Shown here: positions 1 through 64,000 of the stretch, piece after piece
How the letters are laid out: each line of letters begins with the position of its first letter
How positions within the stretch are numbered: position 1 is the stretch's first letter
Source of the DNA: an uncultured Gammaproteobacteria bacterium
GTDB lineage: Bacteria > Patescibacteriota > Patescibacteriia > Magasanikbacterales > UBA922
Reading direction: 5' to 3'
Length of the DNA stretch: 64,000 nt
NCBI GenBank assembly: GCA_964374115.1
Contig: CAYJXK010000001.1
Coordinates: 20,790-84,789, forward strand
The notes under the pieces: model-generated
The model's database searches: none
Seen by the model: only the letters and a program-made list of their open reading frames with translations
What the model was told of the DNA's origin: nothing
Program-made: the position numbers and the translations under genes

Positions 1-22
1 CGCATTTGGTCCCGCGCCTATT

Positions 23-3000
23 TTGAATACTTCCGGGAAACTTTCCATTTTCGGAAAAAATTTCAAACCGGCCGCGGCAGACCCCACGATTTATTTCTGG
101 AAGCAGGGAGCAGAGGCCAACACACTTTCCACCTGGCTGTCCGCGACCTTCAATACATGGGTTCCTACCGATCCTACCGTCCTTAGCGATGTGGTGCCTG
201 GATTTCAAGGTACCCAGGATCTTGCCCCATGGACCGATGGAGCGCTACAGACACTCATTCCGGTAGCGAGTTCTGCCAATGGAGGATATACAATGAAAAA
301 AGGGCCGATCCGTGTAAAAGGCGCGAATGGACAGGAGAGCAATAGCTTGAATTACGAGGTAGGCGCATGTTCCAAGGCAAGTACTGCGGAGAAAAATCTG
401 TATAATCAATCGTATCATTGCTGTACCGAAGGGGCAGACGCAGACCAATGGAAATTGAACGCGGTTGCCTGTGATGGCGAGGTGCGAGAAGCAGGATATG
501 TGTGGCGGTTTACCACGGGCAAAATTCCCGTGTACCCGGCGGTGATAGAAAATTGTGATATAAAAAATTGGAATGTTGCGGGCCAAACCCCTCCGTATCC
601 TTCTCCTATTCCATGGGAAGGGCATGATCCGAATACGCCTGCCTGTATCAACGGCACTGTGGCGGTGCGATTTACGAAAGGCATGGATCCAGACTCTTTA
701 AAAAACAAAATAAAAGTTTATACCTGCGGCACAGGCGATGCGATTGATTGTAATACTCCGATAGAAATTTTATTAACTAATTCTGAAGGCGTGGATGAAT
801 GGGAATATGTGTCCAGTTTACAGCTTCTCAAAATCATGAAGGGTGATGTCACCACAAACATCCTTACGCCGAATACTTGGTATCGCGTCGAACTGCTCAA
901 CGGCATTCTGTCGGCAAAAGAAGATCTCGGGCCGGGCAAGGAAGCATATCAGGCGCCGCTCGTGAAAGCCGACCCACTGCACTGCGAAGATCCTGTGAAT
1001 GGCAATAGCACTGTCTATTGTTATGAATTCAAGACAGGAGGACAAAGCTGTGTCTTGACGTCAGCCGGTATTCAGCCGCCCAATAAAACAGTGACGTATT
1101 TAGGGTATTTGTTGGAGCAAGCATACGAAAATGATCCGGTTCTGGAGCTCAAAGGCATATTTGACAAAACGCAGTTTATTGATCTCAACATGTTGTTTGT
1201 ATATCTTATCATGGGTCAATCGGACAAAGCGTGCAATGTGCTTGAAGTAAGCGGGATGGGCTGGAATTGGGCAACAAATTCAACGATACAGGCGACTGCA
1301 GAAAAACTTTCTGATGCAGGCACGAAGAAAAATGATGACAAAGCCCATGTGATCGCGCTCGAAAATACAGCGCCCGGCTTTGTGCAAATTCAGGCCAGCG
1401 CGCCATTTAAACTTCAAGAAAATCAGAATGTGGATGGGGCAGATACTGCGTCGAAGAGCCAAACGATCAATGCGGCGCCGGCTGACTTGACGATTGACTT
1501 GTCGAATCCGGGTGTATCGTATTTTGAACCAAACTGTGCCGAGGCCTGCGTGAATGGCGGCATTCTGGTGACATTTGACACGTACATGGACCAGTCCACG
1601 TATTCGCTTGGTTTTTATGTATTTGCCTGCGAAGACGCGGTCTGTGATACGCTCACAGACGTCACCAATCTTTTTGAACTTCCGGAAAATCTTCAGACGC
1701 CATTTACGCTCCGTGCGCTTTTGAAAAATAGCAATTTTCTCGCATCTGGAACATATTACAAAGTGAGCTTGAATGGTGAAAACGTCACAAAGACTGAAGT
1801 AACAGTCGGTAAAAAGCCAGGGTCTATCAACGGACAATTGGGCATCATGTCTGCCGGATCAAAAAAAGATTTGACAAAAGTAGGCAAACAGCTTCCACCC
1901 AAAGAATGGGTGTTCAAAACACAAAATAGCGCGACCCCGTGCGCGGTCGGGTCCCTTGACGTGAAACCAAATCCTTTTACCGCGAATATCATTGGAGAAA
2001 AGACCCTTTACGAAGTCCTGCCCAAGGCAAATCCCGGTGTGTGTAGCAAAGACGGACAGATTCTCAATAAATGGGATTATGGCTATTCGTGGAGCACAGC
2101 AGATGGCACTGTCGCGACAGTCACCAATTTTGGCACTCCAGGAATTTCGAAATCATATTGTTCCAATAGCTGTCTCCTGAATGGAAGCGATATACCCACA
2201 ACGATTGCATCATCTCTTTATCTTTGTGGGGATGGAAAACTCGATCCGGGTGAAGACTGCGACCCACCGGGAGAAAATAATTGTGAGGTGAATTGTGTGT
2301 ATACTTCGGGGAAACTCACAACCGAAGAACTCACCGGATCGCAGCCATATAGCGCATTTGATCCGAATCTTGTTGGCGCGTCGTGGTGTGGCGATGGATT
2401 TGTGACCAAAGGCGAAGCTTGTGATAGCGCGATTTCACTTGCGCAAGCCGGGGGTCAGCCGGGAAAATCGAATATTGGCTGTTCAAATAATTGTTTACAT
2501 ACCGGAAGCGTGGTGCAATCATTCGCGTGCGAGGTTTTGGGAGATCCCGCTACCTTGTGTGCCAATGCTGTCAGTGTCTGCGGCAATAAAGAGCTCGAGA
2601 TTGGAGAAGGATGTGAAGTAGTGTCAGATGGAGGAGCAGTCATATATCGGACGTTTACCGGACCGACAGATACTATCGGCGAAGAGGCTACAGTAACCGT
2701 GAGCAACGCAAACACACTCTGCAATGCGAGCTGTCTGCTCACAAATGTCTGCGGCACCGCACTCGCGGAATGCGTCAAAGATACTTCCGGATGTTCGTCG
2801 AGTTGTCGTTTCAATGGCTCTACTTTGCTTGCATCAGTTCCGTCCCTGTGTGGAGACACCATCGTCGGCATCGGCGAATATCCTGCCTGTGAAGTGGCGG
2901 AGAGTCCAACAGATCTACCAGGAAATAATCCGCTTCAGATTGTGACCGCAGAAGGCAATGGGATAGTGAATTCCGAGACAAAGAAGCAAAATACATTCAT

Positions 3001-6000
3001 CAACGTGGCGCTTGATACGTGGTATACCAGCACGACCAAGGCAACGGTGCCGCCAGGGCAAGGGGCGTACGCGCTCCAATGCGGATATACCGAATTTGTG
3101 TCCCCCTCAGCCTCCACTGGAGAATACAACGATTGCCCAAACAATCCGGATAATGTGTTTGGCGTCGGCACGAATTCGTGTTGTCTCAATCGGCCGGTAC
3201 GAACTGACGAATATCCAATGGATGGCGCGGGGTTTTCTGGAAGCGACTCTCCGAATCCTGTGTGTCGCAATACCGCGATCAAAGTGACATTCAATGGGGA
3301 GATTGATGAATCATCATTGACGCAACCAGGCAATTTTGTTGTGGTGGATGGCCACCCAAATGGGTTTGCGTGTGAGAGCATCGGAGAAAAAAATGTGTCG
3401 GATCTTGTTTCCTCGCTTCTTGCTTACCAAGGAGGACTCGAGGGAGACGCGGGATTCTTCGCGCGAGTCTGGCAATGGATCAAAGGGTTTTTTGTCCGCA
3501 TTTTTGGCGGCAATGTGTTTGCTTCAGCGTACAAAACACAGGTAACAAGTCTTTCGGTCTGGTGCAGTGGCAGTGTGGCCGCTCTGCCAGAGATCACAAA
3601 AACAACAGATGCGTCTAACGCGGTGACTCAAACGACTGTGAGTATTGCTATAAACAAAACACTCGCCCCGAGTACGGTCTATGGAGTCGTATTGAATGGA
3701 GACATTGGCGGAATTGCCAATACGAGCGGTGTTCTTATCAAGAGTCCAGACAGTTCTTCGCGCGATGATATCTGGCTTTTTGAGACAGGGGATGATATTT
3801 GTAAAATCAAAGACGTGACCGTGGATCCATCGAGTTATCTCTTTACGAAACCAGACGCGATATCGAGCTTTTTTGCTGAAGTCCATTCACAAAATGAACA
3901 ACTGATCCAATCAACCGCCGGATATAGTTGGGAATGGTCGTGGGGGCCACACAATGATCCACTCTTTACGATTCCTGACACGAGTAATCCATCATACCCG
4001 CTCGAATCGTCTGATCATATTATGATTAGTTCCAACAATCTCGAGGGACACGCGACAGGATTTGCCAATGCCACTGTGACGGAAGATATTGACGCGGTCA
4101 ATAATCATAAAGGAAAAATTTTTTCTGGCACCACCGAACTGTACGCGCAATTTTGTGAAAAACCATGGCCAGCGCTCGAATCAGACGGGAGTTGGAGTCC
4201 ATGGATTCAAGAGACATATCAGATGAGTATGTGGTATTGTTCGGATGCCGGAGTCGGGGGAGTGGTATCGGATGATCTGCCCTATCTTGTCGAAGTTCCG
4301 CCTGAGTCTATCGCCGATCCATTGTCTCTCAAAAAGTATTTATTTTTCAATCAACAAAATACCGATGTGATCGGGTTGCAAGTATTCGCGAATCCTGATC
4401 GGCTTTCGCCACTCGCGTGGTTGCAAAAAAAGAAAGGGTTTGCCGTCACCGGATTTCAATCGCTTGATATCGATGGCTATGAGGCGATCACTGATGGAGA
4501 AAATTATTATATCAACGCGCTGAATAAATCTGGCACTGTTTGGTTTACCAATATCTATCTCCTCAGTATCAATGATGGAGCGCAATCGTCCACGAAAACA
4601 GTATTTGACTCGCTCATCAATTCTTTGGAGTTTAATTTGAATATCCCCGAGGTGCCGTATTGCGGCGCTACCATGTTGGATCCGGATGTGACAGAAAGCA
4701 AAGGTTGTGAAAGCGATCTCGAGTGTGTGGGGAAGCAAAAAACAGAAACACTCAAGGAGCAAAAAAATGGCGTTTGTTCTGTGGGAAGCGATGGAACGTG
4801 GCAAGAAATACTTGTCGGGTCTAATGAGACCTTACAGGATATCCATATCATCGGCGACAAGATATGGATAGCGGGGGATGCGCTCACCATGATGTATTCT
4901 GGGGATAGTGGAAAAAATTGGACAAAGCAGTCTGTGCCTGGGGAAAATATCGCCGGACTTTCCGGGTTGGATTTTGTTGACGAAAATAATGGATGGGCGG
5001 TCGGAAGCAGCGGTTTTATTGTTCAGACAAAGAAGGGAGGCGCTGTCTGGGAAACACTCACGAAAATTCCACCCAATACGCCAACACTCAACGCGATTGA
5101 TATGGCGAATGCGACAGAAGGATGGGCGGTGGGGTATACCGGAACCATCCTCAAGACGACTAATGGATCAACATGGAAAAAACAGACATCCGGCGTGACA
5201 AACCGGCTCAATGATGTCATATTTATCTCCCCGACGATTGGCTGGGTCGTGGGAGGAAGCGGAACAATTCTCAAGACCATCAATGGAGGGGCAGAGTGGA
5301 ACAAACAAACAAGCGGCACGACAGAGAATATATATGGGATATTTTTCCTTGATGAAAATAACGGATGGGCCGTAGGAAGCAACGGTATGATTTTACAGAC
5401 GACGAATGGAGGTACAGCGTGGTCGATAAAAAATACTCTCGAAGAAGGGAAAGTGAATTCGAATATGGTATTCAATGACGTTGTGTTCCAGAATGCGAAT
5501 ACTGGCTGGGTCGTGGGCGGATTTGGAAAAAATTCAATAGGGCTATCCACAAACAATGGCGGCCAAACGTGGAAACAATTTTCTCTTTCACCACCCAACA
5601 CCACGAATAATGATCTGTTGGATATCGCGCTCACAACCGATGGCGTATGGACCGTGGGAGAATCAGGGCTCGTCTTTACCACGGCAAATCTTGTTTCATG
5701 TTCGTCGAACGCGGCCTGTGTCTCGCCCAACACCTGCGTGGACTATCAGACCGAAGAAAAGAAAACAACGGATTTGTCTGTCTGCGGCAACGCGCGGACA
5801 AAATTGAAACGAGATTGGAAACGTGTCAATCATATTCGTCTCACGCAACAGATCTTCGCGTCATATTTCGGACAGAACGATTCCTATCCAGATCTGAAAT
5901 CCGGCACATTTATTCCTTTTTATACCAATTCACGCTGGCCATCATGGGGGTATCTTGGGACGCAGATCAAAACACCGTTGCCGCTCGACCCGCTCAATCA

Positions 6001-9000
6001 TTGGTCTGATTGCGAGCCTTCGGATAAACAAACCTGTTGGGATGAAAAAACGAGTCTGTTTTACTGTCCGGCATACACGAGTATCTATGAATATACATAC
6101 AATCAGCCTGATTCATCATATCTTCTTCATGTGCCGATGGAATTTTTTGTTCAAGCGGATCTTGATCAATTTTCTTCGTTTACCGGTGTCGGCGGCGGGA
6201 ATTTTGATAGTGGATATGGAAATATAGACGGGAAAGTCGGGGTGACATCAGGCGATTCATCTTGTATGGCGCAAGTCATTTTGAGCCAATCGACCCCGTC
6301 AGCGCCGCCCGCATGTTTGAATGGATCAATCGCTAAAGCGGATCTTAATTGCGATGGGACTATAACCTCGGTAGATCAAGCGATCGTTGTCGCGCTTGCG
6401 ACGAACATTCCTTTGAATCAAGCAGTTGACAAAAATACAAATAATGTCGCGGATGCCTGTGAAAAACAAAATTTTTATACGCTTATTCCGACTTGTCAAG
6501 GACAGACGCAGAGTCCTTTTGCCGGCAGTTGCGGAGATGGCAATGTGAATTTGGGAGAGAGTTGCGATCCGCCAAACAAAACACAGGTGTATGGATCTTG
6601 CGGCAAAGGGACATATACTATTGGCACCTGTAATACTGAGTGCAAAGAGACGATACAATGCACTTCTCTTGCCTCATGTGGCAATGCGAAAGTAGAAATA
6701 GGAGAAGATTGCGATTTTGGCTCGAAGAAGAATGGAACCTATGGCACCAATTGCTCTGCGTCATGCACGTATTCTGCGACAGTGGCATCGTGTGGCGATG
6801 GTGCAATCCAGGCGCCGATTGAGTATTGTGAAAAGGTCAGCGATATACAGGCGGTCGTGCAAGTGACAGACGCAAAGAACATACAGAAGTATGGGCATCT
6901 GAGCTGTACGCCGTTTTTGGCGACATTTGTGAATGAATATATATCCAAAGAGTTGTGTTCTGGAGACAATGCTTGTGTCCTTGGCACTGTGTTGAGTTTT
7001 GCTCCGCTTGTCAAAACAGCTTCTCTTTGCGCGAGCGCGACAGGTTATTGTTCCGGCAACAAACAACTGTTATGTGCTGAAGATGCCGACTGCTCGAAGG
7101 GTCCGATCTCTATAAATCCTGTGATAAAAATAACCAAGAACAACGTTGCGACGATCCTTGATGGAACTGTATTAACATCCTCCGTGAGCTCTTATGGCAC
7201 ATGTGTGAAGAACAAGGCATATGGCGCTTCGTATAATTTTTACAAGAAAAATACCTGTTCCTGGGATTGCACCACTAATGGCGGATATTGTGGCGATGGG
7301 ATCGCGCAACCGCCGTCCGAGATCTGTGATGATGGGAATACGACTGATTTTGATGGGTGCTCGAGCGTCTGTCTCAAAGAAAATATCGCGTGCAAGAGTC
7401 TGAATCCCAACATAATCGTGGATGCAACGGCAAAAACAACACAAATCGTCCTTGGCAAAGGGAATTATAACACTTTGAATAATTTTCAAGGCGAACCTCT
7501 GGGCGCGTGCGTAACCAATACCACAGGCGATGATATCTGTCGCGCGTACGGATTGGCGTGTAAAACGATGATGAACGCAAATACAGCAAACGCATCAAAC
7601 TGTAATCAAAATCTATCAGACAGTCCGTCAGCTCAAAATCAATCCACAAATGCCAAATCTGCTCTGTGTTATGGAATCTACAACGGCCCCATCGCGCTTC
7701 CTCCCTCAAGCGGGACATGCGGGAATAAGACTATTGATGCGGATAAAGGAGAAACATGCGATCTCGGGGATCAAAATGGCATCGCGTGTTCCCCGGAGTA
7801 TGGCAAATCCTGCACGTATTGTGCCGACGATTGTTCGACAACGCTCACGGTGGATCCAATTGCCTATTGTGGAAATAAAATAGTAGAATCCGAAAGTGGG
7901 GAAAAATGTGATATTGATGGAACAAATGTGGTCATAAAAAAGCAACAAAATAGTCAAGTCCTGGACTACTCGTGCGCGGATGTCTTCCAAGAAGACGGCG
8001 ATCAGACCACCGATCCACAATATGCCAAAGGAAAAACGAGCTGTGACAATCAGTGCACCCTGTTCAATAAGACACAATGTATTCTCTGCGGAGAAAAACA
8101 AGGGGGACATGTGCCGGAATTGGCGCTTATGAATGTGATGGTGGGGGACAATGTAGCAGGCGACGGTGGATGGAAGAATGATAAGAAAAAAATTCTGTAT
8201 AAAGCAAACAACGCGGGGGTAACAGCTAACATTGCAGAAGACATGAGTATCGGAGACGCATTTATGAAGTATAGTCCATGGGTCGGGGATGACAATTGGA
8301 AGAAATACAAAGGCATCGAAAGCAATGCGGCATGTTTCGCGTCATATAAAGTACGTTTTTCCACTGCTGGATCAGAAACGTACGCCAGTGATTATTTCGA
8401 CTACCCGCTTACCGTGTTTGGAAACACCGTGCGCAATGATTACGCGCTTTCTCCCGCCGTACCACCCGGATACGCGCGCGTTGTGCTCCGATGGGCCTCA
8501 ACAGATGGCGACTACACCATGCTTGGAAATCTTTTCAATCCATTATTCCAAAATGAAGATGGTACTGTTCAGGGAGGGACAGCCCCACTTTCCTACTTAG
8601 AAGCGAAGAAAGATAACAAGATATGCGATGCAATCGAGACAGAAACAATCAGTGGTCATACCTTCTGGACACCGAAGAGTTGCGGATCTTACACATATGG
8701 CGTTAAGCCCAAGAGTGTTTATGTTCATCCATTTGGAAAAACGCCAAATCTACGCGCGCAAGCGTTTACAGTCAAAGTGGCTGATCTTGCCAACGGAGAC
8801 AAAATCGCGTTTTTTGTGCAGGATCTCCAAAAACCAAAAGGGATTCAGGGTGATGTGTTGAGTCCTACGATCAAGGCCGATGTGTATCTGCCAAAAGGTA
8901 ATTTTACTAATCAAACAGAAAATAGCACGAAATTGACCACGTATCTCCCCACAAAAACATTCGCCATCACAGAGTCAGCAGGAACAAGCTCGAACGCGAG

Positions 9001-9115
9001 CGCCTCATATTGGTATGCCTTTAATATTGTCAAAAAGAGTGATACCATCAGTATTGAACCAGTACAGAAGATTGTTACGGATTTTGAGGGGATACTCACA
9101 GAGTATGCAAATTAA
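23..9115 (+). CDS. Giant secreted or surface multi-repeat protein (>3030 aa). Contains Myxococcus-type Cys-rich repeats, an Asp-box (BNR) beta-propeller and a dockerin-like repeat. The 5' end is probably truncated by the window edge.
   Basis: One uninterrupted 9.1-kb ORF with no in-frame stop back to nt 2, so it likely continues upstream. Many CGDGx5-8(E/D)xCD(D/P)G...C motifs (e.g. CGDGKLDPGEDCDPPGENNCEVNC, CGDGIAQPPSEICDDGNTTDFDGCSSVC). About seven SxDxGxxW / TTNGGxTW propeller blades sit around aa 1620-1900. A dockerin-like ADLNCDGTITSVDQAIV segment is present. Confidence 0.8.
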   Translation: MNTSGKLSIFGKNFKPAAADPTIYFWKQGAEANTLSTWLSATFNTWVPTDPTVLSDVVPGFQGTQDLAPWTDGALQTLIPVASSANGGYTMKKGPIRVKGANGQESNSLNYEVGACSKASTAEKNLYNQSYHCCTEGADADQWKLNAVACDGEVREAGYVWRFTTGKIPVYPAVIENCDIKNWNVAGQTPPYPSPIPWEGHDPNTPACINGTVAVRFTKGMDPDSLKNKIKVYTCGTGDAIDCNTPIEILLTNSEGVDEWEYVSSLQLLKIMKGDVTTNILTPNTWYRVELLNGILSAKEDLGPGKEAYQAPLVKADPLHCEDPVNGNSTVYCYEFKTGGQSCVLTSAGIQPPNKTVTYLGYLLEQAYENDPVLELKGIFDKTQFIDLNMLFVYLIMGQSDKACNVLEVSGMGWNWATNSTIQATAEKLSDAGTKKNDDKAHVIALENTAPGFVQIQASAPFKLQENQNVDGADTASKSQTINAAPADLTIDLSNPGVSYFEPNCAEACVNGGILVTFDTYMDQSTYSLGFYVFACEDAVCDTLTDVTNLFELPENLQTPFTLRALLKNSNFLASGTYYKVSLNGENVTKTEVTVGKKPGSINGQLGIMSAGSKKDLTKVGKQLPPKEWVFKTQNSATPCAVGSLDVKPNPFTANIIGEKTLYEVLPKANPGVCSKDGQILNKWDYGYSWSTADGTVATVTNFGTPGISKSYCSNSCLLNGSDIPTTIASSLYLCGDGKLDPGEDCDPPGENNCEVNCVYTSGKLTTEELTGSQPYSAFDPNLVGASWCGDGFVTKGEACDSAISLAQAGGQPGKSNIGCSNNCLHTGSVVQSFACEVLGDPATLCANAVSVCGNKELEIGEGCEVVSDGGAVIYRTFTGPTDTIGEEATVTVSNANTLCNASCLLTNVCGTALAECVKDTSGCSSSCRFNGSTLLASVPSLCGDTIVGIGEYPACEVAESPTDLPGNNPLQIVTAEGNGIVNSETKKQNTFINVALDTWYTSTTKATVPPGQGAYALQCGYTEFVSPSASTGEYNDCPNNPDNVFGVGTNSCCLNRPVRTDEYPMDGAGFSGSDSPNPVCRNTAIKVTFNGEIDESSLTQPGNFVVVDGHPNGFACESIGEKNVSDLVSSLLAYQGGLEGDAGFFARVWQWIKGFFVRIFGGNVFASAYKTQVTSLSVWCSGSVAALPEITKTTDASNAVTQTTVSIAINKTLAPSTVYGVVLNGDIGGIANTSGVLIKSPDSSSRDDIWLFETGDDICKIKDVTVDPSSYLFTKPDAISSFFAEVHSQNEQLIQSTAGYSWEWSWGPHNDPLFTIPDTSNPSYPLESSDHIMISSNNLEGHATGFANATVTEDIDAVNNHKGKIFSGTTELYAQFCEKPWPALESDGSWSPWIQETYQMSMWYCSDAGVGGVVSDDLPYLVEVPPESIADPLSLKKYLFFNQQNTDVIGLQVFANPDRLSPLAWLQKKKGFAVTGFQSLDIDGYEAITDGENYYINALNKSGTVWFTNIYLLSINDGAQSSTKTVFDSLINSLEFNLNIPEVPYCGATMLDPDVTESKGCESDLECVGKQKTETLKEQKNGVCSVGSDGTWQEILVGSNETLQDIHIIGDKIWIAGDALTMMYSGDSGKNWTKQSVPGENIAGLSGLDFVDENNGWAVGSSGFIVQTKKGGAVWETLTKIPPNTPTLNAIDMANATEGWAVGYTGTILKTTNGSTWKKQTSGVTNRLNDVIFISPTIGWVVGGSGTILKTINGGAEWNKQTSGTTENIYGIFFLDENNGWAVGSNGMILQTTNGGTAWSIKNTLEEGKVNSNMVFNDVVFQNANTGWVVGGFGKNSIGLSTNNGGQTWKQFSLSPPNTTNNDLLDIALTTDGVWTVGESGLVFTTANLVSCSSNAACVSPNTCVDYQTEEKKTTDLSVCGNARTKLKRDWKRVNHIRLTQQIFASYFGQNDSYPDLKSGTFIPFYTNSRWPSWGYLGTQIKTPLPLDPLNHWSDCEPSDKQTCWDEKTSLFYCPAYTSIYEYTYNQPDSSYLLHVPMEFFVQADLDQFSSFTGVGGGNFDSGYGNIDGKVGVTSGDSSCMAQVILSQSTPSAPPACLNGSIAKADLNCDGTITSVDQAIVVALATNIPLNQAVDKNTNNVADACEKQNFYTLIPTCQGQTQSPFAGSCGDGNVNLGESCDPPNKTQVYGSCGKGTYTIGTCNTECKETIQCTSLASCGNAKVEIGEDCDFGSKKNGTYGTNCSASCTYSATVASCGDGAIQAPIEYCEKVSDIQAVVQVTDAKNIQKYGHLSCTPFLATFVNEYISKELCSGDNACVLGTVLSFAPLVKTASLCASATGYCSGNKQLLCAEDADCSKGPISINPVIKITKNNVATILDGTVLTSSVSSYGTCVKNKAYGASYNFYKKNTCSWDCTTNGGYCGDGIAQPPSEICDDGNTTDFDGCSSVCLKENIACKSLNPNIIVDATAKTTQIVLGKGNYNTLNNFQGEPLGACVTNTTGDDICRAYGLACKTMMNANTANASNCNQNLSDSPSAQNQSTNAKSALCYGIYNGPIALPPSSGTCGNKTIDADKGETCDLGDQNGIACSPEYGKSCTYCADDCSTTLTVDPIAYCGNKIVESESGEKCDIDGTNVVIKKQQNSQVLDYSCADVFQEDGDQTTDPQYAKGKTSCDNQCTLFNKTQCILCGEKQGGHVPELALMNVMVGDNVAGDGGWKNDKKKILYKANNAGVTANIAEDMSIGDAFMKYSPWVGDDNWKKYKGIESNAACFASYKVRFSTAGSETYASDYFDYPLTVFGNTVRNDYALSPAVPPGYARVVLRWASTDGDYTMLGNLFNPLFQNEDGTVQGGTAPLSYLEAKKDNKICDAIETETISGHTFWTPKSCGSYTYGVKPKSVYVHPFGKTPNLRAQAFTVKVADLANGDKIAFFVQDLQKPKGIQGDVLSPTIKADVYLPKGNFTNQTENSTKLTTYLPTKTFAITESAGTSSNASASYWYAFNIVKKSDTISIEPVQKIVTDFEGILTEYAN

Positions 9116-9199
9116 AATCACGCAGAAGTCGGGACTCCATAATTTTAGACTGTACTGGTTTCATATGACTATCAACCGTGACTCTAAATTTTTCATTAT

Positions 9200-9976
9200 A
9201 TGTTTGACGATACCCCTCAAAAACCCGGAAACATTCCTGTGAATCTTCCATTCATAGAGCCAGAAGATATTTTTTCTTCTGTCGAAGAAGCATCCTCTCC
9301 TGTATTAGAAGCAGGACTGGAGCAGGCAGTTGTCTCACAGCAAGAAGAAGCGCCATCCGCGCTCGAGGCGGGGATCCTTCGACCAAAAGTGACGGCAGAA
9401 ACAGCGCCTCCTCTCACCATGGATGCGCCATCTCGAGACCCTCGGCCATACACGCCTCCACCTACTGAAGATATGTTTCGAGAGACCGAACCCGCTCGCA
9501 CGTTGGGAACACCCAAAATGAGAGGGCCGTTTCTTTCTCGTGGCCTTATTGGAATTGGGATCGGCGTTATTGCGTTCGCGATTATTGGAGTGGGAGGTTG
9601 GCTGGTCTATCGCAACATGACAGAAGGCGGCGGTGACTCCAAAGATTTCGATACTCCAAGTCTACCTCAAGAGACCAATAGTTTGAGCGCGCCCTCGACA
9701 GAAGCGGCGATTGACAACAAAGTATTGTTTGGCGATGTGGTTGATTCAGATGAAGATGGCATAGATGATGTGGAAGAGAAACAACGGGGGACTGACCCGC
9801 TCCACTGGGATAGTGATCGGGATGAACTTTCGGATGGTGATGAATTGCTCATTTGGAAGACCAATCCATTGAATCCAGATACAGATGGAGATACATTCAA
9901 AGATGGTCTCGAAGTGCGCTCTGGCTATAGTCCAAGCGGGCCAGGGAAGTTTTCTACTGTCCCGAAGAAACCGTAG
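9200..9976 (+). CDS. Single-pass membrane protein with thrombospondin-type-3-like (DxDxDG) calcium-binding repeats.
   Basis: Pro/Ala-rich N-terminus, one TM helix (GLIGIGIGVIAFAIIGVGGWLVY), then DSDEDGIDDVEEKQRGTDPLHWDSDRDELSDGDELLIW and NPLNPDTDGDTFKDGLEV. Confidence 0.6.
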   Translation: MFDDTPQKPGNIPVNLPFIEPEDIFSSVEEASSPVLEAGLEQAVVSQQEEAPSALEAGILRPKVTAETAPPLTMDAPSRDPRPYTPPPTEDMFRETEPARTLGTPKMRGPFLSRGLIGIGIGVIAFAIIGVGGWLVYRNMTEGGGDSKDFDTPSLPQETNSLSAPSTEAAIDNKVLFGDVVDSDEDGIDDVEEKQRGTDPLHWDSDRDELSDGDELLIWKTNPLNPDTDGDTFKDGLEVRSGYSPSGPGKFSTVPKKP

Positions 9977-10051
9977 TCAAACCCTCCAACCGCAAACCAA
10001 CAAAACGGGTTTGACACCTTGCTCACACAGTCCTCACGAGAAAAAAGAGAA

Positions 10052-10079
10052 GTGAACGCCTCTTTGAGAGGCAAACGCG
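10052..10079 (+). promoter_or_regulatory. Conserved 28-nt hairpin motif GTGAACGCCTCTtTGAGAGGCAaACGCG, 14 nt upstream of the TSP3-repeat membrane protein ATG. A second copy lies at 15714..15741.
   Basis: 26/28 identity with the copy upstream of htrA. Core perfect hairpin GCCTCT-nTG-AGAGGC. Confidence 0.5.
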
Positions 10080-10093
10080 TACGTCCTACATAT

Positions 10094-11224
10094 ATGTTTT
10101 TCAAGAAAAAAGAAAAAAAATCTGATGCTTCTCTTTCAGATTCAGAGTCTCGAACGATTCAGACGATTCCGGACGCATTTTACGGTGGGCAAAATCCGGA
10201 TGTGTATGGGGTGAAACATCTGGAACAGACAGAGCACAAAGCCTCGCTGATGAAACCGATTCATCTCTCGAGACCATCTGATAGCGCGTCACCCTTGTTT
10301 CATTCAAAGAAATTTATTCGTATCAGCATTGCAAGCGTGAGTTTTGTCATCATTGTGGGAGCGATCACGTGGTATTATATTGGACAAGCACAGCGGCAGC
10401 GCGCTCGAGAGACGAATCAGAGAGTGGCTCCATCAATTTCCTCTGTCCCGATTGTGAATACGACCGCTACAGAGACGCTCGCGCTCACAACATCATCTCC
10501 TCTCATTTTCTCACAGACGACGAATATGCCCACGGCGCCATCACTTGGTTCCGCGCCGATCCAGTTTCCTTCCCCGACCACACTTCTCGCCTCTGATCTT
10601 GATAATGATTCGCTCACTGATCTCGAAGAAGAAGTGTTTCTCACAGATTCAGGGGTGTGGGATACAGACACCGATGGATATTACGACGGACAAGAAGTCA
10701 TCAATTTATATAACCCAAAAGGAATTGCTCCAGAAAAACTTTTGGATTCTGGTTTAGTCGGCGCGTATGTCAATCCGACATGGAAATATACGGTGTATTA
10801 TCCGAGTACTTGGGAAATTGCTCCAGTAGATACAGAAGCCGACGAGGTGTTGGTGAGTGGGTTGCATGGAGATTTTATTGAAATACGCGCCATACCAAAA
10901 GGCCTCAATGAGTCCTTTGTCTCTTGGTTCGCGACACATGCGGCAGGACAACAATTTTCTGATTATTTTCCGAGAAAGAATCGGTTCGGACATGATATTT
11001 TTGTGCGAAAAGACGGGTTGGTGATAGTCGTCCCCGGGTCGGACGCCGTATTTGTGATTGTCTATCATACCGAAGGACAGGAGATCATTTTTCCACATAT
11101 CATAGATATGATGACGCAAAGTTTCCAAGAAGGAACGATCAACGTATTTATTCCTTCGTCAGATGTATCTATTGTTACATCCTCTGCAACATCTTCTGTT
11201 TCCGATGAAGAGGAAATCCTATGA
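10094..11224 (+). CDS. Paralogous membrane protein with TSP3-like repeats plus a ~200-aa C-terminal domain of unknown function.
   Basis: Start placed at the in-frame ATG at 10094 (MFFKKKEKK); the ORF track opens at 10019. A TM helix (IASVSFVIIVGAITWYYI), a Ser/Thr/Pro linker, then DLDNDSLTDLEEEVFLTDSGVWDTDTDGYYDGQEV. Same architecture as 9200..9976. Confidence 0.6.
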   Translation: MFFKKKEKKSDASLSDSESRTIQTIPDAFYGGQNPDVYGVKHLEQTEHKASLMKPIHLSRPSDSASPLFHSKKFIRISIASVSFVIIVGAITWYYIGQAQRQRARETNQRVAPSISSVPIVNTTATETLALTTSSPLIFSQTTNMPTAPSLGSAPIQFPSPTTLLASDLDNDSLTDLEEEVFLTDSGVWDTDTDGYYDGQEVINLYNPKGIAPEKLLDSGLVGAYVNPTWKYTVYYPSTWEIAPVDTEADEVLVSGLHGDFIEIRAIPKGLNESFVSWFATHAAGQQFSDYFPRKNRFGHDIFVRKDGLVIVVPGSDAVFVIVYHTEGQEIIFPHIIDMMTQSFQEGTINVFIPSSDVSIVTSSATSSVSDEEEIL

Positions 11225-11658
11225 CGTGTATTGTCTATCGGCAGGTGAAAGATGTTCCTCTCTCTTCGCGCATAATTCAGAAACTTGTACAGACACTTCT
11301 TTTGTCTTTTCCGCAATCAAAAAGAGGATCGCTGAATGTCCATCTGGTCGGACTTGATCGCATGAGAACGCTGAACAGAACGATGAGAGGGGTGGATCGG
11401 CCGACAGACGTGTTGTCGTTTGCTATAACAAAGGATCAGAACACGAGAAAGACAGAGAGAGATCTTGGAGACATTTTTTTATGCGTCCCGTATCTTGCGT
11501 CTCAAGCGAGGAGATTTGGCGTGTCTGTGCGAGAAGAATGCGCGCGGATGCTCATCCATGGGGTACTCCATATTGGTGGATTTGATCATACGACAAAAAA
11601 AGAAGCAGACCGCATGTTTTTTCTGCAGGAAAAGTTGCTTCGGAAACTGCACTTATAA
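11221..11658 (+). CDS. ybeY: Endoribonuclease YbeY (rRNA maturation factor).
   Basis: PTDVLSF motif and the metal-binding HGVLHIGGFDH (H-x3-H-x5-H) signature. Shows a 4-nt ATGA overlap with the upstream gene. Confidence 0.85.
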   Translation: MTCIVYRQVKDVPLSSRIIQKLVQTLLLSFPQSKRGSLNVHLVGLDRMRTLNRTMRGVDRPTDVLSFAITKDQNTRKTERDLGDIFLCVPYLASQARRFGVSVREECARMLIHGVLHIGGFDHTTKKEADRMFFLQEKLLRKLHL

Positions 11659-11665
11659 TACGTGT

Positions 11666-12037
11666 ATGTCCATTCGTATATTCGCGCGCAGTATCCATTG
11701 TGCTATAAAAGGCCTTCGATTAATCTTCAAAGAAGAACAGAATTTTCGTTTGGAGATAGCGGGCGCTTTTGGCGTTCTTTTTCTTTCTTTCATGTTTCAT
11801 GTCACCAGATCAGAATTTTTTATTCTTCTGGTCATGATTTTTTTTGTTCTCACTATCGAGATCATAAATACCATTGTTGAACGGTTGCTCGATATGTTGA
11901 AACCCAGACTGCATATGCATGTCGAGGTGATCAAAGATATGATGGCGGGCGCGGTATTATGCGTCTCGATGATTGCGGCGATTATTGGATTCATGATTTT
12001 TATTCCATATATTCTTGAATTTCTGTTCTCACAATGA
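11666..12037 (+). CDS. dgkA: Diacylglycerol kinase (DgkA family).
   Basis: About 123 aa and three TM helices. Has IEIINTIVERLLDM and KDMMAGAVLCVSMIAAIIG, typical of the prokaryotic DagK family. Start placed at the ATG at 11666, just after the ybeY stop; the track ORF from 11465 overlaps ybeY in another frame. Confidence 0.75.
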   Translation: MSIRIFARSIHCAIKGLRLIFKEEQNFRLEIAGAFGVLFLSFMFHVTRSEFFILLVMIFFVLTIEIINTIVERLLDMLKPRLHMHVEVIKDMMAGAVLCVSMIAAIIGFMIFIPYILEFLFSQ

Positions 12038-12055
12038 TACGATGAGGAAACGTGT

Positions 12056-13321
12056 ATGATTTTACGACGCGCACAACAGAGCGAACTTATTACAGGACTC
12101 GAAATCGGATCGACAGCGATTCGTCTTGCTGTCGGCCACATGGTTCGGGGGATGAATGGCAAAGAGGATCTCCAGATCATCGGCATGGGAGAAGTACCGT
12201 CTGATGGCGTGCATCGGGGAGTCGTTTCGAGTATTGAAGAAACGGTTTCTTCGCTTTCCAATGGTTTGGAACAAATAGAACGGCTGATTGGAGTCCCAAT
12301 AGAACATGCGTGGATAGGTATTTCTGGGATACATATTTTTGCCGAAGAATGCAAAGGAGTGGTCGCTGTCGCCAAAGCTGACGGAGAGATTTCTGAAGAG
12401 GATGTTGATCGAGCAATTGATGCCGCACGAACGGTTGCCGTGCCGCTCAATTATGAGATTCTTCACGTATTGCCACGTCGTTTCAATGTGGATGGTCAGA
12501 CAGGAATCAAGGATCCTGTGGGGATGACAGGAACACGCCTTGAGGCGGATGCTCATATCATCTATGGAGTCGCGGCTCACATGAAAAATATTACCAAAGC
12601 CGTGCATCGGGCCGGTCTCGATATTGATGATCTTGTGCTGTCTATTCTTTCAGCTGGAGAAGTGGTCGTGACGTCTCGACAGAAAGATCTTGGCGTTGCG
12701 GTGGTCAATATTGGCGGATCAACAACGAGTATGGTCGTGTATGAAGAAGGGGATATCCTTCATACGGCGGTACTCCCATTGGGATCAGAACATATCACGA
12801 ATGATATTGCCATCGGTCTTCGCACATCCATTGATATCGCCGAGCGCGTCAAAATTCAAATGGGGACTTGTCTTCTCGATGCAGTATCCAAAAAAGAAAA
12901 AATTAACTTGGCCGAGTACGGCGCGACGGATGAGGAAATAGTATCTCGGGCGTATCTTGCAGAGATCATTGAGGCGCGCGTCACAGAACTCATGGAAAAG
13001 GTGGATGAACAACTGGCGCGTATCGGGCGGCGCGCTCGACTTCCAGCTGGAGTTGTATTTCTTGGAGGTGGCGCCAAGATCCATGGCCTCAGAGATGTGG
13101 GGAAACAGATTCTTGGTGTTTCTGCGTCTCTCGGATATCCGCTGTTTATTACCAGTGGCCAGCCTCGAGTCAATGATATTGGGTTTACCTCGACCGTGGG
13201 ACTGGTGCGCTGGGGGGCAGAAATGCGTCGCAGAGGAGTCCAACCCGGTCATGGTCCATTCGGCAACGTCGGAAAAGTGATCGACAAAGTACAACATTTT
13301 TTGAAATCATTGATGCCATAA
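12056..13321 (+). CDS. ftsA: Cell division protein FtsA.
   Basis: Actin-fold ATPase motifs (LEIGSTAIRLAVG, VVNIGGSTTSMVVY, VFLGGGAKIHGL). Lies immediately upstream of ftsZ. Confidence 0.9.
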   Translation: MILRRAQQSELITGLEIGSTAIRLAVGHMVRGMNGKEDLQIIGMGEVPSDGVHRGVVSSIEETVSSLSNGLEQIERLIGVPIEHAWIGISGIHIFAEECKGVVAVAKADGEISEEDVDRAIDAARTVAVPLNYEILHVLPRRFNVDGQTGIKDPVGMTGTRLEADAHIIYGVAAHMKNITKAVHRAGLDIDDLVLSILSAGEVVVTSRQKDLGVAVVNIGGSTTSMVVYEEGDILHTAVLPLGSEHITNDIAIGLRTSIDIAERVKIQMGTCLLDAVSKKEKINLAEYGATDEEIVSRAYLAEIIEARVTELMEKVDEQLARIGRRARLPAGVVFLGGGAKIHGLRDVGKQILGVSASLGYPLFITSGQPRVNDIGFTSTVGLVRWGAEMRRRGVQPGHGPFGNVGKVIDKVQHFLKSLMP

Positions 13322-13483
13322 GGAAGGAGAGGGTATTTTTTTTCCTTTAGTTATACACACAGAGAAAATAGCCTTACTTGACATCATTTATAGAAAAAAG
13401 ATACACTACCTGCGACGTTTGTGTATTTTTTTCTTTTATTTTTCTGAACACTTTTATTGTTCAGGAGAATACCAACCATACGT

Positions 13484-14752
13484 ATGCCGCATGTAAAGCC
13501 AGAAATTGAAACATTCGCGAAAATCAAAGTGATTGGTGTCGGCGGATCTGGCGGATCTGCTGTTGATCGCATGGTTCGGCAAGGAATTCGAGGAGTCGAA
13601 TTCCTTGCCATGAATACCGATGTTCAGGCATTGCATCACAATAGCGCCCCGCACAAGCTGCATCTTGGCAAAACGGTCACTCGTGGACTTGGCGCAGGGA
13701 TGGATCCAGAAGTCGGGAGACGTGGCGCGGAAGAAACCCAGAATGAAATTCGTGAAGTACTCAAAGATACCGACATGGTATTTATCACGTGCGGACTCGG
13801 CGGTGGCACTGGATCTGGCGCCAGTCCGATTATCGCGGAGATCGCGAGAGAAATGGGCGCGCTTACAGTGGGCGTTGTCACCAAACCATTTTCATTTGAA
13901 GGACCGCAAAGAAAAAGAATCGCAGAGGCCGCGTACGATGAATTATCTCGGCACGTGGATACCGTGATTACGATCCCGAACGATCGGGTACTTCAAATTA
14001 TTGATAAAAAAACATCTCTTCTCGACGCGTTCAAAATTGTTGATGATGTCCTGCGACAAGGAGTCCAGGGGATTTCTGAACTCATTACTGTTCCGGGGCT
14101 TATTAATGTTGATTTTGCCGATGTGAAGACCATCATGCGCGATCAAGGATCAGCGCTCATGGGAATTGGCATAGGCTCTGGCGATACACGAGCGACAGAC
14201 GCGGCACACATGGCTATTTCAAGTCCACTGCTGGAAATTTCTATTGATGGAGCGCGAGGCATTCTCTTTACGATCACGGGCGGAACCAGCTTGGGTATGC
14301 AAGAGGTCGCAGAAGCGGCCAAGGTGATTACCACCTCAGCTGACGATGATGCAAAAGTGATTTTTGGGGCGGTGATTGATGAGAGTATGGGAGAGGATAT
14401 CCGGATCACCGTGATTGCGACTGGATTTGAAGATCGAGAACGGGAAAGAACATTGCGGCAAACGGAAGAAGATCTCATTGGTTCTCTTCCAAAGAAAAAA
14501 CCATTGTATTCGACCGCGCTTTTCACCAAAAAGAAACCGGTGTTTGACGTGGAGGAAAAAAATATCCCGTTGTCTCTTGACCAAGACCACGATCAAGAAG
14601 AGAGCCGGAAGAATATATTTACCAAAAAATCTCTCCAAGATCCCAAAGATACGCTCCGTCCCTTTTTGTCAGGGACGAAGAAAGAGAAAGAACTCGACGA
14701 TGTTGATGATCTCGAAATTCCCACCTTTATTCGTCGGAAGATGGGTATGTAG
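13484..14752 (+). CDS. ftsZ: Cell division GTPase FtsZ.
   Basis: [17 protein letters not shown], the tubulin signature [10 protein letters not shown], and the T7 loop NVDFADVKT. The ATG at 13484 is preferred; an in-frame TTG at 13457 is also possible. Confidence 0.95.
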
Positions 14753-14758
14753 TGTTAT

Positions 14759-15220
14759 ATGTATTGTCCCGTATGCCGATCGAAAGAGACAAAAGTGATA
14801 GATTCACGGATGACGCAGGATGGAGATGCGATTCGTCGGCGGAGAGAATGTGAACAATGCGGGTATCGGTTTTCTACCATCGAAGAGAGCGAGCTCCTCG
14901 ATATTGTTGTCGTGAAACGTGATGGACATCGAGAAGCGTATGTGCGAAAGAAAATAGAGGCAGGCGTTACCCAATCACTTATCAAGCGGCCGTACACCGA
15001 AGAATCATTCGATCGCTTGGTGCACGCGATTGAAAAAGATATACAAAAAAAGAGACGGCGTGAAATCACGAGCAAGGAAATCGGAGAAATCGTGATGAAG
15101 CATCTTCGACGTTTCGACAAAGTCGCCTATATTCGATTTGCTTCGATTTATCGGGCGTTTGAAGATGTGGACACATTTCGAGACGAGATTGATTCTCTTG
15201 AGAAACGAAAAAAAACATAA
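14759..15220 (+). CDS. nrdR: Transcriptional repressor NrdR.
   Basis: N-terminal zinc ribbon MYCPVCRSKETKVIDSR...CEQCGYRFST followed by an ATP-cone domain. Length is 153 aa. Confidence 0.9.
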   Translation: MYCPVCRSKETKVIDSRMTQDGDAIRRRRECEQCGYRFSTIEESELLDIVVVKRDGHREAYVRKKIEAGVTQSLIKRPYTEESFDRLVHAIEKDIQKKRRREITSKEIGEIVMKHLRRFDKVAYIRFASIYRAFEDVDTFRDEIDSLEKRKKT

Positions 15221-15438
15221 TTGTCCTTCTTGCCAGGAAAAGCTTCATTATGGTATTGTACCAATCAATAAATTCATATCGAGTTTTTTCCTCTCGCGCC
15301 ATCCCATCATTTTTTCTTTGTCTCCAAAACCCGCGTGTTGCAGACAGGAAAGATATTGCATTCATTCTCGACCTCGCTATACGTTCAGATATGGCCTACA
15401 GAGTTGCAGGCAAAGAAAAAGTGACTGAATGGCGCTTG

Positions 15439-15473
15439 GGAGAGCGCGTCAGACACCGAAACTCGCTATGAGT
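15439..15473 (+). repeat. Copy 1 of a 35-nt conserved intergenic element GGAGAGCGCGTCAGACACcGAAACTCGCTATGAGT.
   Basis: 34/35 identical to 39772..39806. Degenerate copies of the 3' half lie at 60968..60982 (inverted) and 61157..61174. Confidence 0.6.
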
Positions 15474-15522
15474 CCAATGATTTCATTCTATGATAGATTC
15501 TTCAGGAGGCCGTTTGAACCTC

Positions 15523-15690
15523 ATGGCCATCGGAAATTTTCTTCGTTTTCTTCTCATCATCATTCCTCTTGTATTAGTGCTACTGTATCTTCCGCCCATT
15601 TTTCGCCAGTGGTATCAACAATTGCAACCTGTATTCGCTCTGACAAATTCTTTCTCTCCAAAAGAATTGCAAAAATTTTTACAAGAATAA
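15523..15690 (+). CDS. Candidate small hydrophobic peptide (55 aa, one TM helix).
   Basis: ATG preceded by AGGAGG about 10 nt upstream. Sequence MAIGNFLRFLLIIIPLVLVLLYLPPIF... A TATGAT -10-like hexamer lies at 15489-15494. No homology could be assessed. Confidence 0.3.
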   Translation: MAIGNFLRFLLIIIPLVLVLLYLPPIFRQWYQQLQPVFALTNSFSPKELQKFLQE

Positions 15691-15713
15691 CATGGCGTTC
15701 GCGTTTGCCAGAG

Positions 15714-15741
15714 GTGAACGCCTCTGTGAGAGGCACACGCG
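15714..15741 (+). promoter_or_regulatory. Second copy of the 28-nt hairpin motif GTGAACGCCTCTgTGAGAGGCAcACGCG, 20 nt upstream of the htrA ATG. It is preceded by a second hairpin GGCGTTC...GAACGCC.
   Basis: Same as the previous feature. Confidence 0.5.
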
Positions 15742-15761
15742 AAAATTCTACATAAGAATAT

Positions 15762-17027
15762 ATGGCATCTCATGAATCACCCGAGATAGCATCATACACA
15801 CGCCGCGCTCTTGCGACCGCGCTTGTTGTGGGTGTTCTCGCGGGCGGTGGCGGGGGAATTCTTGCCGGCATGCTGGTGTCCCAAGGCAAACTTTCTTTGA
15901 AAATTCCTCAATCAGAATCAACAGGAACATTACAACAAACCCAGTATTCTGATGAAGAAACAGCCACGATTGATGTCGTCGCGAAAGCCAACCCCGCGGT
16001 GGTGAGTGTGGTCATTTCCAAAGAACAAGGAAACGTTCCACAGGGCGTGGAATTTTTTCCGTTCGATGATTTTTTCAGTCCAGGATTTCCATTTCGTATT
16101 CAAGTTCCAGAACAGTCGAAGCCAAAGGACAAAGATGATCAGAAATCGGCACTTCAGCGTATTGGTGGAGGAAGCGGTTTCATTATTGAGTCTGACGGTC
16201 TTATTGTTACCAACAAACATGTCGTTGATGATGAAGAGGCGGTGTATACCATTGTCCTCTCGGGAGGAGAGGAATATGAAGCGCAGGTCATTGCCAAAGA
16301 CCCGATCCTCGATATTGGCTTGCTCAAAATTGAAGCAAAGAATTTACCCACGCTCCCGCTTGGAGATTCCGATAGCATCGCTCTTGGCCAATCAGTGATC
16401 GCGATAGGCAACGCGCTCGCAGAGCTTGGCAACACGGTTACCCGAGGAGTCGTGAGCGGCATCAATCGGCGGGTAGAGGCAGGCGATGGACGCGGGCAGA
16501 CCGAAGTACTCGAAGAGGCCATTCAGACAGACGCCGCGATCAATCAAGGAAATTCTGGTGGGCCGCTCTTAAATCTCGCGGGGCAGGTCATTGGCATTAA
16601 TACAGCCGTTTCAAGTCGCGGACAGCTGATTGGATTTGCGATCCCGATCAATAGCGTGAAACAGACGATCAATAGCGTTCGAGAATACGGAAAAATAATC
16701 CGGCCATGGCTTGGAGTACGGTATCAACCAGTGACACCGCGTCTCTCTGAACTCAACAATCTTTCTGTCACATATGGAGCTTTGGTGGTGCGTGGAAATA
16801 GTCCGGAAGAGCTTGCAGTGATTCCGGGTTCTCCTGCAGACAAAGCAGGATTGGTAGAAAACGATATTATTTTGGAAATCAATGGGCACAGGCTCGAAGA
16901 CAAAGACTCACTTGGAAAACTGATCGCAACATTTGCTGTTGGCGAGACTATCCCATTGAAAATTCTTCGTAAAGGAAATGAAAAAATTGTGGAGGTGACG
17001 CTCGCGGAGTTTCCTGTGGATGATTGA
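15762..17027 (+). CDS. htrA: HtrA/DegP-family periplasmic serine protease with a C-terminal PDZ domain.
   Basis: N-terminal TM anchor and a trypsin-like domain carrying GNSGGPLLN. PDZ domain (LVVRGNSPEELAVIPGSPADKAGLVENDIILEINGHRL). Confidence 0.9.
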   Translation: MASHESPEIASYTRRALATALVVGVLAGGGGGILAGMLVSQGKLSLKIPQSESTGTLQQTQYSDEETATIDVVAKANPAVVSVVISKEQGNVPQGVEFFPFDDFFSPGFPFRIQVPEQSKPKDKDDQKSALQRIGGGSGFIIESDGLIVTNKHVVDDEEAVYTIVLSGGEEYEAQVIAKDPILDIGLLKIEAKNLPTLPLGDSDSIALGQSVIAIGNALAELGNTVTRGVVSGINRRVEAGDGRGQTEVLEEAIQTDAAINQGNSGGPLLNLAGQVIGINTAVSSRGQLIGFAIPINSVKQTINSVREYGKIIRPWLGVRYQPVTPRLSELNNLSVTYGALVVRGNSPEELAVIPGSPADKAGLVENDIILEINGHRLEDKDSLGKLIATFAVGETIPLKILRKGNEKIVEVTLAEFPVDD

Positions 17028-17040
17028 GCATGACGAATCT

Positions 17041-18474
17041 ATGAATAAACGAACCAAAATTGTTGCAACGCTTGGCCCTTCATCAGAGACATCTGATGTC
17101 ATAAAACAGATGGTCGAGGGAGGAATGAACATCGCGCGGCTCAATTTTTCTCACGGAACATACGACAATCATTTACTTCTTATTGAGAGAATTCGTGACG
17201 TAGAAAAAACGTCTGGCCAGTGCATTGGCATTCTTCAAGATATCCAAGGTCCAAAGATTCGGATTGGAGCGCTAGAAAGCCCTCGTGTCCTTGAAAAAGG
17301 AGACGACGTCATTTTTGATACTTCTTCGGAAGTGCAGGGTTCCCACATTCCTCTGGATTTTTCCGATCTTCATCAGTATGTACACTCTGGCGATCGATTG
17401 TTTCTCTGTGATGGCAACATCGAAACGCGGATTACTCGTGTTGAGGGGACGAACATATATGCCGAGGTGCGTGTGGGCGGCGAGATTATCTCCCACAAAG
17501 GCATCAATGTGCCGGATACATCACTTCCTGTTCGAGTGCTTACAGAAAAAGACAAACAAGATATTCGTTTTGGAGTAAAAAATGGCGTTGATATGATCGC
17601 GCTTTCTTTTGTGCGGAATGCGAAAGATATTTCTGATGCGCGCGCATGGATAGAGAGTATAGAAAAAGAAGAAAACATTTCAGGACAGCCTCCCATTCGA
17701 TTGATCGCAAAGATTGAACGCAAGGAAGCAGTCGAAAACATGACAGAGATTCTTGAAGTCGCCGATGGCATCATGATCGCGCGAGGAGATCTGGGGATTG
17801 AAATTCCTGACGCAGAAGTCCCTATTGCGCAAAGGAATCTCATCGATGTAGCGCTTCGGGCAGCGAAACCTGTGATTGTCGCGACTCAGATGCTCGATTC
17901 CATGCAAGCAAATCCTCGGCCCACACGCGCCGAAGTATCTGACGTTGCGCACGCTGTTATGGATCACACGGACGCAGTAATGCTCTCGAATGAAACAGCA
18001 ACAGGCACCTACCCGGTCGACGCTGTGCGTATCATGGGAGAAATTATTGAACAAACAGAAAAATCAGTATATGACAATTTGCCTCTTCGCGATATACATA
18101 GCCATGGAGAGATTTTAGGAGACGTGATGAGCGAGTTGACGCGGCTCCTCGGAGATGATATCAAGGCAAAGGCGATTATCACAGCGTCTTTCTCTGGAGA
18201 TATCGCACGACATATCAGCCGATATCGGCCAGAGATGCCGATTGTGGCGGGGACAGAGACGCTTCGGGTTTGTCATCAGCTCAATCTTTCTTGGGGAGTG
18301 GTGCCCGTGCAACTTCTTCCATGTGATACCGTCGAAGTATTAAAAAAAGGAGCAATATCGTATATAAAAAATCACCAGCTTGGGAAGAGCGGTGATCAGG
18401 TGATTGTTGTGTCAGGAAATCCGGTCGGTGATGAAAAGCATGTGAATGTTCTTGAGGTTGTGCATGTGACATGA
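17041..18474 (+). CDS. pyk: Pyruvate kinase.
   Basis: MNKRTKIVATLGPSS, MNIARLNFSHGT and MIARGDLGIEIP motifs. Start placed at the ATG at 17041, after the htrA stop. Confidence 0.9.
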   Translation: MNKRTKIVATLGPSSETSDVIKQMVEGGMNIARLNFSHGTYDNHLLLIERIRDVEKTSGQCIGILQDIQGPKIRIGALESPRVLEKGDDVIFDTSSEVQGSHIPLDFSDLHQYVHSGDRLFLCDGNIETRITRVEGTNIYAEVRVGGEIISHKGINVPDTSLPVRVLTEKDKQDIRFGVKNGVDMIALSFVRNAKDISDARAWIESIEKEENISGQPPIRLIAKIERKEAVENMTEILEVADGIMIARGDLGIEIPDAEVPIAQRNLIDVALRAAKPVIVATQMLDSMQANPRPTRAEVSDVAHAVMDHTDAVMLSNETATGTYPVDAVRIMGEIIEQTEKSVYDNLPLRDIHSHGEILGDVMSELTRLLGDDIKAKAIITASFSGDIARHISRYRPEMPIVAGTETLRVCHQLNLSWGVVPVQLLPCDTVEVLKKGAISYIKNHQLGKSGDQVIVVSGNPVGDEKHVNVLEVVHVT

Positions 18475-18500
18475 TGGGAGCCGGACGGGACATCGGCTAT

Positions 18501-18530
18501 GGTAGAGACGCATTGCAATGCGTCTCTACC
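18501..18530. repeat. Perfect 30-bp palindrome GGTAGAGACGCATTGCAATGCGTCTCTACC between the convergent pyk and small-peptide genes.
   Basis: 15+15 nt self-complementary with no loop and no flanking U-tract on either strand. Confidence 0.7.
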
Positions 18531-18549
18531 TGCCCTGCCCCGGTCCGGT

Positions 18550-18699
18550 CTAGCCTTGGATAGCGATTTTTCTCAGGACGGCGGCGACCGCGATGAAAGC
18601 GATCACCAAGACGAGTATGAGGACGATCAGACATCCACAGCCGCCTGTGCCCTTCGCACTCCATCGCCCGAGAAAGAACCCAATCAGAAATTCCCACAT
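18550..18699 (-). CDS. Small membrane peptide (49 aa). Absent from the ORF track, which lists only ORFs of 60 aa or more.
   Basis: Translates as MWEFLIGFFLGRWSAKGTGGCGCLIVLILVLVIAFIAVAAVLRKIAIQG. AAGGAG sits 5 nt upstream of the ATG. A TTGACA-N16/17-TATATT promoter lies further upstream on the same strand. Confidence 0.45.
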   Translation of the reverse strand: MWEFLIGFFLGRWSAKGTGGCGCLIVLILVLVIAFIAVAAVLRKIAIQG

Positions 18700-18753
18700 G
18701 TGCGCTCCTTACGCATGAGGAAACACCTGTCCGTACAGTTCACGGAACGATAT

Positions 18754-18781
18754 AATATAGCACAAAAAAAGGGATTGTCAA
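18754..18781 (-). promoter_or_regulatory. Near-consensus sigma70-type promoter (TTGACA-N16/17-TATATT) driving the small minus-strand peptide gene.
   Basis: Minus-strand reading: tTTGACAatcccttttttttgtgcTATATTat, then AAGGAG and ATG. Confidence 0.5.
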
Positions 18782-18790
18782 ACTACGACT

Positions 18791-20083
18791 ATGCCTATCT
18801 TCATCGCCGATCTCTCTTCTCACGTCGAGAAACAAGTTACTCTCAAAGGATGGCTTTATAACAAGCGTTCGTCTGGATCGATCGCATTTTTGGAAATTCG
18901 AGATGGCACAGGGTTTGTGCAAGCAGTCGTCGACAAGTCCACCGCCCCAGAGTCTACATGGGCTGTCGCAGAAACGATTACGCAGGAATCATCTTTGTCT
19001 GTGTCTGGAAATGTGTCTGAACACCCAAAAAAACCTGGCGTGTTTGAATTGCACGTGACAGAACTTATCCTTATTCATATCGCCGAAGAATTTCCTATTG
19101 CCCTGAAAGACCATGGGCCAGAGTTTCTTCTTGATAATCGGCATCTGTGGCTGAGGAGTAAAAGGCAATGGGCAATTCTGCGGATTCGAGATGTGATTGA
19201 GAGCGCGATCCAAGAATACATGCATCAAGAGCGATTTGTCCGCGTGGATTCACCAATCTTTACACCGAATGCCTGCGAGGGAACCACCACGCTTTTTCCC
19301 GTCGAATATTTTGATGAAGGCACGGCCTATCTTGCGCAAACAGGACAGCTCTACATCGAGGCCGCGATTGCCTCGGTCGGGCGGTGCTATGATTTCGGGC
19401 CAGTATTCCGCAACGAAAAATCCAAGACCAAACGGCATCTCGCCGAGTTTTGGATGATGGATGCTGAGGCCGCATTTGTGGAGCATGAAGATAATATGAA
19501 AATTCAGGAAGGCCTTGTGAAATATATTACGAAAGATTGTCTTGAACGGTGCGTGGAAGAATTTCGTATTCTCGAGCGAGATCCGGCGCCGCTTCTTCCT
19601 GTCGTCGAAAAACCATTTCTTCGATATACATATGATGAAACAATAAAAAAATTGCATGAATTAGGATCTGACATCCGTCATGGTGAGGATTTAGGAAACG
19701 ATGACGAGGGCATGCTCACAGAGCATTCAGACGTCCCGATTTTTATTGAAAAATGGCCCAAACAAATTAAACCATTTTATATGCCAGATTCGGAGCAGAG
19801 CGGATATGTCCTCAACAATGATCTTATCGCGATCGAAGGCGCCGGTGAAATTATTGGTGGTTCACAGCGCATTGATAGACTTGATGAGCTGGTTCGACGT
19901 ATCCATGAGGACAATCTTCCACAAAAAGAATATGAATGGTATCTTGATTTACGCCGCTACGGCAGCGTACCTCACTCGGGATTCGGCATGGGGCTCGAGC
20001 GTATGGTGCGTTGGATGAGTGGCGTAGAACATATCCGAGAGTGCATTCCGTTTCCACGGACGATTACCCGATTGAGACCGTAG
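18791..20083 (+). CDS. asnS: Asparaginyl-tRNA synthetase (class IIb).
   Basis: OB-fold N-terminus ([26 protein letters not shown]). Motif 2 [24 protein letters not shown] matches AsnRS (E. coli [24 protein letters not shown]). A bacterial-type AspRS is present separately at 26249. Confidence 0.7.
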   Translation: [430 protein letters not shown]

Positions 20084-20133
20084 AGCCCATCTCAAAAACA
20101 TAAAAATAAGTCCGAAGAAAGTATTACAAGACT

Positions 20134-21426
20134 ATGTCTGAATTCAAATTTGAAAATAGAAGAAATAATGTATTGAATCCAGAGAAATTGAGTGTGGATG
20201 AACTTAAAGCCATGAGAAAACGCATTCTTTTTTTTGTGCATCCAGATCGGGGAGGGTCGGAGGAATTGGTGCATGAGGTGAATGTCGCGTGTGAAAAAGC
20301 AGAACAAGGAGATATGAGAGATTGTGTTGCGTTGTATGAGAAATATGTGAAGAATAAAAGTGACGAAGGGGAAAAAGATACACACGCTGTCGAGGAGAAA
20401 CAAGAGTTCGAGTTTTTTCAAATCTATCACTTTGTCGAAGGGCATATTGAGGATTTTATCGATCCTCAATCGGAAACGAATACTGCTCTTATTCAAGAAC
20501 TCAAGACGTATCTCGAGCAGGCCGAAGAGGGGAGTAAAAAATGGGGAGTGGGGTTTTTGGGAGCGTTGGAACATTTGCACACAGAAATTGAAACCTTTGA
20601 TCGGCTTGATTTGTGGGAGAATACAGAGGCGCGAGTGACAATGATTTCCGAGATCGAAGAAAAAATAGCTTTGGTTCTTCATGGAGAGAGTGTTGATGAC
20701 GAGAATAAAAAAGAAGAAGAAGAGATAGCGCTTGTTGTGCAAGAAAAAAATATTATGGAGGTTTTTTTGGTTTCCGTGTTTGCCAAAGTCATTGAAGTGA
20801 TTTCGGCATTCACAAAAAAATTTCTTGAAAAAAGAATTCATATCGCACCAGAATTTTCCGAGGCGCCATCTCCCGATGAGCGGGGGAGCATTGAAGACGA
20901 AGAAGAATTGTTTGATGCCCAAGAAGGAAACCAGAAAGAAAAAACAGGGGGAGTGCCAAAAGACGGGGGTGGTGGCCAACAACAGGCTCAGGCTGTCATT
21001 ATTGGGCAAGACGAAGAATGGTCGGAAGATTTGCTTGCGTCTCCTTTTATTGTGATGACAGATAATGTCGAGCGCAAAGACATTTGGCAAAACATGATTC
21101 ATAAAGGATTTATGCAAGGAGTTATCCGGCGTGATGAAGGAGGACAATTTGTGCTCACCATGAATCTTCGCGTATTACCATGGTGCGCTGATGAGCTACA
21201 GAGTTTTTTCAAAAAAAATATTGCGTATCATTCCCAATTTCCTGACCGACTGAAGCAGATTAAAAATCCGCAGACAGGCGACTATTTCCCCGAGGCAGTA
21301 TTTTTGGACAAAACAGGCAAAGCGCTTCGTTTTTATTTCCAAGATCGTTGGGAGGAATATCTGAAATCCCCAGAATATGATTGGTACAAAGAGCGCTTTG
21401 AAGATACCTATGGCATGGCAGCATAA
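20134..21426 (+). CDS. J-domain (DnaJ-like, HPD motif) protein with a long acidic C-terminal region of unknown function.
   Basis: ELKAMRKRILFFVHPDRGGSEELVHEVNVACEKAE matches the J-domain helix II/III with HPD. The remaining ~350 aa are E/K-rich and unassigned. Confidence 0.6.
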   Translation: MSEFKFENRRNNVLNPEKLSVDELKAMRKRILFFVHPDRGGSEELVHEVNVACEKAEQGDMRDCVALYEKYVKNKSDEGEKDTHAVEEKQEFEFFQIYHFVEGHIEDFIDPQSETNTALIQELKTYLEQAEEGSKKWGVGFLGALEHLHTEIETFDRLDLWENTEARVTMISEIEEKIALVLHGESVDDENKKEEEEIALVVQEKNIMEVFLVSVFAKVIEVISAFTKKFLEKRIHIAPEFSEAPSPDERGSIEDEEELFDAQEGNQKEKTGGVPKDGGGGQQQAQAVIIGQDEEWSEDLLASPFIVMTDNVERKDIWQNMIHKGFMQGVIRRDEGGQFVLTMNLRVLPWCADELQSFFKKNIAYHSQFPDRLKQIKNPQTGDYFPEAVFLDKTGKALRFYFQDRWEEYLKSPEYDWYKERFEDTYGMAA

Positions 21427-22375
21427 AGAGAAATTTTTTGAGCGACTTCACGATAGTATTCCATCTTCTTTTTTTTCTGATGTTGAAAAAACATTTCTCG
21501 ATCGACCGCCCACATTCCGTGTCAACACACTGCGATCCAGAAGGGAGGATGTTCTCGAACTCTTGCGAGAACATGGCTTTATCTTGAGACAAGTGCCGTG
21601 GTATCAAGATGCGTTTATTCTCACCAAAAAAACAAAACGTGACCTCATGAAGCTCGATCTCTATACGAGCGGGGCGGTGTATCTGCAAAGTCTTGCAAGT
21701 ATGGCGCCACCATTGGTGTTGGATCCAAAACGAGAGGAACGTGTCCTCGATTTGGCCGCTGCTCCGGGAAGTAAAACAAGCCAGATCGCGGCGCTCATGA
21801 AGCGGGAGGGAATATTGATTGCGAATGATAGAAATAAAGTACGGTTTTTCAAACTCAAGCACAACATGGAGTTGTTGGGAGTGACAGCGGACTACCCGGA
21901 TTGGCAGTTTACTCTTCGCATGGAAGACGGCGTGAAACTTTCTCGAGAATTTCCTCTCTTTTTCGATCGCATCCTTCTCGACGCGCCGTGCACCGCAGAA
22001 GCGCGATTTGTTCTCAGCGAGCCGAAAACATTTGGCTATTGGAGCGAGCGCAAGATCAAGGACATGGTCTACGCACAGTGGCGATTGCTCCTCGCCGCAT
22101 GGGCCATGCTCAAGCCTGGGGGAATACTGGTCTACTCCACATGCACATTTGCTCCAGAAGAAAATGAAGTGCAGGTGTCTCGATTTATTGAGAGAAATAA
22201 AGATGCCGAGATTCTGGAGAGCGGCATTTCCGGTCTCAAAGGATTGCCTGTGGTAAAAACATGGAAAGGAAAATCGCTCCATTCCCATATTTCTCGATGT
22301 TTTCGTATTTTCCCGACGGAAGAGATTGAAGGGTTTTTTGTGGCGAAGATACAGAAAAGTGAGTATATGACTTGA
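21410..22375 (+). CDS. 16S rRNA (cytosine-C5) methyltransferase, NOL1/NOP2/Sun family (RsmB/RsmF-like).
   Basis: SAM-binding LDLAAAPGSKTSQIA and the catalytic DRILLDAPCTAEAR and YSTCTF motifs. Start at the ATG at 21410 (MAWQHKEK), which overlaps the upstream gene end slightly. Confidence 0.8.
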   Translation: MAWQHKEKFFERLHDSIPSSFFSDVEKTFLDRPPTFRVNTLRSRREDVLELLREHGFILRQVPWYQDAFILTKKTKRDLMKLDLYTSGAVYLQSLASMAPPLVLDPKREERVLDLAAAPGSKTSQIAALMKREGILIANDRNKVRFFKLKHNMELLGVTADYPDWQFTLRMEDGVKLSREFPLFFDRILLDAPCTAEARFVLSEPKTFGYWSERKIKDMVYAQWRLLLAAWAMLKPGGILVYSTCTFAPEENEVQVSRFIERNKDAEILESGISGLKGLPVVKTWKGKSLHSHISRCFRIFPTEEIEGFFVAKIQKSEYMT

Positions 22376-22478
22376 CGTCTGTTACGTCGAAATGAGATAA
22401 TGCGGGTATTAAAATTATGAATGTGGGTCGTCTAGAAGACGACATGAAGAAAGTGAAGTCACTGGTTGGATTGGCATA

Positions 22479-23633
22479 ATGATACGTGGATGGAGAAAGC
22501 GTATGCATCATACGCCACGATGGTTGCGTGTATCTGTTTTTTTTTGTATTATTGTCGCTCTTTTGGTGGGCGGTTTCTTTTTTATAAATAAAAATCAATC
22601 AAACAATTCGTCCGCAGAAAATTTTCTTTCGAATATTTTTCAAAAGCAGACTTCTCTTGTCCTTCCTTCAGTCATTACTCGCATTGACCGTCTTCTTTTT
22701 CATTCGGAAACCCAAGAACTATTTTTTGTCGCGGAAAAATCGAATGGTAATCATGGGGTGTGGAGTTATGACGGAAAGATTTTTGAAGAACGATTGAACG
22801 TGACAGGAAAATTTTATGCCGGACATCTATTCGAAGACAACAAAGGAAATCTCTATTATAGTTCCAACAGTCCTTCAAAACTGTTTCGCTCGTCCGACCA
22901 TGGAAAAACATGGGATGTCGTGCTTGAATATGTTGATGTATTTTGGGCAATGACGGATGCGGGAAACGGCGTGTTGTACGGAAGTTTGTGGTCGCATAAT
23001 CTTCCTGCAGTATACCAAAGCACAGATCAAGGTAAGAGTTGGCATCTGTGGAAAAATTTTCATGACGTGTTTCCAGAGGATGCAGTCGTATACGCTGAGG
23101 GAGATAACCGATTTCGCATGCGTCATTTACATGATGTTGTCGCAATTGGAGAGAGCCTCTTTGTCGGTACGGGAGATATGGCGCGTGCTACTCTGCGATC
23201 TGGCGATGGAGGAGAAAGTTGGGAAAAAATTTGGGACGAGGGATTTACGGCGCATATATATGATAGAGAAAATAAACGTCTTTTTGTTGGCGCTGATCTG
23301 CGTGAAGGCAAAGGCATAGCGTTGTATGAATTTGGAAATCAAAGAGCAGAAGACGTGTGGGTTCCTTCTCAAGATTGGATGGGCTATATCTACAGCATGA
23401 TCGAGAAGAAGCCATTCCTTCTCGCCGCAACGCATATTGAGAATAATGAAAGCGCCGCGCAAAGGTTATATGGTATTCTTTTTTCAAAAAATGGAACCAG
23501 ATGGGAGGAAGGGTTGGTCTTTGAAAGCAATGAGCCATATACGACGCTATTTCTTGCCGACGGGCCGGGGAATGTGGTATATATGAGTCGAGAGGGGGAG
23601 TTGTTTGAGGTGGAAGTGAATGGAGAGTTGTGA
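22479..23633 (+). CDS. Membrane-anchored BNR/Asp-box repeat (beta-propeller) protein.
   Basis: N-terminal TM (VSVFFCIIVALLVGGFFFI). Asp-box repeats SSDHGKTWDVV, STDQGKSWHLW and SGDGGESWEKIW. Confidence 0.6.
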   Translation: MIRGWRKRMHHTPRWLRVSVFFCIIVALLVGGFFFINKNQSNNSSAENFLSNIFQKQTSLVLPSVITRIDRLLFHSETQELFFVAEKSNGNHGVWSYDGKIFEERLNVTGKFYAGHLFEDNKGNLYYSSNSPSKLFRSSDHGKTWDVVLEYVDVFWAMTDAGNGVLYGSLWSHNLPAVYQSTDQGKSWHLWKNFHDVFPEDAVVYAEGDNRFRMRHLHDVVAIGESLFVGTGDMARATLRSGDGGESWEKIWDEGFTAHIYDRENKRLFVGADLREGKGIALYEFGNQRAEDVWVPSQDWMGYIYSMIEKKPFLLAATHIENNESAAQRLYGILFSKNGTRWEEGLVFESNEPYTTLFLADGPGNVVYMSREGELFEVEVNGEL

Positions 23634-23649
23634 GTGAAGATGGGTCTTA

Positions 23650-24849
23650 ATGGAACTACCACGTATGCTTGATCAAAAAAATGAAGGCCTTACTCTTGAC
23701 CTCGTACAGGATGGTTGGAAATCATCTCGCGGATTTGTGAAACGCGAAATTCCAATGCCTATTCTTGACGAAAAGAATAGGACAAAGGATGCCATGTGTG
23801 TGATCGTCAAAGTCCTCTATGCGGGCATGTGCGGATCAGATCGCGGGATGTGGTTTCGGCAGGCGTTTACTGATATGTTTCGTGAAGCCCTCCAAAAAGA
23901 GGGGAAAAGTTTACGCGTTGTAGGGCATGAATTTGTGGGAGAGGTGGTGGAAGCTGGCTCACTTGTTGAATCAACCTATTTTGAAATCAAAAAAGGCGCG
24001 ATGGTTTCCGGTGATTCGCATGTTACCTGTGGCAAATGTTATCAATGTCGGCTCGGCGAACAAGAAGTCTGTCAGGAACAGGCGATCCTTGGGATTACCA
24101 TTGATGGTATTTTCGCGAACTATGTGAAAGTGTCGGCAAAAAATCTTTGGGCAGTGGATCTCTCTCGCGTGCGGCCGGAAATTTGCGCGATGTATGATCC
24201 ATTTGGCAACGCGGTACACGCGCTCACCAAAGTGGATATACGAGGGGCGCGGGTCGCTATTTTTGGCTGTGGACAAATAGGGCTGTTTGCTATTCTGCTC
24301 GCGCGTCATTTTGGCTCTGCGAAAGTCATTGGGATTGATGTCAATCCACGCCATCTCAGTCTTGCCAAACAACTTGGCGCGCACGAGGTGATTGTCATTG
24401 ATCCATCGATTCAAAAAAATCATCCGTATGACGCGGATAAAGAAGTGGTTCATCGAATCAAAGAGCTCACATACAGCAAAGGGGTAGATGTGAGTCTTGA
24501 AATGGCAGGATTTAACTCGTCTGTGAACAATTGTATTGAAGCAACGCGTTATGGCGGACATATTATTTTGTTTGGCATTAAAGACGGCGATTTTACCATT
24601 CCCAATTTTTCCAGTTTGATTGTCAAAGGATTCACGATTCATAATGTCATTGGTCGGCAAATTTTTAAAACTTGGCAGATTGCCCAGCGCGTTCTCTCGG
24701 ATCGATCCAATGGCATTCAAGACGCAATGTGGAACCTTATTTTGAATCAAGGCAATGGAACAATGATTAAATTTTCAGAGTATTCAAAAGATTTGGTGGA
24801 GGAGAAGATGAATAAGCATCCGAAGTTGGTGTTCTGTATGGAGATGTAA
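23650..24849 (+). CDS. tdh: Zn-dependent L-threonine 3-dehydrogenase (MDR alcohol dehydrogenase family).
   Basis: GHEFVGEVVEAG, the structural-Zn cluster CGKCYQCRLGEQEVC and Rossmann motif IFGCGQIGL. Lies adjacent to kbl. Confidence 0.7.
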   Translation: MELPRMLDQKNEGLTLDLVQDGWKSSRGFVKREIPMPILDEKNRTKDAMCVIVKVLYAGMCGSDRGMWFRQAFTDMFREALQKEGKSLRVVGHEFVGEVVEAGSLVESTYFEIKKGAMVSGDSHVTCGKCYQCRLGEQEVCQEQAILGITIDGIFANYVKVSAKNLWAVDLSRVRPEICAMYDPFGNAVHALTKVDIRGARVAIFGCGQIGLFAILLARHFGSAKVIGIDVNPRHLSLAKQLGAHEVIVIDPSIQKNHPYDADKEVVHRIKELTYSKGVDVSLEMAGFNSSVNNCIEATRYGGHIILFGIKDGDFTIPNFSSLIVKGFTIHNVIGRQIFKTWQIAQRVLSDRSNGIQDAMWNLILNQGNGTMIKFSEYSKDLVEEKMNKHPKLVFCMEM

Positions 24850-25006
24850 GTTTTTTTCAAAACATTCAGCTCCTTTTTGTCAATTTTCGTTTTCTTACAA
24901 CTATGTATGCCGCTCTTGAAAAAGCACAAACACGAAATGAATACGATGGACTTGAGGAATTTGTTGGCAATGCCATTTTAGCTGGATTTAAAATTGTAGA
25001 AAGAGT

Positions 25007-26191
25007 ATGAACCCCCAACTTTCCACCATTGCAAAAACCATTGTTGATAAAATAAAATCCTCGGGTTTCTATAAACAGCAGCGGATTATTTCGACGCGTC
25101 AAGACACCACGATTACTGCAGATGGTAGGACCGTCCTCAATTTTTGCGCGAATAATTATTTGGGGCTTTCTGGACGGCAGGAACTTGTGAATGCGGCAAA
25201 AGAGGCGATCGAAATATATGGGTATGGACTCTCTTCCGTTCGATTTATTTGCGGCACGCAAACTATTCACAAGGAACTTGAAAAAAAAATCGCGGTGTTT
25301 CTCCACAAAGACGGCGCGATTCTTTTTACATCGTGTTGGGATGCCAATGAAGCAGTGTTTGCGACACTTCTTACAGATGAGGATGCTGTTATTTCAGATG
25401 AATTGAATCATGCGAGCCTTATTGATGGGATTCGCCTCTGCAAGGCTGAACGCCATGTGTTCCGTCACATGGATATGAGTGATCTCGAAGAGAAATTGAA
25501 AACGACAAAAGGGAAACGGCAGCGATGTGTCGTTACTGATGGGGTCTTTAGCATGGATGGCGATATCGCGCCGATTAAAACAATTTGTGATCTCGCTGAT
25601 CGCTACAATGCGTTTGTGGTTGTTGACGATTCGCACGCGACTGGATGTTTGGGTGGAACCGGCAGAGGAGCTGCCGAAGCAGAGGGCGCGCTCGATCGCG
25701 TGGATCTTATCACTACCACATTTGGGAAAGCATTGGGTGGCGCAAATGGCGGATGTATCGCAGGTTCAAAAGAAGTCATTGAGCTTTTGCATCAACGCGC
25801 GCGAACCGCGCTTTTCACGAATACACTTCCGCCAGTTGTCGTTGCGACCACGATGTATGTTCTTGATTTTATCGAAGCGCATCCGGAACTTCGGGAAACA
25901 TTGTGGAAAAACACCAAATATTTCCGATCCAAAATGACAGAGACAGGATTTACAGTTCCACAGTCAGTCCATCCGATTGTTCCCGTCATGCTCGGAGACG
26001 GAAAACTCGCGAGTGATATGGCCCGTGATATGCTCGACGAGGGGATTTACGTGATCGGATTTAGCTATCCGGTGGTCCCAATGGGAAAAGCGCGCATTCG
26101 GGTGCAGATTTCTGCTGCCCATACGCGCGAAGAGATCGACCGCATTGTGACTGCGTTTGTGAAGTTGGGGAAGAAGTACGGGATACTATAG
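25007..26191 (+). CDS. kbl: 2-amino-3-ketobutyrate CoA ligase (glycine C-acetyltransferase), a PLP enzyme.
   Basis: LNFCANNYLGLS, the PLP-lysine region TFGKALGGANGGCIAGS and the AOS-family fold. Sits downstream of tdh. Confidence 0.85.
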   Translation: MNPQLSTIAKTIVDKIKSSGFYKQQRIISTRQDTTITADGRTVLNFCANNYLGLSGRQELVNAAKEAIEIYGYGLSSVRFICGTQTIHKELEKKIAVFLHKDGAILFTSCWDANEAVFATLLTDEDAVISDELNHASLIDGIRLCKAERHVFRHMDMSDLEEKLKTTKGKRQRCVVTDGVFSMDGDIAPIKTICDLADRYNAFVVVDDSHATGCLGGTGRGAAEAEGALDRVDLITTTFGKALGGANGGCIAGSKEVIELLHQRARTALFTNTLPPVVVATTMYVLDFIEAHPELRETLWKNTKYFRSKMTETGFTVPQSVHPIVPVMLGDGKLASDMARDMLDEGIYVIGFSYPVVPMGKARIRVQISAAHTREEIDRIVTAFVKLGKKYGIL

Positions 26192-26248
26192 CTCAGGTTA
26201 TCACCTTCACCTTGCAAAGACAATCTTCTGTGCTACAATAGATGGACT

Positions 26249-28030
26249 ATGCATTATCGCACACATACCTGTGGAGAGCTTCGAACGAGTCACGCGGGGG
26301 AAGAGGTAAAGCTCGCTGGCTGGGTGGATCGGCGCCGGAAACTCGGTGGCCTTATTTTTATTGATCTTCGGGACCGATACGGCATCACGCAAGTCGTGTT
26401 TCATCCAGAAACGGTGAATGATTTTTCTTTGGCTGACGAATTGAAATATGAGTATATCATTTCTGTTTCTGGGAAGGTTGTCGCGCGAGAAGAGGAGGCT
26501 ACCAATCATGAGCTTCCCACAGGTGAGATAGAGCTTCACGCCATATCATTTGAAATACTTTCGAAAGCGAAGACGATGCCATTTGAGATTTTTGACGCGC
26601 ATAAAGAAGAGGAAGATGAAGAATTGCGTTTGAAGTTTCGATTTTTGGAATTGCGCCGTAAGAAATTGAAAGAAACTATATTGTTTCGAGCGCGGATGAT
26701 TCAGTATATCAGGACATACATGGAAGAGAGGGGATTTGTGGATATTCCGACACCCATTCTTACCGTGAGCTCTCCCGAAGGTGCGAGAGATTATCTCGTG
26801 CCAAGCCGTTTACATCCGGGCTCATTCTATGCGCTTCCGCAGGCGCCACAGCAATATAAACAGCTTCTTATGGTTGGTGGATTTGATCGCTATTATCAAA
26901 TTGCCCCGTGCATGCGCGATGAAGATCCTCGGGCTGATCGCGCGCCAGGGGAATTTTATCAACTCGATTGTGAAACGAGTTTTCTCAGTCGAGATGAGTT
27001 TTTTGATCTCATGGAGCCGTTGTTTATCGGGCTCACCGAAGAAGTGGCACACAAAAAAGTACTCATGAAACCGTTTCCACGTTTGCCATATCGTGAGGCC
27101 ATGGAAACATACGGAAGCGATCGGCCAGATCTTCGGTATGATCTGCGACTCATGGATGTCTCTCCATGGGCAAACAAAACAGATTTTAAGGTATTTCAGA
27201 CGCCTCGATTTGTTCGTGTGTTGGTTGTTCCAAACGGCGCATCTTTTTCTCGCAAAGAAATTGAAGACGAATTCGAAGACGCCGCGAAAAGACATCATGC
27301 CAAAGGTCTTGCGTGGATGAAATATGCGGATGGAAAATTTGATGGTCCGATCGTGAAATTTTTCACTCAGACGCAATTGGATCAATTAGTCCGCCAGCTG
27401 GCGGAAGATCAATTAGAACAATCCCCGAATGCCATTCTTTTTTTCGTCGCCGATGATTCTTGGGACATCTCATGCAAGGGGCTTGGCGCTGTACGAGATC
27501 TCGTCGCAAAAAAGTTGCATCTCGCAGATACAGATACGATTGGATGGGCCTGGATTATTGATTTTCCCATGTATGAGTGGAATGAAGAGCAGAAAAAAAT
27601 AGATTTCGGCCACAATCCGTTTTCTATGCCACAAGGCGGGCTTGAAGCGCTTGAGACCAAAAATCCGCTTGACATTCTCGCCTTTCAATATGACATTATC
27701 GCGAATGGGTACGAAATTTCTTCTGGCGCTGTGAGAAATAAAGATCCAGAGATCATGTATAAAGCGTTTGCAATTGCGGGATATTCTTCTGACGTCGTGA
27801 ACAAAAAATTCGGTCACATGATCCGGGCATTTGAATATGGCGCGCCGCCTCATTGCGGGTTTGCTCCGGGAATTGAGCGATTGGCGATGGTTCTCACCGG
27901 AGAGACAAATATCCGCACCGTGATCCCATTTCCAAAAAATCAAAAAGCAGAAGAGCCAATGACCGGTGCACCGGGCGTGGTCGATCCCGAGCAATTGAAG
28001 GAATTGCATATTCAAGTGCAGGCAGAGTAA
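26249..28030 (+). CDS. aspS: Aspartyl-tRNA synthetase (bacterial type).
   Basis: MHYRTHTCGELRTSHAGEEVKLAGWVDRRRKLGGLIFIDLRDRYGITQVV. Carries the insertion domain, FRDEDPRADR and GAPPHCGFAPGIERL. Confidence 0.95.
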   Translation: MHYRTHTCGELRTSHAGEEVKLAGWVDRRRKLGGLIFIDLRDRYGITQVVFHPETVNDFSLADELKYEYIISVSGKVVAREEEATNHELPTGEIELHAISFEILSKAKTMPFEIFDAHKEEEDEELRLKFRFLELRRKKLKETILFRARMIQYIRTYMEERGFVDIPTPILTVSSPEGARDYLVPSRLHPGSFYALPQAPQQYKQLLMVGGFDRYYQIAPCMRDEDPRADRAPGEFYQLDCETSFLSRDEFFDLMEPLFIGLTEEVAHKKVLMKPFPRLPYREAMETYGSDRPDLRYDLRLMDVSPWANKTDFKVFQTPRFVRVLVVPNGASFSRKEIEDEFEDAAKRHHAKGLAWMKYADGKFDGPIVKFFTQTQLDQLVRQLAEDQLEQSPNAILFFVADDSWDISCKGLGAVRDLVAKKLHLADTDTIGWAWIIDFPMYEWNEEQKKIDFGHNPFSMPQGGLEALETKNPLDILAFQYDIIANGYEISSGAVRNKDPEIMYKAFAIAGYSSDVVNKKFGHMIRAFEYGAPPHCGFAPGIERLAMVLTGETNIRTVIPFPKNQKAEEPMTGAPGVVDPEQLKELHIQVQAE

Positions 28031-28086
28031 AGAATAAAGAATCATGAATCATACGTTAAGAATGAGCAAAAAAATTCCTACGGTAT

Positions 28087-31000
28087 ATGCCCGATGAAAT
28101 TCATAATTTATCCGAAGCCGAGATGGCGGAGAGGAGGATGAAAATTGATGCCACTGGCTCTACAGCAGAACCAGAACAGGCAGAATCATTGCCGTCGGAT
28201 TTGGAAGGAAAATCTTGGCTGATTTTGGAATTTATCAATAAAGATCCGGATTATTTTTTTGAACGATGCAAAAAATTTCATAAAAAAATAGCGATGGAAC
28301 TGCTGGAGTCAGTTGCAGATGGTTCATCCAGTGATACAATTGAAGAATTTTTATTATTACACCTTGATCGTTTTACTGGCCTAGACAAAGAAGTCGCGCT
28401 GATGTTTTTCAACTTTCATAATTTTGACGAACTTAGAAAACAACTCATCGAATATGTTTTTGCCCACCCGGAACATTTTTTTGGTTTTGCTTTGGATAAA
28501 GAATTGGCAATATACCTGTTGAATCAGCACATGTATCACTTTGAGTTAGCCGGTGATTCACTTTTAATTGCACATATTGATCGTTTTACCGGATTAGACA
28601 AAGAGATAGCTTTGCTATTGGTGCGTCAGAAAGAAAAAAAAAGCGTAGAGTACGTTTTGACACACCCGGAGTACTTTTTTGGATTCTCACTTGATAAAGA
28701 AGTAGTCTTAGGATTGTTGGGGAATAAGCTTTCTTTTTCAAAGGGAAAATTATTACTCAAGTTTTTTGATCATTTCAACAATCTGGACAGAGACGTTGCT
28801 TTAGCGATTTTAAAAAATACGACGGGCACAGAACAGATGAATTGCGCCGAGTTTATTCTTTCTCATCCCGAACATTTTGCCGGGCTAACATTTGATCAAG
28901 AATTCCTCTTGCTGATTCATGGTTTAGGTAAGGAAATGGACGTGTTGTGTGATTATATTGATAAATTTTCTGGCCTTGACAGAGAGGCTGCCATAAACTG
29001 TCTGTGGCGGGGCGGCAAAAAATTAGTCACCTATGTTTTTTCTCATCCGGACCATTTCACTGGTTTTGCCCTTGATAAAAAACTGGCGCTCGAAATCACC
29101 TGCCGGTTTGAATATCTTGAACCCTTTGTTGATAATTTTTTGGGATTGGATAAAGACGTTGCGATGAATTGGCTTGGGTGGCGTTCTCAAAGAGATGATT
29201 ATAATAAGACATACGCTGAATATGTCTTATCCCATCCTGAACGTTTTGCTGGGTTCGTTTTAGATGCCAATGTAGGGGATTTAGCGATTTCGTACGACGA
29301 TATAATCTGTAGAACAGAAAAAGTTACACAGCGTATTTTCAAATTTCTTGGTCATTTGGCTGGAGTAAAGCTGAGTAAAGATTTAGCCAAAAAATTTATT
29401 AATAATCATGACACTCTTCAGTATGTTTTAGATCATCCTGAACAATTTGGGGGGTTGGACAAAGAGTGGGCATTTGAACTAATCAAAAAAAGTCGAGTGA
29501 AGATTAGTAACGGTAAGGAAGAGGGTATAGACGGTGCAGAGTATGTTCTATCACACCCTGAATTGTTTAACGGGTTTAGTTTTAATAGTGAGTTGGCGTT
29601 GGCGCTACTCGCCGACGATATAGGTGCAATTGCCCTAGCTAAACATATCGACAAATTCATTGGTTTGAGTAAGGATGTTGCGCTTGGATTGTCAAAATAT
29701 AGATCATATAGAGTCGGATTTAAATGGCAGGATTTAATAATTGCCCATGTTGATAGTTTTGTAGGTTTAGACCAAGAGATCGCGGTTGCTTTAATTAGTG
29801 ACTTTATAGATAATAAAAAGGAAGGTGAAAAATATTTTGCGTATCTCTTTTTGAATCCGCAACACTTTGGCGGTTTAGGCAAGTCCATGGCAATGAAATT
29901 GTTAGCCGATCGAAGGAGTGATTTACTTCTAAAGTATATTGATAATTTCACCGAATTGGACAAAGAAGTGGCACTAGGGTTGCTTCGTACCCGTAAAGAA
30001 GGGACTCTATATGTCCTTTCCCATCCAGAACATTTTTCCGGTTTTGTTTTTGATAAAGAGGTCGCTTTAATTTTAGCTGAGGTAGGCGAGGGTGTGGCCC
30101 ACATAACCGAAGATCAGCTAGCGCAATTTGTTGGCCTAGACAGAGAAGTAGCTGAAGGCTGGCTTTCGGTGCGCACCTCGTTGCCACTGGCTGAGTATTC
30201 CATCTCTCACTCCGAGCGATTTGTTGGCTTTAAGTTGGATAAAAAAACAGCGGACATTGCCTTCTCGGCAGGGCATTGGCAATTAGTCAGGAAATACATC
30301 GATCAATTTAGTGATCTGGATCAACAGACAGCGGAGAAATTTTTTAAGCATGGTGATGACGAGGTAGCCCGGTATGTCCTTGCTCATCCGGATAATTTTG
30401 TCGGACTGAATTTGAATAGGGAGTTAGCTTTGGTTCTTCTTGATACCAAACATGCGGGCGCACTTTCCGATTTTATCCCCCAGTTTACCGGTTTAGACCA
30501 TGGGATAGCCATAAAGTTATTTGAAACAAAAAAGGCTATCGAAAATACCATCAAGAATGCTGATTGTTTTTCCGATTTTGTATTAGGGGAAAGCACTGCT
30601 CAGGTGTTACTGGATTTAGGCCAGCCAGAATTGTTGATAAAATATATGAGCCAGTTCACCGATTTGAATGCTAAATATCTTCACCTTGATCAGCCATTTC
30701 GTGAATATTTTTTGAGTATTTTATCCAGTGGGCAGATTCCAGTGCTTACGCAAGAGGATTATCATTGTCAAGAAGAGTATCATTACATACCAAAGGAGAT
30801 TGACGATACCGAAGATGAAGGGGGCGGAGCTATGAGGGAAAATTTTTTGGAAGAAATTTTTCAAGCCAACCGGGTAGCGGCATTTAATCATACTAAAGAT
30901 TTAAAACTCCCTTCCAAACAATTGTTTTCGGTTGCCCATACATATAATTCAAAAGATGATTTCGAGATATACAAAATGCTCATGACCAACGGATATCTTG

Positions 31001-33093
31001 TCAAGGATATTCTTGAATACAGTTGGGTTTTAAAAAATAAAGAAATAGCCACATTCCCTTCAGAAGATAAATTTCCGTGTGATAAACCTCGCGGTGCTCA
31101 AGAATCTTGGCTTGCGCGCCACGCCTTCCATATCCCCGAAGGTTGGCAGACAAAACGTTTGGGCAGTATTATTTACAATCGTCTTCATACGGGAATCGAC
31201 ACTAACCTTCACGACGCCACGTATTGGCTCAAAGATTTCGACGTTCCTGGTTCTGCCCATGGCACAACATACAAAGATGAGAACGCGGAATTACTTCTTT
31301 TATTGTCGACAATGGATACGCCCGAGAAGATGCGCGCCCGTTTGCCGTCAAATCCCAATCGTTACCGTGAGTTATTTGCGTCGTCAGCCGGCGAGTTAGT
31401 CTATCAAGCCCTATTGCCCTTGGCAAAAGAAGGCCCGGTGGCGATAGAACAGTTGAAATCGAGCATGCGTGACATTCTAAGCCAGTTGGATTCTTCAGAA
31501 GATCAGCAACGACAACTCAAAATCCCTCTACCTAATCTTCTGGAAGAAGTAGAGAACCTGTTAACTAATCTGGCCGCCCGTGCAGAAGAAGAACATAATG
31601 ATATACCAGGGCTCCTCCAACACTTAAAAATTGTCAGCCAAAATCGTACCAGATATATTGATGAAGCTCAGACGTGGGTGCAAACCCATCAATCCACGCC
31701 TCGTTCCCTTCTTCAGGTTGCTTGGACTAATCGGCCTCTCGCTTTATCTGACGGTTGTGCCGATAATCCGCGAGCAATTAAACAGTGGGCTGATATAAAT
31801 ACCCTAAAATTTTCGGTTGCCGAAATGGAGAAAAATGGACGTTTACCAAAAAATTTTTCTATTTCTGATGTGAAAGCTTATACCCCCTGGCTCAACGAAT
31901 TGGTTCGCTGTTACTCCGGTGAAACCGCCGTTCAAACTGTAGCACTTCTCAAAGAGGAGTTTAACCCTGAATATTATATTCCACCCGCAAAAATTGATCT
32001 CGACCACGGTTGGGTCGGGGAAGTTCTCCCCAAGAATGATCCGCGTGGTTTTACGATTGGGTATGATACTGGTTGTTGTATGACGCTGGGTGGAGCGTCC
32101 GAGAGCTGTATTCATGCCGGCTACACTGATCCCTCGTACGGTTTTTTCGTCCTTTACCGCGATGGTCGGCTGTGCGCACAATCTTTTCTGTATACCAACA
32201 CGGGAAAGTCACCCGGAACGATTATCTGCGACAATATTGAAGCTAACGAAGGACGTGATCAGGAAGAGGTTTTAAGACGCTATCAGGAATTTTTTCGAAA
32301 ATATATTCGCCAAGAGCTGCAACGTGACCCGAGTAGTCCTTTTGTTGAGATCAACGTAGGAATCGGTTACACTGAAGTTGGGCTTGATTCGCTTGAGTCT
32401 GCTGATCAGATCCCTATGCCGCTAAAGGAAGGCGAACATATTTATTCGGATGCTAGCGTACAGAAAAAATTATTTAAGCTGGACAATGAAGAAATTGAAA
32501 AAATAAAAGCCGAACATGCCGCCGCTCCGAAAAAACGTCCTCGTCTGCAGAAATTTGAAAACGCCCAACCAATTGAACACCTAAAGCCCAAGACATTTGT
32601 TGATTATCCGGTACCTGAACAGGCCCCCATACTAGCCGAAATCGAAGCGGCGACGTATCCCGAAAACCAGCGTCGCGGCATTACGTTCTTTCAAGAGGAA
32701 CTGGCGCAGTCAGTGGGGAAAAATCTTTTGGTTATTGAACAGCGCGAAGGAAATGAAATTCCGGTCGGGTATGCGCTCGTGAAGGAAATAGACTCGCCCG
32801 ATTCTGGAAAGGTTATACAGATCTCTGAAATTGCCATTGTCGCCGATGCCCAGAAACAAGGATTTGGCAAAGCGTTATTAGGAAGCATTTTAGCAGGAAA
32901 TAGAAGAGGGCCGAGTAATTTTATTGATTTTCACATTAGGGACCAAACGTTTTTCAATGCGTTAAGGCGCAATGAAAAACTAATCACTGAACAGGGATTT
33001 CATGTTATGAGTGACACTATCCAAGGCGACGAACATCTATTACGGCTAAAGAGAAATATCCGACCTGCTACGGGAGAAGTGGATGATGAGTAA
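28087..33093 (+). CDS. Giant (1668 aa) tandem alpha-helical-repeat protein. About 17 alternating ~40-aa repeats are followed by an unassigned Cys-containing central region and a C-terminal GNAT-like N-acetyltransferase domain.
   Basis: Repeat unit pairs h(I/V)DxFxGLDKE(V/I)ALxLL with YVLSHPEhFxGFxLDKE(V/L)ALxLL (aa ~85-830). The C-terminus VGYALVKEI...ISEIAIVADAQKQGFGKALLGSIL matches GNAT motif A. The gene is visibly AT-richer than its neighbours and uses TTA/CTA Leu codons that are rare elsewhere in the window. Confidence 0.75.
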   Translation: MPDEIHNLSEAEMAERRMKIDATGSTAEPEQAESLPSDLEGKSWLILEFINKDPDYFFERCKKFHKKIAMELLESVADGSSSDTIEEFLLLHLDRFTGLDKEVALMFFNFHNFDELRKQLIEYVFAHPEHFFGFALDKELAIYLLNQHMYHFELAGDSLLIAHIDRFTGLDKEIALLLVRQKEKKSVEYVLTHPEYFFGFSLDKEVVLGLLGNKLSFSKGKLLLKFFDHFNNLDRDVALAILKNTTGTEQMNCAEFILSHPEHFAGLTFDQEFLLLIHGLGKEMDVLCDYIDKFSGLDREAAINCLWRGGKKLVTYVFSHPDHFTGFALDKKLALEITCRFEYLEPFVDNFLGLDKDVAMNWLGWRSQRDDYNKTYAEYVLSHPERFAGFVLDANVGDLAISYDDIICRTEKVTQRIFKFLGHLAGVKLSKDLAKKFINNHDTLQYVLDHPEQFGGLDKEWAFELIKKSRVKISNGKEEGIDGAEYVLSHPELFNGFSFNSELALALLADDIGAIALAKHIDKFIGLSKDVALGLSKYRSYRVGFKWQDLIIAHVDSFVGLDQEIAVALISDFIDNKKEGEKYFAYLFLNPQHFGGLGKSMAMKLLADRRSDLLLKYIDNFTELDKEVALGLLRTRKEGTLYVLSHPEHFSGFVFDKEVALILAEVGEGVAHITEDQLAQFVGLDREVAEGWLSVRTSLPLAEYSISHSERFVGFKLDKKTADIAFSAGHWQLVRKYIDQFSDLDQQTAEKFFKHGDDEVARYVLAHPDNFVGLNLNRELALVLLDTKHAGALSDFIPQFTGLDHGIAIKLFETKKAIENTIKNADCFSDFVLGESTAQVLLDLGQPELLIKYMSQFTDLNAKYLHLDQPFREYFLSILSSGQIPVLTQEDYHCQEEYHYIPKEIDDTEDEGGGAMRENFLEEIFQANRVAAFNHTKDLKLPSKQLFSVAHTYNSKDDFEIYKMLMTNGYLVKDILEYSWVLKNKEIATFPSEDKFPCDKPRGAQESWLARHAFHIPEGWQTKRLGSIIYNRLHTGIDTNLHDATYWLKDFDVPGSAHGTTYKDENAELLLLLSTMDTPEKMRARLPSNPNRYRELFASSAGELVYQALLPLAKEGPVAIEQLKSSMRDILSQLDSSEDQQRQLKIPLPNLLEEVENLLTNLAARAEEEHNDIPGLLQHLKIVSQNRTRYIDEAQTWVQTHQSTPRSLLQVAWTNRPLALSDGCADNPRAIKQWADINTLKFSVAEMEKNGRLPKNFSISDVKAYTPWLNELVRCYSGETAVQTVALLKEEFNPEYYIPPAKIDLDHGWVGEVLPKNDPRGFTIGYDTGCCMTLGGASESCIHAGYTDPSYGFFVLYRDGRLCAQSFLYTNTGKSPGTIICDNIEANEGRDQEEVLRRYQEFFRKYIRQELQRDPSSPFVEINVGIGYTEVGLDSLESADQIPMPLKEGEHIYSDASVQKKLFKLDNEEIEKIKAEHAAAPKKRPRLQKFENAQPIEHLKPKTFVDYPVPEQAPILAEIEAATYPENQRRGITFFQEELAQSVGKNLLVIEQREGNEIPVGYALVKEIDSPDSGKVIQISEIAIVADAQKQGFGKALLGSILAGNRRGPSNFIDFHIRDQTFFNALRRNEKLITEQGFHVMSDTIQGDEHLLRLKRNIRPATGEVDDE

Positions 33094-33129
33094 TCATTAA
33101 ATTTAAAAGAGTATACTAATAGTAATACT

Positions 33130-33723
33130 ATGGATACGGAACAAAAATTTTTACAAAATGTAATAGAAACAGGGAAAGACCGTCGTGATAAACTATCAGT
33201 CATTTTTTCTCCTCTCACCCAAGATGATATTCCACTTGTCACAGAAATAGAAAGACGCATCTACCCCGAGGCCGTCCGTACCGAAGATTTTGAAGAAGAA
33301 CTTGGAGATGCTCTTGAAGATCCGGAGCATAATGCGAGTTTTGTCATGAAAAATCGTGAAAACAATATTGATGTCCCAATAGGTTACGCGATCGCATATG
33401 GCGAAGAATCTGAACTCGACGGAGAAGACGGACCGGTTTTATATGTGTCTGACCTCGCGCTCCTGCCCGAATACCAACGCAAAGGCGCTGGCCGGGCTAT
33501 GCTGTACCATCTCCTGGAAATTGCCGAACAACACCGCTTACCGATCGAATTCCACGCCCGGGAAGGTACTTCGTATCAAGCACTTAAGCATGCTGAAGGG
33601 GAGTTAGCAAGCCATGGTTATAGGATTACTCACGATGAATTCCTGCCCGATTTTTATAATAATGATGATAGGCCAGAAGCTGAAAATGCCCATTTTGTTC
33701 GGTTAGAGAAGAATCTGGAATAA
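33130..33723 (+). CDS. Stand-alone GNAT-family N-acetyltransferase, paralogous to the C-terminal domain of the upstream giant protein.
   Basis: VSDLALLPEYQRKGAGRAMLYHLLEIA (motif A Q/R-x-x-G-x-G/A). The N-terminal segment EIERRIYPEAVRTEDFEEEL parallels EIEAATYPENQRRGITFFQEEL in the giant protein. Confidence 0.75.
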   Translation: MDTEQKFLQNVIETGKDRRDKLSVIFSPLTQDDIPLVTEIERRIYPEAVRTEDFEEELGDALEDPEHNASFVMKNRENNIDVPIGYAIAYGEESELDGEDGPVLYVSDLALLPEYQRKGAGRAMLYHLLEIAEQHRLPIEFHAREGTSYQALKHAEGELASHGYRITHDEFLPDFYNNDDRPEAENAHFVRLEKNLE

Positions 33724-33750
33724 TGTTCTTATGTTGTATTTTTATTCAGT

Positions 33751-34440
33751 ATGCCTCACACCGTGACACTCCCTCACTTCACCGGTCCTCTCGATCTTCT
33801 TCTCAATCTTCTTCATGAGCGCAAGATGAACATTGGCGAGGTCGCTCTTTCTCAAGTTACGGAGCAATATCTTGCATACATGGACAAACTCGAAAAGGAA
33901 GATGCCGATGAGCTCGCGGATTTTCTTGTGATTGCCGCAAAACTTCTTCTTATGAAAGCACGAGCGCTGTTGCCACAAGAATTTGCCGAAGAAGATGAAG
34001 GGCCCAGTCTGGCCGAACAGCTCCGACTCTACCAGGCATATGTGAAGGTGAGTAAGGTGATTCAAAAACGATGGGCGAGTGATGCTGTATCATTTTTCCG
34101 CGCTGAGCCAGCTCGAAAAATCGAGAAGTTTATTCTTCCTAAAAATGTATCAGCGTCAATTCTTCACGAAGCCATGATGCGAGTAGTGGCGCGCTTGACG
34201 CCTCGTGTGGCGCTTCCCACGAGCATGATTGATCGGACGATTAGTTTACAAGAGAAAATGAATATTCTGCGCGACCTGTTGCGGAAGGCAAAAAAAATTG
34301 TCTTTTCAGATCTTCTTTCATCTGCAAACAAAACAGATATGATCGTGAGTTTCCTCGCTCTCCTGGAACTCATGAAGCAACATCATATTTTTCTTTCGCA
34401 GAATCGCGTGTTTGAAGAGATTGTGATTGAACGGGTTTGA
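33751..34440 (+). CDS. scpA: Segregation and condensation protein A.
   Basis: FTGPLDLLLNLLHERKMNIGEVALSQVTEQYLAYM...FLVIAAKLLLMKARALLP. Confidence 0.85.
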   Translation: MPHTVTLPHFTGPLDLLLNLLHERKMNIGEVALSQVTEQYLAYMDKLEKEDADELADFLVIAAKLLLMKARALLPQEFAEEDEGPSLAEQLRLYQAYVKVSKVIQKRWASDAVSFFRAEPARKIEKFILPKNVSASILHEAMMRVVARLTPRVALPTSMIDRTISLQEKMNILRDLLRKAKKIVFSDLLSSANKTDMIVSFLALLELMKQHHIFLSQNRVFEEIVIERV

Positions 34441-34468
34441 TTGGGTGATGAGGTGAAAAAATATACAT

Positions 34469-36109
34469 ATGTCCAAACGTCGCCTGGCGCTTTCATCAGT
34501 TCTTGCATTAGCCATACTCTTCGCCTTCACCCCCTCTCTCCGCTCTTCTTTCGTGAGCGACGATTATGATTGGCTTCGTCTCACGCGAGATTCTCGCCCA
34601 ATTCAAACCTATTTCACGACGAATTATTTCGGCACACGTGATGGCGGGAGCTATACGCCGATGCTCAGCCTCTTGTTTACGTTTGAACAATGGGCTTTTG
34701 GTCTGCACCCGCTGCCATTTCATATCTTTGGGGTTCTCCTTCATCTGCTGAATACGGGGATGATCTTTGTATTGATGTTTCAGTTTGTAAAAAAACGATC
34801 GGTGGCTTTCGCGTCGGCCATGATCTTCGGACTCCTCCCGAGTCATAGTGAAGCTGTCACATGGATTGCGGCAGTGCCACATGTGCTTGTGACGAGTTGG
34901 TATCTGGGCGCATTACTTTGCTTCACACGGTTTTTTTCTTCTCACAAATGGTCGTGGTATGTGGGCGTGCTTCTCTGTACGATAGGAGCGCTTCTTACGA
35001 AAGAGAGCGCCATCACGCTCCCTATCACTCTTATTCTCCTGGGAATTATTTTTCCTGCAGAAGAGAAACAGACATTCACTCTTCGCCGAGCGGTCTTACC
35101 CGCCCTATTGCCGATTGTTTTTGTCCTTGTGTATCTCCTCCTTCGGGCATGGACCACGGGAGTACTCTTCGGATATTATGGACGCGCAAGTCTGGATATT
35201 GATATCACAGCCATGTTCAAGATGTATGTCGAGTCTACCATCGGAATTCTTTTTTCTCATCCGTGGCGTGTCACTCTCACATCGTTTGTCTTTGAGTATA
35301 GATGGTTTTTTCTCCTCCTCCTTTTTTTGTTTCTATGGGTCCTCGCGCGAACGAAAGAATATAGACGGTTTTTCTTCTTTTTTGGTGGAGGATATGTGGT
35401 GTCGCTTCTCCCTTTTCTGCAATTATTGTGGAATCAACACAATACCGAAGGCGAACGATATACCTATCTTGCGTCTGTTTTTTTTGTTCCTATCTTGATG
35501 GTATGTTGTTTCACTCTTTTTAAGAAATTTCGTCATGCGGCGGTGCTCCTGTCTTTGGGAGGTATTGTCGTGGTTGGCTTCATGGGTCTCTCTCTCTTTC
35601 AAAAAAATAAAATTTGGCAAGAAGCAGGAACCATTGCCGACAGAATCCTCGAGTCGTATTCCACTCTCGCGATTGAACCGGATGATGCATTGCTTTTCAT
35701 CGGCATTCCTGATAATCTATATGGTGCGCAAGTTTTTCGAAACGCTCTCAAAGAGGCTCTTGTCCTTTATGGTTTGGTTTCTCGAGACGCGCAGACAGAG
35801 CGGCTCGGAGCATATACGATGTTGGACAGAGAGAATTCTCATGCACATATTGTGGACGTAGAGAAGACAAGTAGCACGAGCATTGCCCTTATCCCCAAAC
35901 AAGAGGGAGTTCGAATTTTTACTGGGTTCCCCAAAGGCACGCATCCATTTGGCACATTTTTTCTCGAAAATTTTCAACGTGATCATACGGGTTCGGACAT
36001 TCGAGTGGAGTTTGAAGAGGAAAAATTGGAAGCATTGAGAGCGCAGGGGCGGAGATTGTTGATTGTGTATTTTGATGAAGGGAAGTTGCGGATGTACGCG
36101 GTACAATAG
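34469..36109 (+). CDS. Polytopic membrane protein, putative PMT/ArnT-like (GT-C fold) glycosyltransferase.
   Basis: About 12 predicted TM helices. An early periplasmic-loop acidic motif FVSDDYDW resembles the GT39/GT83 DE/DD motif. The assignment is tentative. Confidence 0.45.
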   Translation: MSKRRLALSSVLALAILFAFTPSLRSSFVSDDYDWLRLTRDSRPIQTYFTTNYFGTRDGGSYTPMLSLLFTFEQWAFGLHPLPFHIFGVLLHLLNTGMIFVLMFQFVKKRSVAFASAMIFGLLPSHSEAVTWIAAVPHVLVTSWYLGALLCFTRFFSSHKWSWYVGVLLCTIGALLTKESAITLPITLILLGIIFPAEEKQTFTLRRAVLPALLPIVFVLVYLLLRAWTTGVLFGYYGRASLDIDITAMFKMYVESTIGILFSHPWRVTLTSFVFEYRWFFLLLLFLFLWVLARTKEYRRFFFFFGGGYVVSLLPFLQLLWNQHNTEGERYTYLASVFFVPILMVCCFTLFKKFRHAAVLLSLGGIVVVGFMGLSLFQKNKIWQEAGTIADRILESYSTLAIEPDDALLFIGIPDNLYGAQVFRNALKEALVLYGLVSRDAQTERLGAYTMLDRENSHAHIVDVEKTSSTSIALIPKQEGVRIFTGFPKGTHPFGTFFLENFQRDHTGSDIRVEFEEEKLEALRAQGRRLLIVYFDEGKLRMYAVQ

Positions 36110-36182
36110 AGATAAACTTTTTCGCAGAAATGTATCTCGTATCGTACAAACACGGAAAACAAATAAAAGAGACGTCGAAACT

Positions 36183-36791
36183 ATGAACCAAGAACCAAGA
36201 ACCAAGAATCGACTCACTACGATTCTCGAATCCATCCTTTTTGTCGCGTCAAAGCCGCTTGCGATACGAGACATTGCCAAATCGACAGGAGAGAAAGAGG
36301 CGAGTATTCGAGAAGCGCTTGACACGGTAAAAGAACGATATAATAGAAAAGATTCGGGTATCCAGATTTTGGAAATAGGGGATACGGTCCAAATGGGGAC
36401 GAATCCAGCGTGCGCGCAAGGAATCAGCGCATTTATCACAGATGAAATCTCGGAAGAACTCACCAGAGCCCAGCTCGAGACCCTCACGATTGTGAGTTAT
36501 CGAGGGCCGATCACGCGAGCAGAACTCGAGCAAATCCGAGGCGTGAATTGCGCGGTGATTATCCGAAATCTGTTGATGCGAGGACTCATCGAAGAAAAAG
36601 AACGCGAGCATGAAATGTTTCCAGTGTATATGTTGTCAATGGAAGCAATCCAACATCTTGACATTCGTTCTCCAAAAGAATTACCAGAATATGAAATACT
36701 TTCTGTGCATGAACACATTGAGGCACTTCTGCAAGAAAAAGATAGCACGTCTCCTCAAGCACGAAAGGAATCTTTCGTCGAAGAAGAATGA
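36183..36791 (+). CDS. scpB: Segregation and condensation protein B.
   Basis: ILESILFVASKPLAIRDIAKSTG; two winged-helix repeats. Start at the ATG at 36183 (MNQEPRT). Confidence 0.85.
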   Translation: MNQEPRTKNRLTTILESILFVASKPLAIRDIAKSTGEKEASIREALDTVKERYNRKDSGIQILEIGDTVQMGTNPACAQGISAFITDEISEELTRAQLETLTIVSYRGPITRAELEQIRGVNCAVIIRNLLMRGLIEEKEREHEMFPVYMLSMEAIQHLDIRSPKELPEYEILSVHEHIEALLQEKDSTSPQARKESFVEEE

Positions 36792-36792
36792 T

Positions 36793-37809
36793 ATGACGAT
36801 CAATCTGATATCAGGCCAGGAGATCCACAAGGAAAATGCATGGAGGAATGCTTTTTGTGTCAGTCTTTTTTTCATCGGAGTGATTGTCTGGAGTGTGTGG
36901 ACGTATCAGGAGAAAAAAGTTTCAGTGACACAGGCAGCCGAGAGTGAAGGAGCGCTCGATAGTGGCATGCCAATTCCTTCCACACCATCAGAACCAGCGC
37001 CGCCGATGCTCATAGGAGTAGATCGTATTCAAGAAGAGATATTTTCGGCAGAAGCGATACTTGTCAAAGATGTTGAGAGCGACGCGATTTTATATCAGAA
37101 ACAACCTGAAATCATACGGCCGGGAGCGAGCATTGTGAAGCTCATGAGCGCTCTTGTGTTTCTCGAGGACGACGTGTCGTGGCAGAGTACGACAACAGTG
37201 ACACACGATGCGGTCGTTGACACACACATGTATGAAGGCGATACATATACGATCGAAGAGCTCTGGAATGCGGCGCTTGTTGCTTCATCGAACAAAGCGA
37301 TTTTGACTCTTGTTGACACCCTTCCGTGGGGTCGAGATGCATTTGTAGAGCGTATGAACCAAAAGGCTATGGAAATTGGGATGACACACAGCACCTTTGT
37401 TGATCCTGCTGGTCTTGCGACGGAAAATCAGGTGACTGCATCTGACGTGGTTATTCTCTTTGGGGAAGCGATGGAACAAGAAAAAATTCGCTCCACACTA
37501 CTCATCAAAGAAGGAACACTTTTTTCAAAAGAAAGGAATAAAAAACATCATTTTTGGAATACGAATTGGCTGCTTCTTGGCTGGATTCCCCATGGGTTTT
37601 CTGTATTTCATGGAGGGAAAACAGGCTACACAGAGGCAGCCGGGTACAATTTTGTGATGCGCGTCGAGGACAGCCGTGGCAAAGTTCTCGATGTCGCGAT
37701 TCTTGGCGCAGATGCCAACGAGGCGCGATTTATCGAGGCACGCGATATTGCCAATTGGGTTTTTTCACAGTATGAGTGGGTGGGTGCGGTGACATCCACA
37801 GGCGAATAA
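36793..37809 (+). CDS. dacA: D-alanyl-D-alanine carboxypeptidase (peptidase S11, PBP5/6-like).
   Basis: SxxK (ASIVK), SxN (SSNKA) and KTG (GGKTGYT) motifs. N-terminal TM anchor. Start at the ATG at 36793. Confidence 0.8.
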   Translation: MTINLISGQEIHKENAWRNAFCVSLFFIGVIVWSVWTYQEKKVSVTQAAESEGALDSGMPIPSTPSEPAPPMLIGVDRIQEEIFSAEAILVKDVESDAILYQKQPEIIRPGASIVKLMSALVFLEDDVSWQSTTTVTHDAVVDTHMYEGDTYTIEELWNAALVASSNKAILTLVDTLPWGRDAFVERMNQKAMEIGMTHSTFVDPAGLATENQVTASDVVILFGEAMEQEKIRSTLLIKEGTLFSKERNKKHHFWNTNWLLLGWIPHGFSVFHGGKTGYTEAAGYNFVMRVEDSRGKVLDVAILGADANEARFIEARDIANWVFSQYEWVGAVTSTGE

Positions 37810-37835
37810 AAAAAGAACGTCCACGTTCTTTTTTT
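37808..37835. terminator. Bidirectional intrinsic terminator (A7-GAACGT-cc-ACGTTC-T7) shared by the dacA-like gene (+) and tRNA-Leu (-).
   Basis: 6-bp GC-containing stem with a 2-nt loop, flanked by A-run and T-run. Confidence 0.6.
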
Positions 37836-37837
37836 GT

Positions 37838-37924
37838 TGGTGCCGCGGGAGAGAATCGAACTCTCATGACCTTGCGGTCGCGGGATTTTGAGTCCCGTGC
37901 GTCTGCCAATTCCGCCACCGCGGC
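37838..37924 (-). tRNA. tRNA-Leu (anticodon CAA), class II with a long variable arm.
   Basis: Reverse complement GCCGCGGTGGCGGAATTGGCAGACGCACGGGACTCAAAATCCCGCGACCGCAAGGTCATGAGAGTTCGATTCTCTCCCGCGGCACCA. Has a 7-bp acceptor stem, anticodon stem CGGGA/TCCCG, loop CUCAAAA, a GTTCGATTC T-loop and an encoded CCA. Confidence 0.85.
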
Positions 37925-37952
37925 CTTTATTACGATCATAGCGTATATTGTA

Positions 37953-37981
37953 TTGATCATTCTGTCAATATGGTGTATACT
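37953..37981 (+). promoter_or_regulatory. Candidate sigma70 promoter (TTGATC-N17-TATACT) upstream of parA.
   Basis: TTGATCattctgtcaatatggtgTATACT lies about 110 nt upstream of the parA GTG start. Confidence 0.4.
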
Positions 37982-38089
37982 TTTTTTGAGAATGAATTCA
38001 TGATCCATGTTTTATCTTGGCATCATCTCATTCCTTTTTTCTTTCCGCCAATAGGCGGAACATAATTCATAATTCACGATTCATCAGGT

Positions 38090-38863
38090 GTGTCCCGTGT
38101 CATCACTATCGTCAACCAAAAAGGCGGTGTGGGAAAAACCACAACTGCGATCAATCTTGCCGCGTATCTTGCAGAGTTTGGTAAATTTGTGTTGCTTGTT
38201 GACATGGATCCCCAGGGCAACGCGACAAGTGGACTTGGGGTTCTCCGACACGAGCTTCCCTATGGGATTTATCAGGCACTCGCAAAACAAAAAAGGATTC
38301 ATGATGTTGTTAAGAATACTGCCCATGAGGGACTGCGACTCGTTCCAGCGACGCCAGATTTGGCAGGAGCAAATATAGAGCTTGTGGACGTGGAACGGCG
38401 AGAATTTCAGCTTTCTGATCTTCTCGAAGAAACCAAACATGCGTATGATTATATTCTTATTGATTGCCCGCCATCGCTCGGACTTCTCACCATCAACAGT
38501 TTGGTCGCGGCGGATGAACTTCTTATCCCGGTCCAGGCAGAGTATTACGCGCTCGAAGGGTTGGGACAACTATTGCAAACCATTGATTTGATCCGACAGC
38601 ATGTGAAATCAGACTTACGGATCCTTGGCGCTGTGCTTACGATGTTTGACTCTCGGACACGACTTTCTGAAGAAATCATGAAAGATTTGTATCAATATTT
38701 TCCCGACACTATTTTTCGATCCGTGATTCCTCGCACCGTTCGTCTCGCAGAAGCGCCGAGTTTTGGCAAAACCATTCTCCATTACGAACCGAGTGGGAAA
38801 GGCGCTAAAGCATATGAGCGGCTCGCGAAAGAGATTTTGGAGAAACACGGGTGGACAAATTAA
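38090..38863 (+). CDS. parA: Chromosome partitioning ATPase ParA/Soj.
   Basis: Deviant Walker A motif KGGVGKTT; MinD/ParA family. GTG start. Confidence 0.9.
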   Translation: MSRVITIVNQKGGVGKTTTAINLAAYLAEFGKFVLLVDMDPQGNATSGLGVLRHELPYGIYQALAKQKRIHDVVKNTAHEGLRLVPATPDLAGANIELVDVERREFQLSDLLEETKHAYDYILIDCPPSLGLLTINSLVAADELLIPVQAEYYALEGLGQLLQTIDLIRQHVKSDLRILGAVLTMFDSRTRLSEEIMKDLYQYFPDTIFRSVIPRTVRLAEAPSFGKTILHYEPSGKGAKAYERLAKEILEKHGWTN

Positions 38864-38872
38864 TTTTTCACT

Positions 38873-39742
38873 ATGGCATTAGGCAAAGGACTCAGCTCTC
38901 TTCTTCCACAACAAAAAGGCATGCGGATGACCTTGCATAAAGAAACCGGACATGCGAAGGACGGAGATCGCATTTGGAATATCCCTATTTCGGAGATTGT
39001 CCCGAATGCGGACCAACCACGAAAAGTATTTTCTCACCAGGAGCTTGAAGATCTTGTTGGTTCGATCAAGTTGCACGGCATTCTTCAACCAATTCTTGTC
39101 ACAGAAAAAGATGATGGCGGATACGAGCTTATCGCAGGCGAGCGCCGGCTTCGGGCTGCCGAGATTGCAGGACTCCCCACGGTTCCTGCTATCGTCCGCA
39201 CAGCGACAAAACAAGACAAGCTTGAACTTGCCCTCATTGAAAATATTCAGCGTCAAGATTTGAATCCGATAGAAGAGGCATTTGCCTATGGCCGGTTGGT
39301 TGAAGAATTTGGATTGACGCAACAAGAGGTGGGGGACAGAGTGGGAAAGAGCCGTCCGTATATCGCAAATACGATTCGACTCCTTGGGCTTCCAGAACCG
39401 ATCCAAAAAGCGCTCATGGACGGAGCGCTGAGTCAAGGCAAAGCCAAAGCAATTCTAAGTCTCAAAAGTGAAGAGGATCAAATGAAAGTATTTCATTCTA
39501 TGATGGGGGAGGCTATCACAGTACGCGATGTCGAGCAGGCAGTTGCCTCAAAAGGAGCGCGATCACGAAAAGGGTTTATTCGGCAAGACGCGAATATTTT
39601 GGCGTATGAACACATGCTCGAAGAACGGCTCGGGGTCAAAGTACACATGACGCTCCGAGGAGGGCGGGGGACAATTCTCATCTCATTTTATTCGAAGGAA
39701 GAATTAGAGCGTGTGATTCGGACGATGGTTAATGCGCATTGA
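38873..39742 (+). CDS. parB: Chromosome partitioning protein ParB/Spo0J.
   Basis: ParB box LIAGERRLRAAEIAGL plus an HTH domain. Confidence 0.9.
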   Translation: MALGKGLSSLLPQQKGMRMTLHKETGHAKDGDRIWNIPISEIVPNADQPRKVFSHQELEDLVGSIKLHGILQPILVTEKDDGGYELIAGERRLRAAEIAGLPTVPAIVRTATKQDKLELALIENIQRQDLNPIEEAFAYGRLVEEFGLTQQEVGDRVGKSRPYIANTIRLLGLPEPIQKALMDGALSQGKAKAILSLKSEEDQMKVFHSMMGEAITVRDVEQAVASKGARSRKGFIRQDANILAYEHMLEERLGVKVHMTLRGGRGTILISFYSKEELERVIRTMVNAH

Positions 39743-39771
39743 TCATTGAACTCATATCATTTTTCCTCTCA

Positions 39772-39806
39772 GGAGAGCGCGTCAGACACAGAAACTCGCT
39801 ATGAGT
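39772..39806 (+). repeat. Copy 2 of the 35-nt element GGAGAGCGCGTCAGACACaGAAACTCGCTATGAGT, located between the convergent parB and rel genes.
   Basis: Same as the previous feature. Confidence 0.6.
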
Positions 39807-39810
39807 TTAT

Positions 39811-41292
39811 TTACTTTTTCGGTAAGACCGATTTGATCCATTCCGTAATGGTTTTTTTTTGTTGTGATTTGATGTGGCCGCGCGCGGTATGGGTTTTGAC
39901 AAATTGGAGCCAATCTTGATTCGGTCCCTTTCTACTTTTGTCCACAATAATCTCTACCACATCGCCATTTTTGAGTTCGGTGCTGAGGCTCGACATTTTT
40001 TCATTGATCAGCGCGGCAGAACATCGGTTGCCGATCTCGGTATGGATATGATAGGCAAAGTCGACCGGGGTTGCTCCTTCCGGCAGATCAATCACATCTC
40101 CTTTTGGTGTAAATACAAAAATACGACTCTGGAGAAAGTCCACTTTCATTTCTTCGAGGTCAGAGAGTTTTGTGAGAATATCTTTTTGAATTTCTGCTAA
40201 TTCTTTTGCCCAGGCAATATCTCGTTTTGGCAATCGTCTTCCGTCTTCGTGATAACGCCAATGAGCCGCAGTTCCATAGAGCGCCTCTTCATGCATCTCA
40301 GGCGTGCGGATTTGGAATTCAATACTCTCTCCTTCTTCACTAAATACCGTGGTGTGAAGGGATTGATAGTGATTCGGTTTGGGTTGTGAAATATAGTCTT
40401 TAATACGACCTTTGAGAGGTTTCCAGATTTTATGAAGAATCCCAAGCGCTCCGTAGCAATCTGCGACGCTCGGAATTACAATCCGAATCGCGACGAGATC
40501 GTATACTTTTGCGACTTGTTGATCTTTTCGGATGAGTTTTTGGTACAAGCTAAAGAGTCGTTTGCTACGCCCCTCAATGGATATGATGGGAATGTGAGCG
40601 TTTTCGATTTCTTTTTTTGCTCGACGTTGCATGTCGTGAAGAAATTTTTCTTTTCCTTTCATTTTTTCGTCACGGATCTGTTTTGTCTCATCGTATTCTT
40701 TTGGGTACACATACTGAAACGACAGATCTTCAAGCATACCTTTCATTTCATCCATACCGAGACGATTCGCGATTGGGGCGTATATTTCTAGGCTCTCGAG
40801 CGCAATCCGGTATTGTTTTTGTGGGGGAAGCGCGTCAAGGGTTTGAAGATTATGGATACGGTCCGCAAATTTGATAATCATGACACGGACATCTTCTGCC
40901 ATGGCAACAAACATTTTTCGTAAATTTTCAAGATATCTCTCTACGCCACGATATTTTAGTTTTCCCAATTTGGTAATTCCCCCAACCATGGAAGCAATTT
41001 CAGAACCGAATTCTTTTTCCACGTCTTCGAGCGTTCTATCCGTGTCTTCTGGAACATCATGGAGAAGTGTTGCCGCGATAATGAGAGGATCAATTTTCAT
41101 GTCTGCCAAGAGATCAGCGGCAGAGAGAGGATGCATGATGTACGGTTCCCCAGATTTTCGGATCTGTCCTTTGTGCGCCTCGGCGGCAAAATCGTAGGCC
41201 AAACGAACCAATGTTGTATCCGCGGTTTTAAGGTAGGTTCCAATCTTTTTAATAAGGGATTCAATTGTTGGTTGTTTTTGGTTCTGTACCAT
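39811..41292 (-). CDS. rel: Bifunctional (p)ppGpp synthetase/hydrolase Rel, short form with HD, synthetase and TGS domains and no ACT domain.
   Basis: HD motif LLHDVPEDT, synthetase motif YQSLHTTV, TGS segment FVFTPKGDVIDLPEGATPVDFAY. Confidence 0.9.
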   Translation of the reverse strand: MVQNQKQPTIESLIKKIGTYLKTADTTLVRLAYDFAAEAHKGQIRKSGEPYIMHPLSAADLLADMKIDPLIIAATLLHDVPEDTDRTLEDVEKEFGSEIASMVGGITKLGKLKYRGVERYLENLRKMFVAMAEDVRVMIIKFADRIHNLQTLDALPPQKQYRIALESLEIYAPIANRLGMDEMKGMLEDLSFQYVYPKEYDETKQIRDEKMKGKEKFLHDMQRRAKKEIENAHIPIISIEGRSKRLFSLYQKLIRKDQQVAKVYDLVAIRIVIPSVADCYGALGILHKIWKPLKGRIKDYISQPKPNHYQSLHTTVFSEEGESIEFQIRTPEMHEEALYGTAAHWRYHEDGRRLPKRDIAWAKELAEIQKDILTKLSDLEEMKVDFLQSRIFVFTPKGDVIDLPEGATPVDFAYHIHTEIGNRCSAALINEKMSSLSTELKNGDVVEIIVDKSRKGPNQDWLQFVKTHTARGHIKSQQKKTITEWIKSVLPKK

Positions 41293-41367
41293 ATCATTTT
41301 TCTTTCTTTTATATTGTATGCGTGTTTTTTCCTTTTGGCAAGGGCAAGGGGTTTGACAAACATATTC

Positions 41368-41393
41368 AAAAATCCGACCTCAGTCGGATTTTT
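41368..41393. terminator. Bidirectional intrinsic terminator (A5-TCCGAC-ctca-GTCGGA-T5) overlapping the topA stop codon.
   Basis: 11-bp stem with a 4-nt loop. The U-run is present on both strands. Confidence 0.6.
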
Positions 41394-43674
41394 GAATCGC
41401 CTCATTCCTCAGAAATAGTCTATTAGCTATTGGCTCTGAATTCACCAAATAATCACACGTCTTGCTCGAACATCGAAACGTATTTTTTGCGCCAAACACA
41501 ATGGGGGAAGAGCATGTCGGACACATCTGTCCCGTGGGTTTGCTCCAGAGAGCATTTTTGCATTCGGGATAGCGATTGCACCCATAAAACGGTTTGCCAC
41601 GTTTGCTTTTTCTTTCCACAAATTCTCCCTCTGTACAAAGATTGCACCGAACACCAGTTTTCTTTTCTATTTTTTTGATTGTTTTACACTCAGGATACCC
41701 GCTACAGCCCAAAAACATCCCAAATCGGCCTCGTTTTACCATGAGTGGCTTCCCACAGTTTTCGCATACCTCTCCAGATAGTTCTTGTTGCATGGTCGCT
41801 TCCTCTCCTATCGGTTTGGTGGTTTTACATTCCGGATAATTGGAACAGGCCATGAATTTTCCAAAGCGGCCAATCTTGATCACCATGGGGCTGTCACATT
41901 TGACACAGCGCTCATCTGTTTTTTCTTCTGTGAGCGCTTGTTTGGAGAGCTCAGTGGTTTTCGTCACAATCGTCTCATGAAACGGCTCATAAAACGCGAC
42001 GATGATAGGCTGCCATTCTTTGGCGCCAGAGGCAATTTCATCGAGCGCGCCTTCCATATCAGCTGTGAATGCGTAATCAACAATGTTGGGAAAATGTTCC
42101 ACCAATAGATCAATGACAATCAGCGCGATATCTGTCGGCTCGAATCGTTTTTTTTCATCTCGAACGACATAACGGCGCTCTTCAAGGGTGGCAATGGTGG
42201 GGGCATAGGTAGATGGTCGCCCAATGCCGTATGCTTCGAGAGACTTCACCAATGTGGCATCCGAATATCGAGACGGTGGAGTGGTGAAATGTTGTTCAGG
42301 TTTGAGAGAAAGACAGGTAAGTGGGGCATGTTCTTGTACGTCAGGGAGAAGCGATTCCCGAAAAAGTTCTGGATAGAGAATAAGCCAACCATCAAATTGA
42401 ATGGTTTGTCCTGTGGCGCGGAACATATATGGTTTGTCGGTCGTTACAGATTTCCCTTCCACATCAATGGTGGCAAGATTCACCGCCGCCGCTTGCATCT
42501 GAGTGGCGACTGCTCGTTTCCAGATCAGCTCATAGAGCCGATATTGTTCTCGGCTGAGATGTGCCTGTATCGAATCGGGTGATCGTGCGGGATCAGCTGG
42601 TCGAATCGCTTCATGCGCTTCCTGTGCTCCTTTGGATTTTGTTTTGTATCGGCGCGGTTGAGGAAGAGTATACCGTTCACCGAACGATTTTCTGATTGTC
42701 TGTTCCGCCTCGCTAAGAAAAGTATCTGAGAGATTATTCGAATCGGTTCGCATGTACGTGATAAGGCCGTGTGATCCTTCTGCTCCAAGTTCAACTCCTT
42801 CATAGAGCTGTTGCGCGATACGCATGGTTTGTTTGGAAGAAAATCCGAGTTGGTGATTGGCCACCTGTTGCAGGGTGGATGTGGTAAATGGTGGTGGAGG
42901 ATTTCTTCGACTTTCTTTTTTTGTGATAGACAGGACACGATATATCGCGTCTTTGAGATTTCCCAAAATATCATCCATCTGTTCTTGTGTCTTGATATCG
43001 AGGTTGTCGAGTTTTTTTTCATCAATCGCGTGGAGTCGGGCAACAAAGTGCATGTCTTTTTTTTTCATCTCCTCGTCGGCAAACTGTCCATCAAGGGTCC
43101 AATATTCTTCTGGTTTGAAGTTTTTTATTTCTCGCTCCCGTTCAACAATAAGGCGGAGCGCGACCGATTGCACTCGTCCAGCAGAAAGCCCTTTCGCCAC
43201 TTTTTTCCACAGCAGTGGGGAAAGCTCATAGCCTACGAGGCGATCAAGGATACGCCGCGCTTGCTGGGCATCAACCAATTTTTGATCAATAGGTCGCGGA
43301 TGCGCGAGCGCTTCTTCAATCGCCCGTTTCGTGATTTCATGAAACACCATCCGTCGCGCCTTGTCTTTTGGGACATCGAGGAGTTCAGCGAGGTGCCACG
43401 AGATGGCTTCGCCTTCACGATCTTCATCTGTGGCAAAAATAATATCCTTGCTTTTTTTTGCTAATGCTTTTAGTTTTTTTACGGTTTCGCTTTTTTCTTT
43501 TGGAACCACATATTTGGGCGCGAATGTTTTTCCTTCGATATCCAGCCCCATGTTGGATTTGGGAAGATCGCGAATGTGCCCAAACGAAGAAGCCACGGAA
43601 AAACCTTTGCCAAGGAATCGAGTGATTGTTTTTGCTTTGGTGGGAGATTCGACGATGACAAGTGTTGGTTTCAT
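41380..43674 (-). CDS. topA: DNA topoisomerase I.
   Basis: TOPRIM N-terminus MKPTLVIVESPTKAKTI. The active-site Tyr region and three C-terminal C4 zinc ribbons are present. Confidence 0.95.
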   Translation of the reverse strand: MKPTLVIVESPTKAKTITRFLGKGFSVASSFGHIRDLPKSNMGLDIEGKTFAPKYVVPKEKSETVKKLKALAKKSKDIIFATDEDREGEAISWHLAELLDVPKDKARRMVFHEITKRAIEEALAHPRPIDQKLVDAQQARRILDRLVGYELSPLLWKKVAKGLSAGRVQSVALRLIVEREREIKNFKPEEYWTLDGQFADEEMKKKDMHFVARLHAIDEKKLDNLDIKTQEQMDDILGNLKDAIYRVLSITKKESRRNPPPPFTTSTLQQVANHQLGFSSKQTMRIAQQLYEGVELGAEGSHGLITYMRTDSNNLSDTFLSEAEQTIRKSFGERYTLPQPRRYKTKSKGAQEAHEAIRPADPARSPDSIQAHLSREQYRLYELIWKRAVATQMQAAAVNLATIDVEGKSVTTDKPYMFRATGQTIQFDGWLILYPELFRESLLPDVQEHAPLTCLSLKPEQHFTTPPSRYSDATLVKSLEAYGIGRPSTYAPTIATLEERRYVVRDEKKRFEPTDIALIVIDLLVEHFPNIVDYAFTADMEGALDEIASGAKEWQPIIVAFYEPFHETIVTKTTELSKQALTEEKTDERCVKCDSPMVIKIGRFGKFMACSNYPECKTTKPIGEEATMQQELSGEVCENCGKPLMVKRGRFGMFLGCSGYPECKTIKKIEKKTGVRCNLCTEGEFVERKSKRGKPFYGCNRYPECKNALWSKPTGQMCPTCSSPIVFGAKNTFRCSSKTCDYLVNSEPIANRLFLRNEAIQKSD

Positions 43675-43700
43675 AATTTTTTTAGTCTATCGGATGATAA

Positions 43701-45053
43701 TCATTTTGTCAATGTTCCCCGAAGTTCGCCGCTCAGAAACATTGATCCTGTCACGAGAATAATTCCATGCGTTTTCTTTTGTTTTTTTGTGCTCCATGTG
43801 TATGCGTCTGATGGATCAATGAAGCGCCGATAAGAGGATCGTGGGAGTTGTCGTTCAAAAAGTTTTTTTACTGTGGAGAGATCAGCGATACGACGGAAAG
43901 GATTCATCGTATTGCGAGAGATGGCAACACTGCGTGGCCGAAGCTTTGTAAGCAGCCGGATCATAGAGCGAAAGTCTTTATCTTCAGAAAATGAGACAAT
44001 AAGGTGTGTGGATTTGGGAAGTTTTTTTTTCTTTTGTAGGTCAAGAATCGTCCTCACGGTCGCGCGCATTTTATCCGGATTATGCGCTCCGTCAAGAATC
44101 ACCATAGGTTTTTTCGATACGATTTCACAGCACAGTGGTTGCCATGCTCCGCGAAGGCCATCGTGTATCGAAGCGCTCGGAATGCCAAGACTTTTGGCCA
44201 CGTCAATCACAAGACACGCGTTTTGCACCTGGTGGATGCCAGTGGCACGGATGGTATAGCGATGTCCTTTGTGCGTGAACGTCGTGCGATCACGTGTTTG
44301 CGAGAGCATCTGGAATTCGGGACGAATGACCATCAGCCTGGCGTGTTTCTTTGCGCATATATTTCTGATTACAGAAAGCACGCGGGGATTTTGTTCCATA
44401 GTCCACACAGGGCATTGAACGGTGATTATTCCTGCTTTTTCTTTTGCAATGGCTGTTTTGGTAGAGCCAAGAATTTCTGTATGATCAAGACCAATCGTGG
44501 TGATAATCGCGCATTCTTTTTTTGGGATGACATTGGTCGCATCAAATTGTCCACCCAATCCCACTTCCATCACAGCCCAATCCACACCATTTTTGGCAAA
44601 ATAGGTCAGCGCCATAGCGGTCGTGACTTCGAAATACGATGGCACCCCAAACGGACTCTGCTCGAGACAGAGGGTGAGCGCTTTCTTCATTTCGTGAACC
44701 AGAGAAGAAAAATCTTTTTCAGAAATTATTTCATTGTTGATAGACCAATTTTCTCGAATCGTGGTTGGATATGGAGAGATGAAGAGTCCTGTTTTTTTAT
44801 GCGCGTTCACGAGGATAAAAGAGAGATACCGACACACCGATCCCTTGCCGCTTGTGCCCGCGACATGAATAAAGTGTGAGATTTTTTTTTCTGGATTTCC
44901 GAGAAGATCAAGAAGAAATTGTGTCCGTTTGAGATAGAGTGCGTTCCATGTTCGATCATGAAGATATTCCGGTCTCTGGATATTGAAAAGAGAGAGGAGA
45001 AATTGTTCGGCGTTGTTATGTGTGAATGCCACAAGAGTGTGATGAGAGCCCAT
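43701..45053 (-). CDS. folC: Folylpolyglutamate synthase / dihydrofolate synthase (Mur ligase family).
   Basis: P-loop HVAGTSGKGS and DGAHNP motif (VILDGAHNPDKM). Confidence 0.8.
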   Translation of the reverse strand: MGSHHTLVAFTHNNAEQFLLSLFNIQRPEYLHDRTWNALYLKRTQFLLDLLGNPEKKISHFIHVAGTSGKGSVCRYLSFILVNAHKKTGLFISPYPTTIRENWSINNEIISEKDFSSLVHEMKKALTLCLEQSPFGVPSYFEVTTAMALTYFAKNGVDWAVMEVGLGGQFDATNVIPKKECAIITTIGLDHTEILGSTKTAIAKEKAGIITVQCPVWTMEQNPRVLSVIRNICAKKHARLMVIRPEFQMLSQTRDRTTFTHKGHRYTIRATGIHQVQNACLVIDVAKSLGIPSASIHDGLRGAWQPLCCEIVSKKPMVILDGAHNPDKMRATVRTILDLQKKKKLPKSTHLIVSFSEDKDFRSMIRLLTKLRPRSVAISRNTMNPFRRIADLSTVKKLFERQLPRSSYRRFIDPSDAYTWSTKKQKKTHGIILVTGSMFLSGELRGTLTK

Positions 45054-45206
45054 CTCAAAAATAATTTTGAGCCAGTTTCATGGACGTTTTGAGCGAAAAA
45101 AGTGAAAATCGAGGAGGCATACTGGTAGCATGACGACGAGATATGAATTTTTTGCGGCCAAAACGGACGGAACATGAGCCATGAATTATTTTTGAGATGG
45201 GCTCTC
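45044..45206. repeat. Perfect 22-bp inverted repeat pair (GAGAGCCCATCTCAAAAATAAT at 45044-45065; ATTATTTTTGAGATGGGCTCTC at 45185-45206) bracketing the 119-bp folC-dprA intergenic spacer.
   Basis: Seen directly. The left arm overlaps the folC start codon and the right arm overlaps the last codons of dprA. Confidence 0.7.
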
Positions 45207-46331
45207 GTGACTGAGGACGTACATCATACCACCGATATTGCGTACCTTTCCTTTCATTTCCATAAGCGTCATGGTGCTCATCACGCGCGAGCTCCCGAGG
45301 CCTGATTGGTGAATGATTTCATCCATGTGCAAAGGTTCTCTCGAGAGGAGAGGAAGGAGTGCCGCTTCTTCTTCTGATTCAGGATGAATAGAAGGCGCGA
45401 GTGTTTGTTTTATCTCAGAGAGGTTCAACACTTGGAATATATCTTCCGCCGACGTCACAAGGGTTGCCCCCATTTTGATGAGCGTATTTGTGCCACCCGA
45501 TGTCTTTGACGTGATATTGTGTGGGACGGCAAAGACTTCCCGATTATTATCAAGCGCGGATCGGGCGGTAATGAGCGCTCCGGATTTTTCTCCGGCTTCC
45601 ACAACCAGCGTGCCTAAAGAAAGCCCTGCGATAATCCGATTGCGTTCTGGAAAGCTATAGGCCGTGGGAAGGAATCCTGGCGGATATTCAGCAATCACCG
45701 CGCCGTCCGCCGCAATAATTTTTTCTGCGAGAGGTCGATGCACGGCAGGGAAAATCGTCCATCGGTCAATGCCAGAACCAAGAACCGCTATGGTGTTTCC
45801 ACCAGAGGCAAGTGTTGCCGCATGGGCGCATCCATCGATCCCGAGCGCAAGGCCGCTCACAATCGTAAGGCCAGCATGCACGAGCGCAGTCACAAGCTCT
45901 TCCGTGACTTGCTTGCCATAAGGAGAAAATGATCGAGTGCCAACGACAGCAAGCATCGATCCTTTGGCGTCCAAGTTTCCTCTCACAAACAAACAGATCG
46001 GCGGATCATAGGTTTGTTTGAGGAGCGCCGGATACCGAGAGTCTGACAGCGGAATCACGTCTATTCCATGCGCGATAAGCTGTTCTTCGATATTTTTTTC
46101 TATGCATTCATGATCTCTCCAGAAAACGAATTGTTCAATAATATTTGATTCCCAGAGCAATGTTTTTTTGAGTGTATCACTTTTGGCCGACCATGCATCA
46201 TCAAGGGAAAGGCGAGAGGCAATGAGGTGTTGATATCGTCGAAATGTCATTTTTGGAAAATAGGAGAGAAGCGCTTCTTTGGGGAGCATAGCAATGAGTT
46301 TACTCGTCCATCTGCTGTACCGCTTTCCCAA
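45186..46331 (-). CDS. dprA: DNA processing protein DprA (Smf).
   Basis: Rossmann-like core LAVVGTRSFSPYGKQVTEELVTALVHAGLTIVSGLALGIDGCAH. The start may be an internal Met, because the track ORF overlaps pth by 32 nt. Confidence 0.85.
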   Translation of the reverse strand: MGKRYSRWTSKLIAMLPKEALLSYFPKMTFRRYQHLIASRLSLDDAWSAKSDTLKKTLLWESNIIEQFVFWRDHECIEKNIEEQLIAHGIDVIPLSDSRYPALLKQTYDPPICLFVRGNLDAKGSMLAVVGTRSFSPYGKQVTEELVTALVHAGLTIVSGLALGIDGCAHAATLASGGNTIAVLGSGIDRWTIFPAVHRPLAEKIIAADGAVIAEYPPGFLPTAYSFPERNRIIAGLSLGTLVVEAGEKSGALITARSALDNNREVFAVPHNITSKTSGGTNTLIKMGATLVTSAEDIFQVLNLSEIKQTLAPSIHPESEEEAALLPLLSREPLHMDEIIHQSGLGSSRVMSTMTLMEMKGKVRNIGGMMYVLSHESPSQK

Positions 46332-46815
46332 TCATTTCTTCCACAATTTTTCTTTCCTCCCGAGAAAACTTCCTTAACACAAAATCACTTGTGTTTTCCA
46401 TTTTTTTTGGGTCAGAGGGAGCGATGCCGAGTCGGACGCGGGTGAAATTTTTGGATCCGAGTATGTCTATGAGAGAGCGAACGCCGTTATGGCCCGCATG
46501 GCCTCGATTTTTTTGCACACGCACTTCGCCGAGGGCGAGATCTTTGTCGTCGTGTACCACCGTGAGATCATCGAGCGAACATTTGTAAAAACGCATGATA
46601 CATTGCACTGCGCGTCCGGATTCATTCATAAACGTGCCTGGCTTCGCCAGCACCATTTTTTTTGTTACGCGGCAAATCCATGCGTGGAAAGATTTTTTCC
46701 ATTCCCAGTTTTGTCCCGCGTTCAAAGCATATGCGTCCACCACCATAAATCCCACGTTATGCCTGGTTCGTTCGTATTCTTTTCCTGGATTGCCGAGACC
46801 GATGATCAATTTCAT
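46300..46815 (-). CDS. pth: Peptidyl-tRNA hydrolase.
   Basis: MKLIIGLGNPGKEYERTRHNVGFMVVD. Confidence 0.9.
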   Translation of the reverse strand: MKLIIGLGNPGKEYERTRHNVGFMVVDAYALNAGQNWEWKKSFHAWICRVTKKMVLAKPGTFMNESGRAVQCIMRFYKCSLDDLTVVHDDKDLALGEVRVQKNRGHAGHNGVRSLIDILGSKNFTRVRLGIAPSDPKKMENTSDFVLRKFSREERKIVEEMIGKAVQQMDE

Positions 46816-46831
46816 ACGGCAGATTCTGTCG

Positions 46832-48220
46832 TCATTTCTTTCTCTTTCTCACATGAATGATAACAGGCGTCCCAATAATGTCAAACTGTTCACGGAGACG
46901 ATGTTCGAGGTAGCGAAGATAGGATGGGTGTACCGAAGTTTTTTCTTTAATGAGGATGTCAATGACAGGTGGGGAAGCGCCGATTTGCCGCATGCCAAGA
47001 ATTTCTGGATATCGTGTCCCTTTGCCACGCGAGGGTTTGTGGCGTTTTACCGCGCCTCGGGAGAAGGACGCGAGGGCAGGGGCAGGAATGGTGAGTTTTC
47101 GAGCAAGAGCGATACGAACCACCAGAGGAAAAATATCACGCACATGCGCGCCTGTTTTCGCGCTGACAAAAAGAATGGGCGCAAAGTCAATATGGGGGAA
47201 GAGGGATATGATCATTGCTTTTACTTTTTTTTGATAGAGTTCGCTTTTGTCTTCCGCTCGATCCCATTTATTGAGGATAATAATGACGCTTTTTCCTCGG
47301 CGTTCGAGAAGTCCGGCAAGTTGCTTGTCTTGGTGAGAAATATCCTCGCTCGCGTCAAGTACCAAAAGGACGATGTCAGATTCTTCGACACTTCGAATAC
47401 TTTTTTGGATTCCTTGTCCTTCGATTTGACCCGCGACATTGGCTTTGCGTCTGATGCCGGCCGTGTCAACAAAAAGGATAGGATGTTCAGCATATTCCAT
47501 CAGGGTGTCATGCGGCTCGCGTGTGGTGTGAGGAGTGGGGCTGACGATCACTTCTTCACGACCAATGAGCGCGTTGAAGAGAGATGATTTTCCCACATTG
47601 GGCTTGCCCAAGAGGTTCACGCGAATCGGCCTTTCCTCCTCTTCCAGTTCTCCGGGGTTTTTATGGCGTTTTTTCAATTCTTCAAATATATAATCCAAAA
47701 AATCTCCTGTGCGTCGGCCGTTGGTGGCAGAGATCAGAAAAGGCATTCCAAAGCCAAGCCGGGACCATTCCCGAATATCCATTTCCTGTTCTATCCGATT
47801 CGTATCGGCTTTATTTGCGATGAGTCGCACGTTTGTTTTCTTTTTTTTCTTGAGCCACGTGGCGATATGGCGATCTTCGGGAAGGATTCCGGCGCGGGCG
47901 TCTGTCACAAAGACAACAAGATGCGCCCGCTCGATGGCCTGTTCGGTTTGTTTTTGAATATCTGGCGCAAGGAGCATCGTGGGATCTGTCGCGATCCCAC
48001 CGGTATCAATCAAACGAAATAAAAGGCCTCTCCAGCGCACGAGGCCGATATTTTTTGTTCGAGTCGTTCCAGGCTCTCTCGAAACGATCGCTTTATGTTC
48101 CTCAATGAGACAATTAAATACTGTGGATTTTCCCACATTCACGCGCCCCACAAGCGCTACCACTGGCAAATGGTCAGTTTTACGGATTGTTTGTGTTGTC
48201 ATAGTTTTCATCAAAATCAT
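46832..48220 (-). CDS. der: Ribosome-assembly GTPase Der (EngA), with a tandem G-domain pair and a KH-like C-terminal domain.
   Basis: Two Walker A motifs (GRVNVGKST and GKPNVGKSS) plus DTAG motifs. Confidence 0.9.
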   Translation of the reverse strand: MILMKTMTTQTIRKTDHLPVVALVGRVNVGKSTVFNCLIEEHKAIVSREPGTTRTKNIGLVRWRGLLFRLIDTGGIATDPTMLLAPDIQKQTEQAIERAHLVVFVTDARAGILPEDRHIATWLKKKKKTNVRLIANKADTNRIEQEMDIREWSRLGFGMPFLISATNGRRTGDFLDYIFEELKKRHKNPGELEEEERPIRVNLLGKPNVGKSSLFNALIGREEVIVSPTPHTTREPHDTLMEYAEHPILFVDTAGIRRKANVAGQIEGQGIQKSIRSVEESDIVLLVLDASEDISHQDKQLAGLLERRGKSVIIILNKWDRAEDKSELYQKKVKAMIISLFPHIDFAPILFVSAKTGAHVRDIFPLVVRIALARKLTIPAPALASFSRGAVKRHKPSRGKGTRYPEILGMRQIGASPPVIDILIKEKTSVHPSYLRYLEHRLREQFDIIGTPVIIHVRKRKK

Positions 48221-49688
48221 TCCCCAAAATCACCAAGATATCCGCGGTCGAAGAGACAAAAACATCCAAGGAAGATTGCTGTATTGGCACATGGAAGGTT
48301 GCTTGTAATGCATTGATTGTTTTTTCAAGTAATGCTGTTTTGGGGCGTATGAGAAATACGCCACTTTTTTCTATAGGGCGGATAGGGGTATTTCCAATGT
48401 CGACGACAATAAATTCACTCTCTTCAAATTGTTTTTTGACGCGTGCCGCAAGCCCTGCTTCCCATGTGCCATTCTGGATTTCAATTTTTCCAGGATATGC
48501 GGGGGTATTTTTTTTTATCAATGGTTCATCTTGAACAGATATGTTTGCAAGAGTGTTTGGATCGAAGATACGCGAGATCAATGTTTGAATTGAATCAAAA
48601 TTTCCGTCTTTTGGTCGGAGAAAAAACCCCATGTCCGGGTCTGAAGCATTTTCCAAATAGCCATCTTTTTCTGTATCAAGGACGACGGTTATCAAGCGTC
48701 CTCTGTCAAAATCACGGGCAAATTTTAGAAGTGACATCATATCGCCAAATTCCATGTTTGTTGTCATGTGCTTTTCGAGCGTATTCAGAAGGGCGTGAAT
48801 CTCAATAGGATTGAAGAGGGTGGCAGGGGAAAGGATTTTTTGTTTCAATGCCATGAGCATTTTTTGTTGGCGTCGCGCTCGCGCAAAATCAGAACCTTCT
48901 CCATTGTTGCCATGGCGAGATCGGGCAAATTGCAATGCGCGCGCGCCTTTCATGGTTTGCATGCCTTTTGCAAAAGAAATTGTTTGATATTCAGTGTTTT
49001 CAGCGGGAAATTGGGTATCGGTGAACGATTGTTCGACGTCAACCTCAATTCCACCGAGGGAATCAATTGCTTCTTCAAATGCGGTAAAGTCCACACGCAC
49101 GACATAATGAATCTCCATGTCAAAGGTGTTCTCCACAACTTTTTCTGCGACTCCGAGACCATTGGGTGGCGTTTTCGTTTCGCCAAGCGCATTGGCATAA
49201 TTTATCTTTCTTACTCCATATCCGGGCATATCTACCGCAAGATCTCGCGGGATAGATATCATGGCAACCTGCCGTGTCGAGGGTTTTACACTCACAATCA
49301 TCATGGTGTCGGTAAGGAAAGGGCCATCGTGTCCTATGCCTCCCATGCCAAGAAGGAGAATATTCACTCGGTCGTCGTTCGCGCCGGCAAGTAATGTGCC
49401 TTGCTGAAACACAAAATACTTGAGTTTTTTGAAAAGTCCTTTTGGCGCGATTGGCTCGAGCGTAGAAGGGTCGAATGCTGATGGATCATTGGGGAGGCGA
49501 TCTGGAAAGAGGCGAGTGGCGAGAAATAGGGCACAGAGCACCACAACGAGATAGAACAAAAAAACAGCGCGCTTTTTTGGGCGAGTATACTGAGGAAAAT
49601 GTTCTTCAGGATGGAGTAAATTTGGCACGCGATGCATGGAGGTGAGTATACGGGAAGTGGATGGTTTTGGCAATGATTTCTCTTGCAT
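48180..49688 (-). CDS. LytR-CpsA-Psr (LCP) family cell-envelope phosphotransferase.
   Basis: N-terminal TM helix. LCP core LLLGMGGIGHDGPFLTDTMMIVSVKP...ISIPRDL. C-terminal LytR_C-like region. Confidence 0.85.
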   Translation of the reverse strand: MQEKSLPKPSTSRILTSMHRVPNLLHPEEHFPQYTRPKKRAVFLFYLVVVLCALFLATRLFPDRLPNDPSAFDPSTLEPIAPKGLFKKLKYFVFQQGTLLAGANDDRVNILLLGMGGIGHDGPFLTDTMMIVSVKPSTRQVAMISIPRDLAVDMPGYGVRKINYANALGETKTPPNGLGVAEKVVENTFDMEIHYVVRVDFTAFEEAIDSLGGIEVDVEQSFTDTQFPAENTEYQTISFAKGMQTMKGARALQFARSRHGNNGEGSDFARARRQQKMLMALKQKILSPATLFNPIEIHALLNTLEKHMTTNMEFGDMMSLLKFARDFDRGRLITVVLDTEKDGYLENASDPDMGFFLRPKDGNFDSIQTLISRIFDPNTLANISVQDEPLIKKNTPAYPGKIEIQNGTWEAGLAARVKKQFEESEFIVVDIGNTPIRPIEKSGVFLIRPKTALLEKTINALQATFHVPIQQSSLDVFVSSTADILVILGNDFDENYDNTNNP

Positions 49689-49730
49689 AATAAAGACGTT
49701 TTTGATACGATAGGTGGGAACGCTGTATGG

Positions 49731-49806
49731 CCGCTTAGCTCAGTTGGTTAGAGCGCTGCATTCACATTGCAGAGGTCGAAGGTTCGAACCCCTCAGCGGC
49801 TACCCG
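49731..49806 (+). tRNA. tRNA-Val (anticodon CAC).
   Basis: GGCCGCTTAGCTCAGTTGGTTAGAGCGCTGCATTCACATTGCAGAGGTCGAAGGTTCGAACCCCTCAGCGGCTACC. Has a 7-bp acceptor stem with a terminal G-U pair, anticodon stem CTGCA/TGCAG and loop UUCACAU. There is one A-C mismatch in the T-stem. Confidence 0.8.
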
Positions 49807-49831
49807 ACACGATATTCTTTATCCCAATCCT

Positions 49832-50338
49832 ATGCCCACATCAATCCAAGAACGTACACCTCTTGGTGATATTCTCGCTGAATGGCGGATCACAGAGTAT
49901 AGTCAACACGAACGCAATCATGCGTGGTATATTATTATGGGTTTTTTAGGGTTTTTGTTTGTCTTGTATGGGATTTTTTCAGGAAATTTTCTGTTTTCCC
50001 TTATCATTATTCTTGCGGGCATTATCTTGTTTCTCCAAAGTAAACAAACGCCCCTTGTGGTGACCGTCGCGATTTGTACCAATGGATTTATTATTGGGAA
50101 TCGTTTGTATCCCTTTTCAGAACTTGAAAAATTTTATATCATCTATCGGCCTGAAGAAGACCTAAAAACACTGTTTTTTGACACGAAGAGCCCATTTCGC
50201 CCGATGCTTCGGATTCCACTCGAGGATCAAAATCCCATAGAGATCCGCGAACACCTCAAAGGATTTTTGGTTGAAGATGTGGAAAAAGAAGATGAGCCAG
50301 CAGGGGATACGGTGGCGCGTAAGTGGCAGATACATTGA
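49832..50338 (+). CDS. Hypothetical membrane protein (2 TM helices) flanked by two tRNA genes.
   Basis: GFLGFLFVLYGIFSGNFLFSLIIILAGIILFL hydrophobic hairpin and an acidic C-terminus. No recognisable family. Confidence 0.5.
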   Translation: MPTSIQERTPLGDILAEWRITEYSQHERNHAWYIIMGFLGFLFVLYGIFSGNFLFSLIIILAGIILFLQSKQTPLVVTVAICTNGFIIGNRLYPFSELEKFYIIYRPEEDLKTLFFDTKSPFRPMLRIPLEDQNPIEIREHLKGFLVEDVEKEDEPAGDTVARKWQIH

Positions 50339-50344
50339 CATCGC

Positions 50345-50416
50345 GCACCCGTCGTTCAACGGATAGGACGTCAGCTTGCGGAGCTGATAATCGTGGTTCG
50401 ATTCCACGCGGGTGCA
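50345..50416 (+). tRNA. tRNA-Arg (anticodon reads GCG).
   Basis: GCACCCGTCGTTCAACGGATAGGACGTCAGCTTGCGGAGCTGATAATCGTGGTTCGATTCCACGCGGGTGCA. Has a perfect 7-bp acceptor stem, D, anticodon (TCAGC/GCTGA, loop UUGCGGA) and T (CGTGG/CCACG, TTCGATT) arms. The anticodon call is by hand-folding only. Confidence 0.65.
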
Positions 50417-50473
50417 CATCGTCTAGACCCACCTTCATGTCTAAGCGTCTGAGTGATACAATAATGACACCCT

Positions 50474-52642
50474 ATGTCATTATTTTTTGATTCTCCCATT
50501 TCCTCCCTTCGCCGGGTTGGCCAGGTGTTGATTCGGTCTTTGAAGCGCCTTGGAATCAATACGGTGCGCGATTTGTTGTATTATTTCCCCTTTCGCTACG
50601 AAGATTTTAGTCGAATTGTCTCTATTTCCAACCTACGCGATGGGGAAGAAGTAACCATTCAAGGGGTCATTGAGTTGATCGCCAACAAACGCAGTCCGCG
50701 CAAGCGTACTATTATCACCGAAGCTGTGGTAGCGGACGAAACAGGCAAATTGCGGGTCGTGTGGTTTGGTCAACCGTTTATCACCAAAATTTTACGAGTA
50801 GGAGAGAAAATATATCTTTCGGGAAAAGTGACGAGTGACATGCTGGGACCGGTCATGAAAGGGCCGGGGTATGAAAAAGTAGGCAGTAAGCATTCAGTAG
50901 TAAGCATTCAGCAGACGACCCATACAGCCAGGATTGTACCCATTTATCCGCTCACTGCAGGGCTTACGCAAAAGCAGACGCGGTTTCTGATGAGCCAGAT
51001 TATCGAAGTGACAAAAAATATTTCTGAATGGTTGCCGGATGATATTCGAAAGAAAGGCAATTTTATTTTTTTGAGTCACGCTCTACGCGCCATTCATTTC
51101 CCAAACAATGCTCTTGATCTGCAACAGGCGCGGCGACGGCTAAAATTTGATGAATTATTTTTATTACAATTGCGCGCGGAAATGATTCGTCAATCTGTGC
51201 GACAAGAGAAGGCGCCTGTGATTGGGTTTAAAGAAGAAGAGATTCGCGCGTTTGTGCAATCATTGCCATATCGGCTTACCAAAGCACAAAAAATTGCGGC
51301 CTGGGAAATTTTTAAAGATATTGGACGATCAGAACCAATGAATCGGCTACTCGAAGGGGACGTGGGGTCGGGCAAGACCGTGGTCGCGGCCATGTGTTTG
51401 TATAATGCGATGCTCAACGGCTATCAAGGGGTGCTCATGGCACCAACCAGTATACTGGCAACTCAACATTTTAATTCATTGATCTCTCTGCTGGGGACAA
51501 GAGCAAGAATTGTTCTTCTAACGAGCGAAGAAATTGGTCATTGGGGTGTAGAGATGCATGAGAAAACACAGGGTAAAAAAAGAGCGGAATTGAAACAAAA
51601 GATCGCACTGCGGGAAGTGGATATCGCGATTGGCACGCATGCATTGTTGACAGAGGATGTTCAATTCAAAAGTTTAGGGTTGGTGATTGTGGATGAGCAA
51701 CATCGGTTTGGTGTGGAGCAGCGCAAGATCATCCGTTCCAAAGCCCAAAAAAATATCACTCCGCATTTTCTGTCAATGACAGCAACACCAATCCCACGTT
51801 CATTATCTCTTACGTTATACGGAGATTTAAATCTGTCGATCATTAATGAAATGCCGCCGGGTCGTAAGCCGATTATCACGCGCCTGGTTGATCCGCACAA
51901 TCGGGAAAAGGCATATGGGTTTATTCGGGAACAAATACAGAAGGGCAGGCAGACTTTCGTTATTTGTCCACTCATACAACTTCAAGATAAGAAGAAACAA
52001 GATACAATAACCAAGAGTCAAGAGACAATAAAACAATATAGCAATAGAAACATCTTCTCTACTTCCGATGAACGAAAGTCGGTGTTGGAAGAATATGCCA
52101 AACTTTCTGAGAAAATTTTTCCGGATCTTCGAGTTGGTTTTCTTCACGGAAAGATGAAGTCAAAAGAGAAGGATGAAGCCATGAAACAATTTGCCAATGG
52201 GGAGTTGGATATTTTGGTTTCCACTTCGGTGGTTGAAATTGGCGTAGATATTTCAAATGCCTCTGTTATGATGATCGAAGGAGCCGAAGGATTTGGGCTC
52301 GCGCAACTTCATCAATTTCGCGGACGGGTGGGCAGAAGCGACCATCAATCATATTGTTTTCTTTTTACCAATAGTATTTCAGAAAGTGTGAGAGAGCGGC
52401 TTCATTTTTTTGAACAGACGACAGATGGATTTGCCCTCGCTGAATATGATCTCAAAGATCGAGGACCGGGAGATGTATATGGGAAAATGCAAAGCGGCAT
52501 GATGGAGTTTCGGCTTGCGACTACGCGAGATCATGGACTCATTCGATTGGCGAGGGAAATGGCGCGTGGGATTGACTTCACAAAGTACAGGTCTCTTGAA
52601 ACAAAAGTAGAGGAGTGGGAAAAGAGAGTGCATTTGGAGTAG
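50474..52642 (+). CDS. recG: ATP-dependent DNA helicase RecG.
   Basis: Wedge/OB domain, Walker A motif GDVGSGKTVVA, DEQHRFGV motif and helicase motif VI QLHQFRGRVGR. Confidence 0.9.
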   Translation: MSLFFDSPISSLRRVGQVLIRSLKRLGINTVRDLLYYFPFRYEDFSRIVSISNLRDGEEVTIQGVIELIANKRSPRKRTIITEAVVADETGKLRVVWFGQPFITKILRVGEKIYLSGKVTSDMLGPVMKGPGYEKVGSKHSVVSIQQTTHTARIVPIYPLTAGLTQKQTRFLMSQIIEVTKNISEWLPDDIRKKGNFIFLSHALRAIHFPNNALDLQQARRRLKFDELFLLQLRAEMIRQSVRQEKAPVIGFKEEEIRAFVQSLPYRLTKAQKIAAWEIFKDIGRSEPMNRLLEGDVGSGKTVVAAMCLYNAMLNGYQGVLMAPTSILATQHFNSLISLLGTRARIVLLTSEEIGHWGVEMHEKTQGKKRAELKQKIALREVDIAIGTHALLTEDVQFKSLGLVIVDEQHRFGVEQRKIIRSKAQKNITPHFLSMTATPIPRSLSLTLYGDLNLSIINEMPPGRKPIITRLVDPHNREKAYGFIREQIQKGRQTFVICPLIQLQDKKKQDTITKSQETIKQYSNRNIFSTSDERKSVLEEYAKLSEKIFPDLRVGFLHGKMKSKEKDEAMKQFANGELDILVSTSVVEIGVDISNASVMMIEGAEGFGLAQLHQFRGRVGRSDHQSYCFLFTNSISESVRERLHFFEQTTDGFALAEYDLKDRGPGDVYGKMQSGMMEFRLATTRDHGLIRLAREMARGIDFTKYRSLETKVEEWEKRVHLE

Positions 52643-52650
52643 CGGGTCTC

Positions 52651-52680
52651 TTGACACAAAGCTTGAAAACCATGTATCAT
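52651..52680 (+). promoter_or_regulatory. Near-consensus sigma70 promoter (TTGACA-N18-TATCAT) immediately after the recG stop, driving the small ORF.
   Basis: cTTGACAcaaagcttgaaaaccatgTATCATgg, followed by GGGAGGAGG and an ATG at 52709. Confidence 0.5.
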
Positions 52681-52708
52681 GGCGCAGGCTGTAACCTGGG
52701 AGGAGGTC

Positions 52709-52915
52709 ATGAGGAAGACGATTCAGATTCGACGGACAGGAGAGCCGACGGATTTGAGGGGCGACATCACGAGAGTGAAAGTCGCCGGTCGCTGGTTCGA
52801 GGTCAGGGAAGCAGTGGCCAAAGGATTGATCGACTCTGCTCATCTGCGTCCCGATTCGCCGCTTCCTACGCCACGTTCTGGAAGGAACCCCAAGTCATTT
52901 TGGGATTGGAAATAG
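52709..52915 (+). CDS. Small (68 aa) protein of unknown function in a GC-rich module.
   Basis: MRKTIQIRRTGEPTDLRGDITRVKVAGRWFEVREAVAKGLID... A GGAGG motif sits 5 nt upstream. Has its own promoter, and local GC is visibly higher than in flanking genes. Confidence 0.4.
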   Translation: MRKTIQIRRTGEPTDLRGDITRVKVAGRWFEVREAVAKGLIDSAHLRPDSPLPTPRSGRNPKSFWDWK

Positions 52916-52942
52916 CTCCCTTTGCTTCGTCCTGTCTTTCTT

Positions 52943-52989
52943 GATCTCGCGTCGTAGAAGCACAATGGCGTGCAGAGCGACGCGAGATC
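52943..52989. other. Strong stem-loop (12-bp perfect stem GATCTCGCGTCG/CGACGCGAGATC, 23-nt loop) between the small ORF and the convergent radA.
   Basis: Perfect inverted repeat seen directly. Lacks a canonical U-tract. Confidence 0.6.
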
Positions 52990-52993
52990 CCCC

Positions 52994-54343
52994 CTATTCT
53001 GTCTGGCGAATAAGCTCTTGAATGTTCTGTACAGAAATCAACTGAAGACCTTGTGCAAGTATTGGGGTCTTTTTTTGTTTTGCCACAATCACCCGTTTCA
53101 TGCCAAGCGTTTCACATTCTCGGAGTCGTTTATCTGTCGCGCGCACACTTCTCACCTCTCCACCCAATCCCACTTCACCAAAGACGACCAGATCTTTTCC
53201 AAGCGTTTTATCTTTGAAACTACTCGCGATTGCAAAACACACGGCGAGGTCTGCCGCAGGCTCGTCAGCGCTCATGCCACCTACCACGTTCACATGAATG
53301 TCGTATTGGCCCAGATTTACCCCCGCTCTTTTTTGAAGGACTGCGACAAGGACATGCAGACGATTGAGATCAAACCCACTTGTTTTGCGCACCGGATACC
53401 CGAATGAGGTTTTGTTGACGAGCGCCTGAATTTCGACGAGAAGTGGCCGCATTCCCTCCATGAGACAGGTAACAACGCTCCCAGGAATCGATTCACCTCT
53501 TTCTTCAAGAAAAAGCGCAGACGGATTTTTGACATCCGCGAGTCCTCCGGACGTCATCTCAAAAATACCAACCTCATCTGTTGCCCCAAAACGATTTTTT
53601 GCCGCGCGGAGAATCCGATAGGTATGGAATCGGTCGCCTTCAAACGAAAGAACAGCGTCGACAAGATGTTCCAATGTTTTTGGCCCTGCAACAGCCCCAT
53701 CTTTGGTCACATGGCCAATGAGGACGATTGCAGTGTTACTTGTTTTTGCCGTGGTAAGGAGTTTTGTCGTGCATGCGCGAACCTGAGTCACTCCTCCGAT
53801 TTCCCCCCCTACCTCGTCTGAAGAAATGGTCTGGATGGAGTCAATAATCGTCAACACTGGCTTTTTGGCATGAATCGTTGCAATGATTTTTTCAAGATTG
53901 GTTTCGTTTCCAATCTGGAGAGACGTATTGACATGGGTCTCTATGTTTATTCTATCCGTCCGCATTTTGATCTGCTCCACTGCCTCTTCTCCAGAAATAT
54001 ATATGGTATTTGGTACTGCAAGCGCTATCTGCATTGCAAGCGTTGATTTTCCAATCCCTGGCTCACCGCTCAGAAGCATGAGACTCCCAGGCACAATGCC
54101 GCCACCAAGCACTTGATCGAGTTCACCGATATTCGTCCGAATTCTTGTCACTTCTTTCCCTTGAATGTCTGAAAGACTCACGGTTTTTGTTGGTTCGTAT
54201 GATTCTTTTTCGTTGATTTTGGATTTTTGATTTTGGATTTTTGATTCACTCATGGTTCCCCACGCGCCGCATTCCAAACACCTGCCCGTCCATTTGACAA
54301 ACTGCGCGTCACAGTTCGTACAGATAAAGATCATTCCGGACAT
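52994..54343 (-). CDS. radA: DNA repair protein RadA/Sms.
   Basis: N-terminal C4 zinc finger (CTNCDAQ...CLECGAW), RecA-like Walker A GEPGIGKST and a Lon-protease-like C-terminal domain. Start placed at the internal Met MSGMIF. Confidence 0.9.
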   Translation of the reverse strand: MSGMIFICTNCDAQFVKWTGRCLECGAWGTMSESKIQNQKSKINEKESYEPTKTVSLSDIQGKEVTRIRTNIGELDQVLGGGIVPGSLMLLSGEPGIGKSTLAMQIALAVPNTIYISGEEAVEQIKMRTDRINIETHVNTSLQIGNETNLEKIIATIHAKKPVLTIIDSIQTISSDEVGGEIGGVTQVRACTTKLLTTAKTSNTAIVLIGHVTKDGAVAGPKTLEHLVDAVLSFEGDRFHTYRILRAAKNRFGATDEVGIFEMTSGGLADVKNPSALFLEERGESIPGSVVTCLMEGMRPLLVEIQALVNKTSFGYPVRKTSGFDLNRLHVLVAVLQKRAGVNLGQYDIHVNVVGGMSADEPAADLAVCFAIASSFKDKTLGKDLVVFGEVGLGGEVRSVRATDKRLRECETLGMKRVIVAKQKKTPILAQGLQLISVQNIQELIRQTE

Positions 54344-54353
54344 AGCTGTTTGG

Positions 54354-55670
54354 TTAATCAATTGCTGTTTCCCAGCTACATTGCCCTTTGGGGTCATGTG
54401 ATGAAAGATTGAAAGTCACCCCCAATTTTTTACCTAATTTATTTAATTTGAAATTAGGCGGGTCAGAATGCGTTCCTACCTCACAGTGGCCTTTGACCGT
54501 GTTATCATTGATAGGAAATCCATATTTTTTACTTAGAGCCGATATGAGTTTGGCAAGACTGATATATTGCTCTTCTGTGAAGACATTTTCTTTGTTCACT
54601 ACTTTATATTGTAAGTCAATACCAATGGATATCTTATTTACATTGCAACAGTGATTCATGACATGCAGTTCGTCTGCTAACTGAAAGACTGTGCCATCTG
54701 CAGTAATAGCATAATGACTTCCGATGGGGGTCTGTTTGAGTGTAGGTGGTATCACGAACTTTTGTTTGTTTATTGTCTTCAATGTTCCATAGTGGTAATT
54801 TTTAAACCACATAGAGATCATGTCTTTTTGTCTGTTGTTTGACCATCCTTGGTGGAGAACGACCATCTGCACATCCGATGCCGGCCTTTTTTGATTTTTT
54901 GTTTTCTGAGAAATATTACAATCCAAAAGACCAAGAAGACTGTAATTGATCGTAAGAGTAGAATATGATGCTGGAGAAGATGGAACAGGGATAAAGCATG
55001 GACGGGGAGGAATAATATATTCGTCTCCCTCTTCGAGAGGGGGAAGAGGTGACAACTGTGGAAATTCTGCTCGATTGTTATTATCGAACGGAAGTGGGAT
55101 GTCTGGTCCTTGCGGCCCTGGTTTCCAGACCTCTCCCTCATAGCCCATACTTTCTGCATGTTGAATCGCAATTTCTGGAAATTCTTCAGGCGGCACATAT
55201 AATATTTTCAAATTTCGAAATTGCACCAGCTCAGGATTGATCGTGTACAGAAGCACATACGAGCCAACGACAATAATAAGTCCGGTAACGGAGGCGGCAA
55301 TGCGCTTGAGCGCTTTTTTTTGTCCTTCTCCACCCTCGTCAGGACTCATATATTGCACTCCCGCGATAATGATCATCACAACAGCAAGAATCGAAATCGC
55401 GATCACGCTATAGCGGTAGACTGCCGCGAGATATTCGCCAAGGTAGGGGATGGAGAGGTAGGTGTTTCCGCTGTCATCAGTGAATGATAATTTTTCCACG
55501 TCTTTTGGGTTTGTAAAATTCAGGCCAGGAATAGTAATACGGGTCTGAGGTTTTTGGAGGAGGATATCAATTTCATCTTGTGTGGGCGCTTCAGCAGAAA
55601 CTGGAAAGAAAGGCCGTATACTTATTCCGATGAAAAGAAGACAGAAAATAATAAGATGCTTCTTTTTCAT
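54354..55670 (-). CDS. Secreted or membrane-anchored protein with a Pro-rich linker and a C-terminal N-acetylmuramoyl-L-alanine amidase (Amidase_2/PGRP) domain.
   Basis: Start placed at MKKKHLIIFCLLFIGIS (signal peptide) to avoid a 157-nt overlap with the downstream gene. C-terminal HYAITADGTVFQLADELHVMNHC...ISIGIDLQ...VKGHCEV resembles the Amidase_2 family. Confidence 0.6.
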   Translation of the reverse strand: MKKKHLIIFCLLFIGISIRPFFPVSAEAPTQDEIDILLQKPQTRITIPGLNFTNPKDVEKLSFTDDSGNTYLSIPYLGEYLAAVYRYSVIAISILAVVMIIIAGVQYMSPDEGGEGQKKALKRIAASVTGLIIVVGSYVLLYTINPELVQFRNLKILYVPPEEFPEIAIQHAESMGYEGEVWKPGPQGPDIPLPFDNNNRAEFPQLSPLPPLEEGDEYIIPPRPCFIPVPSSPASYSTLTINYSLLGLLDCNISQKTKNQKRPASDVQMVVLHQGWSNNRQKDMISMWFKNYHYGTLKTINKQKFVIPPTLKQTPIGSHYAITADGTVFQLADELHVMNHCCNVNKISIGIDLQYKVVNKENVFTEEQYISLAKLISALSKKYGFPINDNTVKGHCEVGTHSDPPNFKLNKLGKKLGVTFNLSSHDPKGQCSWETAID

Positions 55671-56311
55671 AAGGAAAGAAGTGTTTTCCATCCCTCGATT
55701 GTTTGTGGGGCGGTAATTTGTTTGTTCTCGATAAAGATCGCGGGAACCGACTGGATATTGAGAGACTCGGCGAGTGTTTCTATTTTTTTGATAAACGTTT
55801 CCGCAGCGCCACTCTGAAGGCATGTTTGGAATTCGTCTTTTTCCACGGGGATGGTTTCAAGACTCTGCAAAAGGATCGTATCCGAGAGAGCCGTGCTGTT
55901 TTCAAACGCAAAGTTTTTGAATGCGTCAAATTGTTTTTGACGATGCATACAAAACGCAAATTGATGCGCTGATCTGGTATTGAATGGAAATCGCGTCACC
56001 GGCAGTCCTTTCCAGATAATTTTTACTTTGTTTGCATCGTTTTCCACAAGCGTAGAAAGGAGTTGCATTTGCACTCGACAGGCATCACAGCCAAAATCTT
56101 CAAAAGCAATAATGGTACGCGACGCTTTTTTATCCCCAAGAATTGGATCATCGGGATACAGAGGGATGAACGAATTTTGGCGCGCTTCTGTTTGCATCTG
56201 TTCTGACGCGGTGATAGATGTGGGGCGATATTGGAGAATGCGAATAAAGAGCGCGAGAGAGGCAATGAGGAGCGCCGGGAAAAAAATGGCGAAGAGATGC
56301 TTTGTGGACAT
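55667..56311 (-). CDS. DsbA-like thioredoxin-fold thiol:disulfide oxidoreductase.
   Basis: N-terminal TM and a CxxC active site (FEDFGCDACRVQ). Confidence 0.65.
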   Translation of the reverse strand: MSTKHLFAIFFPALLIASLALFIRILQYRPTSITASEQMQTEARQNSFIPLYPDDPILGDKKASRTIIAFEDFGCDACRVQMQLLSTLVENDANKVKIIWKGLPVTRFPFNTRSAHQFAFCMHRQKQFDAFKNFAFENSTALSDTILLQSLETIPVEKDEFQTCLQSGAAETFIKKIETLAESLNIQSVPAIFIENKQITAPQTIEGWKTLLSL

Positions 56312-56322
56312 AGTTACTGACT

Positions 56323-57543
56323 CTAGAGTTTTGTGCCAAAAATTCCTGTTTTATTTTTATCCGTAAAGAAAAGATTTTTTCCATCACTCGCGAGGAACAT
56401 GGAATCCACAATCTGATTTCCGTCTGTTTCGATCTTTGTTTTTATGCCGGTCGCGGTGTCAATTTTGTAGAGTTCATCCGAGATGCTATCCGCGATTTCT
56501 GGCGCGAATCCAACGCCTTTGGGCAAATTTTTTGGCACCGCGCAATAGACAATGCGATCGTCCGCAAATGCACATTTGTCTGCCCATGTGGCGATATTGA
56601 GCGGCTTCCTCCCCGATCCAATCGCGTCGCCTGAAGCATTCACAACCCAGAGACTGGGTCCATAATTTGTGTTTGGACTATAAACACTATAGATCAACTT
56701 CTCGCCACTTGGCGCCCATGCATGTTCAAACCCACGTCCTTCCACGATCAGCGACTTGTAATTTTCTCCATGCAAGCCAACAAGAAGGACTTCTTGGCGA
56801 AACGCGCCGAGTGGCGCCCCAGTGAGCGAAAAAGCCGCCACGTCTTTGTTTGCCGACCAATCTACGATCACTTTGTCCGCGTTGTCTCCCATGGGTTCGA
56901 TGAGTTGGATGTTGTTTCCGTCAGGATTTGAGGTGATGAGCCAGCGATTTTCTGGCGCGACCGCCATGCTTTTTGCAACCATTTTTTCTCCGGCTGGTGA
57001 GAATGAAAAGTCTTCCCAATGTTTGGGTAGTGTGACTTGCTTTTTGGTATCAAAATTATACGAGATGTTCGCGCCATCGGGATATTCAATAATTGCCTGA
57101 TTGCCTTTTGGCGACCAGGTCACCTGTTCGACATTGTAAAATACTTCGTCACTGAGCGGTGCTGTGGTCCCGTTTGGGAGTACTCGATAAAATCGTCCAT
57201 CTTGTTGATTGTAGAATCGAGCCACGCCGAGCGTATCTTTTGCCACGCTGAGGATTCGTCCGTCCACCAATCGTCCGATTCGTGGCGGCGGTTCGGCCAA
57301 AGGAGTGAGAGACGTACCTGGCAGAGTGGAAATAGTGGGCAATTGTCCGGGGAGAGACGCAGATGTGGTCGTGATTTTCCCTTCTTCGCTTACCGGAAAT
57401 GGTGTCGTCACTCCAGCAGTCCCTTTTTTCTCTCCCTGTCGTGGCGCACCGGGGGGTGCAAAAAAGACGCGATACATGAGGTATCCGAGAGAAGCAGTAA
57501 CAAGAACGAATAGCGCGATAAAGAGAATACGTTTTTTTTCCAT
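56323..57543 (-). CDS. Membrane-anchored TolB/PD40-like beta-propeller protein.
   Basis: N-terminal TM, then repeated WSPKGNQAI / WAPSGEKLIY / SPDG blades. Confidence 0.55.
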   Translation of the reverse strand: MEKKRILFIALFVLVTASLGYLMYRVFFAPPGAPRQGEKKGTAGVTTPFPVSEEGKITTTSASLPGQLPTISTLPGTSLTPLAEPPPRIGRLVDGRILSVAKDTLGVARFYNQQDGRFYRVLPNGTTAPLSDEVFYNVEQVTWSPKGNQAIIEYPDGANISYNFDTKKQVTLPKHWEDFSFSPAGEKMVAKSMAVAPENRWLITSNPDGNNIQLIEPMGDNADKVIVDWSANKDVAAFSLTGAPLGAFRQEVLLVGLHGENYKSLIVEGRGFEHAWAPSGEKLIYSVYSPNTNYGPSLWVVNASGDAIGSGRKPLNIATWADKCAFADDRIVYCAVPKNLPKGVGFAPEIADSISDELYKIDTATGIKTKIETDGNQIVDSMFLASDGKNLFFTDKNKTGIFGTKL

Positions 57544-57615
57544 ACTGTTTCATTTCAGCGCTTGAACACTTTGCTCAAGTGCTGGAGTGTTCGAGTGTTC
57601 AGGCACTCGGGTGAT

Positions 57616-58326
57616 TTACGCTCGCGTTCGGCGCGGCATGCGAATTTTTTTCATCACCGTTTCGAGGCTTGTGAGATCATGCCGCGCTTGCCGCTCATGT
57701 TTGTTTGCTTCGTGTTTGATCATGAGAACCCCAATCGTGTAGGCGGGGAAAAGATTTACACCCGGAATGAGCTCGGCAATCAGCACAATAATGATTCTTC
57801 CCAAGAGTTTCCGCACAATGAGACGCTTGAGCCATATCCCTTGGAACCACGTGAGTCGGATGAGCGCGGCGGTGACAATAATATTCATCATCATCGCGAG
57901 GAAGCCGAGGTCAACGAAAATCGTAAGATCCCATACATCTTTGAGCGCGGCAAGGCACATCGCGATAATGAAGGAAGTAAATGATCCTTGCATAATTTTC
58001 TGCCGAAGGTGTTCGCCTATGTGTTCGCCCAATTGCTGCGCGCTTTTTGGAAGATTGGAAGAATCCATTTCATGCTGTTTGGCGATGTCTTTGAGTTCTT
58101 TTGGCATTTCTTGATTCTTCTGTCCATCACTACTCTTTTGGGGAGGATTCCTACGCTCTTTTTGTTGTTCACGTCGCAGGTTATTCGCCCACTGGTGTTC
58201 CCGTTTTTTTTGTTCTTCTTGTTGCTCTTGTTGCTGATCTTCTTCTCCTTTAGACGGATTTTCTGGTTCGATTCCTGGATCGAAAGAAAGAGGTGGCGTG
58301 TTTGGGATGTTTGAGGTGTTCGGCAT
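57616..58326 (-). CDS. Hypothetical membrane protein with a Gln/Glu-rich N-terminal region.
   Basis: EEDQQQEQQEEQKKREHQ low-complexity region followed by about 4 TM helices. Confidence 0.45.
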   Translation of the reverse strand: MPNTSNIPNTPPLSFDPGIEPENPSKGEEDQQQEQQEEQKKREHQWANNLRREQQKERRNPPQKSSDGQKNQEMPKELKDIAKQHEMDSSNLPKSAQQLGEHIGEHLRQKIMQGSFTSFIIAMCLAALKDVWDLTIFVDLGFLAMMMNIIVTAALIRLTWFQGIWLKRLIVRKLLGRIIIVLIAELIPGVNLFPAYTIGVLMIKHEANKHERQARHDLTSLETVMKKIRMPRRTRA

Positions 58327-58367
58327 ATGGCCTATTGGCTATGAACGATTGGCTATCGGCATACACG

Positions 58368-60902
58368 CTACACAAATCGAAATCGTCCATCTTTTTTTTG
58401 CAGTGTAACTTTTTCTTTTTTCATCGGCCGTTCTTTATAGAAGTGTACTGCCTCGTGGAGCGCTCGCGCAATGGTGCGTTCGATATGACGCGCTCCCGTG
58501 TCAATCGTGTATCCTTCTTTGGATATCGCTTCTATCGCGCTTTTGTGCACGCGCATGGGGAGAGGAATCGTGGCGCCAAGTGCTTGCAAAAGAAGAGCGG
58601 ATTGTTTTTCAATGATGGCGTGAATGTCTTTGGTTTCAAATGGAGAAAAGATGCAGACGCGATCAATACGGGCTAAAAGCGATTGGCCGAGCTCCTCTCG
58701 AATTTTGTCAAGAATCAACTCGTCACGAAACAAATGCGGTCGAGAACCAATCGAAGATTCTTCAGAAAATCCGAGACCGGCTTGTTTATAATACTCAGCG
58801 CCAATATTGGATGTAAGCACAATCACATTGTGGTGAAAGAGAATTTTTTTGCCGCTACTATCAGTGAGCTCTCCTTCGTCAAGGATTTGCAAAAGCAAAC
58901 GCCGTACATCCGGGTGTGCTTTGTCTATTTCATCAAAAATAATGAGAGCATGCGGGTGTTTTCGGATGCGTTCGATGAATGAATTGCGGTCTTTGTATCC
59001 TACATATCCGGCAGGGGAGCCGAGAAGTTTTGACACCGCGTGACCCTCGCTGAATTCGCTCATGTCGAGGCGAATGCAGGTATCGGGGTCTAAAAATAAT
59101 TCTCGGGCCAGTATTTTTGCTAATTCCGTTTTCCCCACTCCGCTCGGGCCTACGAACAAAAAGGACGCGCGCGGTCGAGGCCGGGTAGACAGACCAAGAG
59201 ACGATTGTTGCAGTGTGGTGACCACTCCGTCTATCACATGATCCTCTCCAATGATATGAGCAAGAAGCGTGCTGCGAATCGCGGCAATACGATCCCAGTC
59301 AGAGCTCATAAGCTGTTCTTCGCGTACCCCCAGCCGATCTGCCAACACCCGCGCCACGTCTGCCTCTCGTACGGTCGCGACCGACCGTCTCTTTTTTCCG
59401 TGTTTCACGCGTGTCAGTTTCGCGATTGCTTTCTCTGCTGTCTCGATTTTTTCTTTCCATCGTATCGCGTCTTCGAGGTGTTCTCCGCGAATGGCCTGTG
59501 TTTTTTGTTTTTCATAGGCTTCCTTTTCTCCCATGAGTCCTCGGAGTACCACATCCGTATCATCTGTTGCATGTGCCGAGGCGACTAAGGCAGATGCTTC
59601 GTCTAGGAGATCTATTGCTTTGTCCGGAAGATAATGATCGTGGATGTATTTCGTACTCAATGTCACTGCTCCTTGAATTGCGGATTCGTCAATCGTAATA
59701 GAATGGAATGTTTCATAATTTTTGGCCACGCCAGAAAGAATACGGATTGTTTCTTCGACTGTGGGTTCCGCAACATCGATGCATTGAAAGCGACGCTCGA
59801 GAGCTGGATCAGTTTGAATATATCGTTTGTGTTCATCAATCGTGGTTGCGCCAATGCAGTGAATCACCCCACGCGCAAGCGCGGGTTTCAGGATATTCGC
59901 GGCATCCATGGTGCCACTGTTCGATCCCGCGCCGACCAGATTGTGTATTTCATCAATGAAGAGAAGAATATCTGGTCGGTCGGCGATTTCATCAATCAGT
60001 TGTTTCAGACGCCCCTCAAATTCTCCGCGATAGATGGTGCCGGCAATAAGAAGCGGGAGATCAAGCGCCAGGAGTTTTTTGCCTCGCACATGCATCGGCA
60101 CGTCGCCTTCGAGAATGCGTTTTGCGAGTCCCTCGACAATCGCGGTTTTTCCCACGCCTGGTTCGCCAACCAAGAGTGGATTATTTTTTTTGCGTCGGGC
60201 AAGAATGTGCACCATACGATCGATTTCTTTTTCTCTTCCCACTACAGGATCAATCGTCTTTTGCACTGATGGGTCTGTGAGATTGGTCGTAAAAAATTCA
60301 AGAGCAGATGGGAGTGAGGGAGCGCTCCGCTTCTTCTTTTTTTCTTTGGCCACCGTTCCTTCAGGAGAGTGATGCGCGTGCTCCCGCACCTCGTCAATCG
60401 CATTGCTCAAATCCTCGACTGCGGGAAAATGGCTGGTGTTGGTAAAAATGGTATTCACTTGTTCGAGGATATCGGCAATGCGAATATGCAACTTCGCGAT
60501 GCATTCATGAAGATAATCGTCTCCTTCCTGAAGAAGCGCATGGAGGAGATGCTCAGTACCCACATAGGTATGTCCATGTTCATAGGCGACGAGCACTGCT
60601 TTTTCGATTACCTTTTTCGCGTGCGCGTTCAATTCAATCGCCATGAGCGTGTTGTAGGTGTCGGGACGCATTTTTTTTTCATGTCGCTCACGGCGTTTCA
60701 TCACATCAAGAACATGTTCGGCATTGCATCCTACTTTTTTGAGTATTTCTGCTCCCACAGATCCTTTTTCTTCTGCAAGCGCAAAGAGAAGATGGAGCGG
60801 AGTGACAGTCGAGGACTGTACATTGGCGGCAACCGTCATGGCCCGGCCAATAGTGTTTTTGAGATGCGTTGACAATTTATCTAAGAATTGAGTGGGTTGC
60901 AT
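58368..60902 (-). CDS. clpC: Clp-family AAA+ chaperone (ClpC/ClpB-type), with an N-terminal Clp_N domain, two AAA modules and a short middle domain.
   Basis: Clp_N repeats. AAA1 motif GEPGVGKTAIVEGLA and AAA2 motif GPSGVGKTELAKILA. The short linker (~70 aa) favours ClpC over ClpB. Confidence 0.85.
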   Translation of the reverse strand: MQPTQFLDKLSTHLKNTIGRAMTVAANVQSSTVTPLHLLFALAEEKGSVGAEILKKVGCNAEHVLDVMKRRERHEKKMRPDTYNTLMAIELNAHAKKVIEKAVLVAYEHGHTYVGTEHLLHALLQEGDDYLHECIAKLHIRIADILEQVNTIFTNTSHFPAVEDLSNAIDEVREHAHHSPEGTVAKEKKKKRSAPSLPSALEFFTTNLTDPSVQKTIDPVVGREKEIDRMVHILARRKKNNPLLVGEPGVGKTAIVEGLAKRILEGDVPMHVRGKKLLALDLPLLIAGTIYRGEFEGRLKQLIDEIADRPDILLFIDEIHNLVGAGSNSGTMDAANILKPALARGVIHCIGATTIDEHKRYIQTDPALERRFQCIDVAEPTVEETIRILSGVAKNYETFHSITIDESAIQGAVTLSTKYIHDHYLPDKAIDLLDEASALVASAHATDDTDVVLRGLMGEKEAYEKQKTQAIRGEHLEDAIRWKEKIETAEKAIAKLTRVKHGKKRRSVATVREADVARVLADRLGVREEQLMSSDWDRIAAIRSTLLAHIIGEDHVIDGVVTTLQQSSLGLSTRPRPRASFLFVGPSGVGKTELAKILARELFLDPDTCIRLDMSEFSEGHAVSKLLGSPAGYVGYKDRNSFIERIRKHPHALIIFDEIDKAHPDVRRLLLQILDEGELTDSSGKKILFHHNVIVLTSNIGAEYYKQAGLGFSEESSIGSRPHLFRDELILDKIREELGQSLLARIDRVCIFSPFETKDIHAIIEKQSALLLQALGATIPLPMRVHKSAIEAISKEGYTIDTGARHIERTIARALHEAVHFYKERPMKKEKVTLQKKDGRFRFV

Positions 60903-60930
60903 ATAACCTATTGTCTATATGATGAGGGGT

Positions 60931-60959
60931 AGTATATACTCTTTGTATTCTCAATTCAA
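60931..60959 (-). promoter_or_regulatory. Candidate clpC promoter (TTGAAT-N17-TATACT on the minus strand).
   Basis: Minus-strand reading cTTGAATtgagaatacaaagagtaTATACTac, about 30 nt upstream of the clpC ATG. Confidence 0.45.
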
Positions 60960-60990
60960 GTAGTATGAACTCATAGCGAATTATCCCTCC

Positions 60991-61133
60991 GCATGGTCAC
61001 GATTCCTTTTTTCTTCCCTCCAAAATCTGCACGCGCAAAACTCAAACCGCATCATAGGCACCCACAGCGTTCTCTACACGCCTGTTTTGCCACTGAGCAT
61101 TGGAGGCGAAAAAAAAAGGAATCGTGACCATGC
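60991..61133. repeat. Perfect 22-bp inverted repeat pair (GCATGGTCACGATTCCTTTTTT at 60991-61012; AAAAAAGGAATCGTGACCATGC at 61112-61133) with a 99-bp spacer in the clpC/pmm divergent intergenic region.
   Basis: Seen directly. Nested inside degenerate inverted copies of the ACTCGCTATGAG motif. Confidence 0.7.
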
Positions 61134-61196
61134 TTCATACAGCGGATACTGCATGGAAACTCGCTATTGAGTTTTATAGCAAACAACTGCTGACAG

Positions 61197-62576
61197 ATGA
61201 CGGTTGAAAGCCAATATATGATTGATCAATCACTTTTTCGCAATTATGATGTCCGGGGGGAATATGGAACCGTGTTGACTGAAGAAGCGGCATACCATAT
61301 TGCTCATGCGTATGCCGCGCTCAAACACCCGCGCACGGTCGTGGTGGGTTCAGATGCACGGATATCATCTCCCACTCTCAAACAAGCTGTGGTTCGGGGG
61401 CTTACCGAGCAAGGGGTGGATGTCATTGATATTGGCCTTGTTTCCACAGACGCGATGTATTTTTCTACATGGTTTTACGGATATGATGGTGGCATCATGG
61501 TGACCGCTTCCCACATGCCGCGTGAGTTTAATGGCCTCAAATTTCTCGCGCTCGATACGCATGGCGTGCTTGCTCCGATTGGCAGAGGGCTGGGAATGGA
61601 AGAATTGGAGAAATTGACTCTTCAATCAGACACAGGACAAAAAGTTACTGCGAGTGGGAATATATCTCGCAAAGACATCTGGGATGATTTTGTCCGTTTT
61701 ACCCACGAATTCGTGGATGTTGGCGCTATCAAACCACTTCATGTCGTGATGGACGCGGGAAACGGTATGGGAGGATTCGTCGCTGATAAAGTATTTGCCG
61801 GCCTGCCACTTTCGATCGAGCGTTTGTGTTTTGAACCAGACGGCAATTTCCCCAATCATCCGGCCAATCCCATTCTCGAAGAGAATCGAGTGGATAGTAT
61901 TGAAAAAGTGAAAGCCACCGGCGCTGATCTTGGTGTCGCGTGGGACGCAGATTGTGACAGGGTCTATTTTATTGATGAAAAAGGGAATTTTGTTCATGGG
62001 GATTTTATCGCAACGCTCCTGGCGCTCCACATATTAAAAAAACATCCTGGAGAAGGTATTGTCTATGATCTTCGGTTTAGTCGGGCACTCAAAGATTGGG
62101 TCGGGAAAGCAGGAGGGATCCCGCACATGAGCCGCGTGGGGCATACCTACATCAAACATCACATGTACGAGACCAAGTCGATCTTTGGCGGAGAAATAAG
62201 CGGCCATTATTATTTTGCCAGAAACAAATATATGGAAAACGGGTTCGCGCCCGTGCTTATGATTATGGAAATGATGTCGGCACAGGACAAAACACTCTCT
62301 GAGTTGGTACGGGATCTCGGTTCTTATTATATTTCTGGCGAAATGAATTTTCCTGTCAAAGATACAACGGCAGTGATCCGGGCGTTTGAAGAAACATATC
62401 AAAATGGACATCTATCGAAACTAGATGGCTTGAGTGTCGAATTCGCAGATTGGCATTTTAACGTGCGCCCATCGGCGAACGATCCGGTGCTGCGCCTCAC
62501 GCTTGAGGCGACAAGCCCCGCGCTTCTTGACGAAAAGAAAAAAGCAATCATCTCTGTCATCGAGTCGTTCGTATAA
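61197..62576 (+). CDS. Phosphomannomutase / phosphoglucomutase (alpha-D-phosphohexomutase).
   Basis: Active-site TASHMP(REFNG) and metal-binding DADCDR motif. Confidence 0.9.
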   Translation: MTVESQYMIDQSLFRNYDVRGEYGTVLTEEAAYHIAHAYAALKHPRTVVVGSDARISSPTLKQAVVRGLTEQGVDVIDIGLVSTDAMYFSTWFYGYDGGIMVTASHMPREFNGLKFLALDTHGVLAPIGRGLGMEELEKLTLQSDTGQKVTASGNISRKDIWDDFVRFTHEFVDVGAIKPLHVVMDAGNGMGGFVADKVFAGLPLSIERLCFEPDGNFPNHPANPILEENRVDSIEKVKATGADLGVAWDADCDRVYFIDEKGNFVHGDFIATLLALHILKKHPGEGIVYDLRFSRALKDWVGKAGGIPHMSRVGHTYIKHHMYETKSIFGGEISGHYYFARNKYMENGFAPVLMIMEMMSAQDKTLSELVRDLGSYYISGEMNFPVKDTTAVIRAFEETYQNGHLSKLDGLSVEFADWHFNVRPSANDPVLRLTLEATSPALLDEKKKAIISVIESFV

Positions 62577-62591
62577 TACGTTCCTGCCATG

Positions 62592-62903
62592 TCATCTTAT
62601 CGATTCTTTCACCCACTGACGATACGCTTTGTTGCTGTCCCCTGTTGGAATTTCAATGATGCAAGGGGTGATATCACTGTGGAGTTCCCCCACTCGTTGT
62701 ATCACGTCTTTGACAAGTGTAGTATCTGTTTTTAACAGAAGTACTGTTTCAATATCATTCTGAATTTTATCTTGCCATCGGTAGAGCGATTCCATGCCGT
62801 CAATGATATTTGCGCACGCGATAAGACGCTCATCAAGGAGCGTCTTTGCGATGGTTGTCGCTTCTTCTTTGTCTTTCGTTGTTACATACAGAAGAGACAC
62901 CAT
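62592..62903 (-). CDS. cutA: Divalent-cation tolerance protein CutA.
   Basis: 103 aa; MVSLLYVTTKDKEEATTIAKTLLDERLIACANII...YRWQ. Confidence 0.85.
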   Translation of the reverse strand: MVSLLYVTTKDKEEATTIAKTLLDERLIACANIIDGMESLYRWQDKIQNDIETVLLLKTDTTLVKDVIQRVGELHSDITPCIIEIPTGDSNKAYRQWVKESIR

Positions 62904-62973
62904 ATCATGGTTGGGTTATGTATCAGGAAGCTGAGCTTTACCGGGTTTTTGTTGTTGGTCGGCATAGGTGATA

Positions 62974-63855
62974 TTACATTTCTCGTAATCGTTTTAACCT
63001 CTCCTCAATCGGTGGATGTGTCGAGAACAAATGCGACAGCGTTTTCTTTTTGAAAGGATTCGCGATAAACAAATGTGCGGTGGCTTCACTCGCGGTTTGA
63101 AGTGGTGTTTTTGAGATTGATATTTTTTCCAAAGCCCGGGCAAGTCCTTCTGGATAGCGAGTGAGAAGCGCGCCAGAAGCATCAGCAAGAAACTCGCGTT
63201 TTCGTGAAATCGCGAGTTTGATGAGCTCTCCAATCAGGGGAGCCAAGATCATAAGGACGATCCCTACAATCATGAGCAGTCCGCCAGCCGAGTTTCGACT
63301 AGTATTGTCTCGACCACCAAATCCAAACAATCGCGCGCGGAAAAACATGTCCGCAAGAAGCGCGAGTCCTCCAACAAGGACAACAACGATCGTCATCACC
63401 CGAATATCATAATTTTTAATATGCGATAGCTCGTGCGCGATCACACCTTCGAGCTCTTCATTTTTGAGCGCTTCAATGAGTCCGGTCGTCATCGCGATAT
63501 GCGCATGCTCTGGGTCGCGGCCAGTGGCAAAAGCATTGAGAGCAGAGGAGGGGATACTGTATACCTTTGGCATGGGCATACCAGCCGTAATGGCTAGATT
63601 TTCTACCAGACGATAGACATACAGGTTGTCTTGTTTTTGAATTTCTTTTGCGCCAGCAGAGCGTAGTGCGATTTTGTCTCCTTGAAAATAACTTACCAGC
63701 GTCATGATCATCGAGAGAATGAAGGCGAAGGCCATCATTTCATAGCCATAGCCGAGATATTCGGATAAGAGATACCCAAGACCAAGAATCACTGCGATGA
63801 ACAGAGTGATAAGAAAGACTGTTTTTCGTTTGTTGGTAGTGATTTGGTTGTACAT
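62974..63855 (-). CDS. htpX: Membrane zinc metalloprotease HtpX (M48 family).
   Basis: HEXXH motif AHELSHIKN, TM helices, and the downstream Glu ligand region. Confidence 0.9.
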   Translation of the reverse strand: MYNQITTNKRKTVFLITLFIAVILGLGYLLSEYLGYGYEMMAFAFILSMIMTLVSYFQGDKIALRSAGAKEIQKQDNLYVYRLVENLAITAGMPMPKVYSIPSSALNAFATGRDPEHAHIAMTTGLIEALKNEELEGVIAHELSHIKNYDIRVMTIVVVLVGGLALLADMFFRARLFGFGGRDNTSRNSAGGLLMIVGIVLMILAPLIGELIKLAISRKREFLADASGALLTRYPEGLARALEKISISKTPLQTASEATAHLFIANPFKKKTLSHLFSTHPPIEERLKRLREM

Positions 63856-63872
63856 AAAAATTCTTGTGATGT

Positions 63873-64000
63873 CTATATATCCTTCATCGGCCTGAGAACT
63901 GAAAATCCTTGGCTCGCTTCGGTCGTGGGTACAATTTTTTCGATCACGTATTTCCCAGATCCGATCGTGAGCACGTCACCTTTGAATACAATTTCGGTTT
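63873..64000 (-). CDS. C-terminal fragment of an unidentified gene running off the window edge.
   Basis: Minus-strand frame reads ...TEIVFKGDVLTIGSGKYVIEKIVPTTEASQGFSVLRPMKDI*. Only about 42 codons are visible. Confidence 0.3.
   Translation of the reverse strand, partial: TEIVFKGDVLTIGSGKYVIEKIVPTTEASQGFSVLRPMKDI

Follow-up and report, generated by a model that had tools for sequence, protein, structure and literature searches.

CPR genomes are about 1 Mb in size and tightly packed. In the window analysed here (a 64,000-nt stretch of a contig from an uncultured bacterium of the order Magasanikbacterales), the 35-mer GGAGAGCGCGTCAGACAC(C/A)GAAACTCGCTATGAGT is 34/35 identical between positions 15439-15473 and 39772-39806, with a chance expectation of 0 matches in 100 shuffles. 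As stated in the initial annotation, and with gene identities checked by Pfam, the first copy follows nrdR and the second lies in the 68-nt gap between the convergent genes parB and rel. A further match to the 3' half lies at 60968-60982 on the minus strand (14/15 positions), and another, with a 1-nt insertion, on the plus strand at 61156-61174, the last site lying 22 nt 5' of the pmm ATG. This arrangement had been described as a 35-nt element with two additional degenerate copies and no obvious self-complementarity, which could be a REP/MITE-like repeat, a transcription factor site for stress genes or a small-RNA target or seed.

Three elements with inverted-repeat ends

The 35-mer is not free-standing. 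It forms the right terminal part of a larger element, the left arm of which had been overlooked, and three such elements were located in the window (Table 1). Copies A and B each hold one of the two 35-mers, while the two supposedly degenerate sites belong together and close copy C (208 bp) on the left and on the right; there are therefore three elements and not four sites. Self-complementarity is also present after all, both in the core, where AAACTC-N5-GAGTTT makes up a small palindrome, and on a larger scale, where each 35-mer or half-site pairs with an opposite arm within a longer inverted-repeat element.

Table 1. Coordinates of the putative MITE copies in the window and of the 3-bp target site duplications (TSDs) flanking them
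Feature	Position	Length	Strand	Left end	Right end
MITE copy A	15270-15475	206 bp	+	AAATTCATATCGAGTTTT	GAAACTCGCTATGAGTCC
TSD of copy A (AAT, exact)	left 15267-15269, right 15476-15478	3 bp	.		
MITE copy B	39748-39808	61 bp	+	GAACTCATATCATTTTTC	GAAACTCGCTATGAGTTT
TSD of copy B (ATT, exact)	left 39745-39747, right 39809-39811	3 bp	.		
MITE copy C	60967-61174	208 bp	+	GAACTCATAGCGAATTAT	GAAACTCGCTATTGAGTTT
TSD of copy C (TAT, exact)	left 60964-60966, right 61175-61177	3 bp	.		

All three copies are bounded by terminal inverted repeats of 18 bp, which are imperfect and approximate GAACTCATAGCGAGTTTC ... GAAACTCGCTATGAGTTC, with left arms at 15270-15287 (A), 39748-39765 (B) and 60967-60984 (C). Right ends agree with the 18-nt consensus at 17/18 positions in copies A and B, and at all 18 positions with a 1-nt insertion in copy C. 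Left ends agree at 14-15 of 18 positions across the three copies, and since those of A and B reach only 14/18, present-day mobility appears doubtful. The TSDs sit in AT-rich intergenic DNA, the right one of copy B sharing 1 nt with the rel stop codon.

No coding capacity was found in copies A, B or C, and the overlapping small ORF had no match in Pfam. Likewise, a tblastn search with the OrfA and OrfB proteins of the insertion sequences (IS) described below detected no transposase gene in the window. A fourth, decayed related copy (L026:5231-~5372) is located ~2.4 kb past the right end of the window, adding to the three dispersed over its 64 kb.

Insertion sites and neighbouring genes

Of the 68 nt that separate the stop codons of parB (39742) and rel (39811), copy B occupies 64 together with its duplication; originally, before copy B, the two stop codons were 4 nt apart. 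In relatives, clpC and pmm are divergently oriented and separated by a spacer of 63-100 nt; here the spacer measures 294 nt, and 83 nt once copy C and a single TSD are taken out. Copy C has no counterpart in the orthologous clpC-pmm spacers of relatives. The presence/absence pattern characteristic of a MITE was thereby found at clpC-pmm in a comparison between species, with Pmm proteins 64-66% identical (34-36% divergent).

Folding, promoters and terminators

Copies A and C contain inner inverted repeats at 15296-15327/15404-15435 and 60991-61016/61108-61133 (the latter 96% complementary), respectively. Copy A is predicted to fold into a long hairpin (-66.5 kcal/mol, z = -4.3 versus shuffles) and copy C is predicted to reach -88.2 kcal/mol (z = -9.3), while the fold of copy B was no better than that of shuffles (z = -1.3). 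Short-read assemblies of three samples break inside the inverted repeat of copy C, at 61013 and 61130.

A terminator scan predicted no terminator at any of the three copies, and a promoter scan no promoter inside them. Immediately outside copy C, a clpC-type promoter was predicted on the minus strand (TTGAAT-17-TATACT, 60959-60931), and a candidate plus-strand promoter lies upstream of the same copy (60911-60940). Searching the whole window against Rfam at gathering scores returned only three tRNAs, and relaxing the threshold to E <= 10 over copies A and C gave nothing credible.

The same ends in insertion sequences and short elements of other genomes

Scanning a genome collection with the core motif yielded at least 111 loci, with per-genome copy numbers being lower bounds. 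At least 11 of the motif matches listed came from Magasanikbacteria, at least two from a Patescibacteria group MAG and at least one each from a Peregrinibacteria and an Uhrbacteria MAG; in MAG UBA10197 the ends were present on at least five contigs. This pattern search in related genomes located the same ends in other Magasanikbacteria and in Peregrinibacteria, both on insertion sequences and on short non-coding elements.

Loci L054, L052 and L056 carry elements of 968, 968 and 959 bp that have the motif as their right end and are flanked by TSDs AAA, AAT and TTT, respectively. These elements terminate in GGAAACTCGCTATGAGTTC and encode OrfA (DUF4096) and OrfB (DDE_Tnp_1 / DDE_Tnp_1_2) according to Pfam, and in the full insertion sequences the transposase stop codon is the TGA within ...CTATGAGTTC. 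In L054 only, an A_AAA_AAG slippery site was found at the overlap of the OrfA and OrfB frames, and the two ORFs fused by a -1 shift scored 111.8 bits against NF033580 (IS5 family transposase, cut-off 110), covering model positions 13-256 of 258; scored separately, OrfA and OrfB each fell under this cut-off. Judged by sequence, the putative parent elements are members of the IS5 family with two ORFs that would be joined by a -1 frameshift.

At further loci, this pair of ends encloses non-coding elements (48-210 bp) with unrelated interiors, and exact 3-bp TSDs flank 12 of 15 elements overall, across genomes. In a control comparison, a partner end with identical flanks was identified for 11 of 18 CPR matches (nine of them genuine, the other two being spurious distant partners in L049) versus 1 of 94 non-CPR matches. 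The ends common to autonomous IS were seen in related genomes, and near-identical IS ends occur in one Peregrinibacteria and one Magasanikbacteria MAG. A scan of viral contigs with the same motif gave 25 single matches, which is the chance level.

The left half of the 35-mer (GGAGAGCGCGTCAGACAC, <=3 mismatches) had no match in any of the fetched loci. Across 1.1 Mb of these loci and in the metagenome scan, the interiors of all three copies, the left 17 nt of the 35-mer among them, matched nothing else. Three metagenome matches to AGCGNNTNNNNNCANNGAAACTCGCTAT were rejected as chance, because all of them are within coding DNA and without the GAGT tail.

A MITE family and its alternatives

We conclude with high confidence that the 35-mer represents the right-hand terminal portion of a MITE family, the members of which are non-autonomous relatives of ~960-bp IS5-family insertion sequences in Magasanikbacteria and neighbouring CPR lineages. 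The elements show the features by which MITEs are recognised, namely a size of ~50-1000 bp without transposase, terminal inverted repeats, TSDs of fixed length, dispersed copies and ends common to an autonomous element. Copies would have been mobilised in trans, in a cut-and-paste reaction of the OrfAB DDE transposase that such an IS encodes; this enzyme would recognise the terminal repeats and cut the target in a staggered manner, 3 bp apart. Copy B is probably an internal-deletion derivative of an A-type copy that lost the ~143-bp palindromic interior, and A and B probably belong to one recent subfamily, which would account for their 34/35 identity. The long hairpins are best seen as a probable by-product of the inverted-repeat build, and not as evidence of selected RNA. 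As probable near-neutral passengers, the copies would be restricted to the few gaps that this compact genome tolerates. Copy C may put a 208-nt hairpin in the pmm leader.

Copies A and C fold far better than shuffles and could instead be members of a ~205-nt family, closed by a conserved stem, of structured non-coding RNAs or of cis-regulatory leaders. Their inner arms, which differ in sequence with complementarity kept, would then show covariation, and the position of copy C directly 5' of pmm would suit such a role. This very improbable reading is already largely refuted: even the relaxed Rfam search gave no match, the same ends close transposase-encoding insertion sequences, the 3-bp target duplications are present, family members range widely in size around unrelated interiors, and copy C is missing from the orthologous spacer in relatives. 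A palindromic build is, moreover, expected for any MITE. The small-RNA suggestion of the initial annotation is not supported, with no Rfam family matched and flanking genes (nrdR/htrA, parB/rel, clpC/pmm) of no common class. That lack of association with a gene class, and the missing clpC-pmm copy of relatives, also speak against a transcription factor site. It is hardly conceivable that AAACTC-N5-GAGTTT serves as a palindromic operator for stress genes such as clpC and htrA: its core is indeed a 6 + 6 palindrome and copies do lie near clpC and htrA-like genes, but the window contains 6 matches to the bare palindrome (<=2 mismatches) versus 3.9 expected, which is no enrichment, one copy lies between the stop codons of two convergent genes, where there is no promoter, and the clpC-pmm region of relatives holds only one 3-mismatch match, inside the clpC coding start. 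Such an operator would also leave unexplained 17 further conserved bases, the TSDs and the identity with IS ends.

REPs are without target-site duplications and are paired with Y1 (RAYT), not DDE, transposases. Of the REP/MITE-like option raised originally, the MITE half is borne out by the inverted-repeat ends, 3-bp TSDs, several copies and IS5-family ends in relatives, while the REP half fails on the TSDs and the DDE-type parents. Copies that are intergenic, palindromic and dispersed, one of them between convergent genes, might suggest a REP/BIME palindrome that a RAYT (Y1) transposase has spread, or a bidirectional terminator hairpin. We regard both as extremely unlikely, given that the ends agree with those of an IS5-family element of the DDE type that has 3-bp TSDs, that no copy carries a terminator-like site and that copy B folds no better than shuffles.

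Within the MITE explanation, a bolder version would have a currently active IS5/MITE system moving between CPR phyla, some copies of which have been co-opted: C, located between the divergent promoters of clpC and pmm, as an insulator or a hairpin leader of 208 nt, and B as a spacer or RNA 3'-end structure. We consider this improbable; if true, MITE activity and exaptation would be documented for the first time in the ultra-small, streamlined genome of a CPR bacterium.

Significance and comparison with known systems

These elements are ordinary selfish DNA of a known kind, of modest interest given the very compact genomes concerned. Despite this compactness, the genome has at least four copies in ~70 kb, squeezed into minimal gaps. 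For annotation, the sites are to be labelled as MITE copies and not as regulatory motifs or small RNAs, and the MITE copies explain the breaks in short-read assemblies of this organism. No description of MITEs in CPR or Patescibacteria was found in the literature searched. Ends common to Magasanikbacteria, Peregrinibacteria and Uhrbacteria MAGs could mark horizontal exchange, or binning errors, among CPR lineages.

Correia elements (CREE) of Neisseria are MITEs of ~100-200 bp with inverted-repeat ends, which lie near promoters and gene ends and form long hairpins when transcribed; they are not known to have an identified parent element. The window elements resemble them in MITE size, inverted-repeat ends, location near promoters and gene ends, and hairpins, and Correia elements serve as a model for a possible effect of copy C on pmm/clpC expression. 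Unlike the window elements, with their 3-bp TSD and 18-bp repeats, Correia elements duplicate TA and have 26-bp ends of unrelated sequence.

Further parallels are BrickBuilt, MITEPgRS and MITE239/700 of Porphyromonas gingivalis, MITEs with ends matching ISPg1/3/4/9, and the ATR element of Neisseria meningitidis, a MITE matching ISNme1 (PMC4596501). Like these IS5-type MITEs, the elements described here are non-coding, 50-1000 bp long and bounded by terminal inverted repeats common to IS5-family elements, with short TSDs, several copies in the intergenic DNA of each genome and no remains of a transposase. They differ in their end sequence (GAACTCATAGCGAGTTTC) and unrelated interiors, in their CPR host (Magasanikbacteria) and in a consistent 3-bp TSD.

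Among autonomous elements, the IS427/IS1031-like IS5 groups measure 860-890 bp and carry two ORFs for a frameshifted transposase of ~250-265 aa. The putative parent elements L054, L052 and L056 (959-968 bp) are similar in their imperfect ~18-bp terminal repeats, DUF4096 and DDE_Tnp_1 ORFs and 3-bp TSD. By ISfinder criteria, the size of the putative parent IS, the two -1-frameshifted ORFs and the 3-bp TSD presumably fit these small groups. The window elements, unlike IS427/IS1031-like IS, carry no ORF. ISCaa8, ISCaa9 and ISCaa13 are comparable small two-ORF elements of the IS5 family (PMC3196728, Table 2).

Structure of the repeated elements

The 35-mer GGAGAGCGCGTCAGACAC(C/A)GAAACTCGCTATGAGT was located at 15439-15473 and 39772-39806 with a single difference between both sites and 0 matches in 100 dinucleotide-preserving shuffles, which bears out the near-identical pair described in the initial annotation. 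The gene contexts assigned to these sites were also right, the flanking genes being confirmed by Pfam. The 3' half of the 35-mer recurs on the minus strand at 60968-60982 (14/15) and on the plus strand at 61156-61174, with a 1-nt insertion. This recurrence, earlier taken for a third and a fourth copy, is real, but the two sites represent the two ends of a single element, C. The element had also been described as having no obvious self-complementarity; this proved wrong, and self-complementarity is in fact the key to the finding. Every right-hand motif has an inverted partner on its left, and the window therefore contains three bounded miniature inverted-repeat transposable elements (MITEs), A, B and C, each flanked by exact 3-bp direct repeats.

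Inner inverted repeats are present in A (15296-15327/15404-15435) and C (60991-61016/61108-61133), for which folding predicted long hairpins (z = -4.3 and -9.3, respectively), and both copies have internal boxes in common (TTTTTTCTT..CTCCAAAA and complement). By alignment, B matches both ends of an A-type copy, with ~143 bp of interior missing. A search of the window with related insertion sequence ORFs detected no transposase, and the subfamily-specific part of the 35-mer had no match elsewhere in the fetched loci or the metagenome scan. We also observed a fourth, partly decayed copy of the family ~2.4 kb past the window's right end, on a Logan contig (L026:5231-~5372). Its left end reads GAACGTAGAGCGAGTTTC, it shows the same internal boxes as A and C, including the TTCCTTTTTCTTCCCTCCAAAA box, and its degenerate right end directly adjoins the stop codon of a 507-aa gene.

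Window features, and elements from other CPR (candidate phyla radiation) loci that share the MITE ends
Feature	Position or locus	Length	Strand	Details
NrdR	14759-15220			Pfam
MITE A	15270-15475	206 bp		left partner AAATTCATATCGAGTTTT, 15270-15287; repeat AAT
HtrA-like protease	15762-17027			Pfam
ParB	38873-39742			Pfam
MITE B	39748-39808	61 bp		left partner GAACTCATATCATTTTTC, 39748-39765; repeat ATT
Rel/SpoT	39811-41292		minus	Pfam
ClpC-like ATPase	58368-60902		minus	Pfam
MITE C	60967-61174	208 bp		left partner GAACTCATAGCGAATTAT, 60967-60984; repeat TAT
Pmm	61197-62576			Pfam
Giant ORF	23-9115	3030 aa
Giant ORF	28087-33093	1668 aa
45-mer	10048-10092, 15710-15754
Candidate ORF	15490-15690	66 aa
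Mur-ligase gene	43701-45053		minus
Inverted repeat	45039-45211
dprA	45186-46331		minus
Complete element	L054	968 bp		left end GAGTTGATAGTG..., imperfect; duplication AAA
Complete element	L052	968 bp		left end GAATTCATAGTG..., imperfect; duplication AAT
Complete element	L056	959 bp		left end TAGCTCATCGTG..., imperfect; duplication TTT
Non-coding	L055, L106	48 bp
Non-coding	L082	61 bp
Non-coding	L049	118 bp
Non-coding	L116, L109, L098	152-156 bp
Non-coding	L045, L035	205-210 bp

Insertion sites

The divergent clpC-pmm arrangement is kept in two relatives, with spacers of 88-100 nt (L138-L140) and 63 nt (L141), and a TAGTATA box is common to the window and both relatives. The window spacer measures 294 nt, or 83 nt after subtraction of C and one TAT copy, and C was thus inserted into an otherwise conserved short spacer. 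The stop codons of parB and rel are separated by 68 nt, of which B and its duplication take up 64 nt, so that originally 4 nt lay between them.

Independent short-read assemblies from three sequencing runs/samples all end within the C inverted repeat: Logan contigs L146/L147 and L026 terminate there, at positions 61013 and 61130. Assembly breaks are usual at repeats and hairpins, and MITEs like C fragment CPR assemblies.

Same ends in other CPR genomes

Pmm places the source organism in Candidatus Magasanikbacteria (CPR), and its nearest relatives share just 64-66% identity in Pmm. Scanning one genome per species for GAAACTCGCTAT-N(0,1)-GAGT returned at least 111 loci, the majority of those listed being lone chance matches in unrelated phyla. 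Among the matches listed, at least 11 came from Magasanikbacteria MAGs (including five contigs of UBA10197), at least two from one Patescibacteria group MAG, and at least one each from a Peregrinibacteria and an Uhrbacteria MAG. As a control, a partner end with identical flanks was found for 11/18 CPR matches versus 1/94 non-CPR matches, two of the 11 being spurious (distant partners in L049, whose true partner lies 118 bp away with flanks agreeing at only 2/3 positions).

At four loci (L054, L052, L056 and L128), the motif immediately follows an ORF ending in ...FAWQDTYRKLVIRYEKLE...LAYSMINLR..GNSL, with the TGA within CTATGAGTTC as stop codon. The two ORFs of L054 and L056, the loci scanned, correspond to DUF4096 and DDE_Tnp_1/DDE_Tnp_1_2. 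An A_AAA_AAG slippery site lies at the overlap of both frames in the L054 element, and the -1 fusion product scored 111.8 bits against the NCBIfam model NF033580 (IS5 family transposase; cut-off 110 bits), covering model positions 13-256/258 in a single stretch; each unfused ORF fell under the cut-off.

Non-coding elements from other CPR loci have the same ends and differing interiors, and exact 3-bp duplications were seen in 12/15 elements overall. MITEs in L035, L045 and L116 carry another interior, with TGTCAT(C/T)(C/T)TG ... (A/G)ATGACA inverted modules; here, unrelated palindromic cores are captured by shared ends. Separately, at least the final 120 nt of the insertion sequence are identical between L052 (Peregrinibacteria MAG) and L128 (Magasanikbacteria MAG). 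These MAGs represent two CPR phyla from one groundwater project (isolate names both start NC_groundwater), and the identity points to either recent horizontal transfer or cross-binning.

Mechanism and alternative explanations

The elements have MITE structure (ends, duplications, no ORF), occur as dispersed copies and are identical at their ends to IS5-family elements of related genomes. By precedent of known DDE insertion sequences and their MITEs, a transposase would bind the terminal repeats and excise the element, reinsertion would take place at cuts staggered by 3 bp, whose repair would generate the 3-bp duplication, and the MITEs would be moved in trans. The 34/35 identity between A and B probably reflects recent common descent in one subfamily, rather than sequence selection.

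The transposase borne by relatives of the elements, the 3-bp duplications, the varying lengths and interiors, the missing element at the orthologous site and an Rfam search with no match all contradict a structured RNA family. An operator is contradicted as well, since the palindrome is not enriched and one copy sits between two stop codons, while REP/BIME elements were rejected because they are without duplications and use Y1 transposases.

As to possible side effects of insertion, a clpC promoter-like site (TTGAAT-17-TATACT, 60959-60931, minus) lies intact 7 nt outside C. The promoter scan gave no promoter-like sites inside C or in the stretch from C to pmm. Upstream of C, a plus-strand candidate (60911-60940) could read through C into pmm with a 208-nt hairpin leader. 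No terminators were predicted at A, B or C.

Other features in the window

The inverted repeat between dprA and the Mur-ligase gene is near-perfect (28-nt arms 93% complementary, 117 nt between; -80.3 kcal/mol, z = -8.2), and its arms overlap the dprA 3' end and the annotated start of the Mur-ligase ORF. It does not resemble the MITE ends, and no flanking direct repeat was seen by eye. A second repeated element, a 45-mer with 84% identity between copies and none expected by chance, includes a GCCTCT/AGAGGC hairpin and a core of 26 nt (GAACGCCTCT-N-TGAGAGGCA-N-ACGCG) whose 24 specified positions all match. The first copy stops 1 nt short of the ATG of a 376-aa protein (no Pfam match), the second 7 nt short of that of the HtrA-like protease; the element was not found in any fetched locus and may represent a leader or promoter element common to both genes. 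The candidate ORF between A and the HtrA-like gene has a hydrophobic membrane-like segment and no Pfam match. The smaller giant ORF has at least 9-11 coding repeats in tandem (28348-30422, period mostly ~177-213 nt), of a kind typical of CPR surface proteins.

Comparison with known elements

The literature searched yielded nothing on MITEs in Patescibacteria/CPR. The window elements are useful for annotation and of mild interest for the dynamics of streamlined CPR genomes. Typical small two-ORF IS5-family elements measure ~860-890 bp (PMC3196728), and MITEs with IS5-family-matching ends are well described, among them BrickBuilt and others in Porphyromonas gingivalis and ATR/ISNme1 in Neisseria (PMC4596501). 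The window elements are MITEs of this known kind in an under-studied lineage, and as such are not surprising.

Follow-up and report, generated by a model that had tools for sequence, protein, structure and literature searches.

The 64,000-nucleotide stretch of DNA analysed here (the window) belongs, judged by its DprA protein, to a Magasanikbacteria-like lineage of the Patescibacteria (CPR). Its minus strand carries the genes pth, dprA (DNA-processing protein A), folC and topA in this order, and a long inverted repeat brackets the junction between dprA and folC. The features that enter into the argument are listed below by position in the window.

20081..20098, plus strand: solo terminal inverted repeat (TIR), TA + GAGCCCATCTCAAAAA, on the TAG stop of the asparaginyl-tRNA synthetase gene (asnS)

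41380-43674, minus strand: topA

43701..45053, minus strand: folC, longest open reading frame (ORF), whose first 7 codons (MGSHHTL) lie upstream of the probable ancestral GTG

45030..45032, minus strand: this GTG, by P-loop position the probable ancestral folC start, 11 nt after the reconstructed dprA TAA

45044..45045, plus strand: flanking GA (TC on the minus strand, folC side), where family members have a TA duplication

45046..45204, no strand assigned: element E2, very probably a MITE, 159 nt from TIR to TIR and without a transposase, its ends, orientation and size as in the family

45046..45066, plus strand: folC-proximal TIR, GAGCCCATCTCAAAAATAATT, whose minus strand holds the annotated folC ATG (45053-45051)

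45184..45204, minus strand: dprA-proximal TIR, same sequence as the folC-proximal one, giving SPSQK and the TAA (45188-45186)

45205..45206, plus strand: flanking TC (GA on the minus strand), probably the former TA of the dprA stop, with a T-to-G change that turned TAG into GAG

45186..45206, minus strand: putative element-derived 3' extension of dprA (ESPSQK + TAA), as judged from where DprA homologues end

45186..46331, minus strand: dprA (PF02481, PF17782)

46300-46815, minus strand: pth

An earlier note on this DNA had described a 22-bp inverted repeat at the junction. It proved exact, with the 22-mer GAGAGCCCATCTCAAAAATAAT at 45044-45065 matched by an exact reverse complement at 45185-45206, and the perfect arms are in fact one base longer (23 nt, 45044-45066 and 45184-45206, with a spacer of 117 nt). 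With two mismatches the arms lengthen to 28 nt (45039-45066 and 45184-45211), at 93% complementarity. At 3 or fewer mismatches the 22-mer was observed twice in the window, against 0.01 expected by chance from shuffled windows. The spacer between the arms is also quasi-palindromic, and the whole 173 nt is predicted to fold into one long hairpin (z about -9), as is a 191-nt stretch. The fold of the 191-nt stretch was computed at -62.4 kcal/mol (z = -9.0) for the minus (mRNA) strand and at -73.4 kcal/mol (z = -8.3) for the plus strand. In the predicted fold of the minus (mRNA) strand the folC AUG is paired. The window holds two other long inverted repeats, E1 (15296-15435) and E3 (60991-61133), which are related to each other. 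E2 (45046-45204) showed no relatedness to either of them, and our comparison agrees with the earlier note that the repeat has no sequence kinship with the one at clpC/pmm.

The arms had been described as covering the folC start and the last codons of dprA, and this description was borne out. The dprA-side arm reads GAG AGC CCA TCT CAA AAA TAA, which encodes ESPSQK and a stop, and the folC-side arm holds ATG GGC TCT. Comparison with homologues indicates that both ORFs run into the repeat from their canonical ends. DprA homologues (117 of 119) end two residues past the YVL of a ...GGMMYVL motif or its equivalent, which is the point where the arm begins; several of them finish in ...SH followed by the stop, and the protein of the window continues from ...GGMMYVLSH into ESPSQK. 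Of the six extra codons, the TIR supplies five (SPSQK) together with the TAA, and the first, GAG, spans the mutated flank. At the other end of the repeat, the first three codons of folC (ATG GGC TC-) are TIR sequence. The P-loop of FolC lies at residue 56 (the mode) in 75 of 120 homologues; in the window it is residue 65 when counted from the ATG and residue 58 when counted from the GTG. It may be, on this sequence comparison, that the real folC start is the GTG at 45032, and both the six extra codons of DprA and the annotated ATG of FolC appear to derive from transposon ends.

A search for further copies of the arm brought up a third one, which the earlier note had missed. BLAST of the element against the window gave an exact 17-nt copy, AGAGCCCATCTCAAAAA, at 20082-20098, 25 kb from E2, and the 19-mer TAGAGCCCATCTCAAAAAT at 3 or fewer mismatches was observed three times in the window against 0.03 expected in shuffles. 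The asnS junction at this copy reads CCG TAG AGCCC..., the TAG stop being made of TA and the element's first G. No partner arm was found for this solo TIR, which from its sequence is probably what is left of a further insertion by this family. The 64-kb window thus contains one complete copy, E2, and one solo TIR.

In order to place the repeat in a family, we turned to metagenomes. The exact 22-mer had no match in JGI metagenome contigs, and the matches were obtained by a scan with the 17-mer AGAGCCCATCTCAAAAA, which is present in at least 120 metagenome contigs. It is preceded by a T in 72 of the 117 distinct contexts listed, giving TA followed by GAGCCC.... An inverted partner with 4 or fewer mismatches was found for 34 of the 125 matches listed, and the modal start-to-start spacing was 144-146 nt, that of the window being 144. 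Among the matches listed, four (L098, L170, L172 and L201) have the same inverted ends 805-880 nt apart with two overlapping ORFs inside. The ORFs of the full-length elements match DUF4096, DDE_Tnp_1 and the NCBIfam equivalog NF033580, 'IS5 family transposase' (E = 6e-32 and 1e-40). These full-length insertion sequence (IS) copies are about 820-880 bp long, and their ends, GAGCCCATCTCAAAAAT..., are as in E2, the 17-nt core being identical. The transposase ends in ...ILLRQF and its TGA stop falls within the right TIR (TTT TGA GATGGGCTC TA); this double duty of the TIR is probably why the ends vary so little between contigs with G+C contents of 39-72%. In Deinococcus ficus, a plasmid carries a variant of these ends, TA followed by GAAGCCATCCCAAAA.

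The IS427 group of the IS5 family consists of elements of about 830-865 bp with a 2-bp direct repeat and two frameshifted ORFs, examples being IS1248 and ISPpa2 of Paracoccus (PMC3281130). The full-length elements that carry the ends of E2 have these traits, with short TIRs that begin with GAG and a 2-bp (TA) duplication. E2 itself, at 159 nt, lacks a transposase and would be mobile only with a cognate transposase supplied in trans. A tblastn search for an IS5 transposase in the 64-kb window gave nothing below E = 0.86. The GAGCCCATCTCAAAA ends are presumed to be the binding ends for an IS427-group transposase. Readings of the 17-mer as a REP/REPIN-RAYT sequence or as a DNA uptake sequence were dropped, since full-length IS5 elements carry the same ends.

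Short elements of 120-300 nt, bounded by these TIRs and free of coding sequence, were seen in about 30 of the matches listed, with 159-161 nt as the commonest size. We collected 27 such elements among the matches listed, and 10 of them are 159-161 nt long, as is E2. TA stands on both sides in 19 of the 26 short elements other than that of the window, again among the matches listed. The flanks of E2 are GA and TC, each one base off TA, and the two changes are mutually complementary; there is no TA duplication now. A GTGA direct repeat was considered as a target-site duplication and rejected: it fails to abut the repeat on both sides, and the family duplicates TA. The interiors of family members could not be aligned beyond the TIRs, and a consensus structure of ten members gave the TIR stem only. 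The 159-161-nt fold-back class nevertheless keeps its length and a single hairpin spanning the midpoint, with divergent interiors, in contigs of 39-72% G+C. One unlikely reading of this constancy is that IS427-type transposases need the fold-back hairpin itself to mobilise the element, or that the element needs it to survive in transcripts. Taken together, E2 is very probably a MITE, a transposase-less derivative of an IS of the IS5 family, IS427 group, that was inserted in the dprA stop codon. The earlier note had offered the TIRs of a small insert as one of two readings of the repeat, and this reading has gained strong support: the arms are IS5/IS427 TIRs and the insertion point is the canonical end of DprA.

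In gap-free alignments E2 is 85% identical to L122/L204 and 83% identical to L132. The L122/L204 and L132 copies lie downstream of a glycosyltransferase gene, and the named homologues of this gene belong to WWE3, Patescibacteria and Magasanikbacteria; the contig of the L122 copy is Patescibacteria-like, and in these copies, as in E2, the ORF upstream runs on into the element. L122 and L132 have the left flank and the element in common and differ in the right flank, as is expected because the element is repeated and recombinogenic. Between E2 and L122 the central loop, GAGGAGGCATA.TGGTA..ATGACGACGA, is the best conserved part of the interior. A micro-ORF of 15 codons behind a GGAGG on the plus strand has only 5 codons in L122 and was treated as non-coding.

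We then compared the orthologous junctions. Among 5.8 billion proteins the closest DprA outside the same strain is 60% identical and the closest FolC 52%, and a junction comparison with a near relative at the nucleotide level is therefore impossible. The gene order pth-dprA-folC-topA is conserved in relatives, while the gap between dprA and folC is highly variable. In L012, L049 and L058 dprA abuts folC, and in L012 the folC GTG overlaps the dprA TGA. Further relatives have 0.5-1.3 kb of cargo at the junction, including a 23S_rRNA_IVP four-helix-bundle protein and a Vut_1 (YhhQ-like) transporter, and four (L010, L009, L014 and L003) have long hairpins between dprA and folC whose sequence is unrelated to that of the window. 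The window's hairpin was found at none of 13 Magasanikbacteria-like dprA-folC junctions, some of which carry unrelated hairpins, cargo or overlapping stop and start codons. The stem is thus not conserved in relatives, where dprA either abuts folC or is separated from it by unrelated cargo. Set against these loci, the junction in the window is a filled site: the element is missing from the orthologous loci, the nearest relatives being at about 55-60% DprA identity, and in a reconstruction of the empty site the flanks join cleanly.

The empty site was reconstructed in silico by removing the 159 nt together with one dinucleotide and writing the other dinucleotide as TA. This gives ...ATG ATG TAC GTC CTC AGT CAC TAA TCACACTCTT GTG GCA..., that is, a site ...AGTCACTAATCACACTCTTGTG... 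at which DprA ends in ...GGMMYVLSH and a TAA stop and the folC GTG follows 11 nt on. The reconstructed junction is tight, like those of L012, L049 and L058. We propose that a transposase acting in trans put the element into the TA of the dprA stop (CAC TA/A), with duplication of the TA. TA and the first G of the element would have remade a TAG stop, and the folC GTG would have been kept 11 nt past the element. The operon, with the essential topA, would have stayed unbroken by the MITE because of this rebuilt stop. Later the T of the TAG would have changed to G, and DprA would now read six codons into the TIR, up to the in-element TAA. The paired A at the folC-side end would have become C, most likely through hairpin-templated correction, leaving the palindrome perfect, and the in-frame ATG in the other TIR would make the longest folC ORF start inside the element. 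This history depends on a reconstruction with two substitutions, and the TA duplication is deduced from the sequence.

The changes at the outer bases are complementary (pair 1/163 is GC and not TA), and the repeat is therefore perfect for 23 nt. Compared with L122, E2 has four double differences that preserve pairing, the terminal pair included, where by our own estimate (15% divergence over 63 pairs) about 0.5 would be expected. Hairpin-templated correction of quasi-palindromes is a known mutational process. It could account for the pair-preserving changes without selection, and selection for the helix may also do so.

Could the structure be something other than a mobile element? Metagenome assemblers can produce palindromic chimeras, and both Logan contigs that cover the site end inside the element, so we considered whether the junction had been duplicated locally in inverted form or the structure was an artefact of assembly. 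The dprA-side arm was, however, reproduced in two independent Logan assemblies (ERR3478686 and ERR4904392), each sample carrying the arm and 8-18 nt of the interior, and the order pth-dprA-folC-topA across the element matches the conserved order of relatives. Homologous elements of the same length occur in unrelated contigs, and a third copy of the TIR lies 25 kb away. With these findings an artefact or duplication is extremely improbable. As to the contig ends, Logan contig L001 stops k-1 bases into the element, its last 31-mer beginning at the base immediately outside the repeat. A k=31 graph breaks at such a position when the next k-mer has two predecessors, which suggests to us that further copies of the element exist. 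We regard it as very improbable, too, that an independent gene for a structured small RNA (6S-like or antisense) lies between dprA and folC. The hairpin is long and very stable, it folds better on the plus strand (-73.4 vs -62.4 kcal/mol), and its best conserved interior part in E2 vs L122 is the central loop, all of which would suit such a gene. But the element had no Rfam match even at E values up to 10: Rfam 15 applied to the window gave only three tRNA matches at the gathering threshold, and the best score in 44900-45350 was 18 bits against a gathering score of 70, to an unrelated eukaryotic lncRNA model. Scans for sigma-70 promoters and intrinsic terminators around E2 and the asnS copy found none, E2 being scanned on both strands. 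There is no G-U asymmetry to favour one strand as the functional RNA (4 G-U pairs on each), the interiors of the members are unalignable outside the TIRs, and the ends are IS ends which in the family are flanked by TA.

A MITE at this position may still affect the mRNA. As E2 has no terminator tail, the pth-dprA-folC-topA transcript presumably reads through it. Within the transcript the folC initiation region would be buried in a stem of 23 bp or more formed by the element. For the folC AUG at 45053, folding of the free mRNA predicts a P(unpaired) of 0.00, with the GTG region about half open. When the 5' arm was blocked in a constrained fold, P(unpaired) of the first base of the AUG was 0.92-0.97, and the mean for positions -18..+12 relative to the AUG increased from 0.17 to 0.28, a partial unmasking. 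Ribosomes ending dprA would melt the 5' arm, probably still permitting translation of folC. So long a perfect duplex is also a candidate substrate of RNase III. Shine-Dalgarno sequences are missing from most genes of the window, and an open start region therefore probably matters.

Coupling or attenuation was the other reading put forward in the earlier note, with the folC ribosome-binding region sequestered in the stem. In such a device the 3' arm would hide the folC start, and only ribosomes reaching the end of dprA, now six codons further into the 5' arm, would open the stem, tying the synthesis of FolC to that of DprA. The geometry that this calls for holds up, as every base of the folC AUG is predicted to pair and the 5' arm falls inside the dprA frame; what lacks support is coupling as the origin of the structure, given that none of the orthologous junctions compared has the hairpin and that transposase recognition explains the arm. 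That the hairpin is, or has become, such a device we consider unlikely. The dprA ORF does take in the whole 5' arm, its stop codon falling 2 nt from where the arm ends on the inner side, and the AUG, paired in the predicted free mRNA, has its first base freed once that arm is occupied, which should matter where most genes have no Shine-Dalgarno sequence; yet constrained folding frees the start region only partly. The loss of the stop codon with the complementary change at the far end keeps the stem perfect, and the four double compensatory changes relative to L122 suggest upkeep of the hairpin, but templated mutation can keep a palindrome without selection. The arm sequence, moreover, is fully explained as a transposase-binding TIR that is shared with many unrelated loci, and the hairpin is at no orthologous junction examined. 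Finally, the ancestral TAA followed by GTG 11 nt on was already tight, and the element is more likely to have damaged coupling than to have created it. Any coupling by E2 is plausibly a side-effect of transposon ends in the modelled transcript and not a conserved device. A later co-option, in which loss of the TAG would let dprA translation unzip the stem and license folC, and perhaps topA, is less likely again. Were it true, selection for the helix would lie behind the complementary end change and behind the excess of compensatory changes.

Coupling of translation through long-range pairing in the mRNA is established in phage MS2 (coat and replicase) and in rpmI-rplT of E. coli, where the pairing is conserved and has been shown experimentally. 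The dprA-folC junction resembles these systems in that the upstream ORF crosses one strand of a helix and the other strand is predicted to hold the downstream start. It differs from both in that its helix is made of transposon TIRs, is unique to this genome and is predicted only.

E2 has closer counterparts among the MITEs. Like the Correia elements of Neisseria and the ERIC, RUP, Chunjie and Nezha MITEs, it is small, bounded by TIRs and able to form a long stem-loop as RNA (PMC10969869, PMC3184786), and the Correia elements and the E2 family are alike in having a TA-type duplication. Elements of this kind can affect transcripts: the TIR stems of Correia elements are cut by RNase III, and ERIC elements alter the stability and decay of mRNA (PMC10969869). 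That MITEs lengthen ORFs at their 3' or 5' ends is well documented (PMC3184786), and E2, as with classical MITEs, sits at gene ends in an operon and extends the neighbouring ORFs both 3' and 5'. It differs from them in its sequence and parent IS, which are unrelated to theirs, in its host, a Patescibacterium with a reduced genome, and in the reach of its TIR, which spans contigs of 39-72% G+C and is not confined to one genus. The palindromic elements of Rickettsia (RPEs) offer a further parallel, as mobile palindromic repeats that add codons to genes (PMC3184786). In our case six codons are added to DprA and up to seven to FolC. RPEs, however, are translated through as internal peptide insertions (PMC3184786), and E2 lies between two genes with an in-frame stop.

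E2 is thus an element of an ordinary kind with an unusually neat placement, and it reveals no new kind of regulatory system. The points of note are the clean insertion in a stop codon, the effects on the annotation of DprA and FolC, the reduced CPR genome in which it lies, and the fold-back class of conserved length to which it belongs. For annotation, this means that six residues at the C-terminus of DprA and seven codons at the start of the FolC ORF (the first three of them TIR) are to be read as by-products of the insertion. The TIR, TA followed by GAGCCCATCTCAAAAAT, provides a simple probe for the family in metagenomes, and the TIR family helps to explain why short-read assemblies break at such sites. 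Its occurrence here indicates that the reduced genomes of Patescibacteria are within reach of MITEs from the cosmopolitan IS5/IS427 lineage.

The terminal inverted repeat (TIR) that delimits E2, the 159-nt MITE with IS5/IS427-group ends lying between dprA and folC (45046-45204), is near-invariant across distant hosts. In the full-length IS copies, the right TIR was observed to encode the C-terminus of the transposase (...LLRQF) together with its TGA stop codon, reading TTT TGA GATGGGCTC; this arrangement is seen in contig L098 (~880-913) and at the right ends of L170, L172 and L201. It is probable that this coding role explains the conservation of the TIR.

Within E2, alignment with the copies in contigs L122 and L132 revealed that the best conserved interior part is the central loop at 45106-45140, GAGGAGGCATA.TGGTA..ATGACGACGA. 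On the plus strand this loop resembles a Shine-Dalgarno sequence followed by an ATG. Since the ORF behind this ATG runs for 15 codons in the window and for 5 in L122, it is probably non-coding. When the 30 nt upstream of predicted starts in the window were inspected, a recognisable Shine-Dalgarno sequence was absent from most predicted genes, and the regions upstream of most starts were A/T-rich. The window also contains two very large plus-strand ORFs, at 23-9115 (3030 codons) and 28087-33093 (1668 codons).

Elements of 159-161 nt from nine contigs (L103, L107, L109, L122, L132, L192, L197, L198 and L202) were compared. No alignment could be obtained between the interiors of these elements. 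Their length is nevertheless kept, every member folds into one hairpin spanning its midpoint, and the G+C content of their hosts ranges from 0.39 to 0.72. Taken together, these observations suggest that the class is constrained in structure rather than in sequence.

The contigs L122/L204 and L132/L205, from two samples, have 236 nt in common, comprising the left flank and the MITE (96% identity), and diverge totally starting at the right TIR, which points to strain variation or to the element being a site of rearrangement or recombination. In L116, a contig of 64% G+C, the 17-mer of the TIR core occurs twice (1775-1791 and 1920-1936) in direct rather than inverted orientation, 145 nt apart and with near-identical flanks; here a unit with one TIR has been duplicated in tandem.

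A second repeat family, unrelated to E2, was found in the window:

15262-15476, E1, downstream of nrdR
60963-61175, E3, in the clpC/pmm spacer
39745-39808, E4, carrying outer parts of E1 only

E1 and E3 are homologous across ~215 nt (60% identity, E = 2e-4), and both have an inner hairpin of 140 nt that lies between the shared inverted motifs AACTCATAGCGA... and ...TCGCTAT(T)GAGTT; the arms of the two hairpins differ in sequence while their complementarity is kept. E4 matches the outer parts of E1 (35 nt at 97% identity) and lacks the inner hairpin; thus either E1 and E3 gained the inner hairpin by nested insertion, or E4 arose by deletion.

Magasanikbacteria-like genomes (L003-L016) differ in what lies between dprA and folC: this variable spot holds from 0 to 1.3 kb of cargo, which codes for a four-helix-bundle protein (23S_rRNA_IVP), for a Vut_1/YhhQ-like transporter or for a membrane protein with no family assigned. 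Long hairpins of unrelated sequence, with arms of 16-33 nt, were observed in these relatives directly after dprA or directly before folC:

L010, 2801-2877
L009, 5148-5279
L014, 5048-5079 and 5901-5986
L003, 5912-5979

Palindromic elements seem to be common at the dprA/folC boundary in the Magasanikbacteria-like group.

Follow-up and report, generated by a model that had tools for sequence, protein, structure and literature searches.

The gap between recG and radA raises the question of whether a short GC-rich stretch of DNA with the signals of an independent gene encodes a small protein, acts as an RNA or has been acquired from elsewhere. An earlier note on the window (the whole 64-kb stretch of DNA that was analysed) had regarded this gap as an autonomous and compositionally distinct small unit, and a unit with its own promoter, Shine-Dalgarno (SD) sequence, open reading frame and hairpin is indeed present there.

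Genomic context and host lineage

The module is flanked upstream by recG (50474..52642, + strand, 722 aa, stop codon TAG at 52640-52642), which was identified by its RecG_wedge, DEAD, Helicase_C and RecG_dom3_C domains (Pfam). The downstream flank is radA/sms (52994..54397, - strand, 467 aa), in which the Zn-ribbon, KaiC-type ATPase and Lon_C/ChlI domains were found (Pfam). The two genes are convergent and are separated by a gap of 351 bp. No terminator was found between the recG stop codon and the promoter of the module, and hence read-through from recG into the module is possible.

Relatives of RadA and RecG point to Candidatus Magasanikbacteria (Patescibacteria/CPR) as the host group. The nearest non-identical RadA among 5.8 billion protein clusters has 70% identity, and the host lineage appears to be isolated, since no RadA above this value was found besides identical copies. 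The locus is present in four Logan assemblies (ERR4904390, ERR4904391, ERR4904392 and ERR3478686), and an identical RadA protein is encoded on three further Logan contigs. Over 3.9 kb the four samples differ by a single SNP, C52950T, and the interior of the reading frame of the module, termed ORF68 here, is free of SNPs.

Promoter, base composition and initiation signals

A sigma-70-type promoter is located directly after recG at 52651..52680 on the + strand, with TTGACA at 52651-52656, a spacer of 18 nt and TATCAT at 52675-52680, as the earlier note had proposed. It matches the consensus at 11 of 12 positions. Only three distinct sites with at least 11 matches occur on the two strands of the window (128 kb of strand), in comparison to about one predicted from shuffled sequences. 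From the position of this promoter, transcription would be expected to start near 52687.

The GC content of the spacer is 55.3%, against a mean of 45.9% in the window (sd 3.8%, segments of the same size), and only 0.3% of such segments reach this level; the impression of a GC-rich block was thus borne out by calculation. Only two intergenic gaps of the window are GC-rich, the recG/radA spacer being one of them, and a promoter of at least 11/12, a strong SD and an ORF are combined at only two places, which are these same two gaps. In this genome, the recG/radA module therefore belongs to a class of units that is small and distinct. The second unit of this kind is encoded on the minus strand, at about 18.5-18.8 kb, and has TTGACA/TATATT boxes, an AAGGAG sequence, an ORF for a hydrophobic 49-aa product and a perfect palindrome of 15 bp.

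The SD-like sequence GGGAGGAGG (52698..52706, + strand) has its GGAGG at a distance of 5 nt from the ATG at 52709, so that the Shine-Dalgarno described earlier is present with a proper spacing. In the window, an SD-like match of at least 4 nt is missing from 31 of the 39 long genes, and many of the ordinary genes carry instead a TAnAAT box, located 8-12 nt upstream of the ATG. The putative leader of the module, of about 21 nt, would hence bear a strong SD that is exceptional among mostly SD-less genes. An ORF of at least 68 aa together with an SD of at least 5 nt is obtained in only 0.3% of dinucleotide shuffles. The 16S anti-SD motif is missing in about half of Parcubacteria (PMC9297842), and the scarcity of SDs in the genes of the window fits with this published loss. 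On the same ground the SD of ORF68 may not function, and its working would depend on the 16S anti-SD of the host.

ORF68 and its coding signals

ORF68 occupies 52709..52915 on the + strand and has 68 codons, from the ATG at 52709 to the TAG at 52913-52915 (MRKTIQIRRTGEPTDLRGDITRVKVAGRWFEVREAVAKGLIDSAHLRPDSPLPTPRSGRNPKSFWDWK; peptide segment GLIDSAHLRPDSPLPTPR), in agreement with the 68-aa frame reported before. No other ORF in the spacer is preceded by an SD. The ATG of a longer version of the same frame, with 78 aa, falls within the -10 box, and this version is for this reason at odds with the promoter. The predicted product is basic (pI 11.2, charge about +6.6) and hydrophilic.

The coding signals of ORF68 are of two kinds. 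Its codon score is -0.002 bits/codon, in comparison to 0.288 +/- 0.109 for real segments, a value that ranks at the 0.7th percentile among real segments of 68 codons and in the middle of the range of spurious frames. Three of the six frames are largely open, and an ATG frame of 68 codons, taken alone, occurs in 5.7% of composition-matched shuffles (p = 0.057). Across the entire ORF the GC1/2/3 values are nearly flat (0.53/0.54/0.59). The first 40 codons, on the other hand, have values of 0.53/0.50/0.68, and their GC3 of 0.675 is reached by only 0.2% of native 40-codon segments, for which GC3 is 0.442 +/- 0.083. The high-GC3 signal is missing from the C-terminal Pro/Arg-rich 23 residues. The gene caller predicted the exact 68-aa ORF on contig L001 and left the spacer empty on contigs L162 and L163.

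The homology and structure prediction suggested for the 68-aa protein gave no significant homolog, neither in 5.8 billion protein clusters (only the sequence itself) nor in 1.8 billion representatives, and yielded a single-sequence AlphaFold model of low confidence (pLDDT 54). The predicted fold is beta-beta-beta-helix within residues 1-45 (residues 3-37 of the AlphaFold model), and the Pro/Arg-rich tail is predicted to be disordered. No match at E <= 0.001 was obtained when this low-confidence model was compared with the PDB by Foldseek. Pfam (E <= 1), PADLOC and PHROGs have also shown no match for ORF68.

Examination of a structured RNA

A codon usage resembling that of spurious frames, three largely open frames and an ORF length that is not significant by itself are also the features expected of a transcript of about 300 nt that acts as a non-coding or dual-function RNA, in which the open frame is incidental or secondary. 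A strong promoter and a terminal hairpin around a GC-rich segment in a genome of 46% GC would suit such an RNA, and since the ordinary genes of the window skip the SD, GGAGG might serve another role. Nevertheless, this reading is considered unlikely, as Rfam found nothing at E <= 1 between 49000 and 56000 and, window-wide at the gathering score, only tRNAs; the 253-nt body of the transcript without the hairpin folds like its shuffles (z = -0.34). A structured RNA is hence unsupported. The window spacer has no DNA-level similarity to any other recG/radA spacer, the analogous units of relatives are clearly protein-coding, and the N-terminal half of ORF68 combines, in one and the same frame, the frame-specific GC3 given above with a rank-supported profile similarity (see below).

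SRP, 6S, RNase P and tmRNA had been suspected from the GC-rich promoter-led spacer and from an SRP-like string seen by eye, and were rejected on the Rfam and ARAGORN results, the latter having found no tmRNA. An RNA common to the GC-rich spacers of the relatives was also rejected, given the lack of Rfam matches and of DNA similarity to the window spacer.

A conserved position after recG in related genomes

The comparison was made on 72 fetched loci, in which the convergent order of recG and radA is kept and 0-3,395 bp separate the two genes. Of the spacers, 61 are 100 nt or longer; a promoter of at least 10/12 is found on the recG strand in 30 of these and on the other strand in 9, and about 22 of the recG-strand promoters are located within 165 nt of the recG stop codon. 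Fifteen genomes form a group in which the promoter is found within a block of 85-92% DNA identity, whereas the RecG proteins are only about 58-60% identical. The comparison with related genomes which the earlier note had recommended has thus revealed a junction that is kept, with promoter-led and mostly unrelated small ORFs in about 22 loci.

The ORFs behind these promoters encode 63-160 aa, and an SD-like run is often found ahead of them. Directly behind the promoter they form mutually unrelated families (L003-L013, L019-L024, L020-L030-L058, L027-L052 and L008-L015); the L017-L040 family lies slightly further downstream, and singletons are also present. No Pfam domain was found in the slot ORFs of the relatives. 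Six family pairs were compared: dN/dS is 0.29-0.44 in four of them, one is saturated and one has a value of 0.92. In most of the slot ORFs GC3 is raised in a frame-specific manner to 0.69-0.90, while the flanking genes have 0.20-0.45 (for example, 0.79 vs 0.20 in L053 and 0.89 vs 0.34 in L020); those of L003, L047 and L051 do not show this feature. The dN/dS values of 0.29-0.44 and the frame-specific GC3 identify the slot ORFs of the relatives as real genes. From these comparisons, the slot in many Magasanikbacteria may be pictured as a strong promoter which drives a fast-evolving small gene, often SD-led and GC3-rich.

The window spacer, with its 351 bp, is short in comparison to the approximately 440-1,300 bp typical of the promoter-bearing relatives. 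This shortness would be understandable if the module were a decaying remnant, in which promoter and terminator have been kept, the resident small gene is defunct and ORF68 is left over. The restriction of the slot-type GC3 and of the similarity to L019/L024 (see below) to the N-terminal half, the Pro/Arg-rich C-terminal 23 residues predicted to be disordered and lacking the GC3 signal, and the poor overall codon score point in the same direction. However, the frame is intact from the SD-led ATG to a stop codon just before the hairpin, and the promoter still has 11 of 12 matches. Moreover, L013 is equally compact, with a 64-aa ORF and a hairpin abutting the radA stop codon in a layout like that of the window, and its ORF has a homolog in L003 at E = 5e-11. 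A remnant is thus judged to be rather improbable.

Relationship of ORF68 to the slot families

When ORF68 was scored with a profile of L019 and L024, only 3 of 20,000 shuffles outscored it. Among 1,452 six-frame segments of the spacers, the two best non-self matches of this profile were ORF68 and the L013 slot ORF, both in the frame proposed for them. Further, ORF68 and the ORFs of L019, L024, L013 and L003 are all small and basic (pI 9.7-11.7). The pairwise similarities between ORF68 and slot ORFs fail the correction for multiple tests and equal those of reversed-sequence decoys, and a second iteration of the profile recruited no further members. Remote homology of ORF68 to L019/L024/L013/L003, as judged from these sequence comparisons, is suggestive and not proven; ORF68 is probably related to this family, from which it has diverged strongly.

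Other relationships were tried and rejected. One large family of all the post-recG ORFs was dissolved by an all-vs-all phmmer comparison with reversed decoys into small separate families. The likeness of ORF68 to the L004 ORF, seen by eye, was not significant (p = 0.3). ORF68 as the remnant of a larger gene from other spacers was also discarded, because a tblastn search of all the spacer ORFs against the window spacer returned noise. An exhaustive HMMER search with ORF68 brought up four large repeat proteins (P0122-P0125), of which P0123, P0124 and P0125 were set aside as low-complexity repeat proteins and P0122 is a confirmed plectin-repeat protein. The library-wide E-value of 1.5e-19 for P0122 was dismissed as inflated by 11 near-identical repeats, a single unit giving no phmmer match.

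The closing hairpin

The perfect 12-bp stem that had been reported to close the block is present at 52943-52954 / 52978-52989, where GATCTCGCGTCG pairs with CGACGCGAGATC at 12 of 12 positions around a loop of 23 nt which holds an inner helix of 4 bp. It begins 28 nt past the stop codon of ORF68 and ends 4 nt before the stop codon of radA. The hairpin has a folding energy of -29.3 kcal/mol (z = -4.98) and accounts for 94% of the ensemble, and none of 200 shuffles was found to be as stable. A U-tract after the hairpin is absent on both strands, with CCCCCCUAUU on one side and AAGAAAGA on the other; 3' of the hairpin, the + strand continues with CCCCCCUAUUCU and the - strand with AAGAAAGACAGG. 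As neither strand has a U-run, the terminator scan did not call this hairpin. The SNP C52950T is situated in the 5' arm of the stem, where a G.U pair is kept in the + strand RNA; being one event, this retention of pairing is only anecdotal.

A strong hairpin lies within about 15 nt of the radA stop codon in many relatives, in some of them with T/A runs on both sides. The mean strength of the hairpins after radA is -17.7 kcal/mol vs -17.3 kcal/mol for mid-spacer controls, which is no difference, and the argument for a terminator is hence drawn from the position and from single unambiguous cases. It is preferable to regard the stem as a terminator-like hairpin common to the convergent units, situated at the radA-terminator site of the relatives, so that its role as the private end of a cassette was not upheld. 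The transcript of the module would end at this very stable hairpin, 4 nt from the radA stop codon. One hairpin may thereby close both of the convergent units and may stop the promoter from reading antisense into radA.

The hairpins bear on one more explanation, according to which the promoter itself is the conserved feature and acts on radA through antisense RNA or transcriptional interference, the ORF being irrelevant. A strong promoter does face the 3' end of radA in about 22 genomes with varying ORFs, and termination at a hairpin that lacks a U-tract may be leaky; many relatives, however, have strong hairpins placed between the unit and radA, by which radA is insulated. Moreover, purifying selection acts on the ORFs of the relatives and their codon bias is extreme, which argues that the coding part matters. 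Interference with radA is thus regarded as very unlikely.

Origin of the module

The earlier note had suggested horizontal acquisition of a small regulator or an antitoxin-like gene. A GC content 9 points above that of the genome, an atypical codon usage, the orphan status of ORF68 and a recG/radA gap that varies across genomes are all consistent with an imported cassette. Short repeats at the edges of the module also copy the 3' sequence of recG (15/16 at the -35 region and 11/12 at the 3' arm of the stem), which could be taken as a trace of such an event; origin by partial duplication of the 3' end of recG was rejected, since no extended DNA or protein similarity between recG and the spacer was found. 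Searches for phage or plasmid similarity to the module at the DNA or protein level (PADLOC and PHROGs included) gave none, and no donor was indicated. The ORF list of the neighbourhood contains no integrase, and no repeats bracket the module.

Further, a recent import is disfavoured by the finding that the same slot is GC-rich in most of the promoter-bearing relatives, where the raised GC has persisted over a synonymous divergence of about 1. High GC is thus a general and long-maintained property of the slot in the relatives that conserve the promoter. ORF68 has no adjacent toxin ORF, its flanks being recG and radA, and no antitoxin or DNA-binding domain (RHH, AbrB, HTH or Phd) was detected by Pfam, nor any system by PADLOC. 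The antitoxin proposal is accordingly not supported, and neither is horizontal acquisition; for ORF68 as a small regulator there is no positive evidence. A horizontally acquired cassette for a small regulator or an antitoxin is considered highly improbable.

Interpretation and significance

The module is best described as a gene that encodes a small basic protein restricted to its lineage and that occupies, in this genome, the conserved expression slot after recG, and this reading is given a probability of roughly 0.55. It is favoured by the joint rarity of promoter, SD and ORF, the conservation of the slot, the N-terminal GC3, the rank in the profile search and the lack of a structured RNA, and the exact call of ORF68 on L001 was also counted for it. 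The spurious-like codon usage, the p-value of 0.057 for the ORF length and the lack of a call on L162 and L163 were counted against it, as were the lack of a significant homolog, the decoy-level pairwise scores, the pLDDT of 54 and the hairpin without a U-tract.

If the module is a small-protein gene, the sigma-70 promoter directly after recG would start a transcript from which a 68-aa basic and hydrophilic protein may be translated, beginning at the ATG at 52709. An abundant small nucleic-acid-binding or protein-binding factor fits best among the possible functions and is the one we would infer, on account of the size, the charge, the predicted beta-hairpin and helix of the N-terminal domain and the signals of high expression.

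A broader proposal is that the recG/radA junction of Magasanikbacteria serves as a dedicated high-expression platform, made up of a conserved consensus promoter, a leader and a structured terminator, which hosts unrelated GC3-rich and SD-led small genes in genomes where SDs are otherwise scarce, these genes being either exchanged or diverging extremely fast. This is put forward tentatively and must be called doubtful at present. If it is true, the junction would be a single-site arms-race or cassette-like locus, for instance for host-interaction or anti-phage factors of episymbionts, and ORF68 would be one variant of it.

Taken alone, the module is one more orphan small gene, and its interest comes from the context of the slot. 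No description of a conserved promoter followed by variable ORFs of extreme GC3, with SD-like runs in an SD-poor genome, was found in the literature. If the slot genes are abundantly expressed and rapidly evolving, they could be an entry point to the roles of CPR-specific small proteins and to the partitioning of translation initiation in genomes that are losing the SD. There is also a consequence for annotation, as standard gene callers skip such genes; of three contigs, only one had ORF68 among its gene calls.

Comparison with known systems

The closing hairpin shares with bidirectional intrinsic terminators its very high stability, its GC-rich sequence and its position between the stop codons of two convergent genes; the hairpin of the window is not canonical, since it has no U-tract. 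Type II antitoxins share with ORF68 a small protein under its own strong promoter, and differ from it by the toxin neighbour, the RHH, AbrB, HTH or Phd domain and the PADLOC match, all of which ORF68 lacks.

SgrS/SgrT, RNAIII/delta-haemolysin and SR1/SR1P are dual-function sRNAs. The module is similar to them in its transcript of about 300 nt, its own promoter, its terminal hairpin and the short ORF inside. In contrast to them, it has no excess of structure beyond the hairpin, no Rfam match and no evident base-pairing target, and the coding part is under selection in the units of the relatives.

The plectin repeat consists in general of a beta-hairpin followed by a helix. The repeat LRGTIRDPISGKEISLQEAIARGIIDA of P0122 (plectin/plakin repeat, PF00681) can be aligned to residues 15-43 of ORF68 (LRGDITRVKVAGRWFEVREAVAKGLIDS), for which pairwise shuffling gave a p of about 2e-5, and the predicted beta-hairpin and helix of ORF68 agree with the layout of the repeat. 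The plectin structure 2n03 is also among eight weak PDB matches of a three-sequence profile. On the other hand, hhalign of ORF68 against one plectin repeat unit gave a probability of 20% (P 0.001, 22 columns), and ORF68 stays below every Pfam threshold (no family at E <= 1). Moreover, plectin repeats occur as tandem arrays in large proteins, whereas ORF68 would hold a single copy in a bacterial 68-aa frame. On these sequence comparisons, the relation between ORF68 and the plectin repeat is a likeness and not a membership.

A further parallel is seen with stand-alone bacterial genes for small proteins of up to about 70 aa. The module resembles these in its size, its monocistronic arrangement, its own sigma-70-type promoter, its SD and its terminal hairpin, and also in poor detection by gene callers and restriction to a lineage. 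It differs from them in that ORF68 belongs to no described family and in that the slot is conserved in position, with the promoter kept and the ORFs mostly unrelated; further, the slot genes of the relatives have an extreme GC3 in AT-rich genomes. On the favoured reading, ORF68 itself would be a new and uncharacterised stand-alone small protein gene, of a kind that is already familiar.

Conserved elements in the recG/radA spacers of related genomes

In the recG/radA loci fetched from related genomes (L numbers), a promoter-plus-leader block, TTTTCCCCAGTTTGcaTTGACAaattggggttttttgtaTATACTCGC..ATGTCT..GGCCGTCACGCCGTCAC, was found to be conserved 25-150 nt after the stop codon of recG, in the spacers of L019, L020, L024, L027, L030, L041, L052 and L058. 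Genomes with about 58% identity in RecG share 85-92% identity in this block, which occurs as a single copy in each fetched locus, and the ORFs lying downstream of it belong to different families.

The small promoter-driven ORFs which follow recG (those of L053, L023, L020, L019, L027, L030, L058, L052, L008, L015 and L041) have a GC3 of 0.69-0.90, as compared with 0.20-0.45 in recG and radA of the same loci, and G or C was found at 81% of the third positions in these ORFs of the relatives. Within the spacers the signal is limited to the ORF itself, and it has been kept across a dS of about 1.

The units placed after recG in the relatives also share a conserved 3' element, in which about 45-60 nt lie within a long-range stem (CCACnnnCGAnTC ... 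GAG..GTGG); the 3' arm of the stem contains a GGAGG-like run, and a T-run comes after it. In spacer coordinates it is located at 645-790 in L020, 504-617 in L041, 477-552 in L024 and 587-771 in L052, and a related element at 401-482 in L004, 513-604 in L003 and about 335-432 in L013. The L020 and L041 copies showed 95% identity across 114 nt. Comparison of the element with Rfam gave no match, and its role may go beyond that of a simple terminator.

Longer genes were also observed between recG and radA. A conserved gene of 160-215 aa on the strand of radA is present in L043-L049, L103, L105, L106, L110 and L112; these loci form the more distant part of the set (RecG 47-53% identical), and the named ones are from Falkowbacteria or unclassified Patescibacteria MAGs. 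By eye, its product looks like a 3-methyladenine DNA glycosylase. Further, the spacers of L028, L033 and L083 carry a 476-aa gene and those of L011 and L018 a gene of about 770-800 aa. The recG/radA junction is a general hot spot at which genes are gained and lost.

Repeats and polymorphism at the edges of the module

In the window, two short repeats link the edges of the module with the 3' coding end of recG. The -35 region GGTCTCTTGACACAAA (52645-52660) is a 15/16 copy of recG-internal 52590-52605, the single mismatch changing TTGAAA to TTGACA, and the 3' arm of the 12-bp stem (52978-52989) is an 11/12 copy of recG-internal 52521-52532. No homology between the recG 3' end and the module extended beyond these two repeats. 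Because of the 11/12 copy, the 5' arm of the stem could have the recG mRNA as an alternative pairing partner. The only polymorphism across 3.9 kb in four samples, C to T at 52950, also falls in this 5' arm; the T is carried by L162 and L163, two contigs with the window's own locus, and with it the affected pair becomes a G.U wobble in RNA from the + strand and an A.C mismatch in RNA of the radA sense.

Other modules and signals in the window

Another mini-module with the same layout lies at 18497-18790 on the - strand, antisense to and flanked by two + strand genes, and its gap (GC 53.8%) is the only other GC-rich intergenic gap of the window. It consists of a -35 TTGACA starting at 18781 with TATATT/TATTAT as -10, an AAGGAG, a 49-aa hydrophobic ORF (MWEFLIGFFLGRWSAKGTGGCGCLIVLILVLVIAFIAVAAVLRKIAIQG, 18699-18550) and, downstream, a perfect 15-bp palindrome (18501-18530). 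PADLOC and PHROG gave no match for this module; the ORF could encode a small membrane protein or a type-I-toxin-like peptide.

A third promoter-like site, TTGACA-16-TATCAT (11/12; 46857-46884, - strand), is positioned within the 3'-terminal part of the preceding ORF (46832-48220), about 40 nt 5' of the next ATG (46815), whose gene looks by eye like a peptidyl-tRNA hydrolase. Perfect inverted repeats of 14 bp (GGCAAGGAATTCGA/TCGAATTCCTTGCC, 13578-13609) and 15 bp (ATTCAAAAATCCGAC/GTCGGATTTTTGAAT, 41364-41397) lie within a coding region and at a gene junction, respectively, the latter looking terminator-like.

Among the ordinary genes (with starts for example at 50474, 26249, 33130 and 58368-60902), 31 of the 39 long ones have no Shine-Dalgarno match of at least 4 nt upstream. 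Many carry a TAnAAT-like box 8-12 nt 5' of the ATG, which suggests mRNAs that are leaderless or have very short leaders. This scarcity of Shine-Dalgarno sequences fits the loss of the anti-Shine-Dalgarno sequence reported in Parcubacteria (PMC9297842).

Follow-up and report, generated by a model that had tools for sequence, protein, structure and literature searches.

Proteobacteria, Firmicutes and cyanobacteria are well known to harbour small palindromic mobile repeats. Among the described kinds, MITEs are small non-autonomous mobile repeats (reviewed in PMC10969869 and PMC2229807). The Correia elements of Neisseria (CREE/NEMIS) are about 100–155 bp long, carry inverted repeats of about 26 bp at their ends and are often found near promoters and inside 5' leaders, and they supply or alter promoters; when transcribed they form a long duplex that RNase III can cut or protect, which can change the expression of the adjacent gene (PMC2649163). 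ERIC copies alter mRNA decay (PMC10969869), and REPINs, which are paired inverted short REP units with a short spacer, are mobilised by RAYT transposases (PMC3116915). A full-text literature search returned no report of such repeats in Patescibacteria (CPR), and the 2024 MITE review is silent on this phylum.

The DNA analysed here (the window, 64,000 nt of a Magasanikbacteria-like genome) contains a clpC-like AAA+ chaperone gene (58368–60902, minus strand, ATG at 60902) that stands back to back with pmm, a gene of the phosphomannomutase/phosphoglucomutase (PGM/PMM) family (61218–62576, plus strand). The true pmm start is likely the ATG at 61218, which gives the protein start MIDQSLFRNYD as in homologues, and not the ATG at 61197; with this start the clpC–pmm spacer is 315 bp long.

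Most of this spacer is occupied by a nested inverted repeat, called copy A below. As the original prediction had it, there are exactly two sites of the 22-mer GCATGGTCACGATTCCTTTTTT in the window, 60991–61012 on the plus strand and 61112–61133 on the minus strand, with 99 nt between the perfect arms; the window contains no third site even with three mismatches, and none of 100 shuffles had two matches. The arms extend to 26 nt with 96% complementarity (60991–61016 and 61108–61133), and a shift of the register by one base adds seven more pairs (61017–61023 and 61100–61106). By our reading of the sequence the full inner stem comprises 32 pairs, a C:A mismatch (61013:61111) and a bulged C (61107), and once the stem is extended in this way a loop of 76 nt is left. 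The predicted flanking copies of the motif ACTCGCTATGAG were found as well, at 60970–60981 (minus strand, one mismatch) and at 61160–61172 (plus strand, with a 1-nt insertion, an extra T); these two inverted copies pair in the fold and form the outer stem of copy A.

From left to right on the plus strand, copy A consists of six parts. The left half of the outer shell (60967–60990) comprises GAACTCATAGCGAAT, the reverse complement of the ACTCGCTATGAG motif, and TATCCCTCC; it pairs with 61156–61175 and is homologous to the left ends of two further copies described below, A3 and the short copy. The left arm of the inner hairpin (60991–61023) has 22 nt of perfect pairing followed by ten pairs broken by one mismatch, the 76-nt loop (61024–61099) is free of promoter-like sites and shares 68% identity with that of another copy, A2, and the right arm (61100–61133) carries a GGAGG and the bulged C. 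An asymmetric right-hand spacer (61134–61155) with a small local hairpin, TTCATACAGCGGATACTGCATG, follows; A3 and the short copy have GCGCGTCAGACAC in its place. The right half of the shell (61156–61175, GAAACTCGCTATTGAGTTTT) holds the motif copy with the inserted nucleotide. The size of copy A is thus about 209 bp (~60967–61175), and its true right end may lie as far as ~61209.

Terminal inverted repeats are present at two levels, namely the inner arms of 32 bp (22 of them perfect) and the outer shell arms, which are inverted AACTCGCTATGAGTT. The ends read GCATGG.../...CCATGC for the inner and GAACTC.../...GAGTT for the outer repeat. A U-rich tract, GAGUUUUAU, is located downstream of the outer stem on the plus strand. 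Copy A contains only short ORFs, of at most 44 aa inside the hairpin, and an exact look-up of the 44-aa loop ORF returned no record. The ATG in the right arm (61130), which had been said to open a 24-codon ORF ending just before pmm, is indeed there; the ORF (MLHTADTAWKLAIEFYSKQLLTDDG, 61130–61207, plus strand) has 25 codons, however, and it overlaps the ATG of the longest pmm ORF (61197), ending 11 nt before the ATG at 61218. In our reading of the sequences no equivalent exists in the other family copies, and this ORF is probably fortuitous.

Folding of both strands agreed with the expectation that the arms pair. The 241-nt region around copy A folds as RNA at −89.9 kcal/mol on the plus strand (z −9.1) and at −107.1 kcal/mol on the minus strand (z −9.0), and for the inner hairpin, treated as DNA, the value is −42.7 kcal/mol (z −10.4).

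The putative promoters of both genes lie outside the element, in host DNA, and share a palindromic −10 core, TAGTATATACT (60930–60940), which reads TATACT on both strands. The clpC promoter TTGAAT-N17-TATACT named in the original prediction was recovered as a promoter-like site on the minus strand (60959–60931; predicted start near 60924), and a pmm promoter-like site, TTGTCT-18-TATACT, was found on the plus strand (60911–60940; predicted start near 60947). The core is also present in the spacers of the relatives L039, L032, L035, L013 and L053, flanked there by TTGnnn −35 boxes 17–18 nt off on either side: the clpC-side sites of L039 and L032 are TTGCAA/TTGAAA-17-TATACT, the relatives' pmm-side sites are TTGCTC/TTGCCC-17/18-TATACT, and the pmm ATG of L039 and L032 follows just 27–31 nt past the core. 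Copy A hits neither core promoter. On the pmm side it starts about 20 nt into the predicted transcript; on the clpC side it stops just short of the −35 box, about 43 nt upstream of the predicted start.

This arrangement bears on the earlier suggestion of a long stem-loop in a clpC or pmm leader, for example a thermosensor-like element of a heat-shock chaperone. Since the conserved clpC promoter lies between copy A and clpC, the clpC transcript does not include the element, which sits upstream of the −35 box. A stem of about 32 bp with a fold of about −86 kcal/mol would also be much too stable to melt in the physiological temperature range. No start codon comes closer than about 100 nt to the GGAGG inside the hairpin; that of pmm is about 115 nt away from it, and the hairpin ends at least 42 nt before the pmm ATG. 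The idea of a clpC leader or thermosensor is rejected, and with it the case for a heat-shock RNA switch in clpC/pmm biology is removed. The pmm half of the suggestion fared better: at about +20 of the conserved pmm promoter-like site copy A should be co-transcribed with pmm, and its position in a predicted pmm leader of about 270 nt is plausible, judging by promoter-like sites conserved across species. Such a position could well be a consequence of the insertion described next, but not a sign of a thermosensor.

A search with ClpC as the query identified 80 loci in species-representative genomes, mostly titled Candidatus Magasanikbacteria or Patescibacteria. The best ClpC identity among these loci is only 50%, and the closest Pmm relative is 66% identical. 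The divergent clpC/pmm order is found in 60 of the 80 loci, and the median spacer of these syntenic relatives is 92 bp, versus 315 bp in this genome. Of the seven relatives closest in Pmm, six have a spacer of 47–138 bp; in the remaining one, L003, other DNA lies between the genes. The comparison of relatives for presence or absence of the element, which had been proposed along with the prediction, gave a uniform answer: copy A is absent from all 60 syntenic relatives, as a comparison between species. The spacer without ~60966–61175 would be about 105 bp long, a normal size, with the TAGTATATACT core and the flanking −35 boxes intact. Read from these comparisons, copy A is DNA inserted into an ancestral clpC–pmm control region of about 100 bp.

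Those relatives in which the clpC–pmm spacer is unusually long have long hairpins of their own there, which are not homologous to copy A: L030 (spacer 219 bp, hairpin z −5.8), L011 (227 bp, z −6.5), L040 (259 bp, z −4.4), L078 (285 bp, z −6.9) and L010 (163 bp, z −5.3). These insertions are located in the clpC leader or, like copy A, in the pmm leader. The hairpin is missing in sister species (L030 versus L026, L078 versus L051, L040 versus L022), and the spacer segments that the sisters share are about 86–94% identical, on either side of the promoter core. As the hairpins are unrelated and the sister sites empty, hairpin insertion is a recurrent, lineage-specific trait of the clpC–pmm spacer. 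Either this spacer is one of the few places that tolerate hairpin insertions, or hairpins are useful there. Long inverted repeats are rare in the relatives, whose 717 kb of DNA has four, all of them weaker, versus two in the 64-kb window.

The 22-bp arm has no exact third copy, but diverged copies of the whole element do exist. In the ~74 kb examined (the 64-kb window and a further 10 kb to its right), a count for this part and not for the whole genome, we found three long copies (A, A3 and A2), one short copy and one fragment, all of them intergenic and all in the same orientation (plus strand). A3 (15266–15484) is of the long form and has the same three-tier nested hairpin; it begins at the predicted +1 of a promoter-like TTGCCA-18-TATTGT site (15230–15259) and is followed by a small ORF, an htrA-like gene and pyk. 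Its folding z-scores are −3.7 and −4.1. A2, a decayed long form found via a 19-nt match, is located about 5.3 kb beyond pmm on an independent contig of the same genome; its sequence is ATTCCTTTTTCTTCCCTCCAAAAT...TTGGGGGCAAAGAAAAAAAGAAT, with a AGCGAGTTTCC motif on its left. It lies between two minus-strand genes, antisense to both, and folds no better than shuffles (z about 0). The short form (39744–39818) is a shell without the inner hairpin, situated between the convergent parB and relA/spoT genes, and the fragment (38021–38078) is a weak match (E 0.13–0.21) to the inner left arm (ATTCCTTTTTTCTTTCCGCC...). No further copy was found in the 10 kb to the right of the window.

Profile searches with nhmmer recovered A, A3 and A2 at E-values of 1e-45 to 1e-59 and the short form at 4e-5 with the full profile and 3.6e-18 with a shell profile; the shell profile matched copy A as one hit (60966–61180, E 7e-12), that is, as a shell with an internal insertion. 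The alignment of the copies shows modules in common. The long form has about 215 nt and the short form about 70 nt, and the tiers are an outer shell of inverted AACTCGCTATGAGTT, a middle stem and, at the apex, an inner T-run/CCTCC...GGAGG/A-run hairpin. A candidate for a further module on the right, CAG..G..TTGAA..C, directly precedes the start codon of the downstream genes; MAFFT aligns it inconsistently. Identity between copies is 52–81%; the copies are old and diverged, and there is therefore no sign of recent transposition.

Outside this genome the family left no trace in the collections searched: nhmmer found no copy in the relatives' loci (717 kb), the 22-mer arm had no match in metagenome contigs, plasmid and phage collections contained nothing similar, and 5,426 complete E. 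coli genomes gave no match in a distant-mode search. Two viral matches to an 18-mer of the arm were discarded as chance hits, lying in dense sequence with no partner arm. A 19-mer of the inner stem had 66 metagenome matches, all of which lack the right arm; in many of them the string stands directly after CAT, so that its reverse complement is a GGAGGG ribosome-binding site followed by ATG. Rfam at the gathering threshold identified three tRNAs only in the whole window, and permissive E-values gave nothing better than E = 0.6 at copy A and nothing at A3 or at element B, another hairpin of the window. The genome carries at least two hairpin families.

The copy A family shares with MITEs its small size (~70–215 nt), the lack of coding capacity, terminal and internal inverted repeats, dispersed intergenic copies in long and short variants, an orthologous site that is empty in related species and, for copy A, predicted co-transcription with the adjacent gene. 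Unlike MITEs, it comes without a detected target-site duplication and without a known cognate IS or transposase, and it is old and diverged, with no recent burst and one orientation only. As in Correia elements, copy A is bounded by inverted repeats and is found near promoters and in a predicted 5' leader; it differs from them in having no TA duplication and no promoter-like hexamers at its ends, in its nested architecture of shell and inner hairpin, and in the phylum of its host. To our knowledge, its ends bear no sequence similarity to the Correia repeat. The resemblance to ERIC lies in the imperfect palindrome, the similar size, the location in transcribed intergenic regions and the existence of variants that differ by internal segments, whereas homology (in the E. 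coli search), a high number of copies and a host outside the CPR are not shared. REPINs are likewise made of hairpin-forming inverted repeats that are dispersed in intergenic DNA and evolve within a genome, but the arms of copy A are longer, its loop has 76–99 nt and no RAYT-like gene was found in the window. Taken by analogy, the family is likely to be similar to MITE, ERIC and Correia elements both in anatomy and in its probable consequences.

The suggestion that copy A is a MITE-like insertion is borne out in so far as it is extra DNA relative to 60 relatives, belongs to a dispersed family and has counterparts in the unrelated hairpin insertions of relatives, whose sites are empty in sister species; the enzymatic hallmarks are another matter. 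Neither the inner nor the outer boundaries, which are not sharply defined, are flanked by a direct repeat in A, A3, A2 and the short copy, and the CATG inside the arm ends says nothing about target-site duplication because it is palindromic. Of the Pfam-matched ORFs in the 64-kb window, none has a transposase, recombinase or RAYT-like (Y1 transposase) domain, and two of the flanking genes just past the window contain no transposase or recombinase either. The Pfam-matched ORFs represent a large surface-type protein or housekeeping-type genes (ftsA/Z, nrdR, htrA, pyk, aaRS, parAB, relA, topA, dprA, pth, der, recG, radA-like and others); several ORFs have no Pfam match. Strict MITE membership is unproven, because neither a target-site duplication nor a mobilising enzyme was found.

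We put the probability at roughly 0.6 that copy A is a member of a new, lineage-specific family of palindromic repeats of the MITE/ERIC/Correia kind in a Magasanikbacteria-like (Patescibacteria/CPR) genome. It is probably selfish DNA of a familiar general type and not a heat-shock RNA switch. The folding z-scores of −9 (A), about −4 (A3) and about 0 (A2) point to copies that differ in age and decay and not to a uniformly constrained RNA, and this gradient from a pristine to a decayed copy fits a selfish repeat better. The family would spread or persist as a non-autonomous DNA element that depends on an enzyme from elsewhere in the genome, acting in trans, for its mobilisation, or else it may be the relic of such an element. 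The insertion of copy A would have lengthened the pmm leader, so that the element is transcribed with pmm; double-strand-specific RNases might then attack the long duplex, or the hairpin might stabilise the mRNA or act as a roadblock, and any effect on clpC would arise only through displacement of the DNA upstream of its −35 box. If so, the reduced, gene-dense genomes of CPR bacteria are also colonised by palindromic repeats, which survive in leaders beside promoters. Besides the lack of a target-site duplication and of a transposase in the window, and the age of the copies, three further observations count against this MITE-like reading: all copies have a single orientation; a predicted transcription start lies no more than about 20 nt from the beginning of two long copies, a placement that could just as well mean a role at the RNA level; and the stems within copies pair better than the divergence between copies predicts, with some double-sided changes, which could reflect selection on structure.

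These observations are the substance of an alternative that we consider unlikely, in which the family is a structured 5'-leader RNA, cis-regulatory or stabilising, that tunes the stability or translation of the pmm mRNA and of the small-ORF/htrA/pyk mRNA. A and A3 are sense-oriented and start at about +20 and +1 of promoter-like sites, and the independent gains of hairpins in the clpC/pmm leaders of several relatives could represent convergent selection. The stems pair better than the between-copy identity of about 65% predicts. When the fold of copy A is projected on the alignment, 75.8% of the cells are paired, versus about 45% with the partners slid by 1–3 columns. RNAalifold gives 38 consensus pairs, eight of them with double-sided changes, and the projected structure has nine. 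This covariation is not significant, however, in a test on three copies with a structure derived from one of them (A): nine were observed, whereas shuffles gave 6.2 ± 1.8, and at least nine were seen in 53 of the 500. The wobbles favour neither strand (on the plus strand a C:A pair in A corresponds to U.G in A3 and A2), the structure is lost in A2, which is antisense to its neighbours, and the short copy lies between convergent genes. Furthermore, the element is missing at the clpC–pmm locus in all relatives, and a near-perfect 32-bp duplex is atypical of regulatory leaders.

The hairpins of the relatives also invite a bolder proposal, namely that Magasanikbacteria repeatedly recruit unrelated palindromic cassettes as useful 5'-leader modules which balance the back-to-back clpC/pmm promoters. 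We regard this as a long shot. Were it true, the cassettes would act as mRNA stabilisers or RNase III gates or would be variable or invertible, and the copy A family would be domesticated and selected for its structure, not junk.

Selection might alternatively act on a short piece of the element. The palindrome ACTCGCTATGAGT could be the operator of a transcription factor, for example a stress regulator of clpC and htrA, the large hairpin being incidental. The motif is a 4-5-4 palindrome that lies near −50 of the clpC promoter and also precedes the htrA-like operon and pmm, and a 37-mer that contains it is identical at 35 of 37 positions between two copies, the rest of the elements having diverged. 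This is improbable, since one exact motif copy lies between the convergent parB and relA/spoT genes, where there is nothing to regulate, the motif always occurs inside the larger repeat unit, and the clpC promoters of the relatives lack it. We know of no match between ACTCGCTATGAGT and the consensus of CIRCE, the CtsR box or HAIR. The motif (ACTCGCTATGAGT/ACTCGCTATGAG) was also considered as a promoter element and rejected in reading the sequences: its spacing to −10-like hexamers is inconsistent among the copies.

The chances are slim that clpC and pmm flank a separate gene for a small RNA, such as a 6S-like or an antisense RNA, although the fold is very stable on both strands and the U-rich tract follows the outer stem on the plus strand. 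Such a gene would have no promoter of its own, because on the plus strand the hairpin is preceded by a single promoter-like site, the conserved one of pmm; no terminator-like site was found at the locus, Rfam had no match at permissive thresholds, and the family is multi-copy, diverged, decaying and absent in the relatives.

Equally slim is the prospect of an invertible or hypervariable DNA switch, in the manner of an inverton, whose inter-arm segment would invert or differ from cell to cell and thereby alter clpC or pmm expression. Long inverted repeats around a segment of about 100 bp between divergent genes are what such a switch would look like. It might also be suggested by public data: in three runs, Logan contigs agree with the window at about 100%, with 0–2 mismatches each, and independent assemblies end reproducibly at copy A, A3 and element B. 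At copy A, contigs end at 61013 in two samples (the left arm plus 1 nt) and, on the right side, at 61130 and 61201 in one sample each; at A3 they end at 15427 in two samples, and at element B at 45176 and 45166 in one sample each. These ends miss the positions of a simple inversion by 1–2 nt (A and A3) and by 8 and 18 nt (B), and equally reproducible ends occur at sites without a hairpin (10081 in three samples, and 14122). No sigma-70-like promoter site exists within 61013–61111, the core promoters lying outside (60911–60959), and no invertase or recombinase was found in the window. The reproducible contig ends at hairpins could be due to strain heterogeneity or to an effect of the hairpins on sequencing or assembly.

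That copy A is itself an assembly artefact, a fold-back chimera in a metagenome-assembled contig, is hardly credible: no independent assembly spans 61014–61129, but the left flank with the whole left arm, and the right flank, are confirmed at 100% identity by independent assemblies, homologues of the loop and arms exist at other places in the genome, in A2 and A3, two independent assemblies run straight through A2, and copy A lies in the middle of a contig with a reported length of 118,827 nt. Logan contigs read through the short copy as well. Since the hairpins of this genome coincide with the ends of public contigs and lengthen 5' leaders, they matter for the assembly and annotation of CPR genomes.

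The divergent clpC and pmm genes are preceded by back-to-back promoter-like sites that have one palindromic -10 box, AGTATATACT, in common (window 60911-60959). The box is a conserved feature of Magasanikbacteria and is flanked on both sides by a -35 box at a distance of 17-18 nt; relatives with the core include L039, L032, L035, L013 and L053, in which it lies in the spacer directly upstream of position ~4001 (1098 in L039). Such an arrangement implies that RNA polymerase binding at the two predicted promoters would be mutually exclusive.

The clpC-pmm spacers of other Magasanikbacteria contain long hairpins of their own (100-210 nt), which are non-homologous: L030:1964-2184, L011:3773-4001, L040:3741-4001, L078:3700-3986 and L010:2222-2386. 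These hairpins are missing in the sister species L026, L051/L046/L052/L074 and L022, the spacer segments being 86-94% identical.

In the inner stem at the apex of element A, the nested palindromic repeat between clpC and pmm, an anti-Shine-Dalgarno-like CCCTCC is paired with GGAGG (window 61100-61133 and 61013-61023). As many as 66 unrelated metagenome contigs contain the reverse complement of the inner-stem string, ATTTTGGAGGGAAGAAAAA, and a large share of them have it at a ribosome-binding-site-like position directly 5' of ATG; the resemblance of ATTTTGGAGGGAAGAAAAA to a ribosome-binding site before ATG explains these chance matches.

Within the element A family, the 37-mer GGAGAGCGCGTCAGACAC[C/A]GAAACTCGCTATGAGT (window 15438-15474 and 39772-39808) is identical at 35/37 positions between A3, another long copy, and the short copy, which consists of the shell without the inner hairpin; the rest of the elements is far less conserved. 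A sequence resembling the 37-mer, GAGCGCGTCAAACACATAATACTCGCT, occurs antisense within pheS ~8.5 kb beyond pmm (locus L161, beyond the window; reverse complement, 8512-8564).

A second long hairpin, element B (window 45039-45211; arms of 25-28 nt, loop of 117 nt), is unrelated to element A, has a fold z of -9.0 and yielded no match in Rfam. It sits precisely at the junction of dprA with a Mur-ligase-family gene: the last eight codons of dprA, together with its stop codon, come from the right arm, and the annotated ATG of the Mur-ligase-family gene falls in the left arm. GTCACGA is common to element A and one arm end of element B, and a 17-mer from an element B arm is found again at 20082-20098.

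Public assemblies built independently for the same population have contigs that stop at identical bases in different samples (window 61013, 61130, 61201, 15427, 45166/45176, 10081 and 14122). These reproducible ends coincide with the hairpin elements, but also with two non-hairpin sites; possible causes are heterogeneity among strains and an influence of hairpins or low-complexity sequence on sequencing or assembly.

Two large ORFs, a giant one (window 23-9115; 3030 aa inside the window and extending upstream beyond it) and one of 1668 aa (28087-33093), encode large surface-type proteins of the kind typical for CPR bacteria. In the overlapping public contig (L158:1-9916) the product called for the giant ORF has 4059 aa, with weak matches to T4SS-pilin, BNR and Big-like domains.
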